IMG/VR virus record: IMGVR_UViG_3300020205_000565
Location: 1 to 64,000 of that record
Direction: 5' to 3' (one strand)
Origin: a virus
Length of the DNA: 64,000 bases
Part shown: one piece after another, positions 1 through 64,000 of the stretch
How positions within the stretch are numbered: the first letter of the stretch is position 1
How the letters are laid out: each line of letters opens with the position of its first letter
Position numbers and translations under genes: made by a program
The notes under the pieces: model-generated
Databases searched by the model: none
Seen by the model: the letters and a program-made list of their open reading frames with translations, nothing else
What the model was told of the DNA's origin: nothing

Positions 1-93
1 GTCAATCTTATATACTCCTGTTTTCATTTGAGGTGTAGCAGTTTTAATCTTATCAAAAGCCGCTTTATCTCCACCATTCTGATACTTTTTCAT
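1..93 (-). CDS. Small protein with N-terminal KKYQNGG motif, truncated by the window edge
   Basis: Own translation: ATG at 93 overlaps the upstream stop (TAATG); reads MKKYQNGGDKAAFDKIKTATPQMKTGVYKID and stays open to position 1. Confidence 0.7.
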   Translation of the reverse strand, partial: MKKYQNGGDKAAFDKIKTATPQMKTGVYKID

Positions 94-677
94 TACTTTT
101 TATTTTTAGTTTTACCGAATTTTGCTTTTTCCATTCTATCTACTTGATCTAGTGCTGTAACAGGTCCACCTTTCTTTTTACTATTTCTAGCATCTTCTAT
201 TTTTTGTTGCTCTCGCATCTGTTCACTAAATTTCATGCTATTCAGAGTAGATTCATAGTTATTATATTTAGATCTTTCTCTATCTGCCTTACCAGAACTT
301 ACATCTCTTTCTTTAGTTTTTGTTCTAGTTTGCGGAGTACCTTGCTTTCCTTGTGCATCATACGGATTAACTGTTACACTTTTTGTCTTTATCAATTTAC
401 CTTCAGGTGTTATTTCTCTAGTTCTGGTAACAGATTTGTCAGCTATAGCATTACGCACACTTCCTGTCCTTTCTTTATTAACTGTAGTTTTGTAACCTCT
501 TCCTGTATTTACTGGATTTGGATCACCAGTAAAGGCGGGTTGCTCACCAGTAGCACTCTGAGTTTTAGTTTTACTAAAAGAGTAATTTGGTGTTTTAATA
601 GAAAACTTAGGTGTTGTTATTGACGTACCAACTGATTCACCACCTCCTTGATACTTTTTTACTACTTTTTTTGCCAT
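93..677 (-). CDS. Basic Lys/Thr-rich protein, possible internal virion or DNA-binding protein
   Basis: ORF track 93..710; the more likely start is ATG at 677 (MAKKVVKKYQGGG) after an A-rich leader, which also avoids overlap with the 689..835 ORF; carries KKYQGGG and KKKGG motifs. Confidence 0.75.
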   Translation of the reverse strand: MAKKVVKKYQGGGESVGTSITTPKFSIKTPNYSFSKTKTQSATGEQPAFTGDPNPVNTGRGYKTTVNKERTGSVRNAIADKSVTRTREITPEGKLIKTKSVTVNPYDAQGKQGTPQTRTKTKERDVSSGKADRERSKYNNYESTLNSMKFSEQMREQQKIEDARNSKKKGGPVTALDQVDRMEKAKFGKTKNKK

Positions 678-688
678 TGTTTTATTTT

Positions 689-835
689 TTAAGATCCGCA
701 ATATAAACAACCGTCGTCTGCGTCCTCGCTATCGCCGGCTAATATTTTTTTACATTCAGTATCCACTTGCTCCTCGGACCATTGTGGATGAAATGCTTTT
801 ACCTGAGCTCTAAGAAATAGATAGTTATTATCCAT
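689..835 (-). CDS. 48-aa protein with acidic tail and C-terminal CxxC (DDGCLYCGS)
   Basis: Own translation MDNNYLFLRAQVKAFHPQWSEEQVDTECKKILAGDSEDADDGCLYCGS*; its ATG abuts the upstream TAA; below the ORF-track length cutoff. Confidence 0.7.
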   Translation of the reverse strand: MDNNYLFLRAQVKAFHPQWSEEQVDTECKKILAGDSEDADDGCLYCGS

Positions 836-976
836 TTACTTCTTGCCCATCTTCTTCATGAACATTTTAGGTTTAGCATTTGCTTTACCTACTGCTCCAC
901 CTTTTTTAAAGTTCTTACCGTTAACACGTGATAGAGCTGTCATAGGGGACGCGATTACTTTAGGTTTTTCAGCCAT
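836..976 (-). CDS. 46-aa basic protein with FKKGG motif
   Basis: Own translation MAEKPKVIASPMTALSRVNGKNFKKGGAVGKANAKPKMFMKKMGKK*; fills the gap between neighbouring genes. Confidence 0.7.
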   Translation of the reverse strand: MAEKPKVIASPMTALSRVNGKNFKKGGAVGKANAKPKMFMKKMGKK

Positions 977-987
977 TGTATTATATA

Positions 988-1452
988 TTAGTTAGTTACT
1001 ATAAGTAAAGTTAATAAAAAAACAGATACTCCTCCAAATATCCAGGTGTTTCTTTTTGCAATTCCTAGATTATTTTGTGAAATATGCAGGGAATCTCTGG
1101 TTTCTACTAGGTCTGATTGTAAAACAAAGTTTCTATCAAGGCATTCTGTTGTTCTCTGTGTTGCTGCATCCAGGTATCCGCCCATCTTTTTGATCTCAAA
1201 CTCCTTATCCGAAATGCGGAGTTCATAGGTCTTAATGATCTTGTCTTTACCTGCAATGCTTTTCTGCAAGTAGTCATAGTCCACAATAGATTTAAGCAAG
1301 AGCTCCTCTTGTTTATCTGTGAAGAAGATACCTTTGTTACCATTGTAGTTAATTCTTTGGGGAGTAAGCTGCCCATATACGGTCCCGCTGCTCATCATTT
1401 GCGTTAGGGATAATAGCAATAAGTATATCCCGATCACCTTTATCTTTGTCAT
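988..1452 (-). CDS. Putative spanin-like protein (signal peptide, coiled coil, C-terminal TM)
   Basis: N-terminal hydrophobic signal (VIGIYLLLLSLT), coiled-coil middle, C-terminal TM (WIFGGVSVFLLTLLIV); overlaps the upstream gene by 104 nt in an Rz/Rz1-like arrangement. Confidence 0.55.
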   Translation of the reverse strand: MTKIKVIGIYLLLLSLTQMMSSGTVYGQLTPQRINYNGNKGIFFTDKQEELLLKSIVDYDYLQKSIAGKDKIIKTYELRISDKEFEIKKMGGYLDAATQRTTECLDRNFVLQSDLVETRDSLHISQNNLGIAKRNTWIFGGVSVFLLTLLIVTN

Positions 1453-1720
1453 CTTTTTTGTTTATAGTGTTTATACTGTTAACTCTTTGAATATCAACTA
1501 TATGCAAACTATCTTGCAGTATCTTAAGCTTTAATGAATCTACTAAGATGCTATCCCTTACATCATCCGCATATGCTTGACGTTTAAGATCTTCTATGTT
1601 AAGATCCTTTACCTTATTCTTATATTGCAATATTGCGATAAAGGTTACAATAGATACAAGGGCTACTGCTACAGCTATATCACTGTACAGTTTCTTCAAC
1701 TGGCGGTTTGTCATTGGCAT
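1349..1720 (-). CDS. Putative inner-membrane spanin (Rz-like)
   Basis: ORF 1349..1765, probable start at 1720 or 1714; single N-terminal TM (IAVAVALVSIVTFIAIL) followed by a helical region; follows holin and endolysin. Confidence 0.6.
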   Translation of the reverse strand: MPMTNRQLKKLYSDIAVAVALVSIVTFIAILQYKNKVKDLNIEDLKRQAYADDVRDSILVDSLKLKILQDSLHIVDIQRVNSINTINKKDDKDKGDRDILIAIIPNANDEQRDRIWAAYSPKN

Positions 1721-1952
1721 CTTCCTTGGGTTTATTAAGTTTCTGTAAGAATACTGATTCAACAACTGTTCCTATAAATGCTCCGGCGCCAATGTACATT
1801 AAGGTATTATACATGTACTCAGGAGTCTTAAACTCTGTAAATGTACCAATCCATGCTAAAGCTGATCCTGTTATAACACAGTAGAGACCAATAAGTCTTT
1901 TAGAACTCTGGTCTCCCTCATGGCTTAGTATAGACATGATCCACTTCTTCAT
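1680..1952 (-). CDS. Putative holin
   Basis: 90 aa, two TM segments, SSKR motif before TM1, charged C-terminal tail; coupled to the endolysin by TAATG. Confidence 0.7.
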   Translation of the reverse strand: MKKWIMSILSHEGDQSSKRLIGLYCVITGSALAWIGTFTEFKTPEYMYNTLMYIGAGAFIGTVVESVFLQKLNKPKEDANDKPPVEETVQ

Positions 1953-2497
1953 TAGAATTCTCTTAACAAAGTGTAAGTAAATGCACTTTTACCTGACTTT
2001 TCACAAGCTGCTAATAAGCTAGCAAATTCTTTAGGGTCATTAAGTACTTGACATCCTGCTGACCATTTATCTACAATAGAACTTATAGCTGATGGATTGG
2101 CACGGTGAATGTTAATACCAAACATACCTGTATCTTCTTTACCATTTTCTTCAGAAAGATCATTCTTATTGTTATCACGGTATACAGTAATAGGCTTAGC
2201 TTGGGTTAAAGCTTTATACTTACCTTGGTGTAATCCTAACTTCCAACTGTCGACATATTGTCCTGGTTTCAATACTGCTGTACCTTTTGGGTTCATCAAG
2301 TTTTTTAACCAGTGGGTCCCCGGGTTAGTAGTACAAGTATAGCGGAACATAATAGGTCCGTTAACTAAGTAGATGTTATCATCAAACTTGTTCTTCTCAT
2401 TTGCTGCCGAACGCACTCCTACTAAATGGAAGTTTGGCCATTGATGTCCAAGTTCTTTAAACTTGTTTTCTAATTCTACGTACGAATATGTTTTCAT
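1952..2497 (-). CDS. Putative endolysin with L,D-transpeptidase (YkuD)-like His/Cys motif
   Basis: TTNPG, GQY, FGINIHRAN and WSAGCQV motifs (H...S-x-G-C); first gene of the lysis cassette. Confidence 0.7.
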   Translation of the reverse strand: MKTYSYVELENKFKELGHQWPNFHLVGVRSAANEKNKFDDNIYLVNGPIMFRYTCTTNPGTHWLKNLMNPKGTAVLKPGQYVDSWKLGLHQGKYKALTQAKPITVYRDNNKNDLSEENGKEDTGMFGINIHRANPSAISSIVDKWSAGCQVLNDPKEFASLLAACEKSGKSAFTYTLLREF

Positions 2498-2514
2498 ATA
2501 TATAATATAATAAA

Positions 2515-5500
2515 TTATCTCCAGTTTTGTCCCTTAACCCAGTTAGTAATTGCCATATCAGGTGATAAAGTTTTACCACTTAGACCTATAGACCTAAAGA
2601 AGTACGTTAGTACCTTAGATCCTGCATACCAGTTCTCGCCTTCTTTTTGCATCCAAGAGTATGGACCTTGACGCTGATCAAAGTATGCTTTAGAATCATC
2701 TGTTCCAAATAAGTTATGCCCGGCATGCTGAGTAAGGCCTACTATTATTTTTTTATAGTTGTCCCAAGTATTGTTCATTGATACAGACTCCATACTAAGC
2801 ATATCTATATAGTTATCTGCACCATATCCCGGTATAGGTAACCATTGCATAGACTCGTTCTTTAGTTGCATTGTCATATATAGAGCGTGGTTAGTAAGCC
2901 AGCCCGACATATTAAATGGATCTTCGTTATCACTAACTCCTAAGAATGGTAATGGGCCAGACCTCTCACGTAGTTTAGCAAACTTTCTAGGATCCTTATC
3001 ATCGAATCCAAATAACATAGAGATAGCCATGGTAAATGCTACAACGTATGCTACATCCATAATAGTTTTTAGCATAGCAGATTTCTCTGTATCAGATAAG
3101 AAGTTAGCATACTCTCCTCTAGTTTTTATTATTCTTCCAAAAGCTGATAATGCTTCTAGGTGAAATCCTAATGCTGTATCTCCTACGGCCGCATCATATC
3201 TAGCTCTTACTGTTCCTTTTCTTATTGAACCTCTATGTTGTAATCGGTTCATGAACATACGTAAGAACCAGCGCTTAAATGCAATAGCAAATCGGAAGGC
3301 CACATATCTATCTGCCTCTGCATAGTCAAACTTAGCAAAGGAACCTGCAAGATTATTTACTACTCCCTGAACTCTATTCTTAAACGCTTTAAATTTAGAA
3401 CCACCTATTCCCCATTCTGGATCGATACCTTCCTTTAATCTTATCTGACCGTCTACTGTTTCCCAGGCATCTATATAGGCTATCTTTTTTGTTACGCCGT
3501 TTATAGTTTGTGTAACAGATTTTTCATGGTGCATCATAGCTCCGAAGATGGAAAGAGTTGAATTTAATTCTGTCCACTTACGGAAACTTGTCATCCAAGA
3601 TAGTCCTCCTAATGCATCTTTAGTAACAGATCTTGATCCATGTTCTACAAACTTATCTTGGAATCTTCCCTGATAAGCATCGAAGATCTCAACTAACTGA
3701 GTATTATGGGACTTAGGTCCAAACTTATATATCTCTAGACTAATTTCCCAGCTTACCTTATTAGAGAAAGCTGTACCTTGGGCATAGCTAGCATGGTTAA
3801 AGTACTTTCCTCCGGCTGATTCAATAAGAGATTGTATGCGTAGACCAAAGGAGTTCTTTAAAGCTGATGGTATATCCATAGCAAAGTATCCAAAAGCGGA
3901 AGCTCCCATGATTTGATCAGCCATCTTATGTACCCACATGTTATCGCTGTCTTGTCCAATAACCCCTTTGTTTAATTTACCTTCAAATTCTCTTTCTACA
4001 AAGTTGTCAATAGCCTTTTGCCTTACGGACTTTTCTCCCTTACTTACTAGCTTGGTACCTTTCTCAAACATTCCGGTCAAGCTAAAGTTATCCAACATGT
4101 CTTTGCTGATACCCTTTACTTGTCTTACAACATTTGCCGGATCGGCAAGTACAGTTTGTAAAGCTCTAGCCATAGGATTCATTGCTATCAAAGCTCTTTG
4201 CTTTTCGGCAGAGATCATATATCTCATTATACCGTAAGTAAGATCTAATGAAACTTCGTTAGCCTGTATATCTGATAAACCGTTTATAGGTACACCTGCG
4301 AATTGATCATCGAACATATCGCCCTTGATCATATCTTGCTGAGTAGTAAAGTTATATCCTCTATCGTAGTCGTCTCCTTCTCCTCCACTCCAGAAAGCTT
4401 TTACTCTTTTCCACCATGAGCTTACAGGATTTTCTACCTTACCTTCTACAGTAAACATATTCATCTTAGACTCGTAGCCGCTTCGTAGGAAACGTGGTAC
4501 GTCTAGGTAAAGTTTAGATGGGTCAGGGTTTCCTTCTTGGAATTGCAGATGCCATTTAGATAAAGCTATTATTGCAGCATGCAAAGCCTTATCGTTTTTA
4601 GCTACGTCAAAGTATTGTTGATTAACATATCTATCGTCCGGCGCATCTAGTTTTGGTAACCAGTTACCTTTGTTATCTTTGTTAGCTAGAGTAGGATCTC
4701 CCATCTCTAATGCTTCTAACATAGTAACTTCTTTATTTACATATTGATCTTTTACTATTCTCTCATAGTAGGTCATGTTAGGTATAGAAGGAAGAACTTC
4801 TGGTTCCCCATCAGAGTTTTTAAACTCGTGTGTCTCTAAGTACTCTGCAGATTTAGGTCTAGTAACACTCCAAGATTTAACTCTTTGGATTTTCATATAC
4901 TCGTTACCTTCCTTATCTCTAGCCCTAGACATAATGTGGTTAGTTCTAAACCATTCTGCTACCTCTTCACTTTGCTCATCTAAGAAGTTTAAGAAATCTT
5001 CATTAAGAATTTGATGAGCATTGGTCTTATCAATATCTTTAAATTTAAATCTTTCCTGCATCTCTTCTAGATCTACATAACTCATTAAGTTATTTATAGT
5101 ATCTACATAGTAGTCAGTAGGGATAGACGTTTGAAGTTCTGCAAGGTCTTCCCATAATTCATACAGTCTTTTTTTATCTGCTGTATTTAGTTCGTTTTTG
5201 CTCTTCTTAATTAAAAGATCATTCGCATCCATTCTTTCGGCAGGAGTTACATCCTCGCCGTTTTTAAGTCTAGCAAAATAATTACTAAGGATCTCATGTT
5301 CATTTGCTGTAAGCCCTGACGCCTTTGCAATATTCTTTTTAGCTAGCTCCAATAGTTGTTCAGTCCTTTTGATCTCAGCTATATTTCTAATATCCATCGC
5401 AGTAGCTTCTGGTTGCATATCATCATCACGATATGGGCTCATAAGCTGACTAAGCTTTTCGTATAAGGTACTAATATCTGCTTCTACTGTTGAATCTTTA

Positions 5501-8268
5501 GGTAGTCGAGAAGTAATACTTTTTATCTCATCAAGAATTTCTTTTTGCTTTTCGTAAAAAGAATCTTTGATTTTGATTCTAGTATTCTGCATAATCCATT
5601 TCTCACGTAGACGATTGAATTGAGGGCTACCCTTTTCAAATTTTCTGTCAATAAGAAACTGCTCGTGGGCAGCTAAAGAATTAATAAACAAATCAGGTAA
5701 TAACTCCTCTTTATATAGCTCACGAGATACATTTCTAAATTCTCTTAAGCGTTCTGCTACTTCAAGATCAGCTACTCTTTTTAATTCACCACTAGGTAAG
5801 TAGTTAGAATGTAATTGACGATACTCTCTCCATAGCATATCTAATTCCTCAGTAGCATCCAATCTTTCCATAGTGGTTTGATTAGACATACCCGTTGTGA
5901 TATTCTGAATCTTTGCAAGTACTTCATTTCTTGCGGCTTCTGCTCTAGCTCCTACCTCATCATTCTCCCCTTTACGAAAAACTTCATGACGAGCATAGTA
6001 CTCTTTAGTAAACTCGGTGTGGAAGTATTCTCTTTCAAACTTTTGTTTTGCTAACTTAAGTTTTAATACTTCATCTGTGTTACCACTTGCTACAGCTTGT
6101 TCTTCGGCTAGGCGAATTTCATTTCGCATTCTATCTAAGTCCTCTCTGTATCCTTTAAAAGGATTAAGTAAGGTGTTAACATCTTTGCTTTCGTATATAC
6201 CAGTCTCTTTATTTTTACCACCTTTCTTATCTAAGAAGGTAGCTCTTCTACCGAATGCTGCGGGATTAGATTGGTTATAGCCGGCCGCTTCTAGTAAAGG
6301 CTTTACTTCAGTTAGGAATGCATTACCTTTCTGTTGAGCAGAAGTAAATACATCTGTCATCTTGTTTTTAACAAACGTTGCAAAACCAAATACTACAGGA
6401 TCCTGGTTATATATAAACCCTTCTAAGAAAGAGTTCAAAGCATGAGCATCTCCTAGACGACCCAGCATTAAGTATTCAATCTTTTCTGGAGTTAAGTAAG
6501 CTCCTTCTTTATAGCTTATAGTTTTAAGTCTTTCGTATACTTCTTTCTCGGAAGTAGAAAGAGCTTCTCCCTTATCTACTCTTTCTTTTAATCTTAGGAA
6601 ATTTCTTAGAGCATCTCCGCTAAGCCCCCAATAATCTTTTTGACGTAATTCAACTATAGTAGGAGATGCTCCTCTCTTTTTTAAATCGGTAATAAGATCA
6701 TTATATCTCTGGTCGATTCTTTCCTGCATTGGTGCTAACGTCTCTTTAATAAGAGAAGATGTTCCTGCAAAATATACCTTACTTGTAAGATTACGCGCAG
6801 TCTTAATCTCGCTATCAAGGGAGCCTAATAGTTCGTAGATAGGGTTACCGGTAGTGATTTCTCCAGCAACTTTGGCATCATCTAATTTCTGCTGGAAGTC
6901 ACCTAAGAAATTCTCCCAATAGTTTATAATGTTATTATAGTAGAATACTTTAGCTACGTTTCCTTGAGAGTCGGTATCTTTTACTAAACGAACAAGCTCC
7001 GTATTTAAACGGCGAATCATATACTTAGTACGCAGTAAGCTATTTATAAATGCTTCAGTATGCTTTCTTGCAAATTCAACATCTCTTTTTAGCTTACTCA
7101 TTTCGTTAGTAAGAGTAGCCGAGATGTCTTGGTAAGGTGCTAGGTTTTTGTAGATCTCATCTAAGTCAGACTTATCAAATGCATCTTTTAATAATTGCTT
7201 CATCCCCTCATAGTCCTTATTGTTCTCCAATAGATTAATTTGTTTCTTAATCATTGTAAAGAATAAGTTCGTACTTCTCTGAAGATCATTATCATTAAAT
7301 GCTTTTAATGCATTTACGTAATCCGTTACTTCGCTTGTATAAGCAGCCACATCTTCTTGGCTTACTCCTTCTAGGTTTATGTCAAACTGTTCCAGTACTA
7401 ACATGTTACCTAGATCGGCCAGTGTTGTATTCTGATCTAAGTTTTCTACTTTAACTTTTTCTACGGTCTCACCAAATACTTTTCTTAGTATCTGACGTAA
7501 TGCAAAAAGGAAGTTCTTAATAAACTTATTAAATGCTGAATCCTTATTAGCTACAGCCTGGTCTGTCAATGACATTACCAATGCTTCTTCCAATATAATA
7601 GGATCATTCTCAGTTAGTGTAGGGTACTGATCTTTAGCTAGTTGTAATAAAGTTTGTCCTGCCGCAGTACTTGTAAGTTCTGTAGCAAGTTTATTAAACA
7701 ATGTAGGATTGCTTATTCGTATAGCTCTTATAAGAGGGTGAGCAAATTCGTGAAGAACTGTTTTCTCTGTTACCAATTCAGGTATCATATAAACAGTTCC
7801 TCCTAGGAAGAATGCGGGTTGACCTTTCCACTGGTTAACATTCTTTGTTAGCTCGGCCGCTTCTTGCGGTGTAATAAACTGATAAGGTACATTAAGATTA
7901 GAGCTAAGGTTCATAGCTAAAACGCTTACTGTAGCTGCAGCTTTTAGATTAGACTGAGATTGTGTATCAAGTTGTATAGGATTCTTTAGGACCTGATACT
8001 CCGGGAATGCATTCATTACATCTCCGAAACCAGCATATAGATCTGGCATAATTGCTTGTCTTCCTTCAGTATTCCATACATCCATATTATCCATTAGAGT
8101 TTTAAACTCCTCATTAGTAGGTACAGCAGGTTCTGCTCCAATAGGAAGATTTTTATTCTTCTGCATGAAAGCCCGAAGAACTTCCGTAGAAGCTCTTGGA
8201 CCTAAGCCTATCTGCTTAGCGTATGCTGTTAGTTCGTCTAATGAATTCGGTAATGGACAAGCGCTCAT
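2515..8268 (-). CDS. Giant internal virion/ejection protein with N-terminal zincin (HEFAH); RNAP-cluster protein
   Basis: 1917 aa; HExxH at 7738-7752 with downstream EEA; mostly helical; hydrophobic segment near the C-terminus; directly downstream of the vRNAP as in crAss-like phages; only Cys is residue 4. Confidence 0.8.
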   Translation of the reverse strand: MSACPLPNSLDELTAYAKQIGLGPRASTEVLRAFMQKNKNLPIGAEPAVPTNEEFKTLMDNMDVWNTEGRQAIMPDLYAGFGDVMNAFPEYQVLKNPIQLDTQSQSNLKAAATVSVLAMNLSSNLNVPYQFITPQEAAELTKNVNQWKGQPAFFLGGTVYMIPELVTEKTVLHEFAHPLIRAIRISNPTLFNKLATELTSTAAGQTLLQLAKDQYPTLTENDPIILEEALVMSLTDQAVANKDSAFNKFIKNFLFALRQILRKVFGETVEKVKVENLDQNTTLADLGNMLVLEQFDINLEGVSQEDVAAYTSEVTDYVNALKAFNDNDLQRSTNLFFTMIKKQINLLENNKDYEGMKQLLKDAFDKSDLDEIYKNLAPYQDISATLTNEMSKLKRDVEFARKHTEAFINSLLRTKYMIRRLNTELVRLVKDTDSQGNVAKVFYYNNIINYWENFLGDFQQKLDDAKVAGEITTGNPIYELLGSLDSEIKTARNLTSKVYFAGTSSLIKETLAPMQERIDQRYNDLITDLKKRGASPTIVELRQKDYWGLSGDALRNFLRLKERVDKGEALSTSEKEVYERLKTISYKEGAYLTPEKIEYLMLGRLGDAHALNSFLEGFIYNQDPVVFGFATFVKNKMTDVFTSAQQKGNAFLTEVKPLLEAAGYNQSNPAAFGRRATFLDKKGGKNKETGIYESKDVNTLLNPFKGYREDLDRMRNEIRLAEEQAVASGNTDEVLKLKLAKQKFEREYFHTEFTKEYYARHEVFRKGENDEVGARAEAARNEVLAKIQNITTGMSNQTTMERLDATEELDMLWREYRQLHSNYLPSGELKRVADLEVAERLREFRNVSRELYKEELLPDLFINSLAAHEQFLIDRKFEKGSPQFNRLREKWIMQNTRIKIKDSFYEKQKEILDEIKSITSRLPKDSTVEADISTLYEKLSQLMSPYRDDDMQPEATAMDIRNIAEIKRTEQLLELAKKNIAKASGLTANEHEILSNYFARLKNGEDVTPAERMDANDLLIKKSKNELNTADKKRLYELWEDLAELQTSIPTDYYVDTINNLMSYVDLEEMQERFKFKDIDKTNAHQILNEDFLNFLDEQSEEVAEWFRTNHIMSRARDKEGNEYMKIQRVKSWSVTRPKSAEYLETHEFKNSDGEPEVLPSIPNMTYYERIVKDQYVNKEVTMLEALEMGDPTLANKDNKGNWLPKLDAPDDRYVNQQYFDVAKNDKALHAAIIALSKWHLQFQEGNPDPSKLYLDVPRFLRSGYESKMNMFTVEGKVENPVSSWWKRVKAFWSGGEGDDYDRGYNFTTQQDMIKGDMFDDQFAGVPINGLSDIQANEVSLDLTYGIMRYMISAEKQRALIAMNPMARALQTVLADPANVVRQVKGISKDMLDNFSLTGMFEKGTKLVSKGEKSVRQKAIDNFVEREFEGKLNKGVIGQDSDNMWVHKMADQIMGASAFGYFAMDIPSALKNSFGLRIQSLIESAGGKYFNHASYAQGTAFSNKVSWEISLEIYKFGPKSHNTQLVEIFDAYQGRFQDKFVEHGSRSVTKDALGGLSWMTSFRKWTELNSTLSIFGAMMHHEKSVTQTINGVTKKIAYIDAWETVDGQIRLKEGIDPEWGIGGSKFKAFKNRVQGVVNNLAGSFAKFDYAEADRYVAFRFAIAFKRWFLRMFMNRLQHRGSIRKGTVRARYDAAVGDTALGFHLEALSAFGRIIKTRGEYANFLSDTEKSAMLKTIMDVAYVVAFTMAISMLFGFDDKDPRKFAKLRERSGPLPFLGVSDNEDPFNMSGWLTNHALYMTMQLKNESMQWLPIPGYGADNYIDMLSMESVSMNNTWDNYKKIIVGLTQHAGHNLFGTDDSKAYFDQRQGPYSWMQKEGENWYAGSKVLTYFFRSIGLSGKTLSPDMAITNWVKGQNWR

Positions 8269-8279
8269 CTTTAATTATT

Positions 8280-11200
8280 TTAACATTTTTTATTTTGCTC
8301 AATGATCTCATCATCTGTAATAGGCTGTCCTTCTTGGACAACAGCTCTTCCTTGAGGAAGTAATAAGTAATGAGGATTGATGTACCCAAAGTTACGATAT
8401 AATTGTTCTGATAGATACAAGAATGTTTGCGGCGCAGTCCCTTTTAAAGTAGGTCTGCTAATAGTCGGAGCATTCTCTACGTATCCGATCATGTACTGAC
8501 CGTAACCAAAGTCGTCAAATACTAAGTACTTCTGGGGACCAGGTTCAGCAAGATATTCTTTAATATCTTTAATCGCTTCGTCGATCATCTCTTTATTATT
8601 ATCTAAAGTTTCATCGGTTAATGCATCAGACATATTAATTTTATCTGAACCTACCTTGGTAGGGGAAGGTCCAACCTTAGTAGAAAGACCAAAACCATTA
8701 TCACCTAATGCTCTCCATACGCTATTTGTTCCAGCAGTATTTCCTTTTAGATTTAAGAAGTCATTAAATATCATTAAAGCATTCGGGTAATCCTGTCTAA
8801 TGATTCGAGCAGTCTCTTCAGTAAGAACTCCTTTTCCAGCAGTACCAGAAACTTTATCTAAAGCATATCTAAAAGTTCTAAGTCCTGTAACATTATCTTC
8901 TAGGATAGACAGAAGCTTTGAGGATGCAATATCTTCCTCGGTCTTATAGAGTTTACCAGTTTCAGATGGTACTAATGTTTTATTATCGAAATCATTATTA
9001 AAGTCTATAGAAGGTGTTACTCCTTCTGCTTTATTTGTAAAGGCATAGGCAATATTTGTAGCTCTAGAAAGCGCAACATACTTCATTTGATTTCTTTCTT
9101 CGGCGTCCTTAGAAATATCAATAGTGTCTAGATCTACGAATATGTTTGTATAAGTAGAACCTTGAGACTTGTGAATAGTATGAGCATATCCATAGTCAAG
9201 AGTTTTCTTTAGGACTGTTCTAAGTTTACCTGTTTTAGGATCAACCTTATCTCCTTGTACTTTTCTATTTAAAGCGAAGGAGTTCATAAAATCGTACCAG
9301 TGTTTAAACAAAGAACGGTTTTTATTACCGAGTGCTGCTAATGCCTCACTTTGGCGACCTAGTTCTTTAAACTGCTCCTCACTATTACTGTTATCAAGTA
9401 TGAATACTTCTACCGGTTTAATTTTAGAATCGGATATATCCTGAAGAGTAATATTATATCCTGACATTACCATTGGTTGTAAATTTAAACCAGCATCTCT
9501 TAATGCTTTTTCTCCAACGTTTTTACTTTCAACATATTCAACATTAGTTACTACATAATCGACAGAGTTATTAATTGAATAAACACCTTGTCTATTTTTA
9601 TTATAGTTATCATACCCCATTAAGATTTCTCCTACAACGTATGGTTCAGAATAACCAAGACCTTTACGTATAACTTCATTAAGTATAGTAACTCTTTCAT
9701 TAGTATAGGTTATTGCTCTAACAAAGTTTCTATTGGTTTTAAAACTATCTGATTGAAAAGCTTTTACCACATCTTTAGCAAATTGCTTCCCTGAATCAGT
9801 AAATACTATTCCTTGATTACCAATAATTTCTGACTTGTATCCAAATGTTGGAAATTCAGACTTCATGTTATTACGAATAGAATCCAAGATTGGTCCTAAA
9901 GGATTATCTCCGGCCTGACGTTCAACTTGAGTAAGCTCAGACTTATTAGTTACCTCTTTAAATACAGGAGAATTTTCTTTTTCTAGCGTTACAGTATTAC
10001 CATCTTCTTCTGAAACAGGTTTAAGCTGTGCGGGGTCACCGATAAATATTACTTGTTGTTGATTCTTTTCAGCTCTTTGTTTTATAAAGTCAAATAAGTC
10101 TGGTCCAATAAAAGATGACTCGTCTATAATAAGAACGTCAGTAGGAAATGCTCCATCAGCAACAATGCTCATATTAAGTTTTTCTAGATCAACTTGCGTT
10201 GGATCTATATTAGGAGCTAGCGCTAAAACATTATGAATTGTTTTAGTCTGTCTACTAATAGCATTGGATAACACTCCTTTAGCTTTATGAGTAGTAGCAG
10301 TAACATCGTTACTGATGTTTCTTTTTCTTAGATATTCAAGTAAGATTTTAGTAATACTTGTTTTACCCGTACCAGCATATCCCATAAGGGTATACATGTT
10401 ATCGGTAATATCTTTAGATGTTGTATCAAAGCCCTTGCTTATAAATTCTGCAATGTTATTAAGAGCTTCTACCTGCTGATCGTTTGGTGTAAAGGATATA
10501 CCTAACTGTGTTAAGTTAATGGGTATACCTCCTACCATAACGTTTCTAGCTTCAGCTTCTTCAGCAGCTCTCTCTGCTTCAGCAGCAGCTTCAATAGATC
10601 TTTGAAGAGCCTCTGGATCTAGATTGTATATTACATTTTCAGGTATGTTACCCTCGGCATCTGCTATTTTTGCAAGTAGCGGATTAGTAGCCCAGTTTTT
10701 AATTTTCTTACTTAGATAGTTACTTCTTAAGTACTGACTAGTAACGAATGTATTCTGGTAATCTCTGAGCACTTGCTCTATCTCATCATATTTTAGTTCC
10801 TCTGTAAACTCCTTATATGGTTTTTCAAATAGGGCCATAGACATTTCTGTCGGTACTGCACGAACCATAGAGAATGTACTTCTTGTATCTGTACCAGACT
10901 GTAGTATAGAGAACAAACCAAACTTTTGGAATAGGTTAGATATTCTCTCGTTCTCTACAGGATCTGTTGACTTGATAACACTAGGATTTGCTAAGTCTTG
11001 TAAGTTGTTATGGTAGATGTTTAGATCATCTGCCGTATACAAAGTATTAGCAAACTTTAAGTTAGTAAGAGTAGTAGTTGTATAAGGTTTAGTTACCGCT
11101 TCTAGGTTTGAGAGTACTGAATACTTTTCAAACAAGTCCGGGTTACTTTCTTTAAGCTGCATGATCTGACGACCATACGCCTTCTCCCCATAGAATAAAT

Positions 11201-14200
11201 GACCATGAAGATTTAGATTACCTAATGCTTTATCTCTAAGTACAGACTCATAAGCTTTATACTCAGGTGTGTATTTCTCATCAGCCTGGTTCTTATAGTG
11301 AGCTAGATATTTTTTATAGTCAGGAGTGGTACTGATATTCTCTTTAGAATTCTCAGGATAGCTTCTTAATACTTCTCTCTCGAATACGAACTTGGTAAAC
11401 AATTGTTTACCTGTTACAGGATCGTACATATCAAATACAATGTTATCTACCGGCGCAGCAAACTGCCATGCGCTTTGTTTACTGTATTGCTTAGTAGCAA
11501 ATAAACTATTGATCTGATTTCTATCTACGTATAAGGTACCTTCTTTTACTCTAGCAGCAGCTTTTAAATTCTTTACATCTTCTATCTCAACTTCTACATC
11601 CTTACCTTGGTATGACTTAGTAGCGGGATTGAACTTATAATAAGATCTTTGGAATAAGAAACTCATAAGATCGTTTCTCAACGTTCTCTGTAATGTTTCG
11701 TCATCCATACCTGTAGCTTTTTTAATACCGAATGAAAGATTCTTACCGTCTCCTTGTCTACGGAATATATTCTGAACCATGTTATTTACCTGTTCGCTAT
11801 CACGTAGAGGAAACAAATTATGATATCTGTCGATAATAAAGTCTTGAATCTTAAATGCACTGATAGGCGACTCTTCTGAGATCCTTCTGATTGACTCTGC
11901 ACTAATACCATTTGTAAGATTATCCATTTTCTCTAGCTTCATACGAGCATCAAGCAGTGTGCTAGTCTTATCGTTATCAAACTTAAGAGCCTGTGTAAGC
12001 TGTGTAATCTGACCGGCCATTTCTTGAATCATAATAAACTGAGAGAATACAGCTCTATCTAATTCGTTGTAACCTTCTCCTTCTTTTTTCTTAAGATTCT
12101 TTTTAAGCTCTTCTTTTGAATAATCCTCAAGCTTAGGAGCAGACTCATTTAATAGTTCCCAGATAAGAGTCTTATCATAAATAGGATTGTCTCCACGTAG
12201 TCTCTTATTTAAATATTTTGAAGGATCATTTGTAAAGCCGTTCTCTTTATTAAACAGTATTTCATTACGAGCTTCTATTCTGTGGAATAATCCTACATCC
12301 TCCTGACCAATAGGTACAGCAAACTTACTCTTAAGTAAGCGTTGTTTGCCTAAGAATTCCTTGATGATCGGTTGCGATACAAAATAGATTGCTTGGTCAA
12401 TAGGTACACCGGCCTGAATCATAAATAACAATGAAGGTATAACCTCCTTGTTACCTTGAATATCAAAGATCCATGCATCTTTTGCAACGTCTACCGCTCC
12501 ATTAATCATTTGGTTAATGATATCAGCAACACGATTACTTAAGTCAGCAGAGTAAGCAGATGATAAAGATATATTACCGTCAATATTATTATGCGGTAAG
12601 TATAAAGTTTGGTCTGCATATACCTCAGTACCATCCTCCTTATAGGTAAGGATACGATCTTTGCTCATTACTAATCCAGTACGTGCAAACAAAGTATTAA
12701 ATGTATTTGCTACTGCAATTATACCAAGTACCGCTTTACCAATACTATTAGACTGATGCTTATATAAGTTACGGCCTAGCTCAAATATTTCTGTTGGTGA
12801 GCGCTTACCTCCAGGAGCTTCTCCTCTATCTATGAAAGCCATGTCATTAGCAATACCTTTAAGGATGTCAATACCGTTAGGAGTAATAAGTTTAATTCTA
12901 TTCTCCTGCATTGAAAGAATACCTACGCTGTCTTTAATCAAAGCGTTTTCTATACCCTTAACTGATTTTCTACTCTTGTCTAGTTTAACAGTGATCTCTT
13001 CCTCTGATAGATTATCTACTAATTCTAAGATCATAACCTCTTCATCAGTGAATGCTTCTTCGTTATCTAGGTCAGCATACTTTTCTTCTAACTCGTTAAT
13101 CTCTTCTCTAGTTACATCGCGGCCGAACTCTTCGCTAATAGCTTTGATACTCTTATCAGAAATCTTTTTATACTTAGCTGAAATGTTAGGCATCATTGTA
13201 AACATCTTATCGATGTCAAAGTCACCACCTGATTTAGCTACAATCTCTGCTGGAAGAATTACAATGTTACCTGCTTCTTCTGGTAAGAATTCAAATACCT
13301 CCATGAATTCCATAGAGTTAAGACCCTGTACTGGAATACGTGCAGCTACTAGTGTAACAAATGATCTGTTTTTATCTACAGGTTCTATTTCAGAAACTCC
13401 TGTAAAGTTTTTAGCACCGCCTGCTAAGTAAGCTTGGTATTGAGCTTCTGCGTCCTCTACTTTATCTACAACTATAATGTCCAGGTTTGCTCCGTCCTTT
13501 GACTTAACTGTATCATGAGTATAGTAGTCTCCAAGAATTTTAATTCCGTGATACTCTCCACCTTTAACACGTTCTCCATCTTTAGTGTTAGGAGTAAGCT
13601 GAGACATTAATTCAGGGGTCAACTCTGATTTAAGCACAAACAGTTTAGTGTCGCCTTTAGTATTATCTAGTTTAGCAAAAGCTTTACTGTATATTTCCTG
13701 GTTAGGATTAATTGGTTTATCTAACCAGTTTTCATCTTTAATTAATCTATTAAGAGCTTGAATAGGAGTGATACCAGTCTTAGCTAATGCTAATACATCA
13801 GGATGATATAATAATTTTTTGAATCCGCCTTGAAGAGCAATCTTAATCTTCATTGCTGCAGTAGAGCCATCCGCTTTCTTACGGTAGAATGTTAATCCAT
13901 TGGTACCATAGTTCTGAATCTCTTCTTCTGTAGCGTTACGCATATCGTTATTAGCGTTTTCAAATCCTACTCCAGATACTTGAACTAATGTTTCTCCAGT
14001 AATCTTTTGGTTGATCAAACGCTTTTGTATAACGGCAACTAAAAGCTTCTCTATCTTATCAGCAGAAAAGGATAGGTCTAAGCTTTGCTTAGGTTCTTTA
14101 GTAATACCATCATAATCTATAAAGTCAATCTCGTGATCCGATAAGTCTTGTCTTGTAAGTTCTTTCTTAACAAAGTCAAGAAGGCTCTTCATGTCAGATC

Positions 14201-17200
14201 CAATTTCTTTTACAAGCTTGTCTTTCTTAAGTTGAACTAACGCTTCTAGGTTAGCCTCATATCTTATAAGTCTCTTGTAGTTTTTAGATGACATCTTCTC
14301 TTCCTTAGAAGCAGCTTCCCAAGCTTGTATTCTTTCCCATGGATCAGCAAAGTCAAATGTTTTCCAGTCTGTTGGAACTCCATTCTCCATTAAGCCATCC
14401 TCAATAAGTTTACGAAGCTGCGTAGAGAAAGTAACCTTCTCGTTAAAGTGGTCGTGTACTTCCAACTGATCTTTAAAGTAATCCATAAAGATTTCGTTAG
14501 GCGTAAATTCAAAGCCCTCCTCGTTAATAGCTAATGTCTTATTAGTATTACTCTTAGAGTCATTATAGAATTTATCAACAGTACCATTTTTAGTCAGGCT
14601 GTTAATCTTGGAACCTGACTTTAATAATGCATAGTCAATTCCTTTCTCTAACATTTTTGCTTGAAGCTGATCTAAGTTCTTACCCTTAATTATATTAGGG
14701 ATAAGAGGCATCAAAGAGAACTTATGGAATCCCAGTACTGGTAGACCCTCTGTCTTAAGTGCTCCCCAGTATTGCATTTTTTTAACAGGGAAGAATTTAA
14801 GAACATCTTCTGTAACTTCTTCTCCCTTAACAATCTTATTATAAATAGATTCTTGTACAGGGCTCCATTTTTTTAGTGACATAAGTAACGCGCGGTATGC
14901 ATCAAAGTTTATCCAACCTTGTCCATCACCTTCTGTCATTCCAGCATATTCGCTGAATCGTTTTGTTATAGCAGCTATAGTTTGAGCAATCTGTTCCTTT
15001 GAAGCTTTAAGTTTTGTAAGACGATCTGTCTCAAACTCTATTGCCTCTTTTAAATACTCCTCGTAATATACCGATTGAGTTTTAGCATCTTGCATTACTG
15101 CAGATGTCATAGTCTTACCAAACTTCTTTGGTTTAAACCCAAGTCTTGCCGCCTCACTGCTAGCTGCAAGTTTAGCATTAATATACTCTTGCATGTATAT
15201 ATCAGTACGTGGGATTCCTCCAGTAGCTCCGAGACCGGAATTACGTTTGAAGAAGTCAGCCTCGTCTTTAAATAAAGCAGGATCTCCGTAGAATACTAAA
15301 GTAGTCTCAAGTGTATGTACCCAGCTGTTTGCTACATAAGCTTCAGCCATGTCTTTTAACAACTGTTCTCTACGTTCAGTAGTAAGAGCTTGTGGAGATC
15401 TAACCCCCATCTTGTTTAATACTTGATCAGCCAACTGAGGATTATTATAAAATCCCATATCAGCTAATGACTGCTCAAACTCTTCTACCTGACCTGATAA
15501 ATAGTTTCCTATCTGTTGTTCAATAGAATTTTTTAACTCTACTCTCTTAGGATCATTAAGATACTTTTCGAGATCTTCTTTTGTAAGAACAGGTTCCGAT
15601 AAAGAGGAAGTACGAGCTTTCTTTATTTTAGTTTTCGTTGTCTCATCTAAGATCTTATCAAAGATTACAAACTCTGATCCTGCTTCTGCATAGGTTTTAT
15701 CTCCTACGGTAGCTAGACCTGCGGGATCTCCATCTTTAAGTTTCTGAATACGTTCGTACTCTGCGCCTAGATGTTCAAATAAGTCTTTAGTAAATTGTAT
15801 TCTACCCGCAGATGGCGCCTCAGAATTAGATCTTTGTGTAAAGGATGCAAGATCAATTAAATGCTTTAATGCTTTACCTTTTGGATCAGTAGCAATTAAT
15901 CTATATAGGTATGTAGTAGATTTATCAGAATGACGAGTAGCCTCTGATACTCCGTACAACATCATCATATAGAAGTCTTGTAAAATCTTTGTGGTCTCAT
16001 CAGCATTTGATGAAGCAATACCGCTTTCATTTACCAGACCTTTAACGTTAGTTATTTCTACAGAAGTACCTGACATATTTAACAGCTCGATCTGAGCTCT
16101 TACTACATCACCGTAACTTGATTCGTATACAATCTTTTTTCCATTCTCATCAAATAATCTTCTCATGATCTTTGATGCCTTCATAAAAGGATTACGAGAC
16201 GTAGATAAGTGATTCATACTTAAGTCATCTGCATTACTAACGCCTTCTTGTGTAAGATCGGTTAGTGTCTCAGCGGCATTAATATTATCCACCATGTTCA
16301 TTAACGTACCACGTAGAGATTTCTCGTATTGGTTTTCTCCTTCAGCATTAGATACGGTAGTATCAGAGAAGTCATCTGACCAAGTAAGGTGGAAGTTCTG
16401 TATAGTATTATACTTAATAGATACACCACTAAGCTTATTACTTACTTTAAAGTCATCAATAGCAACTTTATATTCTTTAACTATATCACTAGGCTTTCTG
16501 ATTATAATCGGATTTGCTCCAGCATACTTATTATTATACGGATAGATACCATATAGTATAGTCGTATGTACATCATAGATAGCCTTAAACGTAGGATTGT
16601 TTTTATTGGATAGAGCTTTACGTACGGTAGCGTTATTTTCTAACGGCATACCTATGGCCTCCATAAATTCAAATACAGTATTTAAGTTGTTTATAGATAA
16701 GGTACGATTAAAGTTTTCTGCAACAGCCTGGATATTTAGCGTATTAACGTTATCTGCTCCTACTGTAATGTATTTACCTGGAGCTGCTACAGCAAAGTGG
16801 TTATCCCATTTGGCACCAACCTTACTGTATTCACCACCTGCTCTAGTAGGAGTAACTTTAAATGTAGTTACCTTTTCTTTAATAGGTTTGTTACCCTCCA
16901 TTAAAACTTCTCCCGTCTCTGGATCTACAGCCTCTATCATCTGTGTAGAGAAAGAAGCACGTAATGCCATAAGCGGGATACGCTTCATAGTAAGGATAGC
17001 AGTAATCTCTGTCCACAACTCTTGAGAGCTAGTCTCCATGTTAGATGGTAGTCCTACCTTAGCAAGGAATTGTCCAATAGCCGGGTAATCTACCGCAGCC
17101 TCAGCAAGTCTATTATAAACATCTTGGATATTTCTAGATCCGTCTGTAATGTTATAGATACGATTCCATGCAGCATTAGGATCCATAAGTTGAGGGAAGC

Positions 17201-20200
17201 CTAGTCTGTTCTCTCTAACTGTACCGTCAGGCTTGTAGGCATATAGACCACGAATAGTGTATAGAAGAATAGAAGATGCTTTCTCCTTACCTGACATCTC
17301 GTTACCAGATTTAGATTCGAACTCGTTCTTGATAGCTAATTTACTATCATCGACCTTATCCATCTCCGTCAGCTGTCGGTCATCGAACTCCATAAACTTA
17401 CTAGTCTCCATGTGGTACTTCATCACCCCTGTTGGCTTAAGAACCTCATCGGGCTTACCAAAGTGTTTTACCGCATAGGCTAGTGTATCTAGTTCATAGT
17501 CTATATCTTGTGTATCTAGTCCTTTAGCTTCCATGTCAGCTCTATCTAGATATACGTTCTCTAACTGTTTAGTCAGTTCTTGTAATACGTATTTGTATAC
17601 TGTAATCCGTCCTTTTACTGTACGGATAGCAGCAGTAGTAAATACATTAGTCTTACCTCCGTTTAGTTTAGATATCGCCTCAACGAATAATGAATCTACA
17701 GTAGACCCTATTAATTGAGATGTCTCATAGTCTAGTTTAGATTTGCCGATTTTATCCTGTGGAGTAGTTGTAGTTACTACCTTATTCAAAGTAGTAAATA
17801 CTCTATTAGCCTGGTCAAATGTAAACTGGTTTAGATCTCCTACTCTTAGTTTCTCGTACAGCTCGTTAGTATAGCTGTTATTGTTACCATTAGTAATAAC
17901 GTCATCAGCATTAGTCTTACCGAACAATGACTTTAAGAATTCAAATATCTTTTGGAAGATGTTCTTCTTAACAGGAGTCTTGTCTAGTACTTTCTTTCCT
18001 TTGCCGAGCATATACTCGCGGAAGTCTTCTGCTAAGTATTCTTCTAGCTGTTCTTCCGTAGCCTCTTTAAAAGTTACAGTACTTCCGTCAAATGCCACAA
18101 ACGATCCTTTGTTGGATCTTGTCTCGTCATATAGTTTCTCTCTTTCTACACTAGTCAAGAACATCTGTGTAAAGCCATGCCATGCTTCGTGGTATAGATC
18201 AGAGTAATCCGATCCTTTAAACAGTGTAATACCGTTTACATCCCAGCGAGCAATACCGTTTTTAGTAGCAGTATTGATAGCATTGAACATTACCTTAAAT
18301 GGTATATGTTCCTTAAGCGGACTGTTCTCGTACCAGGTTTTAGCTAAGGCAATCTGTTCTCTAGTTGCTTTAAGATTACCCTGAATACCTAACTTGTTCT
18401 TACCGTTCTTATTGATGAAGTCATCATCGTTCATCAAGTCATCTAATGCGCTGCTATCAGCACTTGATCTTCCCCTACGGAATATCTGTTGAGCCTCTAT
18501 CTTCTGTACAACCTCTTCTGCTTTTTGCTCTACTGGCGTAATATCAGTAGGAGTTTTAGTTCCCTCTAAAATAGATAGTTCTGTATCATAGTTTACGGAT
18601 TTACCTAATTGATAATAGAACGGACTCTGTATAAGAAATGAATCAACAACATCTTTTAATTCTGATTCACTTATATTACTCTTATCTAACTTACCTATTT
18701 CTTTTAGCGTACGATCAATGAGACTTAAAGTCATATCATCTTTACCTACTGGTGTATACACAGTAGATGCTTTTTTAAGTACGGCCTCAATTGTATTAAT
18801 TGTAGAAAGTGGAGTACCCTTAGCAAGAAGTTCTTTAAATGCCTTACGAATATTCTTTCCTCTAACACCTATAAGTGCAGTAATACCACGAAAGTCAACT
18901 TGCAGCTCGCCTGCTGCTACAGCTTCTTGTCTCTCCGCTCTTTGTTTTATTAAACTTTCATCATTTTTTGTTGCACCTTCTATTTGAGATTTAAATGCCT
19001 TAACTGCCTCAGATCCTGGTAGATTAACTTCTTTTGCAGCTTTAGGAGCTTGCTTAGTCTTGCCAAAAGTTTTTTCGTATACTTTACGTATAGCTCTTGA
19101 AGCAGCCTCCTCTTTTTCTTTTCCCTTATATTTTCCAGTATCTGTGGTAGTACCCCACTTAGTTACTTTACCACTAGCGTCTTTTTCTAATGGCATAGGG
19201 TATGATTCAATATCTCTTGATCCTACGCCTGCAAAGTTCTTAGTAAGGGTTGGAACTTCAGTATTTGTAAATTTAGTTCCGTCCCATTTTGTCCAGCTCT
19301 CACTTGTAATATCCCAAACATAAACAGGTTTGTTTAACTTAATACCGAGTTGTACTGCCGTATTAGTTCCGCCTGTTACAGCATCTCCTTTTTTATTTAA
19401 AGTAGCAACCGCAAATACAGAATCTGAATTAGCAACTTGGTAGTAGTTTCTTACTTGTAAGTTTCCTTCAGTAGTGTTTGGATATCTTTTACCTAATAAC
19501 TTTTCTACCTCATCTCTTGCAGCTTCCATTTGTTCTTCTGTAAGAACAGTAGCTTGCACACCGGCAGCTTTAAGTTGTTTAGATAAGGTAGTATTAGCTT
19601 TTTCTCTATAGTGTCTATGTTGTATAACACCGAATTCTCTACCAACTAAATCCCAAAAAGTATCTCCGCCGTATGCTCCTCCAGAATGATTAACAAACTC
19701 TTCTGGTTTATTTTCTGTAGTAGGTTTAGTTTCTTTTAAAGCAGCTAGTTCTGCATTGTATTTAGAATCTAACCATTCTTCAGCAGCCTTGTATGGATCA
19801 GGATATTCATTGATATCAAATGATTTTTGTTCTCCGTGATTCTTAATTATATACGAGTCCTGTGCAATTGGCTTTACTGCGTCTAACTCATTATAATTAA
19901 AAGGTCTTACATAAGTAACAGTAACAGCAGTTACTTGATCTGTTTCATTATCTACCCTCTCTCGTAAGCTAATTAAATTTTTTCTTCTTTCTATATCAGC
20001 TACTCTAGGATCTGTAGGTTTAGTTCCTTGTAAACGGCTAATTATTATATCATACTTATCATAAATAACTTTATAGATACCATATAAAACACCTGGCATG
20101 TTACCCTGCTTTTCACCATAGGTATCAGGATAGTCATCTATATTAGGTATTGCTTTACGAAGATCTATTTGTTCTTGCGCTCTAAGCTTAGTTACTTTTT

Positions 20201-21938
20201 CATCGTTAGTTTCTTCAATCTCTTCCTCTATATTTTCCTCATCTAGTAATACCTTGTCGCCATTGCTAGGATCAATAAGTAGAGTAAAGTATGGGTTATA
20301 TCTTTTAAGTTCCCCATCTTCGTCTAACTCCACATTCATGTTTGTGTTCTGCTCCAAGTAAGTCATGTAAGGAACAGAGTCTATATTGAATGTACCATTA
20401 GGATTTCTAGAAAACACTGTAACATTTTTGTTGCTGTTAGCAAGTGGTAATGCTATAATACTCTTTCTATTAAATCCGTCAGGTTGTTTTAAGAAGACAC
20501 TCTTTAAAGTTTCGGCTGCGTCGCTTGCTGAAAGCATGAGGGGTTGACCCTCTAACTTAACATATATTGCTCCGCTACTTTTATCTAGACCATACTGGAT
20601 ATCTTTAACTGAGTTAAGTATGTATGTAGCAAGTATGTCAACCTTCTCTTTGTTGCTTAGAGGTTGGCCGTCAGTTTTATTAACGGATTTCGTTAACATT
20701 TCTGCTAGGTTTGTTGCAACTTCTTCTGATATATTTTTAGGCGCTACTAATACAGGGTACTTGGATAAAGCTGGAGTAACGTATACTCCTGAAAAAGCTC
20801 CCGGCTTTAATTTATCCTTACTATAGAAAGCAAAGCTTAACGGTTCATTTTTAAAAATTCTAGTTTGAAACGGAACCATTTCAGGATTCTTATCTACTAT
20901 AGCACCGTAGCTTCCTCCAGCAATAGAATACATGATGCTATTACCTTCTCTTGCTTTAATGTAATCATAAGCTTTCGCTAGTTGCTCAAATCCACCTCTT
21001 AGGTATTCTCTTGCTTCTTCAAGAGACATTCCTAAGTTCTTAGCTACCTCTGCAGCAGTTTGGGTATTGTTAACGTTATCTACATCGAATAACTTGTTAG
21101 GCCCTCTCTTAGGTAAGAATCGAGTATTGTAATAAGCTAAAGTTCCATTTTTGGTAACTTCTGCCTTATCGTTAAATCGAAGCTCGTTACCATTTTTGTC
21201 AACTAATACGTAGACAAAAGCATTATTATAGTCTTCGATTATATAGTCTTGATCAACACCAGATTCAATAACTTCTTTTACATTAGGGAAGGTATCGTTA
21301 ATAGCGATTTTATTATATCGCATCATCTTAACAAAGATTCCTCCAACTACTCCAGGGTATTCAGTTCCTTTTGCTAATATAGCTTTAGTAATTGTGCTAT
21401 ATATTTTCATTCTAGGATCTCTTGGTGAGCCGGGCTTACCAGATAATATCTCCTGCATACTTGTTGACACAGGATCAAATGGTTTTCTTGTCTCCTGATA
21501 GATCGTAGAATTAGCAGCATTTTTTTTTGCTACGTATTCTTGCTGTTGTTCTTTCTCAAGATCTTCTTTTACTTCAGCAAGGTTCTTAGCTGGATTAACA
21601 GTAACGCCTAAGTAATCTACTACGACTTGGAAACCTTTCTTATCGTCTCCTGCTAGTCTAGCTGTCTTATATAATTCAGCAATATCTAATCCTTGCTCAG
21701 GTAAGTTCTCAAGAGTACTATCTACTCCTAAAAGCTGTTTGATGAAAGGAAGGGATACTCTAGCATAGTCCAAAGCTAAGTTCTGGTTCTGCGTTGCAGT
21801 ATTAACTTGATTGTAGAGACCAGATAGATAATCTTTGAGATCAAAGTTATTCTTGTTATCTACATAAGTCAAAAGATCCTTCGCGATTTTAGTACGAAGG
21901 ATCCTTAATTGTTTATTACTTAGGGTACAGTTAATCAT
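8280..21938 (-). CDS. Virion RNA polymerase (crAss-like double-psi-barrel type), multidomain: SLOG-like, zincin, RNAP, SF1B helicase, C-terminal alpha/beta domain
   Basis: 4552 aa; GGDFDIDK catalytic loop (13209-13223) preceded by RIPVQG; EGDGQG, KKMQYWG and HKFSL motifs; the DFDID variant is characteristic of the phi14:2 gp66-type vRNAP. Confidence 0.92.
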   Translation of the reverse strand: MINCTLSNKQLRILRTKIAKDLLTYVDNKNNFDLKDYLSGLYNQVNTATQNQNLALDYARVSLPFIKQLLGVDSTLENLPEQGLDIAELYKTARLAGDDKKGFQVVVDYLGVTVNPAKNLAEVKEDLEKEQQQEYVAKKNAANSTIYQETRKPFDPVSTSMQEILSGKPGSPRDPRMKIYSTITKAILAKGTEYPGVVGGIFVKMMRYNKIAINDTFPNVKEVIESGVDQDYIIEDYNNAFVYVLVDKNGNELRFNDKAEVTKNGTLAYYNTRFLPKRGPNKLFDVDNVNNTQTAAEVAKNLGMSLEEAREYLRGGFEQLAKAYDYIKAREGNSIMYSIAGGSYGAIVDKNPEMVPFQTRIFKNEPLSFAFYSKDKLKPGAFSGVYVTPALSKYPVLVAPKNISEEVATNLAEMLTKSVNKTDGQPLSNKEKVDILATYILNSVKDIQYGLDKSSGAIYVKLEGQPLMLSASDAAETLKSVFLKQPDGFNRKSIIALPLANSNKNVTVFSRNPNGTFNIDSVPYMTYLEQNTNMNVELDEDGELKRYNPYFTLLIDPSNGDKVLLDEENIEEEIEETNDEKVTKLRAQEQIDLRKAIPNIDDYPDTYGEKQGNMPGVLYGIYKVIYDKYDIIISRLQGTKPTDPRVADIERRKNLISLRERVDNETDQVTAVTVTYVRPFNYNELDAVKPIAQDSYIIKNHGEQKSFDINEYPDPYKAAEEWLDSKYNAELAALKETKPTTENKPEEFVNHSGGAYGGDTFWDLVGREFGVIQHRHYREKANTTLSKQLKAAGVQATVLTEEQMEAARDEVEKLLGKRYPNTTEGNLQVRNYYQVANSDSVFAVATLNKKGDAVTGGTNTAVQLGIKLNKPVYVWDITSESWTKWDGTKFTNTEVPTLTKNFAGVGSRDIESYPMPLEKDASGKVTKWGTTTDTGKYKGKEKEEAASRAIRKVYEKTFGKTKQAPKAAKEVNLPGSEAVKAFKSQIEGATKNDESLIKQRAERQEAVAAGELQVDFRGITALIGVRGKNIRKAFKELLAKGTPLSTINTIEAVLKKASTVYTPVGKDDMTLSLIDRTLKEIGKLDKSNISESELKDVVDSFLIQSPFYYQLGKSVNYDTELSILEGTKTPTDITPVEQKAEEVVQKIEAQQIFRRGRSSADSSALDDLMNDDDFINKNGKNKLGIQGNLKATREQIALAKTWYENSPLKEHIPFKVMFNAINTATKNGIARWDVNGITLFKGSDYSDLYHEAWHGFTQMFLTSVEREKLYDETRSNKGSFVAFDGSTVTFKEATEEQLEEYLAEDFREYMLGKGKKVLDKTPVKKNIFQKIFEFLKSLFGKTNADDVITNGNNNSYTNELYEKLRVGDLNQFTFDQANRVFTTLNKVVTTTTPQDKIGKSKLDYETSQLIGSTVDSLFVEAISKLNGGKTNVFTTAAIRTVKGRITVYKYVLQELTKQLENVYLDRADMEAKGLDTQDIDYELDTLAYAVKHFGKPDEVLKPTGVMKYHMETSKFMEFDDRQLTEMDKVDDSKLAIKNEFESKSGNEMSGKEKASSILLYTIRGLYAYKPDGTVRENRLGFPQLMDPNAAWNRIYNITDGSRNIQDVYNRLAEAAVDYPAIGQFLAKVGLPSNMETSSQELWTEITAILTMKRIPLMALRASFSTQMIEAVDPETGEVLMEGNKPIKEKVTTFKVTPTRAGGEYSKVGAKWDNHFAVAAPGKYITVGADNVNTLNIQAVAENFNRTLSINNLNTVFEFMEAIGMPLENNATVRKALSNKNNPTFKAIYDVHTTILYGIYPYNNKYAGANPIIIRKPSDIVKEYKVAIDDFKVSNKLSGVSIKYNTIQNFHLTWSDDFSDTTVSNAEGENQYEKSLRGTLMNMVDNINAAETLTDLTQEGVSNADDLSMNHLSTSRNPFMKASKIMRRLFDENGKKIVYESSYGDVVRAQIELLNMSGTSVEITNVKGLVNESGIASSNADETTKILQDFYMMMLYGVSEATRHSDKSTTYLYRLIATDPKGKALKHLIDLASFTQRSNSEAPSAGRIQFTKDLFEHLGAEYERIQKLKDGDPAGLATVGDKTYAEAGSEFVIFDKILDETTKTKIKKARTSSLSEPVLTKEDLEKYLNDPKRVELKNSIEQQIGNYLSGQVEEFEQSLADMGFYNNPQLADQVLNKMGVRSPQALTTERREQLLKDMAEAYVANSWVHTLETTLVFYGDPALFKDEADFFKRNSGLGATGGIPRTDIYMQEYINAKLAASSEAARLGFKPKKFGKTMTSAVMQDAKTQSVYYEEYLKEAIEFETDRLTKLKASKEQIAQTIAAITKRFSEYAGMTEGDGQGWINFDAYRALLMSLKKWSPVQESIYNKIVKGEEVTEDVLKFFPVKKMQYWGALKTEGLPVLGFHKFSLMPLIPNIIKGKNLDQLQAKMLEKGIDYALLKSGSKINSLTKNGTVDKFYNDSKSNTNKTLAINEEGFEFTPNEIFMDYFKDQLEVHDHFNEKVTFSTQLRKLIEDGLMENGVPTDWKTFDFADPWERIQAWEAASKEEKMSSKNYKRLIRYEANLEALVQLKKDKLVKEIGSDMKSLLDFVKKELTRQDLSDHEIDFIDYDGITKEPKQSLDLSFSADKIEKLLVAVIQKRLINQKITGETLVQVSGVGFENANNDMRNATEEEIQNYGTNGLTFYRKKADGSTAAMKIKIALQGGFKKLLYHPDVLALAKTGITPIQALNRLIKDENWLDKPINPNQEIYSKAFAKLDNTKGDTKLFVLKSELTPELMSQLTPNTKDGERVKGGEYHGIKILGDYYTHDTVKSKDGANLDIIVVDKVEDAEAQYQAYLAGGAKNFTGVSEIEPVDKNRSFVTLVAARIPVQGLNSMEFMEVFEFLPEEAGNIVILPAEIVAKSGGDFDIDKMFTMMPNISAKYKKISDKSIKAISEEFGRDVTREEINELEEKYADLDNEEAFTDEEVMILELVDNLSEEEITVKLDKSRKSVKGIENALIKDSVGILSMQENRIKLITPNGIDILKGIANDMAFIDRGEAPGGKRSPTEIFELGRNLYKHQSNSIGKAVLGIIAVANTFNTLFARTGLVMSKDRILTYKEDGTEVYADQTLYLPHNNIDGNISLSSAYSADLSNRVADIINQMINGAVDVAKDAWIFDIQGNKEVIPSLLFMIQAGVPIDQAIYFVSQPIIKEFLGKQRLLKSKFAVPIGQEDVGLFHRIEARNEILFNKENGFTNDPSKYLNKRLRGDNPIYDKTLIWELLNESAPKLEDYSKEELKKNLKKKEGEGYNELDRAVFSQFIMIQEMAGQITQLTQALKFDNDKTSTLLDARMKLEKMDNLTNGISAESIRRISEESPISAFKIQDFIIDRYHNLFPLRDSEQVNNMVQNIFRRQGDGKNLSFGIKKATGMDDETLQRTLRNDLMSFLFQRSYYKFNPATKSYQGKDVEVEIEDVKNLKAAARVKEGTLYVDRNQINSLFATKQYSKQSAWQFAAPVDNIVFDMYDPVTGKQLFTKFVFEREVLRSYPENSKENISTTPDYKKYLAHYKNQADEKYTPEYKAYESVLRDKALGNLNLHGHLFYGEKAYGRQIMQLKESNPDLFEKYSVLSNLEAVTKPYTTTTLTNLKFANTLYTADDLNIYHNNLQDLANPSVIKSTDPVENERISNLFQKFGLFSILQSGTDTRSTFSMVRAVPTEMSMALFEKPYKEFTEELKYDEIEQVLRDYQNTFVTSQYLRSNYLSKKIKNWATNPLLAKIADAEGNIPENVIYNLDPEALQRSIEAAAEAERAAEEAEARNVMVGGIPINLTQLGISFTPNDQQVEALNNIAEFISKGFDTTSKDITDNMYTLMGYAGTGKTSITKILLEYLRKRNISNDVTATTHKAKGVLSNAISRQTKTIHNVLALAPNIDPTQVDLEKLNMSIVADGAFPTDVLIIDESSFIGPDLFDFIKQRAEKNQQQVIFIGDPAQLKPVSEEDGNTVTLEKENSPVFKEVTNKSELTQVERQAGDNPLGPILDSIRNNMKSEFPTFGYKSEIIGNQGIVFTDSGKQFAKDVVKAFQSDSFKTNRNFVRAITYTNERVTILNEVIRKGLGYSEPYVVGEILMGYDNYNKNRQGVYSINNSVDYVVTNVEYVESKNVGEKALRDAGLNLQPMVMSGYNITLQDISDSKIKPVEVFILDNSNSEEQFKELGRQSEALAALGNKNRSLFKHWYDFMNSFALNRKVQGDKVDPKTGKLRTVLKKTLDYGYAHTIHKSQGSTYTNIFVDLDTIDISKDAEERNQMKYVALSRATNIAYAFTNKAEGVTPSIDFNNDFDNKTLVPSETGKLYKTEEDIASSKLLSILEDNVTGLRTFRYALDKVSGTAGKGVLTEETARIIRQDYPNALMIFNDFLNLKGNTAGTNSVWRALGDNGFGLSTKVGPSPTKVGSDKINMSDALTDETLDNNKEMIDEAIKDIKEYLAEPGPQKYLVFDDFGYGQYMIGYVENAPTISRPTLKGTAPQTFLYLSEQLYRNFGYINPHYLLLPQGRAVVQEGQPITDDEIIEQNKKC
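9030..10490 (-). other. RecD/Dda-like SF1B helicase domain inside the vRNAP
   Basis: Q motif (NDQQ), Walker A GYAGTGKT (10359-10382), TTHKA, Walker B IIDESS, GDPAQLKPV, LTQVERQ, YTNERV, TIHKSQGSTY, YVALSRA. Confidence 0.93.
17920..18260 (-). other. Zincin-like metallopeptidase domain inside the vRNAP
   Basis: LYHEAWH (HExxH at 18177-18191), EEYLAEDF, then amphipathic FQKIFEFLKSLFG. Confidence 0.85.
19065..19700 (-). other. SLOG/DprA-like (Rossmannoid nucleotide-binding) domain inside the vRNAP
   Basis: NHSGGAYGGD, RNYYQV, SDSVFAV, GGTNTAV, KPVYVWD and FAGVGSR match the SLOG-superfamily pattern. Confidence 0.75.
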
Positions 21939-24900
21939 TATTCGCAGCCAAATGAGTTAGTAAATTCATCATCTATATCTTCGGCAGAATTGTTCTTCGC
22001 CTTTTCCATATCTTCTTTGATAACATCGGTATTGTTGATGTCTGTTGCTGTCTCCATATTAGAATTGGAGTTCTGTTTTTCATCTGCCGTTATGGTAACA
22101 GTTGGTTCAAGCTTCTCAGTACCAGCACGATACATGTACTCGGCACCATTTTCGAATTCGTCATTTGTGATATTCATAACTTCGTCTGAATTAAGTCGTT
22201 TGAATTTAACGGTCCCATTAGTAGTGTTCTTTCCGAGAATTTGTACAATACCGCTTCGGCCGTACGTTTTTCTATCTTTCATTACCACTAAATCGTTCTT
22301 CTCTACTTCTTCAAAGGTAGGAATTTTTGAGGACAATTCCTGCATTTTTCTGTCCATAAGTTCTTTAAATTCTTCAGCAGTCATGTTCTCATCCTCAAGA
22401 ACTAAAGAACTAGTTTCAGTATTGATGTCATCAAGTTCCTCCATAGATTTAGCATTCTCAATGCTCTCTCTTACTTTGCCTTTGTACTTCTCTTTAAGAG
22501 TTGTAGCTTTAGCTTTTCCTGTAAGTACATCTACAATAGGGGAATCAATCTCTAGGATCTGGATGCTTCTTTTAACCTTTGTTTTCTTAGCGGCTGTCTC
22601 GTATGCTCGTATTCTAGCTACGGCATCTTTACCGGCTTTATCAACAATAACATTATCATTAGTGTGGATAAGTACCATATCTGCCTTCTGAGCAAATCTA
22701 CCAATAGTTGTAACTACAGTATCTCCCGCGTTAACAGCGGCTTCCATTTTAGCTAAAGCATCGTCGTAAATCTTTTCGGCTAATTTCTTATCCTTCACGA
22801 ACATCTTATACATGACTGTATCTATCTTCTCGCCCTTAAGATCAACGCCGTTATCGGCCATAGCTTCTGCTAGTAAGGTGTCTCCGTTAATAACGCCTTC
22901 TTTCAGGCTATCTACATCATCTACGCTACTTGCTAAAGTGGTGTATATTAAAAGACCTTTAAACTTATCCTTAAGTTTAGACTTAGGTTTTCCACCCTTC
23001 TTATGTAGTTCTATAGCCGCAAGTGCCTCAGCTTCAGTACTTAATGCAATTCCTATAATCTCTCCATCTTTTGTTACATCTATAATACCATTATCATAAG
23101 TAGTGACTTCATAACCGTCTACCATTTTCTTAGATACTACGTTAGACGTACTCGTACTTGTAGGAGTACCTGTGAGATTATTTCTTTTATTATAACCTTC
23201 GATAACCTTTTTAGCTCTTTCACTTTGTTTAATAAACTTTGTAATCGCGCTATCTGGGATAATTGGTTTATTATTAGTAATCTGCTCTTGGTTAAATATC
23301 TTAAGTTCTGCACGTAATATCGTTTGCAGATCTTTCGGCATATCGTTGAATGGTGTATCTACAGTAATTGCAGCAGCCCCAGTATCAGTTGGAGTAATTC
23401 CTGTGTCATCCGTGCTACCTATAATAGGATTGTTTTCAACCTTATTAGAAATAATACCAATGGCCTCAGTTAAAGCTGTATTAGAAGAACTGTTAACAAA
23501 TCCTAATATCTTAGCTATGAATTGTCTGATTCCATCTAAGACCTCCTGCCACATATTCTTGTTTGTATTCTTATAAGGAATAGCTTCTAGTTCCATCTGA
23601 GCAACCGGATTGGTTAATGCTTCAGATAAAAAGGCTTGTGGACTAGACAACATAAATCTAAACATTGCCTGCAGATTAGGATCCTTTATAGAATCTTTAT
23701 TTGCTTCATAATATTCTCTTGCCGCATCCATAAGATTTGTAGTAGCCTTACTAAACTTGTCGTCTAATAATCCTTCATCTACAACTTTTTGAATCATCGG
23801 ATTTAATACAGAGTATTCTAAAGATACCTGAGCTTCGCCATAGTCCTTTGAAGAATATCTTAAATCTATCGTTATACCCGCAGTTTTAGAATACGTAAAT
23901 GCTTTAGATGCAGTAGAAGCAATTTCTATTTGATCTGTATCTTTAACCGTAGTCAGCATTCGTCGTGCTAATGCTTTGGCCCCAGGCTTACTAAACTTAT
24001 TCTTAATGATATAGTTTAGTAAGTCTTTAGTTGCCACCATTTGACTCTTAAGCTTAGGATCTAATCCTAGAGCTTTCATAAAGTCTTTGTATGTTCTAGT
24101 ATCGTCTTTTTCTGTAAAGTCGTAAGGTCTTTGGAAAGACTCTGCACCTTCCTCAGCAATTTGTTTTCCTGCTAACGTAAATCCATTAGCCTCTTCAAAC
24201 TCTTCTAAGAATTCTAAGATTTCTCTATATTTAAGACTACTTGGTTCAATAGCTTTTTTACTACCAGCATCTATAAACACAGAAGGAATACTTTCTCCCT
24301 TTACAAGTTTATCAATTTCCTCTGGCATAAAGAATACATTGAACTTTGTATAGATCTCACTAAGAAGTTTGTTAGTTTGCATACGAGCACTATAAGTGTT
24401 CCAAGCTTCCTCTAACTTCTTAGCTGCAATTTCTTGTGCAGCTTTAGCAGCAGCACTAAACTTTTTAGACGCTTCTGCAAAATACATAGGATCGTTAAGT
24501 AAGTTAACGTTCATACTAGCTGCTCTTGCATCTACTCCTAATTCTAAATAATCTTCTAAGTATGAGAATACTCTATCTACATCTGTAGATATAATAGGTT
24601 GGCCACCGTCTTCTGAATTCTCAGCAAGTACTTTTAAATACTCTTCTAGGTCAGCCTTAAGTTCTTTTTTAAAATAGTCTACACTACGAGAAGCTGGATC
24701 CGATCCTTCAAAGTCTATTTCTAGCTGTTGAGCACTCGTTCCTATCCCTTTTAAAGTCTTAGCGTTTATACTAACAACTTTAGTTTTTACTTCCCCGTTC
24801 TTATCAGTATACTGGATCGTTACTTTGGTATTTGTCTTTTTAATTACTTTACCAGAAATAGGTAATCCAGATTTTGGTTGGTAACTAACTGTTGAACCTA

Positions 24901-27571
24901 CCGCAATACTTTCATTTGTTGTAACATCATTTTTAATTTCATCAGTTCTTTCTGTACTAGTTGCAGCTTTACGAGCTCTCTCTACCTCAAGACCATGATT
25001 GATCATGCTGTTCTTAATACGCTCTAAAGAATCAAACTGCTTTTGTTTCTTAGCAGAAATCTCTTTCTGTTTAGCATCACCTTGAGCATAGATCTTAATT
25101 TCATCTTTAAGTGTCTCAAGCTCTGCATCTAATTGAACCTCATTAAAAATACTTGTTATTCTTCCCGCTTTAGCTTTTGCTAATACAGGATCTGCTGCCA
25201 CAGCCTCCAGCAAGGAAGCCATACGACTTTGTGCTCTGTCATATGTATATTCATTATATATAGCCTGTTTTCTAGCTTCTTCAAATCCAAAGTAATCTAA
25301 TCTTTCGACAAAATCTTCAGCCTCTGCCGAAAATGGATTTTTAATGCTAGAATATTTTTCGTGACGAGCTTTAATATCATTAGTTTTCTTTAGGATAGAA
25401 TCTAATCTTCCTCTTAGATCTTTATTAAACTCATCTTTATTTCCCGACTCTGACGTATAACCAAATGCTTGAGAAAGCTCGTCATCATTTAGTTTCTGGT
25501 AATCTTCAATTTGATTTGTAAATAAATCAACATACCCTTTATCTAAAAGGGTTTGTACATTACTAAATATTGAATCTTGTACCGCGTCCCCGTGTTCTTT
25601 TTTATCGCCGTTTGCTTCAGCACGATCCATAATTTCTGAAAAGTCTTTCTGAGCTTTAATGTTAGCGCTCATAGGATCAAATACTTTTTTAGGATCTGCC
25701 GCAACATCATTCATGAAGCTCGTGATCTTAGCTCGTTCTGTTTCTCTTTCAGCTTTTTGTCTAGCGTATGCCTCAGGATTTTTACGTTTATTATAAATAT
25801 CTTGTGCAAGTTGTGGAGCAGCCTGTGTAAGAAGAGACTGTGGTCCTTGTACCAAACCTCCCATTAAGAAACCTGATAAGAATGTTTCAGCTCCTTGTCC
25901 ACTTAACTGTGATCCAAATCCTTCAGATAACATTTGCTTATAATAAGCTGTTCCAGCTATCTCCGGGCTAATGTATGAGTTAACATAGTAATCGGTCATA
26001 GCCTTAGAGATAGACTCTTGATATGATTCTTGTAAACCTTCTGCTAAGTTAGCTGCCATATAACGCATACCATTCTTAGCTAAGTTTGCTGGCTTAAACT
26101 GATTAATAGTATGCTTAACATACTTTTTAGTAAACCAGCTCCTAGGGTTAGCTGTATCTATAAATCCTGAAAATTTATTCTTTCCTGCTTTCTGAACTAC
26201 ATTTTCTACCATTGTGCCTAAACCACCTTTAGTAAGTTCTCTAAATGGTTTAAATCCGCCTAGGGCTTTTTCAAATACAATCTTGTTAGAAAAAAATATA
26301 GCAGGTACGTTAGCAAGTGTTGTATTAACTCCAGCCTTCTTAGCTTGAGCCATAATATTATTAAGGTCATCTCCTACTGGAGCTTGTCCTGTTTCGCTAA
26401 TGTGATTTTGAATTAGTTTATCAAATGTTTCATTCTGAACCATTCCTCCTTCTAAACGTGATTCTGCTAAAGCTGTATTCATCATACGGATATCCCTATA
26501 GAATGCTCCAAATGTTTTAGACGTTTTAGCAAAGTCCGTCATCTTATCAAAACCATTTGCTCCAGTACGTAAGTTTTTTACAGTCTCCGTTAAGTCACCA
26601 AAAGGATTTACAAAGTTACCTACGCCATTCCAAAACTTCCGTGCTCCATTAACATCATTAAGTGAGTTACTGGCAGTACTTAATGAATGACCAACCTGTT
26701 CAACAGTTTTACTATTTTTAATTGCATCCGCAGACTTATCAGCAATATTACCCAAGTCTTTAAGTCTATCAAAATTCTTTGCTGTACGCAGTAATGCTAC
26801 TTCACCTAAAGCCCCTTCAGTAAGAGCTGTTGCTCCCCATAACGCTACTTCCTCTGCTACAATTTCTCCAATAACTCCAAAGGTATATGCAGAGTTTGCA
26901 AACTGATTAGTTACAAATCCTCCTACACCTCCTCGAGTTGATGCAGCAATCCCCATTGCTTTAGACATTTCTCTAGCTGCTTTTGTATCTCCGTTTGCAT
27001 TTAATGAGAATAGATCATCCCAGTTATTAAATGTTTGTGATGCCCCAATACCAGCAAGTCCCATCCATTGTCCTGCAGCTCTACTAAAATCATCAGTCCA
27101 AGTACTATTTTTATTATAGTATGCTTCGTTATCTGCAGATGGATTCCAACCTAACTCTTTAAACTTAGGGTGGTTATAGTATCGATCAAAATTAAATTGT
27201 TTTCCTGTTCCGCTTGCTATTCCCCAAACCTTTGCTTGTTCAAGACCTCTGACTTGAGGATATGCTCCAGGCTGATAGTTATTAGCAATAAGTTTATTAA
27301 CATAATCAGACGTACCCGCAGCTTTACTAGGTGGAGCTTGGTTAAAATTAGCGTAGCCACTTTTATACGGTTCGTAAGCATTGGTGCCTAAGTTCTGTGG
27401 TATTCCATTAGGTATTTGTTTACCCATAGATGTTCCCATTATTTGACTAATGCCCGAATGAATCCTTGGCATATTTTGATCTATGTAACTTTTAGCATTA
27501 GCTAAAGCACCTAGATATTGATCTATTGGATCTTGTTTAACATCCGGTTGTATATCAGAAGCAAATCTCAT
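21938..27571 (-). CDS. Giant internal virion/ejection protein, first of the RNAP cluster
   Basis: 1877 aa; Gly/Ala-rich hydrophobic N-terminal segments, SH3/KOW-like beta inserts, degenerate zincin and P-loop-like regions; only Cys is the penultimate residue; TAATG-coupled to the vRNAP. Confidence 0.8.
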   Translation of the reverse strand: MRFASDIQPDVKQDPIDQYLGALANAKSYIDQNMPRIHSGISQIMGTSMGKQIPNGIPQNLGTNAYEPYKSGYANFNQAPPSKAAGTSDYVNKLIANNYQPGAYPQVRGLEQAKVWGIASGTGKQFNFDRYYNHPKFKELGWNPSADNEAYYNKNSTWTDDFSRAAGQWMGLAGIGASQTFNNWDDLFSLNANGDTKAAREMSKAMGIAASTRGGVGGFVTNQFANSAYTFGVIGEIVAEEVALWGATALTEGALGEVALLRTAKNFDRLKDLGNIADKSADAIKNSKTVEQVGHSLSTASNSLNDVNGARKFWNGVGNFVNPFGDLTETVKNLRTGANGFDKMTDFAKTSKTFGAFYRDIRMMNTALAESRLEGGMVQNETFDKLIQNHISETGQAPVGDDLNNIMAQAKKAGVNTTLANVPAIFFSNKIVFEKALGGFKPFRELTKGGLGTMVENVVQKAGKNKFSGFIDTANPRSWFTKKYVKHTINQFKPANLAKNGMRYMAANLAEGLQESYQESISKAMTDYYVNSYISPEIAGTAYYKQMLSEGFGSQLSGQGAETFLSGFLMGGLVQGPQSLLTQAAPQLAQDIYNKRKNPEAYARQKAERETERAKITSFMNDVAADPKKVFDPMSANIKAQKDFSEIMDRAEANGDKKEHGDAVQDSIFSNVQTLLDKGYVDLFTNQIEDYQKLNDDELSQAFGYTSESGNKDEFNKDLRGRLDSILKKTNDIKARHEKYSSIKNPFSAEAEDFVERLDYFGFEEARKQAIYNEYTYDRAQSRMASLLEAVAADPVLAKAKAGRITSIFNEVQLDAELETLKDEIKIYAQGDAKQKEISAKKQKQFDSLERIKNSMINHGLEVERARKAATSTERTDEIKNDVTTNESIAVGSTVSYQPKSGLPISGKVIKKTNTKVTIQYTDKNGEVKTKVVSINAKTLKGIGTSAQQLEIDFEGSDPASRSVDYFKKELKADLEEYLKVLAENSEDGGQPIISTDVDRVFSYLEDYLELGVDARAASMNVNLLNDPMYFAEASKKFSAAAKAAQEIAAKKLEEAWNTYSARMQTNKLLSEIYTKFNVFFMPEEIDKLVKGESIPSVFIDAGSKKAIEPSSLKYREILEFLEEFEEANGFTLAGKQIAEEGAESFQRPYDFTEKDDTRTYKDFMKALGLDPKLKSQMVATKDLLNYIIKNKFSKPGAKALARRMLTTVKDTDQIEIASTASKAFTYSKTAGITIDLRYSSKDYGEAQVSLEYSVLNPMIQKVVDEGLLDDKFSKATTNLMDAAREYYEANKDSIKDPNLQAMFRFMLSSPQAFLSEALTNPVAQMELEAIPYKNTNKNMWQEVLDGIRQFIAKILGFVNSSSNTALTEAIGIISNKVENNPIIGSTDDTGITPTDTGAAAITVDTPFNDMPKDLQTILRAELKIFNQEQITNNKPIIPDSAITKFIKQSERAKKVIEGYNKRNNLTGTPTSTSTSNVVSKKMVDGYEVTTYDNGIIDVTKDGEIIGIALSTEAEALAAIELHKKGGKPKSKLKDKFKGLLIYTTLASSVDDVDSLKEGVINGDTLLAEAMADNGVDLKGEKIDTVMYKMFVKDKKLAEKIYDDALAKMEAAVNAGDTVVTTIGRFAQKADMVLIHTNDNVIVDKAGKDAVARIRAYETAAKKTKVKRSIQILEIDSPIVDVLTGKAKATTLKEKYKGKVRESIENAKSMEELDDINTETSSLVLEDENMTAEEFKELMDRKMQELSSKIPTFEEVEKNDLVVMKDRKTYGRSGIVQILGKNTTNGTVKFKRLNSDEVMNITNDEFENGAEYMYRAGTEKLEPTVTITADEKQNSNSNMETATDINNTDVIKEDMEKAKNNSAEDIDDEFTNSFGCE

Positions 27572-30500
27572 TATTGTTGCGGTTGCGGTTGGAAAGCGTT
27601 AACATCTTTTATTTTATTTGTGCTTGCATTAGAAAGGTCTCCCTTCATTTGCATATTTGCCTGGCCTACATTAGATATTGTTCCTTTCCATGTGTTATAA
27701 ACTGAATTAATATTTTCATTATATACTGTACCGAAAACAGGAGTATTTACAGTTTCACCATTTGCGTTTATAGACGGGATAGATCCATTAAGACTAATTC
27801 CCCCTAGAGCATCTCTAGAGAATTTAATGCTACCTCCATTAGGATCACTAACTTCTAGTTTACCGCGCTCGTATAGAAATTCTTCCATTGTGCTTTGCAT
27901 ACTTCTAAATGGAGCAGACTCTGCTTTATCAGAATCAATAAAGAATGTTACTTCAGGTAATTCACCTTTTGACATTCTTGTTGCTAATTCACTAGTAATG
28001 CCGGGACTATCACCGCTCCCTTTATGAGCTTCAACAAATGCAGGATTAAACGTAAAAGTTGCTGCTACTTTGTTACCATCATTAGCTGCTACATTGTAAT
28101 AAGTCCATTTACCTGACGGACGTTTTGCGGCAGCTTCTGTATCATTCTTACCGCCATAATTTAAAGAGGCGGCTTGCATAGCAAAGTATACTGATGCGGC
28201 TGCTGTTTTACTATTTTCGGTATCCTCGTAAACGTCTCTAGTAATATTAAAACCATTACCAAACATAAACTTGGCACCCTTTTGATTTCTAAATTGATCA
28301 GATGTAGCAGCAGGACCTAGATCTTTTGCAAATAAAGACATTGCATCTTTAAATGGTAATTCGTTATAGAAGACAGGATCAAACTTAGCGCTAAGAGCTT
28401 CACCAACTAAAGCGCTAACTCCTTCAGCACTAGACATTAGGTTAGGGTTAAATGTTGTAATACCTACGTATGCATCTGGATTTTTAGAAAGAGTTTCATA
28501 TGCTTCTTGTAAATCTTCATAGTGATCAATTGCATCTTCTCGCATATCAGCAAGACGTTCTTCTTCTGGTATAGCATAAGTATCAGCTCTCTGATAACCG
28601 CCTGCTTTACTTTTAGGATAATATTGTTCGTTGTCTTTATATGTTGCAAGGAAGTCGCTTACATATTCTTCTTGCGTTTTTATTCTTGATTTATCAGCAG
28701 TAAAAAATTGACCAGCGTTGTATGGATCAACTCCTGATTCGTTTGACAAAACTGGAATTAATTTATTATGATTTTCTACAGTTACCGCCTGCATTTCAGA
28801 AAGAACTTTATTTACAGTTCCTATTCTACTATTATTATCATTAATAACTTTAAGGGCATATTGTGCAGCAGGATTAGATTTATCAGTAATACCTATTGTT
28901 CCTGTTCTTGATGCAATACGATCATTTACTTTCTGCCAGTAGTCTCCGCTATTTGGATCAGTTATACCTATAGATTGGTCAAATGAAATTAATTCATATT
29001 TACCATCTGCTGTTTGTTTAACAAGTCCCGATTGAGATTTAACTTTATCAGGTACTGTTATCGTTTGGTCTCCTGCTAATCCATAATACAAGTCTGAACC
29101 TCCCTTAGCTCCTATTGTCACACCTGCTGCAATACCTGCTGCTGCTACTGGAGTAGCTGCGCCAAAACTAAAAACTTCTCCTGCACCAGATAAAGCTGTT
29201 AAACCAATTCCTCCTATAGTTTCTAGTAAGCCCATTCCGGCTTGTCCCCAATCTGTGGGAGCATCTTGACTATAAGTATATCCTTTTTCTACAACCTCGT
29301 TATATAAACCTAAGTCTTCGTTGACTTGCTGACGGATCATATTTTTTTCCTCTTCCGTCTTAGCCTGGTCTATTCTATTATTTTGTAAATCAAGATAGGC
29401 TTTAGCATTTGTCTGTGTACCTATTCTACCAGCTTGTGATACAGAAGATTGTGCGGATGCATTCTGGTCCATTACTGCAATATCTCCGGCAACATTTCCT
29501 CCACCGGTACCAGATTCTTTAGTATATCCAGAATATTCTCCGCCGGTAGTAAAGGGAGCTTGTCCTGGTAAGCCTCCGCCATTTTCTTTTATCATGGCCA
29601 GCATGACATCAAGTTCTGCTAACTTCAGGTCGTATCCAAACTTCTGAGCATTTTCTGCTACGCGGAAAGCATGCTCTTGGGCGTTAACGGCAAATGGATC
29701 TGCTTCAAACTTTAAGATTTTCATCTTAGCGTTAGCATAAGATCTAGCTGTTTCATTAACTAGATTATCCATTAGGAAGTAGCTCATGGCATTGTCTACT
29801 CTGTAGCGTAATCCTTCTATATCTTGTTCGTCAAAGTTTATAGCATCTGTTTGAGATAGTACTTCTTTGTTTACTTGATCTACAGTAGCCATTACCTGTT
29901 CATCCTTAATACTATTTTGATATAAGGCAATAAGGTCTTTATCAAGATCTGGGTCAACCCCTTCAGTTCTAATTTTATTCTCTAATACCTTCTTAGTACT
30001 TTTGGCATTATCATTACTTTTGGTAGTAACTGTATTTCTCTCTCTGTAGTAAGCGTTAATCTCGTCTACTCTAGTTTTTAAGTATTCTTTTTCTGCAGCT
30101 AATTCATCTCCGCCGTACTTTTCAGCTCCTGCCTTCATAGCATTTTTACGGTCTACGTAAGCTTGCGTTGCAAACATGTCTTTAATACGAGGGTCTCCTG
30201 CTACAACGGATCCAAATATATCTTGTAGTTTAGGAATAGCTGCCTCTCCATTGGCATATACAATATTGTACATTCCAGTTTGGGTAAGAGTCTCTGGGTT
30301 AATGTCGTTATCTTTACCAAACTTATAAAGCTTTTCTGCTGCATTTACAAATGGTACATATCTAGGAGCTGAGAATCTAAGTGACTGCTCATCAGTAGAC
30401 TTAGCAAAGTCTTCTCTCTGAAACTCTAATCCTCTATCTCCTTCTGCCCACCATTTAACTTCTGTTTCTTTTGGATCCGGGTTATCTCTAAGGGCCTGGC

Positions 30501-30864
30501 TTTTCTTTCTAGCGTTACCATACTGCTTAGTATAAGATAAGTCAGCTCTAAAATAATCGTTATCGATAAGAGGTTGAAATAACTTATTAGCTTTCTGGAC
30601 GTTCTCAGGTAGAGATAAGTCTACTCCTGATAAACGTTTAATTTCATTGTCTATCCCTGTAAAGAATTCGTTTCTTCTTTGTACGTTAGGTTCTCTAGTT
30701 AGCTCAGAATTAAGTAGTTGACCATAAGCCGCGCTAATTTTAGCGTAGCCGGCATCGTACTGTCCTTGCTTGGTCTCTAGGGCCTTTTGAAAGAAGTTAA
30801 AGTCCGGCTGAAAAGGCTGGAGCTTAGGGATGTAATCTGTTATTCCTTGTATGTAGGTTGCCAT
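27571..30864 (-). CDS. Internal virion (cargo/ejection) protein
   Basis: 1097 aa; no Cys; helical N-terminal half; long Gly/Ala hydrophobic segment (GLLETIGGIGLTALSGAG...AAAGIAAGVTIG); lies between the cargo and RNAP clusters. Confidence 0.75.
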   Translation of the reverse strand: MATYIQGITDYIPKLQPFQPDFNFFQKALETKQGQYDAGYAKISAAYGQLLNSELTREPNVQRRNEFFTGIDNEIKRLSGVDLSLPENVQKANKLFQPLIDNDYFRADLSYTKQYGNARKKSQALRDNPDPKETEVKWWAEGDRGLEFQREDFAKSTDEQSLRFSAPRYVPFVNAAEKLYKFGKDNDINPETLTQTGMYNIVYANGEAAIPKLQDIFGSVVAGDPRIKDMFATQAYVDRKNAMKAGAEKYGGDELAAEKEYLKTRVDEINAYYRERNTVTTKSNDNAKSTKKVLENKIRTEGVDPDLDKDLIALYQNSIKDEQVMATVDQVNKEVLSQTDAINFDEQDIEGLRYRVDNAMSYFLMDNLVNETARSYANAKMKILKFEADPFAVNAQEHAFRVAENAQKFGYDLKLAELDVMLAMIKENGGGLPGQAPFTTGGEYSGYTKESGTGGGNVAGDIAVMDQNASAQSSVSQAGRIGTQTNAKAYLDLQNNRIDQAKTEEEKNMIRQQVNEDLGLYNEVVEKGYTYSQDAPTDWGQAGMGLLETIGGIGLTALSGAGEVFSFGAATPVAAAGIAAGVTIGAKGGSDLYYGLAGDQTITVPDKVKSQSGLVKQTADGKYELISFDQSIGITDPNSGDYWQKVNDRIASRTGTIGITDKSNPAAQYALKVINDNNSRIGTVNKVLSEMQAVTVENHNKLIPVLSNESGVDPYNAGQFFTADKSRIKTQEEYVSDFLATYKDNEQYYPKSKAGGYQRADTYAIPEEERLADMREDAIDHYEDLQEAYETLSKNPDAYVGITTFNPNLMSSAEGVSALVGEALSAKFDPVFYNELPFKDAMSLFAKDLGPAATSDQFRNQKGAKFMFGNGFNITRDVYEDTENSKTAAASVYFAMQAASLNYGGKNDTEAAAKRPSGKWTYYNVAANDGNKVAATFTFNPAFVEAHKGSGDSPGITSELATRMSKGELPEVTFFIDSDKAESAPFRSMQSTMEEFLYERGKLEVSDPNGGSIKFSRDALGGISLNGSIPSINANGETVNTPVFGTVYNENINSVYNTWKGTISNVGQANMQMKGDLSNASTNKIKDVNAFQPQPQQ

Positions 30865-30896
30865 ATCTTATTGTAAAAATACGAAAAAAAATCTTT

Positions 30897-30913
30897 AAAG
30901 TTTAATAAACTTT
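30897..30913. promoter_or_regulatory. Perfect 8-bp inverted repeat AAAGTTTA-A-TAAACTTT, possible operator
   Basis: Intergenic, just upstream of the promoter-like motif of the 1097-aa gene; AT-rich, so a chance match is possible. Confidence 0.3.
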
Positions 30914-30928
30914 TTAAGTTTAAATTTA

Positions 30929-33808
30929 TTATAGTAAACCAACTATATAACTATAAGGAACACTTCCTCCCTCTTCGAAATAGTAATTAGGATTATTTCC
31001 TACCCCTGGATCTACTGAAGCGGGCATCATACCGTTGTAAGCATTATAGAAGTTAGCATCCATAGGATTTCCCATACCTACATTACCTTTACCTTTTGTC
31101 CAAACGTTTGATAAAGGTCCGGCGTATTCTCTAGCTAAGTCTGGGTTATCTCTTAAGAACTCTGCAAACTGTTGAGCATCATTATGACTAAGCATTGCAT
31201 TTTGGTTAGCTACCATTTCTCTATTTGGAGCAAAGAATAGTTCACCGCCAGCCGCAGGATTAATTCCATATTCTGGATACATCGTATTCAGGGTTTGTGC
31301 TTTAGCTCTATTAGTAATTCTATTAGCTTCAGCTTGAGCATATGCATCACGAGCCTCACGTTTAGCGTTATCGTAGTTCTGGTTGGTTGTATTAACTTTA
31401 TCTACGTAAGCCATCATCTGGCCGGCATTAAACTTCTGAGCGTCGTTCATTATATCAGCTTGCTTGTAAGCAAATTCGTTAGCTGTTCCAACGTTAAGAT
31501 TATTATACTTACCCATTATCTTAGCAACGTTATCTGCCAAACTTCCAGATGCTCCTGCTATTCTAGCGCCTAATGATTGTGAAGATCCCGATGTACCTCT
31601 AAATGCATCGGACGTTTCTGTAAGCAAAGCATTGTTAGCTTGAATTTCTTGCTCTGGATTATAAGGAGTTGGCTCAGGTAACATAGGTTCGTATGATGAA
31701 AGAGACGGATAATATCTGTTGATATTAAACATGTTTCTTCTAGCATTACCTTCTAGTATGCGGTCCTGTATAAAGTCTGGCGTAGGTTTTCCTGTTTGAT
31801 ACCTTGGAGATTCTCCAGCAGTAGGGTCTAATAATCTTTCGGTCTCTTCTACTGTATCTTCAAGAGGATTTACTTTTCTATCGTATGTAAATGCATCAGC
31901 ATGCTCTAATCCTAATTTCTTATCATCGCTTAATCCTGGACGGAATTGATCTGGTTTAAAGAAATGTTCTACAGCATCTACATAGTTAAGATTAGGTATA
32001 ACGTTACCGTCTTTATCTTTAATCTCCCTAGCCGTTCTAACTCTCTTATTACCTTTAACAAATGCAGGTGTGTACAAGAGATCAGGATTATTAATATTAG
32101 CAGAAATATGTGGATCATTTATATCCATACCTAAAGAGTAGAACATATTTTTTCTGTTCTTTAACTTATCTTCTGCTGATGCCGCATCCCAATCATCTGC
32201 CGTCTTACCAGGATTTCTAGCTTGCCAGAAACGGTACTCATAAAACTTAGGGTCTGTATAACCAAAGAAACCTGTATTCTCAGAAGACTGTAAAGCAATC
32301 TGGTATTCTTTTTCACCAGGTACGCCTAGTACATTATCCTCAGCGCCGTAAGATAAAAACTTAGTTAGGAAATCTTTTTCTGCAGTAGTCATCTTATCAC
32401 GTGCAGCTTTAAAAATATGCCATCCTGGATCTTTATCTGCTTTGCCATCGTTGTCTGAATCCCATCTAGTAGCATGGTATTCTGCTCCTCCGGCCGCTGC
32501 TAATTTATCAAGAATTACTTTGGCTTTTTTCTTATCTTCTTCAAGATTTCCAGTATAGTTTGTTTTACCAGACTTAGTTGAAGCAATAGGTTTAGTCACA
32601 TCATACTCTTGAACTTGGTAGTACTTACCATCCTCTTCGTAAATATCTCCTTTGGTTACAGCTTCAATTTTAGGCTTAAGCTTAGTCTTATCAGCTACAG
32701 CAGGTTTAGTAACTTTCTTTACTATATACTGTTTACCGTTCTTTGTTATAAGCTTTTCTCCTTCTTGTAATGTATAGTCCTGACTAGTATTACTAGTTGA
32801 TATATTATTAATATCATTTATACGAACACCTCGGCCGTCCTCATAGTAAGTATTGCCATTAGCATCTTTACGAAGATAGATACCAGTACTTGCATCTGGT
32901 CTAGGTCCTCTGTTATTATTTGCAGCATAGGTAGGTTGATTTCGAATCTGCTCTAACAACTGAGTATAATAGTTATTATAATACTCTCGTTCAGCAGTTC
33001 TTTGTGCTCTACGCTGCATCCGTCTTTCCATTCTAGGATTATATACATCCTGTTCAGGATCAGTTTGACCTCCAGGTGCATACTGTCTTAAATGATTCAT
33101 CTGTCCCCCGTGTCTAGCCATAGGCATTTGCTGAGGCATCATTTCAGATTGTTGACCTTCCATAGCGCCTTGTTGCATAGCCATCATTTCTTCTTGCCCA
33201 GGTTGAGGTGCTCCCTCAGGCTGTGGATTCATATCTCTTGGTAAAAACATTGCGGGATCTAAGTTATACTTAGCCATGTATGGCATAGATGCTGTAGCTA
33301 TTCCTCCCGGAAATCCTTTCATTGATTCTTGGATCATAGCTAGCTTACCTAACTTAACGTTATAGTTAGCAATAACCATCTCCGCTGTATTAACTTGTAA
33401 TGCATCAGAATTAGGATCTTGTAATATCTTACGGTAAGTATTCATGTCGTACTTCTTTGCAATCTCTGCTGGAGTATAACCTCCTTTTTTTGCCGGTAAC
33501 CCAAATTCTGCAAGTAATACGTCATCCTTAATTCTCATAGATCGTGTATCACTAAAGATAAATGATTCAGGCGGGACAGCTAAAGCAACTCCCCCTTCAA
33601 AGTGACGCTTACCTCTAATGTTATAGTGTGCAGGTCCTCCTTGTTTATTAGGAATGTAAACTGTTTCGCCTCCTTCGGCTTCTAGATTAGCAGCATCCCT
33701 AGGTACTGCACTTAACGTATTACGAACTTCTACTTGTTTTTTACCAAGCTTATTCGGAATATACTGTGGGGCCATTTGGTTCCCCGTCTTTATGTTGTTA
33801 CCGTACAT
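30929..33808 (-). CDS. Cargo protein, crAss-like C1-type
   Basis: 959 aa; N-terminal EAEGGETV...GKRHFEGGV...FIFSD signature seen in crAss-like cargo proteins; N/Q/A-rich helical C-terminus; no Cys. Confidence 0.7.
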   Translation of the reverse strand: MYGNNIKTGNQMAPQYIPNKLGKKQVEVRNTLSAVPRDAANLEAEGGETVYIPNKQGGPAHYNIRGKRHFEGGVALAVPPESFIFSDTRSMRIKDDVLLAEFGLPAKKGGYTPAEIAKKYDMNTYRKILQDPNSDALQVNTAEMVIANYNVKLGKLAMIQESMKGFPGGIATASMPYMAKYNLDPAMFLPRDMNPQPEGAPQPGQEEMMAMQQGAMEGQQSEMMPQQMPMARHGGQMNHLRQYAPGGQTDPEQDVYNPRMERRMQRRAQRTAEREYYNNYYTQLLEQIRNQPTYAANNNRGPRPDASTGIYLRKDANGNTYYEDGRGVRINDINNISTSNTSQDYTLQEGEKLITKNGKQYIVKKVTKPAVADKTKLKPKIEAVTKGDIYEEDGKYYQVQEYDVTKPIASTKSGKTNYTGNLEEDKKKAKVILDKLAAAGGAEYHATRWDSDNDGKADKDPGWHIFKAARDKMTTAEKDFLTKFLSYGAEDNVLGVPGEKEYQIALQSSENTGFFGYTDPKFYEYRFWQARNPGKTADDWDAASAEDKLKNRKNMFYSLGMDINDPHISANINNPDLLYTPAFVKGNKRVRTAREIKDKDGNVIPNLNYVDAVEHFFKPDQFRPGLSDDKKLGLEHADAFTYDRKVNPLEDTVEETERLLDPTAGESPRYQTGKPTPDFIQDRILEGNARRNMFNINRYYPSLSSYEPMLPEPTPYNPEQEIQANNALLTETSDAFRGTSGSSQSLGARIAGASGSLADNVAKIMGKYNNLNVGTANEFAYKQADIMNDAQKFNAGQMMAYVDKVNTTNQNYDNAKREARDAYAQAEANRITNRAKAQTLNTMYPEYGINPAAGGELFFAPNREMVANQNAMLSHNDAQQFAEFLRDNPDLAREYAGPLSNVWTKGKGNVGMGNPMDANFYNAYNGMMPASVDPGVGNNPNYYFEEGGSVPYSYIVGLL

Positions 33809-33810
33809 AT

Positions 33811-36800
33811 TTATAGATATGAAAGTTTACCACCTCTTTTTATAATCTGGTTTATTTGATCTTCTGTCAAATATACCTCGTCTCCTTCTTTTAAGTTCTC
33901 CATCATGCTGCCGCCCATCTGAGCATAAGTATTAAATCCAGAATGGAAAGCGTCATTACCATCAGGGTTTCTCTTACCTCTACGGAAGTCACCAGATAAA
34001 ATATCATAGTTTCCTTCTGTGCTTCTCATAGGATTAAAGTTATTAGACGCTTGACTCCTTGTTTTGTACTCAGTTTCGGCATATGCTGCATCTCTTCTTT
34101 TAAGCAAGTTAGTTGCAAAGTTAATAGCTGCAAGATCTTTCTCAGGATTACGAACTTTTTTCTTTTTAAACTTTGATTCTACATCAAAGCCATCGCCCAT
34201 AGCTGTATCCTTATCTTCACTTTTCATTTTTCTTGAAAGATCACTTAAATCAGTAACTATAGGCTTTCCATTAAGGTCTTTAACGCCTAGATCTATTTTA
34301 TCTGTCGAAAAATCATGCGACATAGGTTTACCAAACATATCTGTAACACCTAGGTCAAGTTTGTTATCATATAAGCTATTCATATGATTCTGTATCATTT
34401 CTTGTGAACTAGGTAATGACCAATCCATAATAGGAGTTGTACCAGGTTGTGCAGAACCAAATGGTCCACCATCATCGTATCTTCTCATAAATCTATGTAA
34501 GGATCCGCCTTCTTTTTTAAAGTATTGAGGTGCAGTATAACCAGTAGCTGGGCTAAAGTAAGTCTGATCTATGTAGTCTTGTACAGCACCAGATCTTCCT
34601 GACCAAGCGTTATACTGAGTACCCGGTCCACCACTATTACTAGGAAAATCTGTTAGTACCCCACCCGCTAAATCATCAGTCCTAAGATTAGCATAAATAA
34701 CTTTTCTATGATCTGTTATAGAAGATGTAAATGCTTGAGGATCATCCGCATACTGTTGATTAATAAGATCTTTGTTATCCTTCCATAACTGATCAGCATT
34801 TGTTTTTAACCAACTTCTATATTCAGGATTACTAATTACTGGACTACCTTTTCCTGTATAACCTTTATCTACACCAGCAGCTCCTAACACCATTACTCTA
34901 GGATCATAACCCGCATTAAATACCTGATCCGCAGCAATCTCTCTAATTGGAGCAGGCATGTCATTAAAAGATTCCCACAGAGCTTTCTTTTTTGGATCTT
35001 TGGCCATTACCGAATCCCAATCTTGTTTTACCTTATTAGCATCAGGGTACATGAATTGTCCAGCACTTTTATCTACGGCATAGTTTTTCCAGCTTGGATC
35101 ATAGTTATCCGGAAGAGCAAGTCCCGCAGGTTTAGTGCCAAACCACTCACCTTCTGTTTTAACTATTTGATTTTGCGTTCTGTTTAAATCAAAATCAGGA
35201 GGAGTATAAGAAGGTGTTGATGGATTAGAAGGAGTTGATGGAGCCGACGGATTTTTACTAACAGTATTTCCTGGCTTTTGATTAGTACTATTAGCTGTAT
35301 TAGTACTATTAGCTGTATTAGTAGTATTAGTAGTATTAGTAGTATTAGTAGTATTAGTAGTATTAGAACTGCTACTAGGATTTGCAGTGTTATCGGCATT
35401 TCCATTATAACTAAAAGTCATTGACTTAAGTCTATTACCCGGATCCCTTGCTATACGAGTTTTAATCTCAGATACACCAAGTAACTGTGGATTACCATAA
35501 CTACCAGCTAACATCTTTTCTCTAAAGTCTTTTGTAAGTCTGTTCTTAGAGATAACTCCTAAGTTTCTACCTCTCATGCTTCCGTAAGCAGCATAGGGAT
35601 TATATCCACCGTAAGGATTATAATTGTCATAATCCTGAGTTCCTCTTGAAGATTGGGGATTATATCCTAGAATTTCCCTTGTGACAGGATCTACAGCATA
35701 TCTTACTCCGTTAATTACTGTTGTATTCTCATTAGTCGAGTTATTATGACCATCATAAAGTATATTACGATTGTCAGTTCCAATGATCTCAGATCCGTTT
35801 GGAGCAGTTTTTTTCTCTGTTTCTTTAGGAAGGTTATTTGGTTTATACCAACCCCCATTAGGGTTTTTAACATACCCTTGATCAGTAAACATTTTATCTT
35901 CTTCTGGACTACCAGTAGTAGTTAATGTATTATTAGCAGTAGTACTAGGCTCTTTATCTCCTTGATACTTTTTTAAAGCTCCTCCGTCTCTATAAGGGAT
36001 TTGCTCATAGCCAATACCTTTATTAAATCTATCTAAAGCATTTCTTTGTCGGGTATTATCTAAATTAGGAACAGACCATCCTGGTCCTTCTTTAGGGTAT
36101 ATATACTCTGTGCCAGCAGAATTATCAAGAGAATCGCTATAAGCACCTTGCATCATATCTCTAAACTGAGCACCATACTGGGGACCAACTCTATTAAATA
36201 TATTATACGCCCCTATTTGTTGTTCAGACATAGCCTCCTCATTAGCAAGATCTCTGTTGTACTTATCTAAAAACTGATTGTAGGCAGCATTTTCTGGATG
36301 CCCTAAAACATTCCTTTCGAGGTCCAAAGTACGTTTTCCATAAAGTTTATGTTTCTTCATGTCAATTCCGGAGTTATCTAAATCCACCCCATAAATGCTT
36401 TTCATAGGAAAACCATGGTAGTCTAATTCTGTCCAAGGGTAGACAGTACCATAACCATTATAAGCTTGTCTTCTAAGAAGTTCATCATTGCCATATCCTA
36501 GTCTAATAGCTTCTTTATCTTTTTCGGTTTTAGCAAAAGCCATATCATATGCCGCACCCCTATTTTGAGGATCGCGATAATCTAAAACATGACCGTAGTT
36601 AGGATCAGTTTTTCCTAGATTTGATTCTTGAAGAGCAATAGACATTAATTCTTGAGGACTCTGACCATACTCTCTAGCCGCTCTTGCAATCTCACCTATT
36701 ACGCCTGTATGATAATCACCACTTTTTAGATCCACATTTGGATTAATAGGTTTACCCGAAGTAGCATTAATAGTACGAGGGTCATTGATATGTACACGAC

Positions 36801-37686
36801 TTGGATAACTTGGTGCTTTATATTGTGGATGTTTCTTACCATAACCCCAATTAGACTTTCTATAACTATCAATATCATCGTGCCCCATTTCTAAGGCGCG
36901 TTTATATACATCTAGGTTCATTGCATTCTCAAGTACCCCACTTAAACCGTCCTGAGCTCTTGGTAAAGCTCCTCCATCTCTTTTAGTAAAGAGTAAGTCA
37001 TCTCCAAAGTTGTTAGCGTAGTTAGGATCGTTTGGTCTAAAAGGTTCTTGAGGATATGTGCTTGTAGGGGGTTGTGAGGGAGGAGTAGGTTTTTTAACGC
37101 CCGGTCTATCCCTATAGATATTCTTTTCTTTATAGTAATAATCATTAGGACCTAATGCTCCCATTCTTTGCACATAACCGGATACAGCATTTTGGCTTAA
37201 ACGATTAAGGTAGTTAGAATTTTTTGCGTATGCGTTTAAGTTTCCGGGATCATATGAATTCATAGGGTCGCTGCCCATACCCATACCATACTGAGCCATA
37301 GGCTGTTCTTGGTCTTGTTCCATGACGGCTTTCTCAAGATTTTTCTCAGCAGCATCGCGAATCTTTTGAATAAAAGTATTCATTCGATCACTATAAAAGC
37401 TCGTGTCTTCGTCCTCTTCTTCTACTGCGTTTGGATCGCCTCCTTCTTGCATCATAGGAAAACCATTGCTATAGTAATGGTCAAAGTCCTGCATAGTTTT
37501 TTCGTTTACTCCTCCTAAGTTTGCACCTGTTTGGTATTCAGGTAATCCCATAGGAGAAGCTCCCATAGATCCTACCGAACCTCCGTCAGGCATCCTTAAG
37601 AATAAATTACTTCCGCCATTCTGGAATCTTAGAGGAATCATTGTTCCTCCTTCCTTAGACTTATATCGATTGATCATTTTATTCAT
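33811..37686 (-). CDS. Modular internal virion protein with two predicted lysozyme-fold domains
   Basis: 1291 aa; SLT-like IALQESNLG...AYNGYG; GH108-like IVKTEG...DMPAPIREIAADQVFNAG...AWSGR; many xxxGG motifs; no Cys. Confidence 0.7.
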   Translation of the reverse strand: MNKMINRYKSKEGGTMIPLRFQNGGSNLFLRMPDGGSVGSMGASPMGLPEYQTGANLGGVNEKTMQDFDHYYSNGFPMMQEGGDPNAVEEEDEDTSFYSDRMNTFIQKIRDAAEKNLEKAVMEQDQEQPMAQYGMGMGSDPMNSYDPGNLNAYAKNSNYLNRLSQNAVSGYVQRMGALGPNDYYYKEKNIYRDRPGVKKPTPPSQPPTSTYPQEPFRPNDPNYANNFGDDLLFTKRDGGALPRAQDGLSGVLENAMNLDVYKRALEMGHDDIDSYRKSNWGYGKKHPQYKAPSYPSRVHINDPRTINATSGKPINPNVDLKSGDYHTGVIGEIARAAREYGQSPQELMSIALQESNLGKTDPNYGHVLDYRDPQNRGAAYDMAFAKTEKDKEAIRLGYGNDELLRRQAYNGYGTVYPWTELDYHGFPMKSIYGVDLDNSGIDMKKHKLYGKRTLDLERNVLGHPENAAYNQFLDKYNRDLANEEAMSEQQIGAYNIFNRVGPQYGAQFRDMMQGAYSDSLDNSAGTEYIYPKEGPGWSVPNLDNTRQRNALDRFNKGIGYEQIPYRDGGALKKYQGDKEPSTTANNTLTTTGSPEEDKMFTDQGYVKNPNGGWYKPNNLPKETEKKTAPNGSEIIGTDNRNILYDGHNNSTNENTTVINGVRYAVDPVTREILGYNPQSSRGTQDYDNYNPYGGYNPYAAYGSMRGRNLGVISKNRLTKDFREKMLAGSYGNPQLLGVSEIKTRIARDPGNRLKSMTFSYNGNADNTANPSSSSNTTNTTNTTNTTNTTNTANSTNTANSTNQKPGNTVSKNPSAPSTPSNPSTPSYTPPDFDLNRTQNQIVKTEGEWFGTKPAGLALPDNYDPSWKNYAVDKSAGQFMYPDANKVKQDWDSVMAKDPKKKALWESFNDMPAPIREIAADQVFNAGYDPRVMVLGAAGVDKGYTGKGSPVISNPEYRSWLKTNADQLWKDNKDLINQQYADDPQAFTSSITDHRKVIYANLRTDDLAGGVLTDFPSNSGGPGTQYNAWSGRSGAVQDYIDQTYFSPATGYTAPQYFKKEGGSLHRFMRRYDDGGPFGSAQPGTTPIMDWSLPSSQEMIQNHMNSLYDNKLDLGVTDMFGKPMSHDFSTDKIDLGVKDLNGKPIVTDLSDLSRKMKSEDKDTAMGDGFDVESKFKKKKVRNPEKDLAAINFATNLLKRRDAAYAETEYKTRSQASNNFNPMRSTEGNYDILSGDFRRGKRNPDGNDAFHSGFNTYAQMGGSMMENLKEGDEVYLTEDQINQIIKRGGKLSYL
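35281..35366. repeat. 9-nt tandem repeat (GTATTAGTA)n with 18-nt variants encoding an (NTT)n/(NTANST) linker
   Basis: Visible in the sequence; protein reads SNTTNTTNTTNTTNTTNTANSTNTANSTN. Confidence 0.9.
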
Positions 37687-37726
37687 AATGTGCTAAGATA
37701 AGCATTATACTATAAGATACTGATTT

Positions 37727-40700
37727 TTACTTGGTTTTCCAATTGTTAGGTAAGGCGTTTATTTTTACGCGTTTAGTCTCTCCTCCCTTTTTTTGTTTAG
37801 GATAAGTTGGACCATAAAGCTCACGTAACTTAGTTTGTAAATCGGATAGGTATTTTGCTTGATTAGGGGTAAGCTCCCGCATTTTTACAGTTCCTGCGGC
37901 ATCATCCCAGTATTTCATGCTGTTATTAAAATCACCTATTTCAGATAAAAGTCTTTTACGTACATTCGATACATGTTGTGTAGATGTGTAATCTAATAGA
38001 CCATGTGACATAAATGGTTTTCCAATAAATTTATCAAGCTTAACTGTAAAACCCCTTGGTGTTTCCATAGTTTGCGGTAGATTTGGATTTGTTGCACCTG
38101 TAGGAATGGTTTTCATAAAAAGTTTGTCTTGTACTTTTGTAGGGAGTAACCCTTGTATTTTTTTGGGAACTAAATCTGAAAATTTTATGAATGGTTCTAT
38201 GTCCCATATGTCATTATATTCTAAACCATTTTCCATTAATCTTTGGTTATATCCGCCCAGCAGGTAGTTATCTCTATGTAATGTTATAGCCTTGTCTAAA
38301 GGTTGCATAACCTCAGAAAACTTACTAGATCCTTCGCCTGTAAGTCCTCTAGACATCCTATCAACTACTCCTGCAAATACTTTATCTTCAGGAATATTAT
38401 AAATATCCATTCCTCTTAAAGATCCCGGTGGATAAGCAGCATGCAGGCTAGGAGCAGTATTCGCCATATTAAAAGTTCCGAATTGTTGGGGCATACCTAG
38501 ATATGCTCTCCATCCGTCACTTCTTATTTGATTTTCAGCAAGTCTTTCTTCCCAAGCAGCCTTACTCATTTGAGTTCGTAAATTATTTTTCCAACCACCC
38601 CCTCTAATATTACTTATCGTCTGCTGAACTTTATTTTGAGCTGGACCGAAACCCGAATATCCAATAGGTGTGAGATAATGATTAGCTAGTTCTGAGAATA
38701 TTGGTTTATATCCTTGTCGTTGATTAGATGTTATACCTACTTCAGCAAGTTGTCTCTGAGCAATTTCAAAATCAGTTAAACCTGCCTGTAGTCCTTCATT
38801 TTGAATTTGAGCTAATGCTCTTCTTGTATTATACGATTCCATAAAAGCCGAAGTAATAGGCATTGCCGCCTCTACTCCTGTTTTTATTATAGCTCCTGCA
38901 AAAGGCGCTATTTCTAAAGCAGTAAATAAATTCTTAGCAACAGCATCTGCATAATCAAGCGGATTACCTGTAGAGTTAGCATGTTTCCAAGGTTCCGAAA
39001 CTCCTCCGCTCATTATTGTATTTGCCCCCTTTACTCCAAATCCGTAAGTTAAAGCATTACCTGCATTAAGCCAAGGAACAGCTTTTGGGGCTGCATTTAG
39101 GAGTTGTCTTACACCAGCCCCCGTAGCTTGCATAAGGGGGGATGATGATGTTGCTCCGTAAAGCATTTCTCCAAGACCTGCTAATCCCGCTTCACCAAGA
39201 GCAACAGGGGCCATTAATAAACTTTCAAAAATAGGCACACTAGGTAAACCTGCCGGATCGTTAGGATACGGCATCTGCCAGTCCGGATCTCCCGGTTGAG
39301 GAATCCTAGGTGTTAAACCATTTACCTGATCCCATTTTGCAACAAATTCATCTTCTGCCATTCTTCTATCAGCAGCAGCATTAGCGTCAGCTTCTTCTTT
39401 AAGTTGTTTAAAATTAGCTGGTAACTTTTGTGTAGGTACTTTAGTAGACTCTGATACTGCTGTAGGTCTAGCAACTTTCCTTACATCTCCAACAAGATTT
39501 TGTTTTACAGGAGGAGCTGCATTTTTATAGTCAAGTATGTTTCTCCAATCTGGTGGGCCGTACTGAGCTTTAGGTAAACTATTTATCTTAACTCTTCTTA
39601 GATCTGGTACAGAGATACCTCCTCCGCTTTTATACTTAGGGTATTGACCGCTTTTTAACAAATCTATCTTTTGTTCTAAGTCAAGAGCTGGTCTATAGTT
39701 ACGTCCAACTGATGGAGAGGCTGAACCAAAAGGAGCAATTTGATTCAGTTCAGTCTGAAGTGCTTTTGACAAATCGTCAACATACATGGTTGATGTATAG
39801 TTTAGGTTACCGTGCGACATGAATGGCTTTCCAACAAATTTACTTACCGGAATTTTCATTTGTCTAGCTTGTGTAACAAAGAATGGTTGATTACTATAGC
39901 CGCTAGAAGTATGGCTAGGATGTGTTGAGGCACGTGATATAGGAACCTCCTTATAAAAAAGTTTTTCTTTCCATTTTTCCGGCATGACCCTTTTAACGCT
40001 TTTTGGTACCAAGGATGAAAAATTAATTGTCGGATCTAAATCCCATATATCGTTATACTGTAATCCATCTTTTGTTAGTACTTTATTATACCCTCCCATA
40101 AGTATAGGATCCCTATCTAATAATATTGGTTTATCTAAGGGGCCCATACCATCTTCGCGTAGGCCGTATCTTGGCCCAATTGTATTAGTTACTTCGTCAA
40201 AGCCGGTACCAAATATTCTGTTTTCGGGAATATTATAAATATCCATTCCTGCTAAAGATCCAGGCTTATAGGCCGGATGCATTACTGGAGCAGTATTTGC
40301 CATATTAAAAGTAAAATTTTTCTGAGGCATACCTAAATAAGTTCTCCATGCGTCATCTCTTATATTCAGATCACGATTTGCCTGACGTATAGCATTTGCT
40401 TCAGCTGCAGATGTTTCTGCAGTTATGTTTCCCATAGCTGCTCGTCTTGGAGCTTCCCATCCATTAGTTTTAATATTACTCAAGGTTTGTGCAATCTTTG
40501 ACTCACCTGCTCCGGTGTATCCAAAAGGCGTTACATACTTATTAAATAATTCTGATGCACCTGGGAAATACCCCCTACGTTGATTAGCTGTTATACCTAC
40601 ATCTGATAATTGTTTTTGTGCAATTTCAAAATCGTTTAGTCCTAGGGCCCTACCTCTTCTTTCAATTTCAGATAGTTGTCGTCCTACTTTTGTAGTATAA

Positions 40701-43700
40701 TTACTAATCTGATTAGGGAGTCTAGGTATACCCCTAACAGCAGGAACTGCTGCAGATAAATCTAAATAATTACTTACTGCGTGATCTCTATATTTAGGGT
40801 CAAATAATCCTAAGGTTTGTCCTAATAAATATTCACCCGGATGATCTACAATTTGTTCTCCTTGCCTATAAGCAGCGTTCCCTAAAAATCCTGGTAGACC
40901 TGCTGCCATATCTACTACAGAAGTCATAGGCGATCCTACACCATAACCTTCATAAGGATTATGCATTCCCATGTATCCACTTGGAATATCATAACCTCTA
41001 TTAACAGCAGCTATAGTTTCCATAGGATGGCTTATAGCAGTCCATGCTCGTCTTGCAAATTTCTCAGTATCACTTCTAGTATCTGCACTAAGTTCATCCC
41101 TGCGTTTCAGTGCCTCCGGTAAAGCATCATAAGCTGCTTTTTCTTTCATCATATCTAAAATCTGCGGACCACTTAAACCTTCCCAATCTATAGGGGCATT
41201 AAACATATTAGCAGGCCTTGTAGATTCTGCTACGGCTGACCCTGATATTAGATCCTGATTCATTTTTTTGAAATCAAAATCTGAAAAAACATTTTCATTT
41301 GCTGGGGCTGCTGATGCAGTCTTAGGTCTTGGTCGGAGATCAAATGTATGTTTATATTCATCAGGGATATTAATCCCAAGTTGAGGTTTAAAGTTAATAC
41401 TAGGAGTAGGTAGTTTCTTTTGTTGGAGATTAGCTGGAATATTTAATTTAACCTGCCCTTTAAGTTGATACTTATCTAGTTCTCCGCCTTCCTGTAATTT
41501 AAAACTTTCACTTGCTTCGTTCTTTCTCCTTTTTTGTAATCGTTTCTGTTGTTCTCTAAAGTCCTCAACTTCATTGATAGCATCCTTTACATCAGTATAC
41601 ATTTTAATATCAGGATTATAATTTACACGAGCTGTACCCCCGCTTGGACTATAAAATTGATTTTGTTGCGCATCATCTAACCATTGTGATGTAAGGGTAG
41701 CACCTAATAATTTTGAGGTATAAGTACCATCGCCATTATCTTTCTTGTAATGCAAATAAGAAACACCAGGATTACCACTATCTTGTAATGTATAATTTTC
41801 ACTGGAATCCTGAAATGTCTTAGAGTCTTCTTTAATATCTTCCGGTTGACCTTTTACTTCTACAGGTTTATCTATTACAGGTGTTTCTTGTTGTTTAGGT
41901 GTTTCTTCTTTTTTAGGAGGATTAAGTTTTGCTTTTAATTCTTTAATTGCGGAAGCCTTATCTTTATAAGGACTACCGCTTGTTCCAAACTTTTCTAAAC
42001 GTTGTATCCTTTGTTTAGTAGTAAGTTTTTTCCAAGGAGTTACTGCAAGTTTATCGTAAGTATAAATAGAAACCTGGTCACCTGATACTAGATCTTCCAT
42101 GCCCTTTAAATACTGAGGAGATATTCTAGTGTCATATAGCTGCATAGGTGAATCCATATTAAGAATAGTATTTGCGTTTTCCCTCTGTTGAAACTTATAA
42201 TCATCTAACTTTTGGTATGCGTCAGTATCCCAAACGGGGTCTTGAAGACCATTGGTTGTCATGACTTCACCATTTTTGTATTTAGTTCCAGGTATTGATT
42301 TACCAGGAATAAGTCTAGAAATTTTCATATTGTCATATATCCATTCTCTATCCTCTGGTTTAAACTGAACAGGTCCGCTATGAAAGCGTTTAGTATATCC
42401 AGCAGACTTATAAAAATTCATTATATCATTTGCATGGTTTGCTACCATACTAGAATCTGCTGCCGTTGCTAATCCTCTTTGTGCTTTAGGTAATTCACCG
42501 CCCTTCTTACCCATTGGTATAGCATATGGATCTTTTTTATTACCCGTAGATACTTGAGAGTCATGAATCTTTTTTAGTAAGTCTCCTCTACCACGAATTA
42601 ATTTGTATAGGTCAAAACTTGTACCATCGTTATTTTTAATATCAGCATCAATGATGCTTTGTATTTCCTCATTAGTATAATCTTTTACAGGATCAATATT
42701 ATTTTGCATACGCCATTCATTTAGTCTGGCTCTTATTTCAGTAGGATTATAATAATAGTCTGTTAATTTCTGCTTTTCACCAAAAAGACTTCCTAAACCA
42801 CTTGATGAGTCCATGTCCTCCTTATTAGCAAAGGGTAAATAAACACCGCTTGCTTTATTAACTTGATCGGTACCTTCAGGACTTGGTTGTTTATATTCCT
42901 GCGGAATAATATTATCTAGTACGGCATCTTCTTTATTGTATGCTGGAGTTAACATTCCAGCAGGATTTTGAGGATGATTATAATCTAAATAGTGACTCTC
43001 TTCATGAGCCATTACACTTGGATTTTTAAATCCACTTGGTGGTATGAATATAGAATTCATTAACGGTAATATGTTTACAGCGCGCGAAGCCATGTATACC
43101 CCTCCTGTATCAGGATGATCTTTGTCATACTCTTCTTGAGAACCATAAGGCTGAAAGTCTACATTTGGTAGTCCCGCAAGTCTTCTATTAGCAACTTCTG
43201 TAAATTGCGGAAGTGCTGCTCTTTTAGTATACCAGTCCCTATAAAAATCATTAACCTGATCCCTACTTTGAAAATAGTCATTTCTAAGTTCAGGATCATA
43301 ACTATTCCAATCAATGTAATTCTGTGAATGTCTTACTCCTGATGGTATTCTTGCTTCTGGTAAATCACCTGTAAATCCTAAACCCGGATATAACCCATAT
43401 GGGTTATATCTTCCAAGATAAGGAACCTCACCGTCGTATGAATATTGAATATCAGGTGATGGACCTAATTCAGCATCTACCTGACTCATAGAAGGTACGT
43501 TATCCATTCTAAAGGCAGAGGAACCATCAGGGTCATTTATGTGGCTCATGAAATAGTCAAGTCGTTTTTCCCCCAACTTCTGATCTCTAAAAAACCTATC
43601 TTGCTCTTCTAAAGGAAGTTGTTCTTTTTGAAGTGGTGTTAATTTCATAAATTTATCCCAATCATCCCACGTAGGTGTGCCCCCGTTTTGAAATTTAGCA

Positions 43701-46507
43701 GGTGTATATTTAGTATCAGGAGCTTTCGTAGGTTTAGGTGCTCCTGTAATAAACCCTTTTAAAGTTCTTCTAACTGAGCTGTTAGCATAATCTTGAATAG
43801 CATTAGTTCCTACTCTGTTATAAAGGTAGTTACCATCTTTAGATTTACTTTTATGTCTCCAAGGTTTTTCAGGATCTACAGCTCCACCATATGCATAGCC
43901 TCCTGCTTTTTTCTCCGCTTCTATTTCTTCTTGTACTTTTTTCAGTCTTGCTTTTTCTTGATCTCTTTGTTGCTGTTGATATTGTTCATAGGCAGCTTTT
44001 TCAGCATTTACCTCATCAACATTTCTCTTTTGCATTTCTAAAGCTTTTTTTCTAGTCCCGCGTCGTTCTTCAATAATATCAAGAGGTTGTCGTAAGTCAT
44101 GCCACATCCGGGCATTGGGATTAAAGTCCACACGTGCGGTACCTCCAGCTATGCTATCAAATTCTTTTTGTTGGTCAGGAGTTAAATAGTCTTCTGTTAA
44201 AACAACCCCCATGTTGCCACTTTTACCATGGACAACCTCGCCATTCTCATCATAAACTGTTCTATACAAATAAGCAGCACCTCCCCCATTACCTGTTTCA
44301 TGTAATGAATAATTTTCTCTTGCGCCACTCTGTACAGTTTGTTCTGACTTCTTCCCAGTATTACTTTTATTATCTTCCTGACCTACCTGCTCTTTTGAAT
44401 TAGAGGTTGACGTAGTGGCGCCGCTACTTGTACCTGTGTTAGAAATAACATCTGTTGTTTTACCGGAAAGAAGATTTATTACAGTCTCTCTAGGATTACT
44501 TTCAGATTTAATCTTATTAAGCAATTCTATGTTTTGCTTACCGGTACCACTATAATCTTTTATTCCGTATTTCTCAGCTAGTTTTTTCCTTTCGGAATAG
44601 CTACTTTGTTTTTTATCTAATCCTAATTCGGTTCTCATATAGTAACCTATATCAGTATTAGCGTTTGGTTCTTTTTTAACTATATTAATAGCTTCGTAAA
44701 CACCATTTCCGCTAGTTGAATTACTACGAGTTTTTGGTTTTTTGGCCCACTTATTTTGGTCATATTCAGCCGCCCCCGACTGTGTAGCAGGGTACCCAGA
44801 CTTAGCAGCATTAGCTATTGTCTGTGCATCATATACCATAGGGTTTTTACCCCATTTATTTTTTTCGTATAGCGCCGCTCCTTCTTGTGTTGCAGCATAT
44901 CCTGATTTAGCAGCATTACTTATGGTTTGTTTATCATACCCTTCAGCACGTCTTCCGCCATGAGCCATAGCAATGTCTGGATAATTTTGGATAAGTCTTG
45001 GATCATTCCAATCTTTAAATGGAGTACCGTCCAATATGCCATACTCTAATCTTTTTCTTTTATCTTCAGGACTTAGTATAGACCAAGGAGCCGTATAAAA
45101 TTTTTCATATATCGGCATGTCGACAATATCCGCGTTACCTGAAAAATATCCCGGAGCCGTACCTTGCAAACTAAAAGTAGATCTTGGATCTATTCTGATG
45201 TCGTATAATGCTTTTGGGGCATCTGTATTAAGAATTTTCTTATGGTCATCAGCATATTGTCTAAATCTATACGCGTTTTCCCATTCGGCAAGACTTTCGT
45301 TAGTTAAATTTTGTACACCTCCAATAAGATTAAGTCCTCCTGCTAGCGCCATTGCCCCAGCTTCCCCTAAACTAAGAGAAGGTATTTCAACGTCGAACTT
45401 AGGTAAGTCTATTGCAAGACCGCCCTGGCCTAAATCATCTGATCCTATAATTGTTTGTCTTCCTCCCACATGCAAAGTTGTCGGAGTAGTGGATTTATCT
45501 GCAGCTTTTTTAATCTTATCCATACCTATCATCCTCACACCATTTCTAGATCTGGCTGGTTCTTTATCTCCAACTTTAGATCCTCCATAGTAACCTTGAG
45601 AATTATACCAATCTATGACTTGTTGAGCAGAGTTTGCTACATCAAGGGAATCTTGAAAACTAGCAGGGCCACCAGGACCACCAGGGCCACCAGAGCCTCT
45701 TCCATACTGTGCTTTAGGTAATGAATGTATCTTAACTCTTTTCATTGCCCCGCCATTTTTCTTATTTGGAAAAATAGATGAGTTACCCTCTTTTATATAT
45801 TGCTCATATTGTCTAGCCTCCCCCTCTAATGTTGATGGATCTGCATATTGTAAATTTTCAGCACCAACAAAAGATAAGTGACCATTCTCGTCTGGTTCAG
45901 AACCATTTCTTAGTTTATCCCTAGGAATAAACTGTAAACTTGGATCTTGCGCAATCATGTTATCTATAGTTCTATTTACGTCATTATCTCTTCTATTATA
46001 GTAACCTTCAATTGCTTCATTAGATGCTGTAGTCAAATTAGGTCTTTTACCTAATGGACCTAGAGAACTCATTCCACCGCTTAAATTTTGCAAGTGATGT
46101 AATAGTTCATGCTGCATCCACCAATCATTATTCTCTATTGAGCCTGGTCTTGTATCTTGATTAATTTGACCTTGTACTGGGTTATATCCTGTATACTCAT
46201 CTGTTTCATTTATTCTAGGATAAACAAAATTTTGTAAAGCCTCTCTATATTGTGGAGGTAGTTGGTAGGATGGTCCTCCCATTTGAGCCATAGGAATTTC
46301 GTAGACCGAATTACCCGGAAACTGATAGTCTGCGCCAGGCATCATAAGTTTCCGGTTGCCAAAGTTATCAATACCTAGTATGGGTCCTTTTCTTAAAGGT
46401 GTTCCATCATCTTCTTTCATGGTAATCATGCCAGAAGGAATTTGAAGATAAGGTTCGTTCTTGTCCTTAGAATTTTTTTTATAACCTTTGGTCGAAACTT
46501 TAGCCAT
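37727..46507 (-). CDS. Giant modular internal virion protein (polyprotein-like) with duplicated modules, two zincins and a cell-wall-binding-like domain
   Basis: 2926 aa; HELLH (46097-46111) and HEESH (42992-43006); internal paralogous modules; GG-motif linkers; no Cys; TAATG-coupled to the muzzle gene. Confidence 0.8.
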   Translation of the reverse strand: MAKVSTKGYKKNSKDKNEPYLQIPSGMITMKEDDGTPLRKGPILGIDNFGNRKLMMPGADYQFPGNSVYEIPMAQMGGPSYQLPPQYREALQNFVYPRINETDEYTGYNPVQGQINQDTRPGSIENNDWWMQHELLHHLQNLSGGMSSLGPLGKRPNLTTASNEAIEGYYNRRDNDVNRTIDNMIAQDPSLQFIPRDKLRNGSEPDENGHLSFVGAENLQYADPSTLEGEARQYEQYIKEGNSSIFPNKKNGGAMKRVKIHSLPKAQYGRGSGGPGGPGGPASFQDSLDVANSAQQVIDWYNSQGYYGGSKVGDKEPARSRNGVRMIGMDKIKKAADKSTTPTTLHVGGRQTIIGSDDLGQGGLAIDLPKFDVEIPSLSLGEAGAMALAGGLNLIGGVQNLTNESLAEWENAYRFRQYADDHKKILNTDAPKALYDIRIDPRSTFSLQGTAPGYFSGNADIVDMPIYEKFYTAPWSILSPEDKRKRLEYGILDGTPFKDWNDPRLIQNYPDIAMAHGGRRAEGYDKQTISNAAKSGYAATQEGAALYEKNKWGKNPMVYDAQTIANAAKSGYPATQSGAAEYDQNKWAKKPKTRSNSTSGNGVYEAINIVKKEPNANTDIGYYMRTELGLDKKQSSYSERKKLAEKYGIKDYSGTGKQNIELLNKIKSESNPRETVINLLSGKTTDVISNTGTSSGATTSTSNSKEQVGQEDNKSNTGKKSEQTVQSGARENYSLHETGNGGGAAYLYRTVYDENGEVVHGKSGNMGVVLTEDYLTPDQQKEFDSIAGGTARVDFNPNARMWHDLRQPLDIIEERRGTRKKALEMQKRNVDEVNAEKAAYEQYQQQQRDQEKARLKKVQEEIEAEKKAGGYAYGGAVDPEKPWRHKSKSKDGNYLYNRVGTNAIQDYANSSVRRTLKGFITGAPKPTKAPDTKYTPAKFQNGGTPTWDDWDKFMKLTPLQKEQLPLEEQDRFFRDQKLGEKRLDYFMSHINDPDGSSAFRMDNVPSMSQVDAELGPSPDIQYSYDGEVPYLGRYNPYGLYPGLGFTGDLPEARIPSGVRHSQNYIDWNSYDPELRNDYFQSRDQVNDFYRDWYTKRAALPQFTEVANRRLAGLPNVDFQPYGSQEEYDKDHPDTGGVYMASRAVNILPLMNSIFIPPSGFKNPSVMAHEESHYLDYNHPQNPAGMLTPAYNKEDAVLDNIIPQEYKQPSPEGTDQVNKASGVYLPFANKEDMDSSSGLGSLFGEKQKLTDYYYNPTEIRARLNEWRMQNNIDPVKDYTNEEIQSIIDADIKNNDGTSFDLYKLIRGRGDLLKKIHDSQVSTGNKKDPYAIPMGKKGGELPKAQRGLATAADSSMVANHANDIMNFYKSAGYTKRFHSGPVQFKPEDREWIYDNMKISRLIPGKSIPGTKYKNGEVMTTNGLQDPVWDTDAYQKLDDYKFQQRENANTILNMDSPMQLYDTRISPQYLKGMEDLVSGDQVSIYTYDKLAVTPWKKLTTKQRIQRLEKFGTSGSPYKDKASAIKELKAKLNPPKKEETPKQQETPVIDKPVEVKGQPEDIKEDSKTFQDSSENYTLQDSGNPGVSYLHYKKDNGDGTYTSKLLGATLTSQWLDDAQQNQFYSPSGGTARVNYNPDIKMYTDVKDAINEVEDFREQQKRLQKRRKNEASESFKLQEGGELDKYQLKGQVKLNIPANLQQKKLPTPSINFKPQLGINIPDEYKHTFDLRPRPKTASAAPANENVFSDFDFKKMNQDLISGSAVAESTRPANMFNAPIDWEGLSGPQILDMMKEKAAYDALPEALKRRDELSADTRSDTEKFARRAWTAISHPMETIAAVNRGYDIPSGYMGMHNPYEGYGVGSPMTSVVDMAAGLPGFLGNAAYRQGEQIVDHPGEYLLGQTLGLFDPKYRDHAVSNYLDLSAAVPAVRGIPRLPNQISNYTTKVGRQLSEIERRGRALGLNDFEIAQKQLSDVGITANQRRGYFPGASELFNKYVTPFGYTGAGESKIAQTLSNIKTNGWEAPRRAAMGNITAETSAAEANAIRQANRDLNIRDDAWRTYLGMPQKNFTFNMANTAPVMHPAYKPGSLAGMDIYNIPENRIFGTGFDEVTNTIGPRYGLREDGMGPLDKPILLDRDPILMGGYNKVLTKDGLQYNDIWDLDPTINFSSLVPKSVKRVMPEKWKEKLFYKEVPISRASTHPSHTSSGYSNQPFFVTQARQMKIPVSKFVGKPFMSHGNLNYTSTMYVDDLSKALQTELNQIAPFGSASPSVGRNYRPALDLEQKIDLLKSGQYPKYKSGGGISVPDLRRVKINSLPKAQYGPPDWRNILDYKNAAPPVKQNLVGDVRKVARPTAVSESTKVPTQKLPANFKQLKEEADANAAADRRMAEDEFVAKWDQVNGLTPRIPQPGDPDWQMPYPNDPAGLPSVPIFESLLMAPVALGEAGLAGLGEMLYGATSSSPLMQATGAGVRQLLNAAPKAVPWLNAGNALTYGFGVKGANTIMSGGVSEPWKHANSTGNPLDYADAVAKNLFTALEIAPFAGAIIKTGVEAAMPITSAFMESYNTRRALAQIQNEGLQAGLTDFEIAQRQLAEVGITSNQRQGYKPIFSELANHYLTPIGYSGFGPAQNKVQQTISNIRGGGWKNNLRTQMSKAAWEERLAENQIRSDGWRAYLGMPQQFGTFNMANTAPSLHAAYPPGSLRGMDIYNIPEDKVFAGVVDRMSRGLTGEGSSKFSEVMQPLDKAITLHRDNYLLGGYNQRLMENGLEYNDIWDIEPFIKFSDLVPKKIQGLLPTKVQDKLFMKTIPTGATNPNLPQTMETPRGFTVKLDKFIGKPFMSHGLLDYTSTQHVSNVRKRLLSEIGDFNNSMKYWDDAAGTVKMRELTPNQAKYLSDLQTKLRELYGPTYPKQKKGGETKRVKINALPNNWKTK
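44735..44938 (-). repeat. Two-copy 35-aa tandem repeat in the 2926-aa protein
   Basis: YDKQTISNAAKSGYAATQEGAALYEKNKWGKNP vs YDAQTIANAAKSGYPATQSGAAEYDQNKWAKKP. Confidence 0.9.
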
Positions 46508-49500
46508 TAGCGAGGGGAGTTAAGTAGTTTATTATTAGTCACCTTAAGTAGCATCTTCACATTATCAGATACAGTTCTTATTAACACAACGTGATTAGCG
46601 TAATGTCTAAACTTCTTTCTTTCGAAAGGTGACTTATTTAAGTTAATGTTGTTATTATTTAATGTACGAATATAACCGTTAAGTTCTGTATTCCAAATAG
46701 GTTGTTGTACTAAAATTCCTCCGGCCTGAAATTCTCCACGGTTTCTAGTGAAGTCCCAGAACTGATTGAATCTATACTTTTGTTCTTCCTTAGAGAATAA
46801 AATGTTTATGATGCCTGTTGTTGCATCTATCTGAGGATAGTTTACAATTATCGGGGCATTGTTTTTAGGACTAAGATTTAATCTTAGGTTACCGGAAACT
46901 TGCTCGTTATTATAAACGATAGCTCTATCAAAGTTAAAGTCTAATACCTCGTAACGATCAATACCATCTTGGTCATAAACATAGCATTCAAGTAAGTACT
47001 CTATGCTTCTTGTTGTAGTAACAGTTTGACCAGTAGCAGAAATATAATCTATCTCAAATGGATAGTCTGCCCCATAGTAGTTACAGAACTTAGATGTATT
47101 ATTATAGTGCTTCCAGATCTTACCAATTCCGTTATCGGTCTTAGTAGTAAGGAATCCTTTAATGTTAGATATACCAAGTTCCGGATGCCAGTCGTGGAAG
47201 GATAACCAAGCTTTAATTTTAGGATCAAAGCTTATTGTCCAGGATACGTTATCGAAGTAAATCGGATTTCCTAGTTCGATAGCATTATTACCATAGTAAA
47301 ATTGATCCCCTTTCCGAATAGTAACCACACCAATAAACTCGTCTTTAACTTTATAGTCAGTTTTAGAGAAGTATATAATTTGGTTTTCGTTATCAAACGT
47401 TGTTTGACATCCGATACCCATTATGGGATTTCCTACCAGCGGGAAGTCTGGGAACTGATCTAATAGGAAATAATGTAGGTACTTAGAGAACCACCACTTC
47501 ATTCCTAAGTCTGAGATAGGCTGCATTCCTTCTGCTACTGTAAAGATCTTACCTTGAGAAGCGCTCATCCAGTATACACCGGCCGGAGTATTAATTACTG
47601 ATAGTCTATCCTGGCAAGAGCCATGTTGGAATTCTATATCAGCGTTACTTAAAGTTTGTAACGGTTGGCTAAATAGGCCACCGTCTCCAATAGTAATCTT
47701 TGTACCTGATGTAGTTTGTAAACTATCTACAGCATTAAACATTACCGGGCTAGCTTTCTCTTGAAGAATAATAGCACCGTTTCTATTGATAGATTTAAAT
47801 GCCGTTACCTTACTATCGAAATCATAGTAGTTATTTACTAAGAATATCTGCCAGTAATCTTTCTTGTCCTCCTGACTATTTGGTAAGGAGTAGATTACTC
47901 TATACGGATAATACTGATAGCATGTCTCGGCAACATATGGATCGTAAGATCTATTCTGCATAGATCCCCATGTTATATAATTATTCATCGTACGAGATAC
48001 TCCTAGGGAGATGTCGTAGTTAAAGTAATTACCAAACTTGATTATACTTGTATCAAATAATCCTTTAAGATCTTTAGTACCATAAGGATTGTAGAACTTC
48101 TCTTCTGGTAATTCTCCTTCATCTCTTAAGTCAATATTATATTCAGATTCTACAAAGAAGTCTCTTACTCCAGATTGGAATAAATACATTGTTCCGCGTA
48201 AAACACCTATGATGCCTTTATTTAAGCCTACACCACCTGTATCATCATTTACAGCTTCTGTTGTTTGTGCACCTGCATACTTATCTAGATTATATTTTCC
48301 AGAAGGCATTGCGTCCCTTATATTACCAGCAGATATACCTAGTATCCCGTTTGAAACGTTTTGCATAAACTCACTTGCTGAAAACTTAGTAAAGTCTGCC
48401 CAAAAACGAGGATAGCTTATCATGTACTTGAGCGTATAGTCTATCTCAGTTCCTGCGGGAACATCATATAACCAGTCATAGAAATAGAAGAAAGTATTTT
48501 TCTCTGTATAACGACCTACATACGTATCGCCTCCAAATACAGCTGGGGATTTTATAACTACTACCTGCCCAGCATCAGCTTGAGTAAGTTCCTGGTTGAA
48601 AGACGTTTTAAATCTATTAACACAACCTGTAGTAATTTGATTAGCTGATTCTATTTGACCATACTGATTACGAAGTCTAATTTTAAGAGCTCCATACATA
48701 CAAGATGTTGTAGCAAAGAATTTACCTGATGTTGGATTGGCCGTAGTTATATCTCTGTTTATAACATCGTATGGTGTATTATCTCCCGGATCGCCACCAT
48801 TTATTCCAGCATAAGCTCCTGCGTAAATGCTATTCTGAATAGCGGAACCAACAGTTTGTATAGATCCATCTGTGACAGTTGGCGCAAAAGCATTCTGCAT
48901 GAAGATAGGATTATCTACAATAGAACCATTAAGATTTTTACCTAGATGAATTGCTACGCAGTTAGGTCTAAATAAATTATTAACTTTATAGTTACCTATA
49001 AACTGGAACTGACCTTTTAAGTAAGAAACATCATTAATTAATCTTCGAGTATTACCGCTTCCTTGATACGCTGTTTTAATATTACCCGGCTGCAGTTTAT
49101 GTAGATCAAGATGACTAACAGTACGAAGAACAAAATCTCTATACGGTGCTAGAGCATACATTAAATCAAGTATACTATCTATACCTTGTGACCAGTAGTA
49201 TGCAAAAGTTACAATACTATTTCCGGCTAATACACCTGTTGGAACATATTGATAATCTCCATACGTAAGAGATCTACTTAAAGAAGGTGGTGCTAATCCA
49301 GCTGATGATGTACCCGATGTTGCTGATTGGGCTATTATATAAGCTGCTAATGCTTCATTCTCATCGGCATTAAGAGATGGATTTAATCCACCTAGTGCAG
49401 CAGCAAGTAAATGCACCGATGTCGCTGCAAGCGCGTCAATTCCCGTTATTCCTAAAGCAATAATTGCAGACTGTACTGCTGTAGCAGGAGATGCAACTGC

Positions 49501-51852
49501 GGCATTTACCGGTATAGCCTGATTTGTAATTCTTTGACCACGAACAGCTTTTGCAGCAATACCTAAACCAGCAACAGCTGCTATAATAAAGGCTCTATTT
49601 GTTAATAACTTCTCTCGTGGATGATCGGGCACAGATTCAAACTGACCCTCCATATTATATTTATCTCCTAATTGGCCATATAATTTTAATTCATTTACAG
49701 ATAAAAATGGATACTCTAAATTTGTATCAGGGGAATGAAATGTAAGATACGATGACTCATATGGTACTACATTTGAATTATAACCTAACCAACTAGAAGG
49801 TTTATTCTGCTCACTACCTTGCATGGAATCTAGTGGCACAGCATCATTATAATTTGTTAAGGTAAAGTCGATACCTAAATAATTACCAACGTAGTTAGGA
49901 TAGAGAATCTTATCTCCAGTAGCAATACCAAAGGGTGCTCCACTTCCTGTTGTAGATGCGCCAGCTTCTCTATAAGAACGCATGTTATTAACGGCTCCTT
50001 TTGCTACAACCGTTTTATTTCCTTGTCTTGAAGCACGGAGTATTTCATATCCTACAATACCCGGAATAATATTTCCTTGATTATCTCTAGGAGCTTTTAT
50101 ATTTCCAAATCTAACACCTAGTAAACGAATTGCTTTAGGTTTAGCTGGAGTAAGATTTCCGTTTGTTGCAAGAAAATAATCATCTACACGGATGTGCGTA
50201 GTATTCTGGTTAACATAAAGATCGCCAAACTGACTACCGTTCGAATTTAAAAAATCAGAAGGCATCTTGTGATGTCTTATCTGTTTACCGCATAAATCAT
50301 ATGCTGGATTATTTCCAGAAATTGTAAACAAACTAGGATTAGATGATGCGTCCCATACCTCTGGATTATTATTTGGATACTGCTCAGTTGATTCCCAGTA
50401 ACCCATTTTACCTGATGCTATAATCTGACCAGGAGTTACTGCAGAATTATTTAGCGGTAGCCCTTGTAAGTCTAATGGATAAGCAGTATTAATTACTTCC
50501 CATACTTTTGTTTGGTAGTCATTATCTTGAGCATATTCAATATTGTCTAGATCACTAGGACTATAATTTTGTAATTCCCAGTCAAATGCTTCTCTCCCAG
50601 GTATATGATATGAGCTAGATTTCTTACCATCGTTGTATACAAATCTTATCCAGAATGCATATACTTCATCTCGCATGTAACCAACTGTACTACCACCTTT
50701 ACGGTAATAGTCCCAAGGCTGCTCTACCATAATCCATTCAGTATCAATCTGATTAGCAAATGGTTGGTAGTTAAAGTCAAACTTTTCTGTTGGCGCTACA
50801 CGAATAAGATATCCATTAACATCGTACATTGCCTCAGATTTATCATAGCCCGGAGTACGTAACGGAATGTATTCTAATGGAATAGAAGTTAATGTAGCTG
50901 ATACATAGTCAAAACTTATAGAATGTGTTTGGGTACTATAGAATCCTACTTGAGATGCGACAGTTTGCTGATCAGTAGTATGTACTACAACTAACTGAAA
51001 CTCAGTAAAGTTTTCTGTATCTAAATTAGTAAAGCTTACATCTAAAGAACTACCTGCCGTATTAGGCGAAAACAAAGCTTGTATATTAGACGGAGAAAAA
51101 TAATCAGTAACTCTTTGCTGATTATCTGAGTAAGCAATTACCGCATAGTATGATCCGTTTCGTAATTGACCCCCTGACAAACCCTTACTAACTGTAACAC
51201 AAGGGATTAGCATGCGTTTATTTAAACGTATTTTTTCGCAGTCTAGAGCAAGCGGGATTTGGTTTTGGCATATAGTGCAGTCGGCATTTATTCCGGCCTG
51301 TACATTATCGCAGATATAAGGAACTCCTGGCCAAGGTTCGTTAATATATATATCAGGATAGCTAGCTAGTTCAACCGGGCCAATGTTTAATTTACGACTT
51401 ACATTTAGACCATCGTCCCAATATAGATCCCAACTACAGTCAAATTTAGTTTTAGCATCTCCAATAATTAAGTTCTCCCTATTGAAGTTTAGACACTGAT
51501 CATTTACTATAGGTATATAAGTACAGCTTGGTTCGTGAAATAATCCAATCTCTGAATTAGTATCATCAGTAGAAAAGACTGCAAAGTAATCTTGATAAAT
51601 AGGAATAGTACCTATTATGGTATACGGGGCCTGTGTACAGAACTCGTTTGCTGGCTCATTGCCAAGCAAACCTATATCTCCGGACTTACTATTATTAGCA
51701 GCATTTCGTGCATGATTCCACGTACCCTCAGGAGCATACGTGACATCATAGTCTTTAACCATGCCTTTGTTAAAAGCATTGGTAGTTCCATCAGACGTAT
51801 TAGCCTGAGGTGTGCTATCAGCACTAGCTTGGGATGCTCTTTGTTTAGCCAT
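46507..51852 (-). CDS. Tail stabilisation / muzzle protein (P22 gp10-like, crAss Tstab)
   Basis: 1781 aa, beta-rich; N-terminal FNKGMVKD...WNHARNA, GYMRDEVYAF, FGGDTYV, WTISF...WLSFHDW; lies after the tail ring genes and before the cargo genes. Confidence 0.8.
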   Translation of the reverse strand: MAKQRASQASADSTPQANTSDGTTNAFNKGMVKDYDVTYAPEGTWNHARNAANNSKSGDIGLLGNEPANEFCTQAPYTIIGTIPIYQDYFAVFSTDDTNSEIGLFHEPSCTYIPIVNDQCLNFNRENLIIGDAKTKFDCSWDLYWDDGLNVSRKLNIGPVELASYPDIYINEPWPGVPYICDNVQAGINADCTICQNQIPLALDCEKIRLNKRMLIPCVTVSKGLSGGQLRNGSYYAVIAYSDNQQRVTDYFSPSNIQALFSPNTAGSSLDVSFTNLDTENFTEFQLVVVHTTDQQTVASQVGFYSTQTHSISFDYVSATLTSIPLEYIPLRTPGYDKSEAMYDVNGYLIRVAPTEKFDFNYQPFANQIDTEWIMVEQPWDYYRKGGSTVGYMRDEVYAFWIRFVYNDGKKSSSYHIPGREAFDWELQNYSPSDLDNIEYAQDNDYQTKVWEVINTAYPLDLQGLPLNNSAVTPGQIIASGKMGYWESTEQYPNNNPEVWDASSNPSLFTISGNNPAYDLCGKQIRHHKMPSDFLNSNGSQFGDLYVNQNTTHIRVDDYFLATNGNLTPAKPKAIRLLGVRFGNIKAPRDNQGNIIPGIVGYEILRASRQGNKTVVAKGAVNNMRSYREAGASTTGSGAPFGIATGDKILYPNYVGNYLGIDFTLTNYNDAVPLDSMQGSEQNKPSSWLGYNSNVVPYESSYLTFHSPDTNLEYPFLSVNELKLYGQLGDKYNMEGQFESVPDHPREKLLTNRAFIIAAVAGLGIAAKAVRGQRITNQAIPVNAAVASPATAVQSAIIALGITGIDALAATSVHLLAAALGGLNPSLNADENEALAAYIIAQSATSGTSSAGLAPPSLSRSLTYGDYQYVPTGVLAGNSIVTFAYYWSQGIDSILDLMYALAPYRDFVLRTVSHLDLHKLQPGNIKTAYQGSGNTRRLINDVSYLKGQFQFIGNYKVNNLFRPNCVAIHLGKNLNGSIVDNPIFMQNAFAPTVTDGSIQTVGSAIQNSIYAGAYAGINGGDPGDNTPYDVINRDITTANPTSGKFFATTSCMYGALKIRLRNQYGQIESANQITTGCVNRFKTSFNQELTQADAGQVVVIKSPAVFGGDTYVGRYTEKNTFFYFYDWLYDVPAGTEIDYTLKYMISYPRFWADFTKFSASEFMQNVSNGILGISAGNIRDAMPSGKYNLDKYAGAQTTEAVNDDTGGVGLNKGIIGVLRGTMYLFQSGVRDFFVESEYNIDLRDEGELPEEKFYNPYGTKDLKGLFDTSIIKFGNYFNYDISLGVSRTMNNYITWGSMQNRSYDPYVAETCYQYYPYRVIYSLPNSQEDKKDYWQIFLVNNYYDFDSKVTAFKSINRNGAIILQEKASPVMFNAVDSLQTTSGTKITIGDGGLFSQPLQTLSNADIEFQHGSCQDRLSVINTPAGVYWMSASQGKIFTVAEGMQPISDLGMKWWFSKYLHYFLLDQFPDFPLVGNPIMGIGCQTTFDNENQIIYFSKTDYKVKDEFIGVVTIRKGDQFYYGNNAIELGNPIYFDNVSWTISFDPKIKAWLSFHDWHPELGISNIKGFLTTKTDNGIGKIWKHYNNTSKFCNYYGADYPFEIDYISATGQTVTTTRSIEYLLECYVYDQDGIDRYEVLDFNFDRAIVYNNEQVSGNLRLNLSPKNNAPIIVNYPQIDATTGIINILFSKEEQKYRFNQFWDFTRNRGEFQAGGILVQQPIWNTELNGYIRTLNNNNINLNKSPFERKKFRHYANHVVLIRTVSDNVKMLLKVTNNKLLNSPR

Positions 51853-51854
51853 GA

Positions 51855-52808
51855 TTAAACACCGTTATTTACTCTTAGGTTACTCATTGGACTAGGATAT
51901 GACTTAAACATATCATAGTACTTACCATACATTGCTTTACGGTTCATAGTCCATACTTTCTCCATCTCAGAGAAGTTAGGAGTATTAACTACTGTAAGTG
52001 CATTGTTTCTTGCTGCACGATATTCTTGTGCAACTAGCTGAACTTGATTTGTTACGTTTACCCCATCCATTACCAAGTTCTCTAGAATACGTTTCTTTAA
52101 TCCATATTCGTAATACTCGTTAAGATAAGGATGATCAGGAACCATTAAGTGCCCTTCAGCATCCTCTAAAGTTCCCTGGTAGTTTATATAAATTTTAGCT
52201 TCATCAGTACAGTGATTAGTACCATCATTATTTCTACGGTCATGATTATTATGCGTATTAAGATAAAGCCAACCGTCTTTAATATAAGCTTCATCCCTTG
52301 CCATAGATTGAAGATTCGGACAATCGCAATCTATAAATTGTGAGTTTCTAAATCTAATTGGGGCAAATGTTTTATAAGTTCTCGTTTGATTATTAATTAC
52401 TTGAATCAACTGGTATTCAGTTCCGCACTGTGTTAGACATACAGGTTGAGATGGTAAGGATACATCTGAACAATAGTTAGCCTCTACCCACGGTCTCCAT
52501 TTTGGAGTAACATCTTGAATATTAGTACCTTGCGGCATTGACACATCCTCTGTGTATTCTCCGCATATCAATGCGAAGTTCATTACATAGAAGTCATCTG
52601 GTAAGCGTACGCGACCCTTTTCTACGTATAATAATCTTTCTTTAGTCATGTATATACGTAGGCCAAGATCATAATTAATACGTGTAGCTACTTTGAGTAG
52701 CTGCGAAGGATCTACGCTTCCGTCGGTAACTAAACTTTTTAAATCAAGCTTGACATCTTCAAGTAGTGATTCAAAAGTTCTATATTTAAGAGTGTAATTA
52801 TAGTTCAT
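51855..52808 (-). CDS. Tail tubular / ring protein (crAss Ttub-like)
   Basis: 317 aa; helix-beta-helix layout with YIKDGWLYLN and IYINYQG...MVPD; immediately upstream of the muzzle gene. Confidence 0.7.
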   Translation of the reverse strand: MNYNYTLKYRTFESLLEDVKLDLKSLVTDGSVDPSQLLKVATRINYDLGLRIYMTKERLLYVEKGRVRLPDDFYVMNFALICGEYTEDVSMPQGTNIQDVTPKWRPWVEANYCSDVSLPSQPVCLTQCGTEYQLIQVINNQTRTYKTFAPIRFRNSQFIDCDCPNLQSMARDEAYIKDGWLYLNTHNNHDRRNNDGTNHCTDEAKIYINYQGTLEDAEGHLMVPDHPYLNEYYEYGLKKRILENLVMDGVNVTNQVQLVAQEYRAARNNALTVVNTPNFSEMEKVWTMNRKAMYGKYYDMFKSYPSPMSNLRVNNGV

Positions 52809-53473
52809 GATCTATATACGGATTGTTTATCTGAAATAAATTGGTCTTGAGGTATTTGAGCAGACTTCATGAAGTCAGCAACTACCTGCTGCTCTATCTC
52901 TGCAAAAAGTTCAGGTGGTACCCCTAATAATTCTTGTTGACGCTGCATGCATGGATCTTCACAACTAAAGCCCATAACTCCAGCATCAAAGATTCCTTCT
53001 ACGGATAATCCTTCCCATTCAACATTTGGAATATAGATATAGTTATCCATAAGCCAGAAGTAGGTATTCTTATTATATCTAAAAGCGGATGTCTTACTCA
53101 TGCTATTATATAACGTAGGAGTTGTCCGATAGGCTTCTGTAAAGCCGTCCATAGAAGTTACAGTACGTAGCAATGGACCCTGAGGTCCTTCCATTATATT
53201 TGGTATTCTAGTTTGTGTACGTTTAATTGTACAACCTGATTTAGGCTCACAGCAGGCTTCTACTTTATCTACGTCTATTAGTGGTATGCAGGGTAGACGT
53301 TTAAACATACTAGAGAACTTTGTTCCTGTTCCCTGGTTACTTTGACGTTTAATATACATCCCAGCGTATTTCATTATAAGACTATAGATAACACGGTCTG
53401 TGATAAAGTCATCCATGTCTACAGCCTTAATAATGTTTCTAACACGAGATACTGCTTCTCCTACTGTTTTCAT
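52805..53473 (-). CDS. Tail ring / adaptor protein
   Basis: 222 aa; N-terminal helical hairpin (VSRVRNIIK...DDFITDRVIYSLI), PCIPLIDVD, NYIYI, VEGIFD; ATGA overlap with the next gene. Confidence 0.65.
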   Translation of the reverse strand: MKTVGEAVSRVRNIIKAVDMDDFITDRVIYSLIMKYAGMYIKRQSNQGTGTKFSSMFKRLPCIPLIDVDKVEACCEPKSGCTIKRTQTRIPNIMEGPQGPLLRTVTSMDGFTEAYRTTPTLYNSMSKTSAFRYNKNTYFWLMDNYIYIPNVEWEGLSVEGIFDAGVMGFSCEDPCMQRQQELLGVPPELFAEIEQQVVADFMKSAQIPQDQFISDKQSVYRS

Positions 53474-53475
53474 AA

Positions 53476-54063
53476 TTAATCTTTTAGATCAAATTCGTTA
53501 TATTCTATTAACTTCTCTTTTGTTTGTCTAGCTATTCGATTCTTCATGCAGGCTTTATCAAATAGTTTTGATACAGTAAACATCTTATCTATTACTATAA
53601 ACTTCTTCCAGTTGTCCCGGAACTCTTTAGTAACAGCTCGTTTAAAATATCTGTTAGCAGTAAATCCCCATAGAACCCTGTCTCGTAGTTTGTATCGAGA
53701 CTGATAGTTGCTGTAGAATATCTTACTAATGTAACCATCTGTATCCCAGTTCTTATGAGTAACCTTAACGCCATACTTAATGGACTTACCATAATCTATA
53801 TTTTCTTTAATAGGTTGCTGACAAGCTCCAATAAAAAGGTAACCTAGATTCTCTGGTAACTCTATACCGTCTCTGTTTTCAATCGTTTCTCTCCAAAGCT
53901 TTTCGTTAAAAGCCTTTACTATTTTTTTAGTTAACGCTAGGTCAACATCTTTGTGTTCTGGATACTTAGCTTTAAAGTCTTTAATATACTGTTTAGTAAT
54001 TAACTTAACTTTTGGGGCTCTATATCTCGGGGCATTTAAGTTTGGTTTTTTGAAGTTCTGCAT
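53476..54063 (-). CDS. HU/IHF-like protein of the crAss tail module
   Basis: 195 aa, basic; KKIVKAFNEKL...IELPENLGYLFI and FTANRYFKRAV fit an extended HU/IHF fold; syntenic with the ring and muzzle genes. Confidence 0.65.
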   Translation of the reverse strand: MQNFKKPNLNAPRYRAPKVKLITKQYIKDFKAKYPEHKDVDLALTKKIVKAFNEKLWRETIENRDGIELPENLGYLFIGACQQPIKENIDYGKSIKYGVKVTHKNWDTDGYISKIFYSNYQSRYKLRDRVLWGFTANRYFKRAVTKEFRDNWKKFIVIDKMFTVSKLFDKACMKNRIARQTKEKLIEYNEFDLKD

Positions 54064-54072
54064 ACGCCTTAG

Positions 54073-54086
54073 TACAATTTACGAAA
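54073..54086 (-). promoter_or_regulatory. Putative late promoter element TTTCGTAAATTGTA
   Basis: Member of a repeated intergenic motif (TTTnGTAnnTTATA) just upstream of start codons; follows a terminator. Confidence 0.5.
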
Positions 54087-54137
54087 TTTATTCTAGCTTT
54101 AAAAGTAATACATCATTGAATACTAAACAAATATAGT

Positions 54138-54170
54138 GAAAAACCCCCAAGCCATTGCCTGAGGGTCTCT
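54138..54170 (-). terminator. Rho-independent terminator after the FN3 gene
   Basis: Minus strand ACCCTCAGGC-AATG-GCTTGGGGGT hairpin (with GU pairs) followed by TTTT. Confidence 0.75.
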
Positions 54171-54203
54171 CTTGTTTAGTCACGCTAAACCAACAAACGT
54201 GGA

Positions 54204-54770
54204 CTATAATGCCGGTAGTGTCTTTATAATTATAATAGCGCTGGTAGAACTTGCTGCGTCATCTATACAATTTGTTCTTACTTGAAAATAATAATTAGTA
54301 TTAGGAGTTAGCAAAGTAAGCGTATAACTATTCGTAGTTAAGTTAGCCGTAGACGTCCATACCCCGGGGATAGTTCCGTAATCTACATTATAATAATCAG
54401 CTCCAGTAAGTTCCCACGTAAGTATAATTGTAGTTGTACCTACATAAGTAGGATGTACATTAATAGGGGGAAGACAGTCAGTATCCCAGCTTTGTACAGA
54501 CATGGCCTGATAAGCGTTCTCTAGAGATGCTCCTGCAGGTAATGCTGGATAGTAACCATTATCTGAAATAGTATTACCAAACTGATATATAGAATATAGA
54601 GAACTATGTTTTACACAAGTATCCTGGATAGTTTCATAACACGGAGTTGGATCCGGGCAAGTTATATCTGGAGGACATGTGAAAACAGCAGCAGTTGTAA
54701 GGGGTAAATCCTTACAACCGCATAAGTTAGTTGATGATACTGTATTAGAACCGCAAGTTGTGCAAGCCAT
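54204..54770 (-). CDS. Cys-rich protein with C-terminal fibronectin type III domain (fibre/decoration)
   Basis: 188 aa; CTTC, CGC and CP repeats; FN3 pattern ILTW...YNVDY...LTLLTPNTNYYFQVRTNC. Confidence 0.7.
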   Translation of the reverse strand: MACTTCGSNTVSSTNLCGCKDLPLTTAAVFTCPPDITCPDPTPCYETIQDTCVKHSSLYSIYQFGNTISDNGYYPALPAGASLENAYQAMSVQSWDTDCLPPINVHPTYVGTTTIILTWELTGADYYNVDYGTIPGVWTSTANLTTNSYTLTLLTPNTNYYFQVRTNCIDDAASSTSAIIIIKTLPAL

Positions 54771-54782
54771 ATTTTTAGTTTA

Positions 54783-56258
54783 TTAAGCCGTCTCTACTGA
54801 TTGATAATCACAATCCTTAATGATACCGCCTACGATTACTCTTACTCTAACATTATAGGTAGTACTTGGTGTAAGCCCCGTTAACGTTCCAGTTATGGCA
54901 CCAGATGCAGGATTTACAATAGTAGCTGTTGTTACTACAGCAGTTATACCGTTGTTCCAACATTCTACTATGTAAGTTACACCTGCACTAATAGGGTTAG
55001 TAAAGCTAAAATCTATATAGTCCCAAGGCGACCCTACAGCGTAGCTCATAGCGGGGCAAGTATCAAAGTTCTCTACTCCTACAGTTAAACATTTGTTACA
55101 TGTAAGGTCTCCGTCAGAAGCACATACATCTAATTTAACTGTATAGTCTGTATACAAGTTTAATAACGATACTGATAGATCAATAAGTTGCGTAGCTCCA
55201 CCAAGGTTAGGTATAACCGATACCTGTGTTGTATATGTTAGGCCGAAGGCATCTGTAATAGTAACAAACATACCTCCCGCAAAACAGTCTACAAATGATC
55301 CAGCAGATCCTGTAAATGCTAGCTCTATATTAGGAGTAGAAAACTGAGCATCCATTATTATTTGAACATCGTCACAAGTAGTATTGCAACAGTTTGTAAC
55401 TATGTTTTGTACAGCAGATCGCATATCACATACAGTAACCCATAGGTTATTTACAGCTGCTGCCATAGTATTTACATCTCCCGCGTTGAGCCAACCTGGT
55501 AAACCAGCCATAGAAATGGTAGGATTACTTAAGGTAGGTGAAGTATCAAGATTAATACACTGTTGTCCAATTGCTGAAGTAATTTCTCCAGGATTTCCAG
55601 TAGCGGTTCGTAAATCACAAAATGCTGCCTCAAGCTCTTCTACAAAATCTACTATAGGAATATTTGTAGCGCCTGTTATACATACACTAGACGGTACAAT
55701 TATCTGATCTTTTATAGACTTAACTAAACCTCCCGCTGGAAATACAACTTGAGATATAGAGTCAATTTCTTTAGTATGTAAAGTAAGAGTTTTATTTATA
55801 GTTACTGTGCCATCTATAATTCCACAAATAGTGTTTCCGATTAATGTAGCAAAGTCAGTAACTGAAAGTTGAACAACCATATCCCCTAAAGGATTAGGAA
55901 ATTGCAAACATTCAGGAACTGGTACTAAGCAAGCTAATGTTGCAGCACAGTCCGCTGGTGAATTAGTGGACGGAGTACTTTGCATAGCACAAAGCTGATC
56001 CAAAATGAATTGGATAATATCCTTAACACTTGTTGGCACAGGTGAGATAGGAGGGAAACAACTTACGTCAAATCCGGATACTTTTAATTCATCAAGAAGT
56101 GTACATAGTTCCGTTGCAACTTTATAAGTTACATCGGAAATACTATCTCCTTTGCATAAGTTAATGCAAGAGATATCTGGACCTTGCCAGATAACACAGT
56201 TACTTGATAACGGTGTACAGCCTCTTTGTGTATTCGTAGGTTCTAGTGGAAGTGCCAT
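54783..56258 (-). CDS. Cys-rich fibre-like protein with C-terminal FN3 domain
   Basis: 491 aa; CTPLSSNCVIWQGPDISC start, short coiled-coil segments ending in LC/IC/FC, C-terminal LTGLTPSTTYNVRVR. Confidence 0.7.
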   Translation of the reverse strand: MALPLEPTNTQRGCTPLSSNCVIWQGPDISCINLCKGDSISDVTYKVATELCTLLDELKVSGFDVSCFPPISPVPTSVKDIIQFILDQLCAMQSTPSTNSPADCAATLACLVPVPECLQFPNPLGDMVVQLSVTDFATLIGNTICGIIDGTVTINKTLTLHTKEIDSISQVVFPAGGLVKSIKDQIIVPSSVCITGATNIPIVDFVEELEAAFCDLRTATGNPGEITSAIGQQCINLDTSPTLSNPTISMAGLPGWLNAGDVNTMAAAVNNLWVTVCDMRSAVQNIVTNCCNTTCDDVQIIMDAQFSTPNIELAFTGSAGSFVDCFAGGMFVTITDAFGLTYTTQVSVIPNLGGATQLIDLSVSLLNLYTDYTVKLDVCASDGDLTCNKCLTVGVENFDTCPAMSYAVGSPWDYIDFSFTNPISAGVTYIVECWNNGITAVVTTATIVNPASGAITGTLTGLTPSTTYNVRVRVIVGGIIKDCDYQSVETA

Positions 56259-56261
56259 ATA

Positions 56262-56275
56262 TATAATTTACAAAA
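56262..56275 (-). promoter_or_regulatory. Putative late promoter element TTTTGTAAATTATA
   Basis: Same motif as at 54073 and 30873; ends 3 nt before the ATG. Confidence 0.45.
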
Positions 56276-56286
56276 TTTTTATCTAA

Positions 56287-57087
56287 TTAACTAGGTTCTG
56301 GACAAATAATTGGGATTACGGCAACCGGTATCGTACAAGCATTTGGATCTGTCATTACAGAATAATCGGATTGCTCTTTCTTAATCCATAGTTTATCTAA
56401 GTCTATAGTATCGCAACAGTTACCATATCCGTTTTTAAGGCCAAGGAATAACTTATAGTATCCGTTAGCAAATTTGATATTAGCATTGATGTCGCATTCT
56501 CCTTGAGTAACCTGATAAAATAATCTAGGGGACTTAGGGATTGTTTCAGAATAAGGTAATGGTAATGTGTCAGGCGAGCTTCCGGGTACTGGAAAAGGAT
56601 CTGGTGGTGGGGGATAAGGTCCTCCCAAACAACAAGGACAGTCCTCAAATGAATTTAAGAATGTTACTGTCTCAGTAGATGCAACTACCGAAATACTTAC
56701 TTCCCAACAACCGGGGTACTCCGAAATGGTTATAACTGATCCATCATAGCTAACATCAATCCCATCAACATTTAATATTGTACCGTCTTGACAATTAGTT
56801 AATTCAATACTTGATACCGGACAACCCGCTGCTCCAAAAGTAGCTAAAGCAACATCTGTAACAATAGCTCCTACTTGACAGTTTGCTGCATAATCTCCGC
56901 AAGTACCACTGCAACATACGCTATCTATCAGCCAGGTTCCTGGTAATAGTGGATCAGTCGTACTAAAGTTATTACCAACTTCGGCATCCCATATAGTATA
57001 CGTTGGAGATCCTTCTAGACCAATATTAAGCCATACTATAGTTCCAGTTTCACAGTTTACTATTTTTAAACAGCAGATTATAATCAT
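56287..57087 (-). CDS. Cys-rich structural protein
   Basis: 266 aa; repeats LKIVNCETG and IELTNCQDG...YPGCWEV...FEDCPCC shared with the C-terminus of the 938-aa protein; Pro-rich linker. Confidence 0.65.
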   Translation of the reverse strand: MIIICCLKIVNCETGTIVWLNIGLEGSPTYTIWDAEVGNNFSTTDPLLPGTWLIDSVCCSGTCGDYAANCQVGAIVTDVALATFGAAGCPVSSIELTNCQDGTILNVDGIDVSYDGSVITISEYPGCWEVSISVVASTETVTFLNSFEDCPCCLGGPYPPPPDPFPVPGSSPDTLPLPYSETIPKSPRLFYQVTQGECDINANIKFANGYYKLFLGLKNGYGNCCDTIDLDKLWIKKEQSDYSVMTDPNACTIPVAVIPIICPEPS

Positions 57088-57088
57088 A

Positions 57089-59905
57089 TTAGCAGAGATA
57101 AGATAAGCAGGTTGGACAATCGTTATAAGCTACATCTACAGTTACTACTACTTGTGGTAAGAATGTAAATGTTTCTTCTATAGTAAAGCATATGTCAGGA
57201 TATTCTACAAATGTTAGTATAGGTAGATTCTGGTTTGTACCGCCGGTTAAATATGATGACAAATCTGTAGTAGTTTGCAATAGTGGAGTAGTCTCTCCGC
57301 ACCTTATTAAATTATAATAAGGGGTAACTTCGTTATCCTGATTACAATCTATACAGTCTGTATATGCCGTAATCTGATCAACGGTAATGTTTAAAGTAGT
57401 AGAATTAGTGCATGCGCTATTTAAACTTACATATAGACATACTTCAACGCCTTCAATAAATATATACTGGTCTATAAACTGAGCCATAAAATCGTTATCC
57501 TGACCCGTAGTATTTACAGAGGCATATACTGTATTATCAGCGCAGTTGATTAAATCATAGCAACAGGTATTAAACGGTATTGCCGATACACAGTTACAAT
57601 AATAAACTAGTGTTGTTGGATCCTGTATTATTTGACAAGGGTTCGTACACGTTAAAGACGACTGTGAAATAGCACAAACTATTGACGCCGATATAGATAG
57701 GCCTATTCCAGCATATGCACTAGGAATAAGATCAGTTTGATAATAATCCGGTAAGCCTGAAACAGCATTACTAGGGAATTTATCTGACGTTGTATAACTT
57801 CCATTCCAGCTTGGGCAAGTTCCAATATTTATTTCACCAGCAGTTTGTGAAATGTTATCACCACCATCTTTTAAAACATTTCCAAAAATAGATGAGTTAT
57901 CTAAATAGCAAGGTGTTACTAAGTCTGTTGGATCTATTCCAACAAAAGCGCCTTTAGTAATATTTTGCTCTATAGTTTGTCCTGTAATTAATAATGTTAT
58001 TTCAGTTGATCCTCCACTTCCTACATTAGGTACAGCAGTTCCCGCTTTAATTTCTTGAGCTAAATCCATTGTAGCAATGTAATCAGCAAGTCTTCTATTT
58101 TGATAAGTAGTTTGAATGATGCTGGTAATATCATTTACACCATAGAATCCGCATACCTGATTTGCAGGAGTAGTTCCAAATGATGTTATAATAGCTGGTA
58201 ATGTAACACCATAATTCGTAAGTAAGGCATTAGGATCAATATAATTAGGCCAACCATCTGTCACAAATAAAATCTTTTTATTTGCAGCAGGTCTACTATT
58301 TGTTCCCCAAACTACATCATAACCCCTACCTAAACCCGCAAAACTATTTGTAAAACCGATTCCCTGCGTAGGAAGTATTCCATATATATCAGGAGTAGTT
58401 CCTGAGGCTCCTGCTAAGGGGAGACCCATAGCATTAATTGCATTTTTAAGTAATCCCGCATTAGATACAGTACCCGCCGGAGAATTATTAGCTCCTCCTG
58501 ATTCCCAGGCTGTTGGGCCGTAATTTAAACTAACGCCTCCCACTGTTGCATAAGAAGCTGCATCAAAGAATACAACTCCTACTCTAATGTCTCCAGAAGT
58601 AATTCGACCTAAGCTGTTCGCAAGAGTATTTAAGTTGCCATTAATGTCATATCCCATCTCTAGACCATCAACAATACTCCTAAGCATATTCTTATACTCC
58701 GGCATTTCTTCTTGAGTAATAGATCCTGAGATATCTATAACTATTGCTACATCAGTTTCACAAGCTACAGGATTTGTCCCTTCGCAATCACCTGTTACTG
58801 GATTATATACTAACCCCTCTGGACACATTGGGGTATTACTAATACATTGTTGGGATGTCTCATCCCATGAGAAACCTGGTTCACATCCGCAGCCTACTAT
58901 AGCCGATACAGCCGGAAACATTGGGAAAAATGTAGGATCAGTATTTGTATTATTAATATTACTACCGTTATCAGCTGTATAAAATATATCTGTTCCATTA
59001 CCTACAGCAAATCCTTTACCACTTAAGTAAAAATCTATTCCACTAAGATTGGGCCCACCAAAATCATAAACTGTAGTAGGTGTTGTAGCAAAGTCATCTG
59101 TAGTAGCATATAATTTTGTACGGCTATTTACGTAGAGCGTTCCTTCAGCATAGCTTATGTTTTTAATACTCGTAACTACAAAATGCGCATCAGGAAATGA
59201 ATAAATTAAAGTAAATGCTGCGGACGCCACTGACCTATATACACCGTCTAAAGTAACAGCATACAATGTATCTGTTGCTAGGACATAGTGTAGGGCGCCT
59301 ACAATATTAGATGCCCCAGGAGTTCCAAGTAAGGCAAATGACGCAGCATTATCTATACTTTTAAATACTCTTGTTGGATTTAGTGCCGTACCTAAACCTA
59401 CTGCTGCATATACATTTATATCGTCTCCTGCTAGCGCATAAATCTCAGGATTTCCTGAACCATAAATTGCTGCTGAAGTAATAGTAGTATTAAATCCTCC
59501 GGCAGGATTTGATGTAATACGTTTTAATATATAAGCAATAGTTGGTTGGTTGCTTGCTGCCGTATAAGCATTAAGCCCATCCTCTGTAAAAAGAGTAGTA
59601 TTATAACCACCTATAGATGAGCCGACAGGTACCGTACTTGCCCAAGTGCCTGGGGCAGGAGCAAACGCTGTAGTACCACCATCGTAAGAAATAACAATAC
59701 CAGGATGTGTTAATGCAGTTAAATATGACGTAGTGCATACAACAGTATTTGAATCATCGGGGCTTACTATTAACCCTGCTATTATCCCATCATACTGAGG
59801 AAAGTACGATGTGTAAGTCCAAGTTGCCCCTAAATCATTAGAGTATTTAAGTTGACCTTTACCACCAGCATCTATTCCCGATACATATACTTTTACTGCA
59901 GACAT
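57089..59905 (-). CDS. Putative receptor-binding protein: Asp-box beta-propeller, Cys modules, VWA domain, Cys-rich repeats
   Basis: 938 aa; Asp boxes (YSNDLGATW, SYDGGTT, SIDNAASF, TADNGSN); CPEGLVYNPVTGDC; MIDAS DISGS (about 58721-58735), TNS and VTDG. Confidence 0.75.
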   Translation of the reverse strand: MSAVKVYVSGIDAGGKGQLKYSNDLGATWTYTSYFPQYDGIIAGLIVSPDDSNTVVCTTSYLTALTHPGIVISYDGGTTAFAPAPGTWASTVPVGSSIGGYNTTLFTEDGLNAYTAASNQPTIAYILKRITSNPAGGFNTTITSAAIYGSGNPEIYALAGDDINVYAAVGLGTALNPTRVFKSIDNAASFALLGTPGASNIVGALHYVLATDTLYAVTLDGVYRSVASAAFTLIYSFPDAHFVVTSIKNISYAEGTLYVNSRTKLYATTDDFATTPTTVYDFGGPNLSGIDFYLSGKGFAVGNGTDIFYTADNGSNINNTNTDPTFFPMFPAVSAIVGCGCEPGFSWDETSQQCISNTPMCPEGLVYNPVTGDCEGTNPVACETDVAIVIDISGSITQEEMPEYKNMLRSIVDGLEMGYDINGNLNTLANSLGRITSGDIRVGVVFFDAASYATVGGVSLNYGPTAWESGGANNSPAGTVSNAGLLKNAINAMGLPLAGASGTTPDIYGILPTQGIGFTNSFAGLGRGYDVVWGTNSRPAANKKILFVTDGWPNYIDPNALLTNYGVTLPAIITSFGTTPANQVCGFYGVNDITSIIQTTYQNRRLADYIATMDLAQEIKAGTAVPNVGSGGSTEITLLITGQTIEQNITKGAFVGIDPTDLVTPCYLDNSSIFGNVLKDGGDNISQTAGEINIGTCPSWNGSYTTSDKFPSNAVSGLPDYYQTDLIPSAYAGIGLSISASIVCAISQSSLTCTNPCQIIQDPTTLVYYCNCVSAIPFNTCCYDLINCADNTVYASVNTTGQDNDFMAQFIDQYIFIEGVEVCLYVSLNSACTNSTTLNITVDQITAYTDCIDCNQDNEVTPYYNLIRCGETTPLLQTTTDLSSYLTGGTNQNLPILTFVEYPDICFTIEETFTFLPQVVVTVDVAYNDCPTCLSYLC

Positions 59906-59907
59906 AT

Positions 59908-60054
59908 TTAAGTTGTTTGTGGCAAAGCAGACTTTGGAGCCGGCTTAGCCTGTAATTGTTTAATACAGTTTGTACATCCTTGTTTTCCGTCAGGTGTTAC
60001 TCTTTTCTGACATCCGCAGGACATCATATTTCCGCAGTTTGAACATTTTGCCAT
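59908..60054 (-). CDS. 48-aa Cys-rich microprotein (CxxC, CxC, CxxC)
   Basis: Own translation MAKCSNCGNMMSCGCQKRVTPDGKQGCTNCIKQLQAKPAPKSALPQTT*; stop lies 2 nt before the next ATG. Confidence 0.75.
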   Translation of the reverse strand: MAKCSNCGNMMSCGCQKRVTPDGKQGCTNCIKQLQAKPAPKSALPQTT

Positions 60055-60081
60055 TGAAGTAATATATTGGTTTTTAACTAA

Positions 60082-60654
60082 TTAGCAATTTCCGCATCCA
60101 CAGCTACAAGCTAATTTATCTAGTCTCGTAAGCACATAATTATAAATAGCCATCCCCTGCGATGGAGAATGGCAATATTCTACTTTAGCTTTAGCTGCCT
60201 TAAGCATAGTAGTAAGAAGTTGTACTTCTTGTAGTTTCGCTTTAATAGGAGCCTGAGGCTCGCAGTTTGGTACATCTAGACAACATAGAAGCTCATTGAT
60301 TTTATTCATCGCCTCTGTAGTCCTCAGATGGTTATATTCCACATAAACAAATTGGTGTGGGGCTACGCTATATCTAATAACATAAACTCCATCTACAACA
60401 TTGTTTCTATAGCTATCGCAGTTAGTAGTTTGTGTATCTAATCCACAAGCTGTGATATTAACATCAAAGCTGCTTGTCGTACTAACGGTACCAAGGTCTT
60501 CAAATACGGAAGCCGTGGTAAAACCAGGACAAGTTATCTCTAATCGAGGACATTCAATAGGTACGTTAATATTGTACGTACTTGTATCTACTATACGAAT
60601 TACGCAAGTAGTTAACGTATCTGGAATATCTAAAGATAATAAGTGTTGTGCCAT
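60082..60654 (-). CDS. Structural protein, possible fibre hub/adaptor, Cys-rich
   Basis: 190 aa; Ig-like beta N-terminal half (DGVYVIRYSV), helical C-terminal half ending CSCGCGNC. Confidence 0.6.
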   Translation of the reverse strand: MAQHLLSLDIPDTLTTCVIRIVDTSTYNINVPIECPRLEITCPGFTTASVFEDLGTVSTTSSFDVNITACGLDTQTTNCDSYRNNVVDGVYVIRYSVAPHQFVYVEYNHLRTTEAMNKINELLCCLDVPNCEPQAPIKAKLQEVQLLTTMLKAAKAKVEYCHSPSQGMAIYNYVLTRLDKLACSCGCGNC

Positions 60655-60657
60655 AGT

Positions 60658-60676
60658 ACTAAGTTACAAAGATATA
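60658..60676 (-). promoter_or_regulatory. Promoter-like region with Bacteroidota -7 box TATCTTTG overlapping the phage motif CTTTGTAACTTAGT
   Basis: Minus strand TATATCTTTGTAACTTAGT matches TAnnTTTG; immediately follows a terminator. Confidence 0.5.
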
Positions 60677-60680
60677 GTGT

Positions 60681-60725
60681 AAAAATAAAAAAGGGAAGGA
60701 GTTTTTTTTGGCTCCCTCCCTTTTT
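60681..60725 (-). terminator. Rho-independent terminator, possibly bidirectional, after the 503-aa gene
   Basis: Minus strand AAAAAGGGAGGGAG-loop-CTCCTTCCCTTTTTTATTTTT. Confidence 0.85.
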
Positions 60726-60742
60726 AAAAGTATTAGTTAAGA

Positions 60743-62254
60743 TTATCTTTCGTTGTTCTGGTTAGGATCAACTGGTGTGCAAGTCTCTGGACAGTTATAA
60801 GGAGTCATGCTCTCACAAGCGCCACAGTTCTCTAACCAGGTATTTACAAACTTTTCAAAGTCTATCAATGATGGGTCAAAGAATGTGATTAGATCACCTT
60901 CTGAATAAGTACTATAATCACCTGTAACAGTAATTGTAGTACCAGTGATTCCAGCAATGATACCATCATCATCAAATCCAGTACCATCGTATAGAAAACC
61001 GACTCCTCCGCCTACGTAAGCACCTAGGGTAGATTCTACAGTAAATGTAGTTAAACCAGTTCCTGCATTATATGTAGGATTAGATGTAGCAACTGTATTC
61101 AATTGTGGAGCACCAGCGATCTCTAACAAGTACTGCTCATTATCAAATGTTCCAGTTGGGTTGTTAAAGCGAGGTACACTATGTTGGATATAGTAACTAG
61201 TGTAGTACGATGTACGGCTAATTGCTGCAGTAACGTCATTACCGTTAGTGATCTCACGAATACGTAAGTCAGTTCCAGTATAGAAAGGTTGTTGCATGTA
61301 ACCTTCGGTTAAGATAAGTTCACGAATAACATTTTCTCCTGTTCCTTTTAACTGAATTGGTTGACATTTATCATTTTCACAAAGACCTGTAAAAGCACAA
61401 GGATCTCCGTTAAGATCTACTTCAGAAGCATAAAGCTTAACTGGCTCCAAGAATGATATAATAGAATCATTAGGGTAGAAAGTACAATCTTGGAAACGAG
61501 TATCAGCATAAGCTCCAGTGATAATTAAACCAGCAAGAGTGTTCTCATCTGTTCCTGGAGGGAAAGCAGCACCTTCTAAAGTATAAGGTAACAATGCTTC
61601 AGCAGTTGTGCTATCGTCAGTATTAACTGGTTCGAATGCCTGCCAAGTCAATCCAGCATCAGTAGAGTAAGTAATTGTTACGTGGATGAATGGGTTAATC
61701 AAAATGCTATTCAAGAAGTCATAAGCCCATTTAGTGTAAACAATTAAAGGGTTAACAGCTACTGGAGCAATTGCATCATCAGGACAACATCCTGTGTAAG
61801 CACCAGAAGTGTAGTAAGAGTTACGAGTTAAGTAACGTAATGCAGGTGATCCTTTAATATCCAAACGCAAAGAATAAGTTTCTCCACATAAGAATTGCTT
61901 AGCGCAAGTTCCTTCATAATTGTCTCCGTTAGCGCCTACAGTAATCTGTGCTTGCTGTGGAGTACAAGGAAGAACCTTGTAGAAGCGGTGTACATACTTA
62001 GGGTTGATAGTCTTAGACTTTACAGACTCGGAATATCCACCGTGGAATTTACCAATTTTGTCATTTGGATGAATAGATGCAGAAACTAAAACTGCTGGGC
62101 AGCATCCTTCAGGAGCTGACTCAAACTGTTTCCAAGTTTTAGGATCATAAAATGCAAATTGTCCAAGAGTAAGCTCGTTGGTAGCATCACCATTTGTTAC
62201 GAAACCAGCGGTCCCGACAAAGGTTTTGTTAAAGGCATGATTAAAATAAGCCAT
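60743..62254 (-). CDS. Abundant structural protein, probably auxiliary capsid/decoration protein
   Basis: 503 aa; SKTINPKYV, CGETYSLRL and YYIQH motifs; own promoter-like leader and strong terminator suggest high expression; position typical of the crAss head module. Confidence 0.6.
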   Translation of the reverse strand: MAYFNHAFNKTFVGTAGFVTNGDATNELTLGQFAFYDPKTWKQFESAPEGCCPAVLVSASIHPNDKIGKFHGGYSESVKSKTINPKYVHRFYKVLPCTPQQAQITVGANGDNYEGTCAKQFLCGETYSLRLDIKGSPALRYLTRNSYYTSGAYTGCCPDDAIAPVAVNPLIVYTKWAYDFLNSILINPFIHVTITYSTDAGLTWQAFEPVNTDDSTTAEALLPYTLEGAAFPPGTDENTLAGLIITGAYADTRFQDCTFYPNDSIISFLEPVKLYASEVDLNGDPCAFTGLCENDKCQPIQLKGTGENVIRELILTEGYMQQPFYTGTDLRIREITNGNDVTAAISRTSYYTSYYIQHSVPRFNNPTGTFDNEQYLLEIAGAPQLNTVATSNPTYNAGTGLTTFTVESTLGAYVGGGVGFLYDGTGFDDDGIIAGITGTTITVTGDYSTYSEGDLITFFDPSLIDFEKFVNTWLENCGACESMTPYNCPETCTPVDPNQNNER

Positions 62255-62321
62255 GTTTTTTGTTTTTAAGGGTTATAAATATATATTTAATATAAGGAAA
62301 GTTTTTGTTCCTTCCAAATTT

Positions 62322-62915
62322 TTACAAATAATCTTTCATCTCGTGGTCCAGTAAGCGCATTGCTGTCTTATCTGTACCAAAAGCATTTAACTGGTCAACC
62401 CAGTTCTGCATCTTGTTATGCTCCTCTACCTGTTCTTTTAAATAAGCTAAAGCAAACTCATATAACATATGGTCCGCTTTCTTCATAGCGTCACCTGCTA
62501 AATCTTTGATCTGCTTAGTCACAGTGATCTCATGATCATAAGACATCTGTATAATTTCAGGAAGACCGTTAAAGGTTTGGTTAGGCGAATCTAGTTTTGG
62601 GGTAAGCGGTTGTACTCCCATGGATAATAAGTAGGTTCTTGCTAAGTCTGAATGAGACATCTCTTCATTAGAGTATCTGCGCCATAGTTTAGCAGCATTA
62701 ACATAACCGTTGTTATCTAACCACATCGACATAGCCAAGTATATTCTACCTGAGTATTCCTCTTGTTGTACACGATAGTTTAGATACTCTACACAGTCAT
62801 CTGATAAAAGTATGTTCTTACCTTTTGTAGATGGTGCTTTCTTTATAGTTGATGCGGCAGGACTGGTAATACCTACTACTTCTCGCTTCAATAAATTTCT
62901 CGGTTGTTCCGCCAT
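62322..62915 (-). CDS. ftnA: Non-heme ferritin (FtnA-like)
   Basis: EEYSGRIYLAMSMW, EEMSH, HEITVT and EQVEE supply the full ferroxidase-centre ligand set; about 30-aa N-terminal extension. Confidence 0.88.
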   Translation of the reverse strand: MAEQPRNLLKREVVGITSPAASTIKKAPSTKGKNILLSDDCVEYLNYRVQQEEYSGRIYLAMSMWLDNNGYVNAAKLWRRYSNEEMSHSDLARTYLLSMGVQPLTPKLDSPNQTFNGLPEIIQMSYDHEITVTKQIKDLAGDAMKKADHMLYEFALAYLKEQVEEHNKMQNWVDQLNAFGTDKTAMRLLDHEMKDYL

Positions 62916-62927
62916 TATTTCTAGTTA

Positions 62928-63635
62928 TTAAGTGTTTTCTTCTCCAGATGATTTAGCAATCGAGTATTGATTCATAGACTCAATATCTCCTGCAAGTACC
63001 TGTACTGTTTCATCTATAAGTACTTCTATAATATTATCTGCAAATTCGCAAATAATATCAGCAGTAGATACCTGTAATGTGTAAGGGTCAGTACAGCCCT
63101 CTATCTGAATTAGGACAGGATTCCTATAGTACATCAGATAACAGTTAACAACTTCAAAGTCGTTATCATTATATATACGTACTCTATCTCCTACAAGAGT
63201 ACAGAATGTTTCTCCCCATTCAAAACTAGGCTTACGTAAATAATCCTGTAGGTAAACGGGAACATTCTGTTCTTCAGCAAGATAAGTAACGGTTATACTC
63301 TGTGGATCTTCGCAACATCCTTTTCTAGCATTAGCGTCTATACGCTTAAACTGTAGATAGTCTGCTGGAAAAAGTTCAGTTTCTTGGTATAGGTTTTTTG
63401 GATAAAGTTCTACCAATACCTCTTTTAGTAAGTTCTGAAGATCATCTACTTTACGGGTAGACTGTTCATCTCCTTGCTTTTCAGCATTCATACCAATAAG
63501 TTGGCGACGGACCCATTGAATCTGTGCCTTATTAAAGGCCTCTACAATTTGCCAGCATTCGAAGTTATCGTAATCATTGCTGGCAAGCTTATTAAGTCGT
63601 TGCTTAATCTTAAGCTGTAGAGTAGTATTGTTCAT
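62928..63635 (-). CDS. Head-tail ring/adaptor protein (crAss-like)
   Basis: 235 aa; LNKLASNDY...IVEAFNKAQ, DDLQNLL, PADYL, YYRNP pattern. Confidence 0.7.
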   Translation of the reverse strand: MNNTTLQLKIKQRLNKLASNDYDNFECWQIVEAFNKAQIQWVRRQLIGMNAEKQGDEQSTRKVDDLQNLLKEVLVELYPKNLYQETELFPADYLQFKRIDANARKGCCEDPQSITVTYLAEEQNVPVYLQDYLRKPSFEWGETFCTLVGDRVRIYNDNDFEVVNCYLMYYRNPVLIQIEGCTDPYTLQVSTADIICEFADNIIEVLIDETVQVLAGDIESMNQYSIAKSSGEENT

Positions 63636-63832
63636 TATCCGTTAACGCGTTTCAAGTTTGGGTTTGCTTTTTTAGCAGCAGAAGAAGCCTTACGAGCAGC
63701 AGAAGCTAAGATAGCTCCAGCAGCTGCTTTAGACACACCTTGCTTTTTTGCAATACTTGATTGTACTGCTTTAAATCCTGGATGACTTCCTCCTTTTTTA
63801 TAGGATCCGCCACATTTTGCACAACCTGCCAT
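63635..63832 (-). CDS. Small basic Ala/Lys-rich phage protein
   Basis: 65 aa MAGCAKCGGSYKKGGSHPGFKAVQSSIAKKQG...ANPNLKRV; TAATG-coupled to the ring gene. Confidence 0.75.
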   Translation of the reverse strand: MAGCAKCGGSYKKGGSHPGFKAVQSSIAKKQGVSKAAAGAILASAARKASSAAKKANPNLKRVNG

Positions 63833-63844
63833 AGTACTATAGTT

Positions 63845-64000
63845 TTAACATTTCCATTTTCTAAGCGACTTGTTGATTCTGCTATCAGGATCATTAGCCG
63901 TTTTTGTGCTAGTAAGCTTCTTCTTCATACCAGACATTCTAGCACAGAAGCTTTTCTTTCTAGAACCACCTTCAGGTTGAGGAGCTTTCAGGTTCCCGCC
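63845..64000 (-). CDS. Small basic phage protein (DUF6321-like), 5' end outside the window
   Basis: Own translation ...GGNLKAPQPEGGSRKKSFCARMSGMKKKLTSTKTANDPDSRINKSLRKWKC*; family recalled from the SFCARM and RKWKC motifs. Confidence 0.7.
   Translation of the reverse strand, partial: GGNLKAPQPEGGSRKKSFCARMSGMKKKLTSTKTANDPDSRINKSLRKWKC

Follow-up and report, generated by a model that had tools for sequence, protein, structure and literature searches.

Why do three giant phage proteins, 939 kDa in total, keep only four cysteines among their 8,346 residues, and why does each of these four lie at an end that faces another of the proteins? In the window, i.e. the 64,000-nucleotide stretch of IMG/VR record IMGVR_UViG_3300020205_000565 that was analysed here, all features described below are located on the minus strand. 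Protein A (21938..27571; 1877 aa, 207.5 kDa), the first chain member, has its sole cysteine, Cys1876 (codon 21944..21946), two residues from the C-terminus in the tail DDEFTNSFGCE. Protein B (8280..21938; 4552 aa, 512.3 kDa), the middle member, contains only Cys4 in the head MINCTL (21927..21929) and Cys4552 (8283..8285), which is the last residue of the tail DDEIIEQNKKC and lies where a predicted C-terminal helix ends. In protein C (2515..8268; 1917 aa, 219.1 kDa), the last member, the sole cysteine is Cys4 in the head MSACPL (8257..8259). The outer ends of the chain, the N-terminus of A and the C-terminus of C, are devoid of cysteine. The starts of B and C are the earliest possible start codons past an in-frame stop, and therefore their N-terminal cysteines cannot be situated deeper in the proteins. 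A first-pass annotation of this DNA had named the same four positions, and they proved exact to the codon; its concern that internal cysteines might have been missed was removed by a recount, which found no further cysteine in A, B or C. The resemblances that it had pointed out between the two heads (M-x-x-C-x-L) and between the two tails (DDE-x6/7-C), as well as the cysteine-free outer ends, are borne out by the sequences given above.

Four more giant ORFs upstream (27571..46507; 1097, 959, 1291 and 2926 aa) contain no cysteine at all and are presumed to be ejected cargo outside the cysteine-linked chain. Taken together, the seven cargo ORFs have 4 cysteines in 14,619 residues vs. 149 in 5,523 residues (2.7%) in the adjacent virion genes. 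The cysteine frequency of the cargo is thus far below that of the phage's own neighbouring virion genes, which is the kind of depletion by which ejection proteins are recognised, and placement of the cysteines by chance is excluded.

Identity of the cargo block

Residues 2863-3217 of B match phi14:2 gp66 (PDB-code: 6VR4, chain A; E=4.6e-24), and the catalytic motif DFDID (13209..13223; residues 2906-2910, in the context GSDFDIDK) provides Asp-2906, Asp-2908 and Asp-2910, a DxDxD triad that is invariant in 42 homologues. Judged by its sequence, B is a protein with a two-barrel virion RNA polymerase of the Crassvirales type (phi14:2 gp66 family). In addition to the polymerase, its domains comprise a DprA/SLOG-like domain, a zincin with the motif HEAWH (18177..18191; residues 1250-1254) and a Dda/PIF1-like SF1 helicase (9039..10601; about residues 3780-4300), the last of which is an extra in comparison to the cargo block of the cultured crassviruses phi14:2 and crAss001. 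Because the homologue of HEAWH in crAss001 is found close to the C-terminal end of gp47, the split point of crAss001 falls inside B. C is a homologue of phi14:2 gp076 and crAss001 gp49 with a zincin motif of its own at residue 173. PDB fold searches of the two terminal domains returned nothing at E<=0.001, with a weak resemblance of C residues about 100-220 to minimal zincins, and by megablast the region had no match among GenBank phages.

Hallmark structural genes of crassviruses are found in the same genome (Crass_capsid PF23898, E=6.4e-31; crAss_MUZ PF25731, E=4.4e-29). The best explanation is that A, B and C constitute the RNA-polymerase cargo block of a crAss-like phage and, by analogy, would be carried in the particle and delivered to the host; packaging of this block in the virion and its ejection are known for phi14:2 and crAss001 (PMC10172136; 10.1101/2020.03.07.982082).

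Conservation of the terminal cysteines

Whether the terminal cysteines are conserved had been an open point of the first-pass annotation. Among 120 homologues of B (about 30-100% identity), almost all have exactly two cysteines, one at residues 3-6 and one within the last 10 residues (-1 to -9). In 42 diverse sequences Cys4 of B is invariant and Cys4552 is at least 90% conserved; Cys4 of C is invariant in 53 homologues, and the homologues of A in 53 loci have cysteine at the C-terminal end only. In alignments of divergent termini (12-14% mean column identity) no column other than that of the cysteine is invariant or close to it. The cysteine is followed by 0-9 residues in the tails and preceded by 2-5 residues in the heads. 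A seeming exception without a tail cysteine (P0015) stems from one contig in which the B gene is broken into pieces of 3699 and 361 aa; B is intact in another contig of 100% identity, and the fragment left by the break retains the tail cysteine. The search for shorter homologues returned mostly contig-end fragments.

The low-cysteine giant ORFs of related loci (525,589 residues) contain 289 cysteines, 244 of which are located within 12 residues of an end, and the first N-terminus and the last C-terminus of a chain never have one. Across 75 related IMG/VR loci, taken unfiltered, cysteine is present on both sides of 117 junctions, on neither side of 81, and on one side of 6. All 6 mismatches arise from three small genes that stand, as insertions, between the tail cysteine of B and the head cysteine of C. 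After filtering, the count is 116 (both), 65 (neither) and 0 (mismatch), with a Fisher p=8e-51 to be read with the reservation that the loci are not phylogenetically independent.

Gene fission, fusion and order

The first-pass annotation had proposed to test whether cysteine pairs arise with gene splits and disappear with fusions, and the comparison showed that they do. Extra fissions in five loci (L033, L045, L050, L063 and L075) yield an additional protein of 304-655 aa with exactly two cysteines, one per end. In other genomes the corresponding segment is joined to the rest of C, as its N-terminal part, or to the rest of B, as its C-terminal part, and such unsplit homologues have no cysteine at the equivalent place. 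Where A and B are fused (L056 and L070), the cysteine is absent from the N-terminus of B and from the upstream protein. The split between gp47 and gp50 of crAss001 (Cys2339 and Cys5) maps within B of the window, where B has no cysteine. In cr11_1, B and C are fused, and the remaining pair consists of the tail cysteine of A and the head cysteine of B only.

Chains of two proteins (cr11_1, L056, L070, cr50_1 and cr108_1) present the A-to-B pair and the B-to-C pair each in isolation. Because such chains offer no other partner, pairing of the C-terminal cysteine with the N-terminal cysteine of the consecutive protein is strongly implied. Moreover, the sequence of a tail tracks the downstream head and not the body that bears the tail: in L033 the tail GYPEV.D.T..SC is carried by protein X and in L067 by B, with MSKCRLDIQN as the next head each time.

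The proteins had been proposed to be linked in gene order. This part of the proposal has to be given up, since crAss001, IAS virus and cr85_1 encode the first protein on the other strand. The pairing also holds across junction gaps of 0.3-1.8 kb. The cysteine rule is independent of gene adjacency, and what counts is the order of the modules. It is obeyed in phi14:2, crAss001, cr85_1, cr50_1, cr108_1 and cr11_1. In IAS virus, gp055 has the tail cysteine and gp056 as annotated lacks the head cysteine, with ambiguous bases at this place in the record. The purge of cysteine is not absolute, because the gut members cr11_1, IAS virus and cr108_1 carry several internal cysteines. We had considered Cys3071 of cr50_1 and Cys2406 of cr108_1 as relics of fused junctions and dropped both, as HMM mapping puts the junction elsewhere.

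Comparison with other ejected proteins

The closest counterparts are the blocks of the cultured crassviruses. The gp078-gp077-gp076 block of phi14:2 (g067-g066-g065 of Drobysheva et al.) resembles that of the window, with a homologous RNA polymerase and a homologous last protein, and follows the identical cysteine rule (1797 and 3 at one junction, 2179 and 3 at the other). The same rule is observed in crAss001 gp47-gp50-gp49 (694 kDa in sum; 2339 and 5, 2404 and 5), together with one internal cysteine. The blocks of the cultured crassviruses are, however, cut elsewhere: the zincin module that lies in the interior of B in the window ends gp47 in crAss001.

Could the terminal pairs form a covalent bond? 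The first-pass annotation had stated that no such mechanism was described, which was too strong, as there is one published case. In the cryo-EM structure of the cyanopodophage A4 (Anabaena phage A-4L), a disulfide connects Cys1715 of gp27 with Cys5 of gp26 in the pre-ejectosome (PNAS 2025, PMC12002296). The only cysteine of gp27 is three residues from its C-terminus, and the only cysteine of gp26, the product of the next gene, is at position 5; as in the window, a sole cysteine near the upstream C-terminus thus faces one near position 5 of the next protein. Pf-WMP3 and cyanophage PP, whose proteins are about 24% identical, retain the pair. On the other hand, A4 has a single pair, compared to chains of three to five proteins in crassviruses, and no RNA polymerase, and its authors treat the bond as a local stabiliser and describe neither a rule nor a link to fission and fusion (PMC12002296). 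HMM and BLAST comparisons of the window families with A4 gp26-gp29 gave no significant match, and the A4 chains are absent from the PDB fold matches of the two terminal domains. We therefore regard A4 as a probable analogue of the window proteins, no homology having been found. For crassviruses, we found no description of a terminal-cysteine rule in the literature.

In the Schitoviridae (N4 gp50-52 and DEV gp71-73), a giant virion RNA polymerase and its companion ejection proteins are likewise purged of cysteine, which has been attributed to transit through the oxidising periplasm (PMC11445570). In contrast to the window, the polymerase is one chain of 3,400-3,500 aa with an unrelated fold, and no terminal cysteines are kept. 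The ejected core proteins of T7 (gp14, gp15 and gp16) are similar in that gp15 and gp16 are without cysteine, but there are no facing terminal pairs and the only cysteine is at position 2 of gp14.

Proposed head-to-tail disulfide linkage and its alternatives

The pattern of the termini and the analogy to A4 argue for a linkage A-S-S-B-S-S-C, in which each C-terminal cysteine would be disulfide-bonded to the N-terminal cysteine of the next protein in the assembled particle; we assign this reading a probability of roughly 0.65. As in other ejected phage proteins, cysteine has been purged from the cargo, and each end with a neighbour in the block has kept one, in a short flexible head (residues 3-6) or in a tail (among the last 1-10 residues). 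The tail-to-head disulfide would then restore the covalent continuity of what is one fused polyprotein in other phages and could serve to package and deliver the partners together in equal numbers, perhaps as a linear thread that passes through the tail, until reductants of the host cytoplasm free the linked proteins. Against this reading stands that the particles are assembled in a cytoplasm that is reducing, and that the habitat of gut crassviruses is free of oxygen; if the thiols are oxidised in crassvirus particles, as we infer, oxidation would therefore have to take place after release or be favoured by proximity. In its favour, gp47, gp49 and gp50 are present in crAss001 virions, along with many structural disulfides (PMC10172136). 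When the C-terminal 220 aa of B were co-folded with the N-terminal 220 aa of C (53-row alignment each), the score was 0.20 at a mark of 0.32, which weighs neither way. The heads and tails are short and, apart from the cysteine, poorly conserved, which speaks against the disulfide.

Several other uses of the thiols have to be weighed. A metal ion (Zn, Fe or Cu) bridged by the terminal thiols, either by themselves or together with carboxylates in the acidic tails, would give a tight non-covalent tether that fits the same parity and co-variation data, agrees with tails that are often acidic (e.g. DDE), and would function under reducing or oxygen-free conditions, as in the gut. Nevertheless, each terminus offers a single cysteine, with neither CxxC nor a conserved histidine nearby in the aligned termini; a search of the joining ends for a zinc-hook-type multi-ligand motif (CxxC or similar) found none and no other conserved ligand, and in the one case where a structure with such a layout has been solved, the thiols form a disulfide (PMC12002296), which makes the bridge unlikely. 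In a variant of it, one ion would be common to the four thiols of two junctions. As to the choice of partner, the counts alone demand only equal numbers of head and tail cysteines, and in the window the heads of B and C are alike, as are the tails of A and B. Non-consecutive ends might thus pair, for instance by closure of B through Cys4-Cys4552 along with an A-C bond, or in polymers of B capped by A and C. We consider this quite improbable in view of the two-protein chains, which isolate both kinds of pair, of fissions that always create a pair at both new ends, of tails that move together with the downstream head, and of the A4 pair, which joins consecutive proteins.

It is also conceivable that the terminal cysteines bond elsewhere, to a cysteine-rich portal, capsid or tail protein, to a second copy, or to a lipid or other modification, and act as an anchor or packaging tag. 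The structural proteins of the phage are indeed rich in cysteine (2.7%), and the tails of crAss001 are stapled by disulfides (PMC10172136). Anchoring or homotypic pairing predicts no linkage between upstream tail and downstream head, however, and one-sided junctions number 0 of ~200, barring the inserted-gene artefacts; together with the fact that the first N-terminus and last C-terminus are always spared, this renders the explanation very unlikely. Chemistry in place of tethering, i.e. thioester ligation or trans-splicing to a peptide bond, or self-cleavage, appears highly improbable. A cysteine near both new ends is a formal requirement of reactions of the native-chemical-ligation type, and fused and split forms do interconvert in evolution, but the 0-9 residues after the tail cysteine and the 2-5 before the head cysteine leave no intein-sized domains or motifs, no intein domains or halves were found flanking the junction cysteines, and mass spectrometry of crAss001 virions gives gp47, gp49 and gp50 as separate proteins (PMC10172136). 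That the cysteine codons merely reflect a signal in the nucleotide sequence of the junctions, such as translational coupling or a mobile junction cassette, or arose by chance, we regard as scarcely credible. Many junctions do overlap or lie within 20 nt, but this explanation is already contradicted by the non-adjacent cases that obey the rule, with A on the other strand or across the gaps of 0.3-1.8 kb. Moreover, the offsets and flanks of the cysteines vary with the cysteine alone invariant, and the layout recurs in an unrelated phage family (A4, Pf-WMP3 and cyanophage PP).

Implications

The head-to-tail disulfide would allow the proteins to enter the particle as a single 0.9-MDa thread of fixed stoichiometry, with ordered ejection and reductive release. 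A fuller version of this idea, which we put forward only tentatively and rate as doubtful, is a redox-gated thiol coupling that makes the split polyprotein one covalent thread, packed 1:1:1, passing from N to C and released in the cytoplasm. The cargo, including the RNA polymerase, would be drawn in succession through the narrow tail; the links would persist during passage of the oxidising periplasm, and only on meeting the cytoplasmic reductants of the host would the proteins be freed and perhaps activated. Should this version be true, at least two unrelated lineages of podophages arrived at the disulfide as an interchangeable replacement for the peptide bond, used each time a giant ejection gene splits.

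No viruses of the human gut are more abundant than the crassviruses, and the rule of a cysteine at each facing end and nowhere else bears on how they move a protein mass of about 1 MDa through their narrow tail. With this rule, the physical connections among cargo proteins and their order along the chain can be predicted, also for hundreds of uncultured phages, and it explains the free fusing and splitting of the cargo block in evolution. For annotators, the rule provides a practical marker of true protein ends and of chain membership in giant phage ORFs.

Next to the cysteine-free ORFs of the window lies the gene of the crassvirus muzzle protein (46507..51852; PF25731, E=4.4e-29), which encodes 1781 aa with 18 cysteines and forms the boundary between the cysteine-containing structural genes and the cysteine-free cargo genes.

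Cysteines and gene layout in the window

The terminal cysteines of the three giant cargo proteins, here called A, B (which holds the virion RNA polymerase) and C, are almost certainly a trait of the crassvirus polymerase cargo block that is under selection in pairs. The window has all its large genes on the minus strand. A (21938-27571, minus strand, 1877 aa) has a sole cysteine at position 1876, B (8280-21938, minus strand, 4552 aa) has two at positions 4 and 4552, and C (2515-8268, minus strand, 1917 aa) has a sole one at position 4; the summed mass of the three is 939 kDa. The first-pass annotation, which proposed that these residues link the proteins head-to-tail by disulfides, had placed their codons exactly. 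The stop codon of A overlaps the start codon of B (TAATG), and 11 nt separate the stop of B from the start of C. Because B and C each begin at the first start codon downstream of an in-frame stop, their head cysteines (near the N-terminus; tail cysteines are those near the C-terminus) cannot sit further inside the chain. No cysteine occurs in the four ORFs upstream of A (27571-46507), so that seven consecutive giant ORFs (2515-46507) hold only 4 in 14,619 residues, against 149 in 5,523 residues of the adjoining virion genes.

Cysteine use splits sharply, from 2.7% in the structural ORFs (46507-63635; up to 6.8% in single ORFs) to nearly none in the cargo (2515-46507), which suggests a disulfide-stapled particle around a cysteine-free cargo. 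That ejected virion proteins are cysteine-free, as the annotation had stated, is established for N4 gp50 and DEV gp71-73 and has been ascribed to passage through the oxidising periplasm (PMC11445570).

Encoded functions

The first 64 kb of a contig of 82,029 bp make up the window. Crassvirus genes on the contig include those for the major capsid protein (PF23898, E = 6.4e-31) and the muzzle protein (46507-51852, minus strand, 1781 aa; PF25731, E = 4.4e-29). The gene order, from muzzle through cysteine-free cargo to RNA polymerase block, is the same as in crAss001. Residues 2863-3217 of B match the solved phi14:2 virion RNA polymerase (6VR4, E = 4.6e-24), and both the DFDID motif (residues 2906-2910) and the zincin motif HEAWH (residues 1250-1254) are invariant. 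The annotation's label of RNA polymerase for B is correct, but B combines several modules, among them a DprA/SLOG-like stretch (residues 747-884) and, at about 3780-4300, a Dda/PIF1-like helicase. Its last 170 residues match DUF7831 weakly (E = 0.0097, short of the cut-off). C is homologous to phi14:2 gp076 and crAss001 gp49 and likewise carries a zincin motif (HEFAH, residue 173); the fold of its first 220 residues is weakly, non-significantly like minimal zincins. Two further HExxH motifs, at 133 and 1168, are found in a 2926-aa ORF (37727-46507). Homologues of the 1097-aa cargo protein in three loci (L015, L021, L075) carry an internal cysteine pair at about 128 and 134; the window copy (27571-30864) is without it.

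Conservation and junction counts

A database search returned 340 homologues of B. Nearly all of the 120 listed, which span 2,530-4,881 aa and identities down to about 30%, keep the terminal cysteines and have exactly two, at position 3-6 and at -1 to -9. C4 is invariant among 42 diverse aligned members, and C4552 is at least 90% conserved. Across 53 genomes the last 220 residues of B and the first 220 of C have a mean column identity of 12-14%, and no column other than that of the cysteine is invariant or nearly so.

A scan of IMG/VR gave 75 loci with flanks of up to 10 kb on each side, in which we called ORFs and tabulated their ends. Wherever readable, cysteine is confined to the tail in A and to the head in C, and B has it at both ends. 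Among non-redundant junctions of low-cysteine giant ORFs, 116 have cysteine on both sides, 65 on neither and none are discordant; head cysteines stand at position 3 (n = 49), 4 (n = 43), 5 (n = 17) or 6 (n = 7), and 105 of the 116 tail cysteines at -1 to -4. The Fisher p for this parity is 8e-51, which overstates independence because the loci are related to one another; independent split and fusion events are the stronger argument. An unfiltered recount gave 117 junctions with both, 81 with neither and 6 mismatched, all six in three loci where a small cysteine-containing ORF stands between a tail-cysteine B and a head-cysteine C. These inserted ORFs (L021, 19302-19655; L062, 11711-13050; L074, 8017-8520) encode 118-229 aa, leave the terminal cysteines of B and C in place and may be selfish genes.

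Gene fission and fusion

If the rule holds, a cysteine pair should appear wherever a gene of the block is split and be absent where genes are fused, and this was found in eight or more distinct states of splitting or fusion, none of which contradicts it. In five loci (L033, L045, L050, L063, L075) a fourth protein of 304-655 aa lies between B and C and has exactly two cysteines, one head and one tail, the next protein having a head cysteine only. In L033 and L045 the extra protein corresponds to the N-terminal part of C, in L050 to residues 3401-3851 of the L030 B, and in L063 to a mixture of the C N-terminal and B C-terminal parts. Unsplit counterparts have no cysteine at the split place (for example, C of L052 only at 3; B of L030 only at 3 and 4029). 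In crAss001, gp47 ends 184 residues past a zincin motif homologous to that of B at 1250, which places the split there (Cys2339/Cys5) at about residue 1430 of the window B, where no cysteine is present; cr50_1 and cr108_1 are fused at this place and have no pair. In L056 and L070, A and B are fused, and cysteine is absent from the B N-terminus and from the upstream protein; for L056 the upstream gene is a member of the family of the 1097-aa cargo protein, and its B matches the A of another locus over residues 222-732. The B-C fusion of cr11_1 (Intestiviridae) keeps its head cysteine, and the zincin protein its tail cysteine, with no cysteine at the far C-terminus.

The sole possible exception encountered is the gp055/gp056 pair of IAS virus (14129-23111), where the record has ambiguous bases: gp055 (837 aa; Cys 5, 31 and -4) runs into the beginning of gp056, the RNA polymerase, which has no head cysteine. 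An apparent exception, P0015, was resolved: its B is in two pieces of 3699 and 361 aa in one contig (L088, 8001-20355) and whole in a 100% identical one (L087), which means an assembly error or a recent break. About 290 nt (21101-21392) interrupt the polymerase ORF of cr108_1 within the catalytic region; both ends are without cysteine, and an intron or a break in the annotation seems likelier here than a real division of the protein.

Pairing partners and precedent

Do the cysteines pair between consecutive proteins? Cysteine counts alone require no more than equal numbers of heads and tails. Two-protein chains, however, have the A-to-B pair alone (cr11_1) or the B-to-C pair alone (L056, L070, cr50_1, cr108_1), and at every fission the pair arises at both new ends. 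The tail GYPEV.D.T..SC belongs to the extra protein of L033 and to the B of L067, a close relative, with MSKCRLDIQN next in both, and a C-terminal module of about 130 aa ending in ILK.IC or similar is on B (L044, L072, L037) or on the extra protein (L050, L063), always ahead of the C-type head M..CP[IN]K. Tails follow the downstream head and not the body carrying them; taken together, these observations favour consecutive pairing. A nucleotide-level signal is ruled against by loci in which the A-type gene is on the strand opposite B and C (crAss001, IAS virus, cr85_1) and by gaps of 0.3-1.8 kb, all of which leave the rule intact.

A precedent for such a bond is cyanopodophage A4, where cryo-EM showed that gp27 inserts its C-terminal helix into gp26 and that a disulfide, Cys1715-Cys5, holds it there (PMC12002296). 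In the A4 genome these are the sole cysteines of gp27 (1717 aa) and of the next gene product, gp26 (1114 aa), and Pf-WMP3 and cyanophage PP (about 24% identity) retain the pair, with the cysteines at -2 and 5. HMM, BLAST and fold searches revealed no homology of these proteins to those of the window. Confident AlphaFold models of the last 220 residues of B and the first 220 of C (mean pLDDT 83.6 and 82.6) predict a terminal helix (residues 210-219 of these 220) reaching the final cysteine of B and an unstructured 7-residue tail holding the head cysteine ahead of the first helix of C. With its C-terminal helix and N-terminal tail this arrangement is like that of A4, as a likeness only. We hypothesize that in the particle the terminal cysteines join each protein head-to-tail to the next by a disulfide (probability about 0.65); a metal bridge, pairing between non-consecutive proteins, anchoring to other partners or thiol chemistry would be the less probable uses of the same residues. 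A translocation thread with reductive release is a possible purpose of such disulfides, less likely than not; the data fit just as well with the link simply stabilising a folded cargo complex, as in A4, or ensuring its equimolar co-packaging.

A description of the terminal-cysteine rule was looked for in the crassvirus literature and not found. According to the crAss001 atlas, virions contain gp47, gp49 and gp50 and there are many structural disulfides, the cargo termini being left unmentioned (PMC10172136); the phi14:2 polymerase preprint does not mention cysteines and points to phages in which the three proteins are fused. T7 gp15 and gp16 have no cysteine and no such pair; T7 gp14 (L094, 3729-4319) has a single one at position 2. 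The cyanopodophage peptidase ejection protein (gp28 or 27; A-4L, Pf-WMP3 and PP) has its only cysteines in a CxxC some 20 residues ahead of the C-terminus.

Follow-up and report, generated by a model that had tools for sequence, protein, structure and literature searches.

The window analysed here, a stretch of 64,000 nucleotides comprising positions 1 to 64,000 of IMG/VR record IMGVR_UViG_3300020205_000565, carries a cargo block of three genes situated between the gene for the muzzle protein and a conserved gene for a 1097-aa protein (Table 1). Their products, of 2926, 1291 and 959 residues, are probably large cargo proteins of an uncultured crAss-like phage that are packed in the particle and injected. 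The order of muzzle gene, cargo genes and polymerase-associated genes is found in the window and in 68 loci, and the gene order of crAss001 is alike; there the cargo proteins C1 (gp45) and C2 (gp46), which the virion packages and is thought to eject first (Bayfield et al. 2023, PMC10172136), are likewise encoded directly after the muzzle and before the polymerase-associated giants. However, the window proteins are far larger and modular and have no match to PF25725; neither BLAST nor hhalign detects similarity between them and gp45 or gp46, and the 959-aa family aligns to gp45 with an hhalign probability of 0.1%.

Table 1. Genes of the cargo block and sites of the diglycine peptide (window coordinates; aa, residues of the protein concerned)
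Feature	Position	Strand	Remarks
Muzzle protein gene	46507..51852	-	Pfam crAss_MUZ, E 4.4e-29; starts the cargo block
2926-aa cargo protein, first slot after muzzle	37727..46507	-	translation
1291-aa cargo protein, second slot	33811..37686	-	translation
959-aa cargo protein, third slot	30929..33808	-	translation; family of >1330 proteins
2926-aa: slot-1 N-terminal domain, aa 1-72	46292..46507	-	35-sequence alignment; invariant F63, V68, E70, P72
2926-aa: EIPMAQMGGPS (GG 77-78)	46268..46300	-	19.2 bits
2926-aa: junction FPNKKNGG + AM + KRVKIHSLPKAQYG (aa 246-269), then GGPGGPGGP spacer	45701..45772	-	
2926-aa: weak copy IAMAHGG (GG 517-518), end of module A	44954..44974	-	under matrix threshold
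2926-aa: double GG, KKAGGYAYGG (aa 869-875), after coiled coil ending module B	43883..43912	-	under matrix threshold
2926-aa: TPAKFQNGG (GG 942-943), before zincin-like module 2	43679..43705	-	9.3 bits
2926-aa: double unit AIPMGKKGG + ELPKAQRG (aa 1329-1345), end of zincin-like module 2	42473..42523	-	11.0 + 14.6 bits
2926-aa: FKLQEGG + ELDKYQLKG (aa 1669-1684), end of module B'	41456..41503	-	9.9 bits; internal duplications
2926-aa: QYPKYKSGGG + ISVPDLR + RVKINSLPKAQYG (aa 2288-2317), between modules C and C'	39557..39646	-	13.5 bits
2926-aa: C-terminal tail TYPKQKKGG + ET + KRVKINALPNNWKTK, then stop codon	37730..37807	-	12.2 bits
1291-aa: N-terminal cluster, three GG units in aa 8-36 (KSKEGG, LRFQNGG, LRMPDGG)	37579..37665	-	
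1291-aa: GLPEYQTG (aa 47-54), GFPMMQEGG (75-83), EQPMAQYG (127-134)	37276..37548	-	12.3, 13.5, 19.8 bits; two also found by the independent matrix (16.2 + 21.7 bits)
1291-aa: TKRDGG + ALPRAQDG (aa 234-247)	36946..36987	-	DNA repeat D18 with 35974-35996
1291-aa: IPYRDGG + ALKKYQG (aa 563-576)	35959..36000	-	
1291-aa: YFKKEGG + SLHRFMRRYDDGG (aa 1055-1074)	34465..34524	-	conserved in G002
1291-aa: FNTYAQMGG (aa 1251-1259) + conserved C-terminal mini-domain ending RGGKLSYL	33814..33936	-	18.0 bits
959-aa: paired motif QMPMARHGG + QMNHLRQYAPGG (aa 227-247)	33068..33130	-	in predicted disordered linker
959-aa: C-terminal tail YYFEEGG + SVPYSYIVGLL, then stop codon	30932..30985	-	

The 2926-aa protein consists of nine modules in the order N-terminal domain, zincin-like 1, A, B, zincin-like 2, A', B', C and C', with internal duplications that pair residues 413-499 with 1437-1516, 719-834 with 1559-1666 and 1934-2312 with 2556-2920. 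The two zincin-like modules, which contain HExxH, were spotted by eye and neither is recognised by Pfam; an ESM Atlas search with module 2 returned weak leads only (0.82; LPD23 at 0.79). Pfam hmmscan of the three cargo proteins gave 0 families at E <= 0.01, and PHROGs and Pfam together assign them to no family, the exception being a short peptidoglycan-binding-like stretch at residues 628-699 of the 2926-aa protein. GenBank phages have no match to the 2926-aa gene as DNA or to the 1291-aa and 959-aa proteins as protein, and neither has the PDB, searched by sequence with the 959-aa family profile and the 2926-aa and 1291-aa proteins. Orthologues of the 1291-aa protein exist in two related genomes, G002 (54% identity) and G004, and the slot proteins of relatives contain SET, ART-PolyVal, lysozyme, amidase, SLT and YkuD domains recognised by Pfam.

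A diglycine peptide recurs through all three proteins. It was described in an earlier note on this DNA as basic-x-x-GG, and the nine coordinates given there for the 2926-aa protein are exact, each marking where the codon for the second Gly ends on the minus strand; the 1291-aa and 959-aa proteins likewise contain every motif that the note gave for them. The recurrence thus stands but the wording was loose, since the sharper peptide, [LIM]-P-x-[AMY]-[QRK]-x-G-G-[MYSF]-[IPLV] at about 13-14 bits, has Q, R or K at the position called basic, which is thus only partly so. It is often coupled to a basic strand, (K/R)-V-(K/R)-I-x-x-L-P; the sequence LPKAQYG, put forward as a second element, is indeed there, but it is the same unit as the GG peptide and not a separate one. 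Most of the information lies before the diglycine, with about seven informative residues upstream and a weak prime side, while directly after it Pro (0.36x) and Lys/Arg (0.15-0.2x) are depleted and P2' is likewise constrained to P/I/M/L/V.

The bare GG dipeptide was rejected as a signal: it reaches merely 1.3-1.7x expectation in the three cargo proteins, about half of their 52 GG sites are non-motif sites, and anchoring on all of them diluted the signal. We relied on matrices, one of which is independent in that its training set was limited to 24 orthologues of the 959-aa protein and left the window out. With this matrix, in the scan of the whole proteome suggested earlier, no protein of the 82-kb record outside the three cargo proteins reaches at least 8 bits. 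A six-frame scan of the entire record with the refined matrix gives 16 matches of at least 9 bits, 14 of them in frame in the three cargo ORFs; the muzzle gene has no such match, and the small basic ORFs at the window ends remain below 9 bits. Among the hypervariable slot proteins of 68 non-redundant loci the independent matrix finds 0.89 copies per 1000 aa vs 0.09 in shuffled sequence (controls: 0.03 in the 1097-aa family, 0.02 in the 1877-aa family, 0 in the muzzle), and the refined matrix 2.97 and 2.56 per 1000 aa vs 0-0.05. At least one copy is present in 153 of 162 complete slot or 959-type proteins. The motif is above background. Gly-rich linkers might throw up GG dipeptides by composition alone, and the small excess of the dipeptide and the many non-motif sites are what such an origin would give; but the specificity of the matrix, the six-frame distribution, an enrichment of 10-fold to >50-fold over shuffled sequence and the near-zero controls from the same loci lead us to reject chance for the refined motif as extremely improbable.

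Matrix scans of the window and the related loci show the motif to be absent from the 1097-aa protein and the polymerase-associated giants. As these are virion proteins in crAss001, the suggestion of a general packaging tag fails. The motif is a junction and end peptide of variable cargo proteins, present lineage-wide in one branch of crAss-like phages.

That the motif marks module boundaries, as the earlier note held, is borne out in several ways. In the 2926-aa protein, sites fall where the internally duplicated modules end, BLAST alignment ends in the 68 related loci are 1.7x enriched within 20 residues of a motif, and in two AlphaFold models the motif sits where a confident domain exits into a low-confidence linker. 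In the slot-1 N-terminal domain the last strand, VYEIP, constitutes the first half of the motif, and pLDDT falls from 86-95 in the domain to <50 from residue 76 on; by hhalign this domain is related to gp040 of Cellulophaga phage phi4:1 (E 4.5e-9) and to Leptolyngbya phage Lbo-JY46 (E 4.9e-15), and fold searches with its model reached at best E 0.03 (Foldseek) and Z 4.7 (VIA). In the 959-aa protein pLDDT is <50 over residues 192-256, a region in which G234 is invariant in 83 sequences with unalignable surroundings, and the closer subfamily retains GG-x-V-P-[FY]-x-Y-x-V-G at the C-terminus. When the whole 959-aa model was used for fold searches, the matches were generic long-helix ones only (Foldseek, E 0.6 at best; VIA, Z 8.6 at best, covering residues 708-794), which have no bearing on its N-terminal domain.

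The same peptides are found at true protein termini in relatives. Among distinct N-termini of 959-type proteins, 46 of 55 begin M-x-(K/R)-V-(K/R)-I-..-L-P-x-A-x-x-G, as against 0 of 46 in each control family; in the window this basic peptide is internal, at residues 255-269 and 2303-2317 of the 2926-aa protein, and the strand-plus-motif peptide of the 246-269 junction is the N-terminus of separate proteins in relatives. GG occurs in the last 30 residues of 51/52, 42/55 and 47/56 cargo C-termini (the last figure being the 959-aa family), compared with 0/40 for the muzzle and 0/21 for the 1877-aa family. A tail of the TYPKQKKGG kind ends the corresponding protein in 7 related loci, and the mini-domain at the end of the 1291-aa protein, E-x-x-L-T-x-E-E-I...GG-x-x-E-Y-L, is also the end of slot proteins in most of the 68 loci. 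The basic strand lies 2 residues from GG at internal junctions and 1-3 residues from Met1 at true N-termini, and relatives have N-terminal heads that close with G-G, or with just one G, around residues 13-17. Split and fused versions of the genes interchange freely, and modules are swapped among relatives like plug-in cassettes while the junctions persist, in agreement with the plug-and-play acquisition proposed earlier. Because these peptides start separate proteins in relatives, or lie near their ends, the 2926-aa protein is best read as several cargo units joined end to end, with terminal peptides retained by selection.

If the junctions were cut, a protease might be recognisable, and the search for a Ulp1/adenain- or C39-like enzyme that had been recommended was made in the present record (G000) and two complete relatives, G001 and G004. 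In these three genomes there is no match to Peptidase_C5/adenain (PF00770) or Peptidase_C48/Ulp1 (PF02902) at E <= 1, to C39 (PF03412) or to the S78/HK97-type prohead protease (PF04586). No protease family was found among the small ORFs of the window, nor any peptidase family by Pfam in 42 cargo proteins, and among the 25 of 44 matched families listed for the 91 ORFs of G001 there is no protease except DUF2201_N, a putative metallopeptidase domain. An embedded zincin acting as general protease was rejected as sporadic: HExxH occurs in just 13 of 38 complete loci, whereas motifs occur in all 38, and homologues of the first zincin-like module are present in 5 loci.

Some features of crAss001 C1 resemble what we see here: GG (20-21) comes after a basic N-terminus, there are several [FY]-GG-x-L sites, and the C-terminal tail is basic and rich in GG. 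In the cryo-EM structure, resolved pieces of C1 begin at residues 214 and 425, next to GG 209-210 and GG 427-428; no such motif is described in the paper (PMC10172136). With the C1 model starting at 425 and the GG at 427-428, the Gly-Trp bond at 428-429 is intact in crAss001 virions. By our matrix gp45 has one site of 11.3 bits, and 150 PF25725-family representatives contain 0.14 copies per 1000 aa vs 0.08 shuffled; representatives were used instead of the gp45 homologues from a word-index search, which were 96-100% identical and useless for conservation. The link between the cargo proteins and crAss001 cargo protein 1 is thus weak. A literature search found no publication linking crAss-like phages with Gly-Gly or diglycine motifs and no description of the peptide.

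We favour the explanation that the GG peptides work uncut, as repeated docking handles or hinges, and give it a probability of about 0.45. Each unit closes a folded module and consists of a short Pro-containing hydrophobic strand, A/M, Q/R/K, any residue and G-G, past which the chain enters a flexible linker; there a basic amphipathic strand, (K/R)-V-(K/R)-I-x-x-L-P, often leads into a second unit. By a docking that is purely conjectural, the handles may tie payloads as different as cell-wall hydrolases and zincin-like, SET and ADP-ribosyltransferase domains to a single conserved component of the particle, which might be the portal, tail-barrel or muzzle lumen, or to each other, so that any handle-bearing module would get loaded and then ejected in order. 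The specificity of the motif for the slot proteins, its coverage of them and its place at their termini and at the exits into linkers speak for this reading. Some copies are too close together for cutting to be useful: where they are spaced by 8-12 residues, or crowded three to residues 8-36 of the 1291-aa protein, it would leave tiny pieces. The uncut reading is further favoured by the negative searches for a GG-type or prohead protease, by the sporadic occurrence of HExxH and by the intact Gly-Trp bond of crAss001 C1. Counting against uncut handles are the protease-site-like layout, with Pro, Lys and Arg depleted after GG, the weak link to crAss001 C1 (no PF25725 match; 0.14 vs 0.08) and the matching of GG-strand and Met1-strand spacing, whereby cutting at GG would recreate native-like N-termini.

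The rival to which we give most weight, though we consider it rather unlikely, is a cleavage code. The GG units would then be sites of maturation, or would close N-terminal targeting propeptides, and a host protease or an unrecognised viral one would cut behind G-G, either in the head or following ejection, releasing modules and removing or exposing the basic head peptides, with analogues in T4 capsid-targeting sequences, phiKZ/SPN3US head proteins and the Gly-Gly sites of adenovirus and African swine fever virus (ASFV). The informative residues before G-G, the weak prime side with Pro/Lys/Arg depleted at P1', heads of relatives that resemble short leaders, the equal spacings and the free interchange of fused and split genes all accord with it, as do the zincin-like HExxH modules of the 2926-aa protein and the autoprocessing of polyvalent proteins proposed in PMC5512222. 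Against it stand the negative searches for C48, C5, C39 and S78 proteases, the lack of any peptidase family in 42 cargo proteins, the listed G001 families with DUF2201_N as sole candidate, the 13 of 38 loci with HExxH, close copies that would yield peptides of about 10 residues and a constrained P2'; moreover, no processing is reported for crAss001, where the C1 model includes the Gly428-Trp429 bond (PMC10172136). Of the polyprotein idea in the earlier note, the marking of boundaries is upheld; cutting as stated is not supported, no protease having been found. The specific form in which an unrecognised viral or host protease cuts after G-G and so recreates basic head peptides is unlikely; if true, one giant gene would deliver several separately targeted effectors, a phage counterpart of the adenovirus/ASFV polyprotein strategy with a new protease.

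We think it quite improbable that the peptides are passive structural punctuation, in which a strand and then a Gly-Gly turn would give way to a flexible hinge, with neither partner nor cut, and so let long proteins thread through the tail unfolded. The N-domain model, with the first half of the motif as last strand and confidence falling at G-G, would suit it, as would tandem units that read strand-turn-strand (e.g. LRFQNGG-SNLFLRMPDGG), but a plain hinge needs no ~13 bits conserved in unalignable linkers down to 32% identity, and it would not be confined to three packaged proteins when equally long polymerase-associated giants do without the motif. A recombination linker, in which shared DNA at the boundaries would favour the exchange of cassettes and the peptide as such would not matter, is very improbable. 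Modules are shuffled with their junctions kept, and the DNA repeats D5, D11 and D18 (85%, 75% and 87% identity) lie at three junction pairs, D5 pairing the C/C' junction with 45702-45740 over 39 nt; however, DNA identity over 23-39 nt is no higher than the shared amino acids predict, the motif is kept as protein at 32-60% identity with the differing residues at degenerate positions, and it is also found at true protein termini.

Comparison with known systems gives partial likenesses. Sites of the T4/phiKZ type end in Glu (L/I-x-E, A/S/G-x-E) and depend on a phage-encoded prohead protease, whereas G-G closes the motif here and the search for a prohead protease was negative. Gly-Gly/X maturation sites are used by adenovirus (adenain, Peptidase_C5) and in ASFV polyproteins (clan CE protease), and recurrent G-G in cargo proteins with a hydrophobic residue a few positions upstream is a shared feature; unlike there, the phage and its two complete relatives have no clan CE protease (C5, C48), the hydrophobic residue and Pro sit at positions upstream of P4, and P2' is constrained. 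The missing protease counts against cutting of this type because a GG-cutting virus is expected to encode its protease. Double-glycine leader peptides are cut by C39 peptidase domains of ABC exporters, and the N-terminal peptides of relatives, ~13-17 residues long, many ending in G-G and preceding the protein body, are similar; but the head is basic and amphipathic with L-P-x-A, the phage lacks a C39 domain, and the window motif is mostly internal or C-terminal. In T4 and phiKZ-like/SPN3US phages (PMC5694885, PMC10052503), head proteins that are internal or ejected bear short conserved peptides, which govern loading and recur at mature-product boundaries; the 959-type proteins of relatives likewise have a conserved N-terminal peptide, which is internal in the window. 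Polyvalent proteins are, according to Iyer et al. 2017 (PMC5512222), very large injected proteins with many unrelated effector domains, for which processing into units was proposed; the word linker has 0 occurrences in that paper, and no junction peptide is named in 12 of its passages. The ART-PolyVal, lysozyme, amidase and SET domains in the cargo of relatives and the zincin-like modules of the window giant fit this class, although such modules are sporadic here and those of the window are unrecognised by Pfam.

Crassvirales, together with their environmental relatives, rank among the most abundant phages. The motif is present in two relatives that are in culture, Cellulophaga phage phi4:1 and Leptolyngbya phage Lbo-JY46, which can be used as new test beds. 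Marking every payload module in three adjacent genes of dozens of divergent genomes, the peptide offers a direct and mutable entry point to how crAss-like phages load and eject megadaltons of protein, and should reveal which part of the virion holds the cargo, in what order it exits and whether the giants act whole or in pieces. It also provides a simple sequence rule for spotting injected effectors, such as SET, ADP-ribosyltransferase and cell-wall hydrolase domains, in metagenomic phage genomes, and the handle could serve, in laboratory strains, as a trial tag for loading foreign proteins into phage particles.

The Gly-Gly motifs that an earlier note had listed in the 2926-, 1291- and 959-aa cargo proteins encoded after the muzzle gene are all present, and each of the nine coordinates given for the 2926-aa protein falls on the final base of the codon for the second Gly. 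That observation is confirmed here and sharpened into a longer peptide. The GG dipeptide is just 1.3–1.7 times as frequent as expected in the cargo proteins, so that a GG count is poor evidence. Orthologues give a clearer signal: the family of the 959-aa protein has over 1330 members, and its alignment keeps P-M-A-[RKQ]-[YFH]-G-G at identities down to 32%; the Q/E/M-rich stretch around it is not alignable apart from the motif, and G234 is invariant, also across 83 sequences. A matrix built from 24 orthologues of the 959-aa protein, with the window left out, was run against every ORF in the 82-kb record and reached at least 8 bits in the three cargo proteins only. Its best matches beyond the training site, GFPMMQEGG (16.2 bits) and EQPMAQYG (21.7 bits), are both in the 1291-aa protein, and it also picked up EIPMAQMGG and ELPKAQRG of the 2926-aa protein. 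As the matrix matches LPKAQxG, the second element described in the earlier note and x-x-x-GG are one unit. The consensus refined on related loci is [LIM]-P-x-[AMY]-[QRK]-x-G-G-[MYSF]-[IPLV], at about 13–14 bits. When the entire record was scanned in six frames, 14 of the 16 matches of at least 9 bits lay in frame within the three cargo ORFs, and the small basic ORFs at the window ends stayed below 9 bits. We found no published description of the Gly-Gly motif in the literature.

Every gene in the window is on the minus strand (see the table below); the window covers the first 64 kb of a virus record that is about 68% complete. Pfam identifies the 1781-aa protein encoded upstream as a crassvirus muzzle (crAss_MUZ, E 4.4e-29), and ring-protein and crassvirus capsid families are found close by or in a complete relative. 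Downstream of the muzzle gene the order is 2926, 1291, 959 and 1097 aa, followed by giants of 1877, 4552 and 1917 aa; the corresponding positions in Bacteroides phage crAss001 hold the cargo proteins gp45 and gp46 and then, as polymerase-associated components of the virion, gp47, gp49 and gp50 (PMC10172136). Pfam has no family for any of the three cargo proteins, nor do they match GenBank phages (the 2926-aa gene searched as DNA, the other two as protein). A profile search of IMG/VR gave 78 related loci, 68 of them non-redundant, with a constant order of muzzle, one to three hypervariable slot proteins (236–2473 aa where complete), and 959-, 1097- and 1877-type proteins. Sixteen small window ORFs outside the cargo genes, scanned with Pfam, include one with Ferritin and Rubrerythrin, two with FN3 and one with VWA; a ferritin-like protein amid phage structural genes is unusual.

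Features of the cargo region and of one relative
Feature	Position (strand)	Protein, residues	Description
Muzzle gene	46507-51852 (-)	1781 aa	crAss_MUZ
Cargo gene	37727-46507 (-)	2926 aa	
First HExxH module	45900-46275 (-)	2926 aa, ~134	HELLH
Tandem repeats	44736-44938 (-)	2926 aa, ~524-590	two 35-residue repeats of YDKQTISNAAKSGY..EKNKWGK type; DNA 72% identical
Segment after the repeats		2926 aa, 628-699	matches PHROG families annotated L-alanyl-D-glutamate peptidase or ferredoxin; probably a small wall-binding domain
Second HExxH module	42500-43680 (-)	2926 aa, ~1170	HEESH; weak ESM Atlas lead to LPD23
Cargo gene	33811-37686 (-)	1291 aa	
9-nt tandem array	35263-35388 (-)	1291 aa, ~767-808	Asn/Thr-rich low-complexity run (NTT/NTA/NST) between two modules
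Cargo gene	30929-33808 (-)	959 aa	
N-terminal domain	33230-33720 (-)	959 aa, ~30-190	very conserved, pLDDT ~90; E43, E45, E48, H69, G72, G73, S86 invariant in 83 sequences; perhaps a catalytic domain or the family's anchor
Head-module ORF	7831-8106 of FPSV-S29 (L094)	91 aa	'peptidase' by GenBank annotation only; without GG motif

Across these loci the motif is confined to the proteins between the muzzle and the 1097-type. With thresholds of at least 9 bits for the orthologue-only matrix and at least 11 bits for the refined matrix, matches per 1000 aa are 0.89 (shuffled 0.09) and 2.97 respectively in slot proteins, 1.86 and 2.56 in 959-type, 0.03 and 0 in 1097-type, 0.02 and 0 in 1877-type, and 0 and 0.05 in muzzle proteins; the refined matrix was trained on slot proteins, so that its slot rate is partly circular, a limit that does not touch the controls or the orthologue-only matrix. 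Of the 162 slot or 959-type proteins that are complete, 153 have at least one copy (mean 3.1).

The termini of the relatives are the most informative result. Among distinct 959-type N-termini, 46 of 55 start M-x-(K/R)-V-(K/R)-I-x-x-L-P-x-A-[RQK]-x-G, and this peptide recurs inside the 2926-aa protein at 255–269 (KRVKIHSLPKAQYG) and 2303–2317. Many slot proteins directly upstream of the 959-type start MKK(R/K)VRIYKA..G, and none of the 1097- or 1877-type N-termini (46 each) has a basic-strand start. GG occurs in the last 30 residues of 51/52, 42/55 and 47/56 cargo C-termini, and of 0/40 muzzle, 0/21 1877-type and 5/54 1097-type controls. In seven loci the first slot protein ends GG-x-x-K-(R/K)-V-K-I-K-S-L-P-x-N-W-K, as does the 2926-aa protein, and a conserved mini-domain, E-L-T-x-E-E-I...G-(G/Y)-x-(I/V)-E-(Y/E)-L, ends most slot proteins and is present in the 1291-aa protein. 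The junction peptides inside the giant thus stand at the true termini of separate proteins in relatives; either the 2926-aa giant joins several cargo units covalently, or in the relatives a chain of this kind has been split up.

Two cultured relatives carry the motif. The muzzle protein search matches Leptolyngbya phage Lbo-JY46, Cellulophaga phages phi4:1 and phi17:2 and Flavobacterium FPSV phages. In phi4:1, the 895-aa gp040, which the GenBank record lists with gp041 as a virion protein by MS/MS, carries the slot-1 N-domain (hhalign probability 96%, E 4.5e-9) ending EVPNFQAGG, followed by five further [FYL]-[QK]-x-GG sites, one of them 4 residues from the C-terminus. In the first post-muzzle protein of Lbo-JY46 the N-domain closes with MLQAGG (probability 98.4%, E 4.9e-15), FQQGG and the mini-domain lie at the end of the second, and the third begins MKIRIIGLPKAQIG; the two proteins after the FPSV-S29 muzzle have no matrix match.

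In the 2926-aa protein, with its internally duplicated modules A/A', B/B' and C/C', each motif on the list ends a duplicated or zincin-like module, as the earlier note had proposed for module boundaries. In related loci the ends of internal BLAST alignments are 1.7-fold enriched within 20 residues of a motif, which is a trend only as the ends are not independent. AlphaFold places both motif copies of the 959-aa protein (83-sequence alignment) in a stretch of pLDDT below 50, residues 192–256, between confident domains, and residues 923–959, with the last GG, are also below 50. For residues 1–120 of the 2926-aa protein (35 sequences) it gives a confident small beta domain, 1–72, whose last strand is VYEIP, and from residue 76 on, at M-G-G, pLDDT is under 50; the motif's first half is thus predicted to close a fold, and the linker to start at G-G.

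We favour, at a probability of roughly 0.45, the reading that the peptide is an uncut docking handle or a hinge with a partner. The second position after G-G is constrained to P/I/M/L/V, which would suit a binding motif and a protease site alike. A passive hinge, as the predicted linker might suggest, seems improbable; a recombination linker is very improbable, and a chance origin, given the shuffled rate, hardly credible. A cleavage or propeptide code, cut at G-G, finds agreement in several features of the sites. Information lies mostly upstream of G-G, and at the first position after it Pro is at 0.36x and Lys/Arg at 0.15–0.2x (sites chosen on the upstream side only); the basic strand follows G-G by 2 residues, compared with 1–3 from Met1 at true N-termini, so that a cut would recreate a native-like start. 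However, Peptidase_C48, C5, C39 and S78 have no match at E ≤1 in the 82-kb record or two complete 120-kb relatives. Only 13 of the 38 complete loci have HExxH in their cargo interval, although all 38 have the motif, and the first zincin-like module has homologues in 5 related loci. Copies lie 8–12 residues apart, with three in residues 8–36 of the 1291-aa protein, and would yield useless fragments. The cryo-EM model of the crAss001 cargo protein C1 (gp45) spans 425–552 with GG at 427–428, so that bond is intact in virions, and no processing is reported for crAss001 virions (PMC10172136). On balance we consider cleavage unlikely, though not fanciful.

Pfam recognises neither HExxH module and finds no protease in the 16 small window ORFs or 42 slot proteins, nor among the best 25 of 44 families in 91 ORFs of a complete relative, save DUF2201_N, a putative metallopeptidase domain found with its VWA-like partner DUF2201 in G001. 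This 120-kb relative (L013-L015) also has a homologue of the ClpS adaptor (PF02617, E 6.5e-16). M, Y, W and F are over-represented right after G-G; were the sites cut, N-degron-type residues would stand at the start of some products, and a link to ClpS is speculative.

Of the earlier interpretation, module boundaries and plug-in cassettes stand, while a demonstrated polyprotein cleavage code and a general packaging tag do not. The motif is absent from 1097- and 1877-type proteins of 68 loci and from the 4552- and 1917-aa proteins of the window, bar one 10.5-bit match with a single Gly in the 4552-aa protein, although the crAss001 counterparts of these proteins are packaged (PMC10172136); it belongs to one cargo class. 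The likeness of C1 to the window proteins is one of position and flavour only: a basic N-terminus with GG at 20–21, [FY]-GG-x-L at 209, 332, 427 and 562, and a GG-rich basic tail. Neither the Pfam scan of the three proteins nor hhalign of the 959-aa family against gp45 gives a profile match, gp45 has one good site with the refined matrix (11.3 bits), and 150 diverse C1 representatives score 0.14 per 1000 aa against 0.08 shuffled. By analogy with the proposal for C1, we suspect that the motif-bearing class lies along the portal-tail axis and is the first to leave.

The payload of the 42 slot proteins includes SET (4/42), phage lysozyme (3), Amidase_2, SLT, PG_binding_1, YkuD and ART-PolyVal domains. 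This mix fits the polyvalent-protein picture of Iyer et al. (PMC5512222); a term search of that paper gives no occurrence of 'linker', and in 12 passages that match the search no junction peptide is named. A SET (protein lysine methyltransferase-like) module lies at or near the slot-1 N-terminus in L044, L049, L054, L058, L061, L063 and L064, and one slot protein has the ART-PolyVal ADP-ribosyltransferase domain; these modules look like injected effectors. Were an unrecognised viral or host protease to act at the motif, which we think rather unlikely, this crAss-like branch would have a diglycine cut code by which one giant gene may supply several separately targeted effectors.
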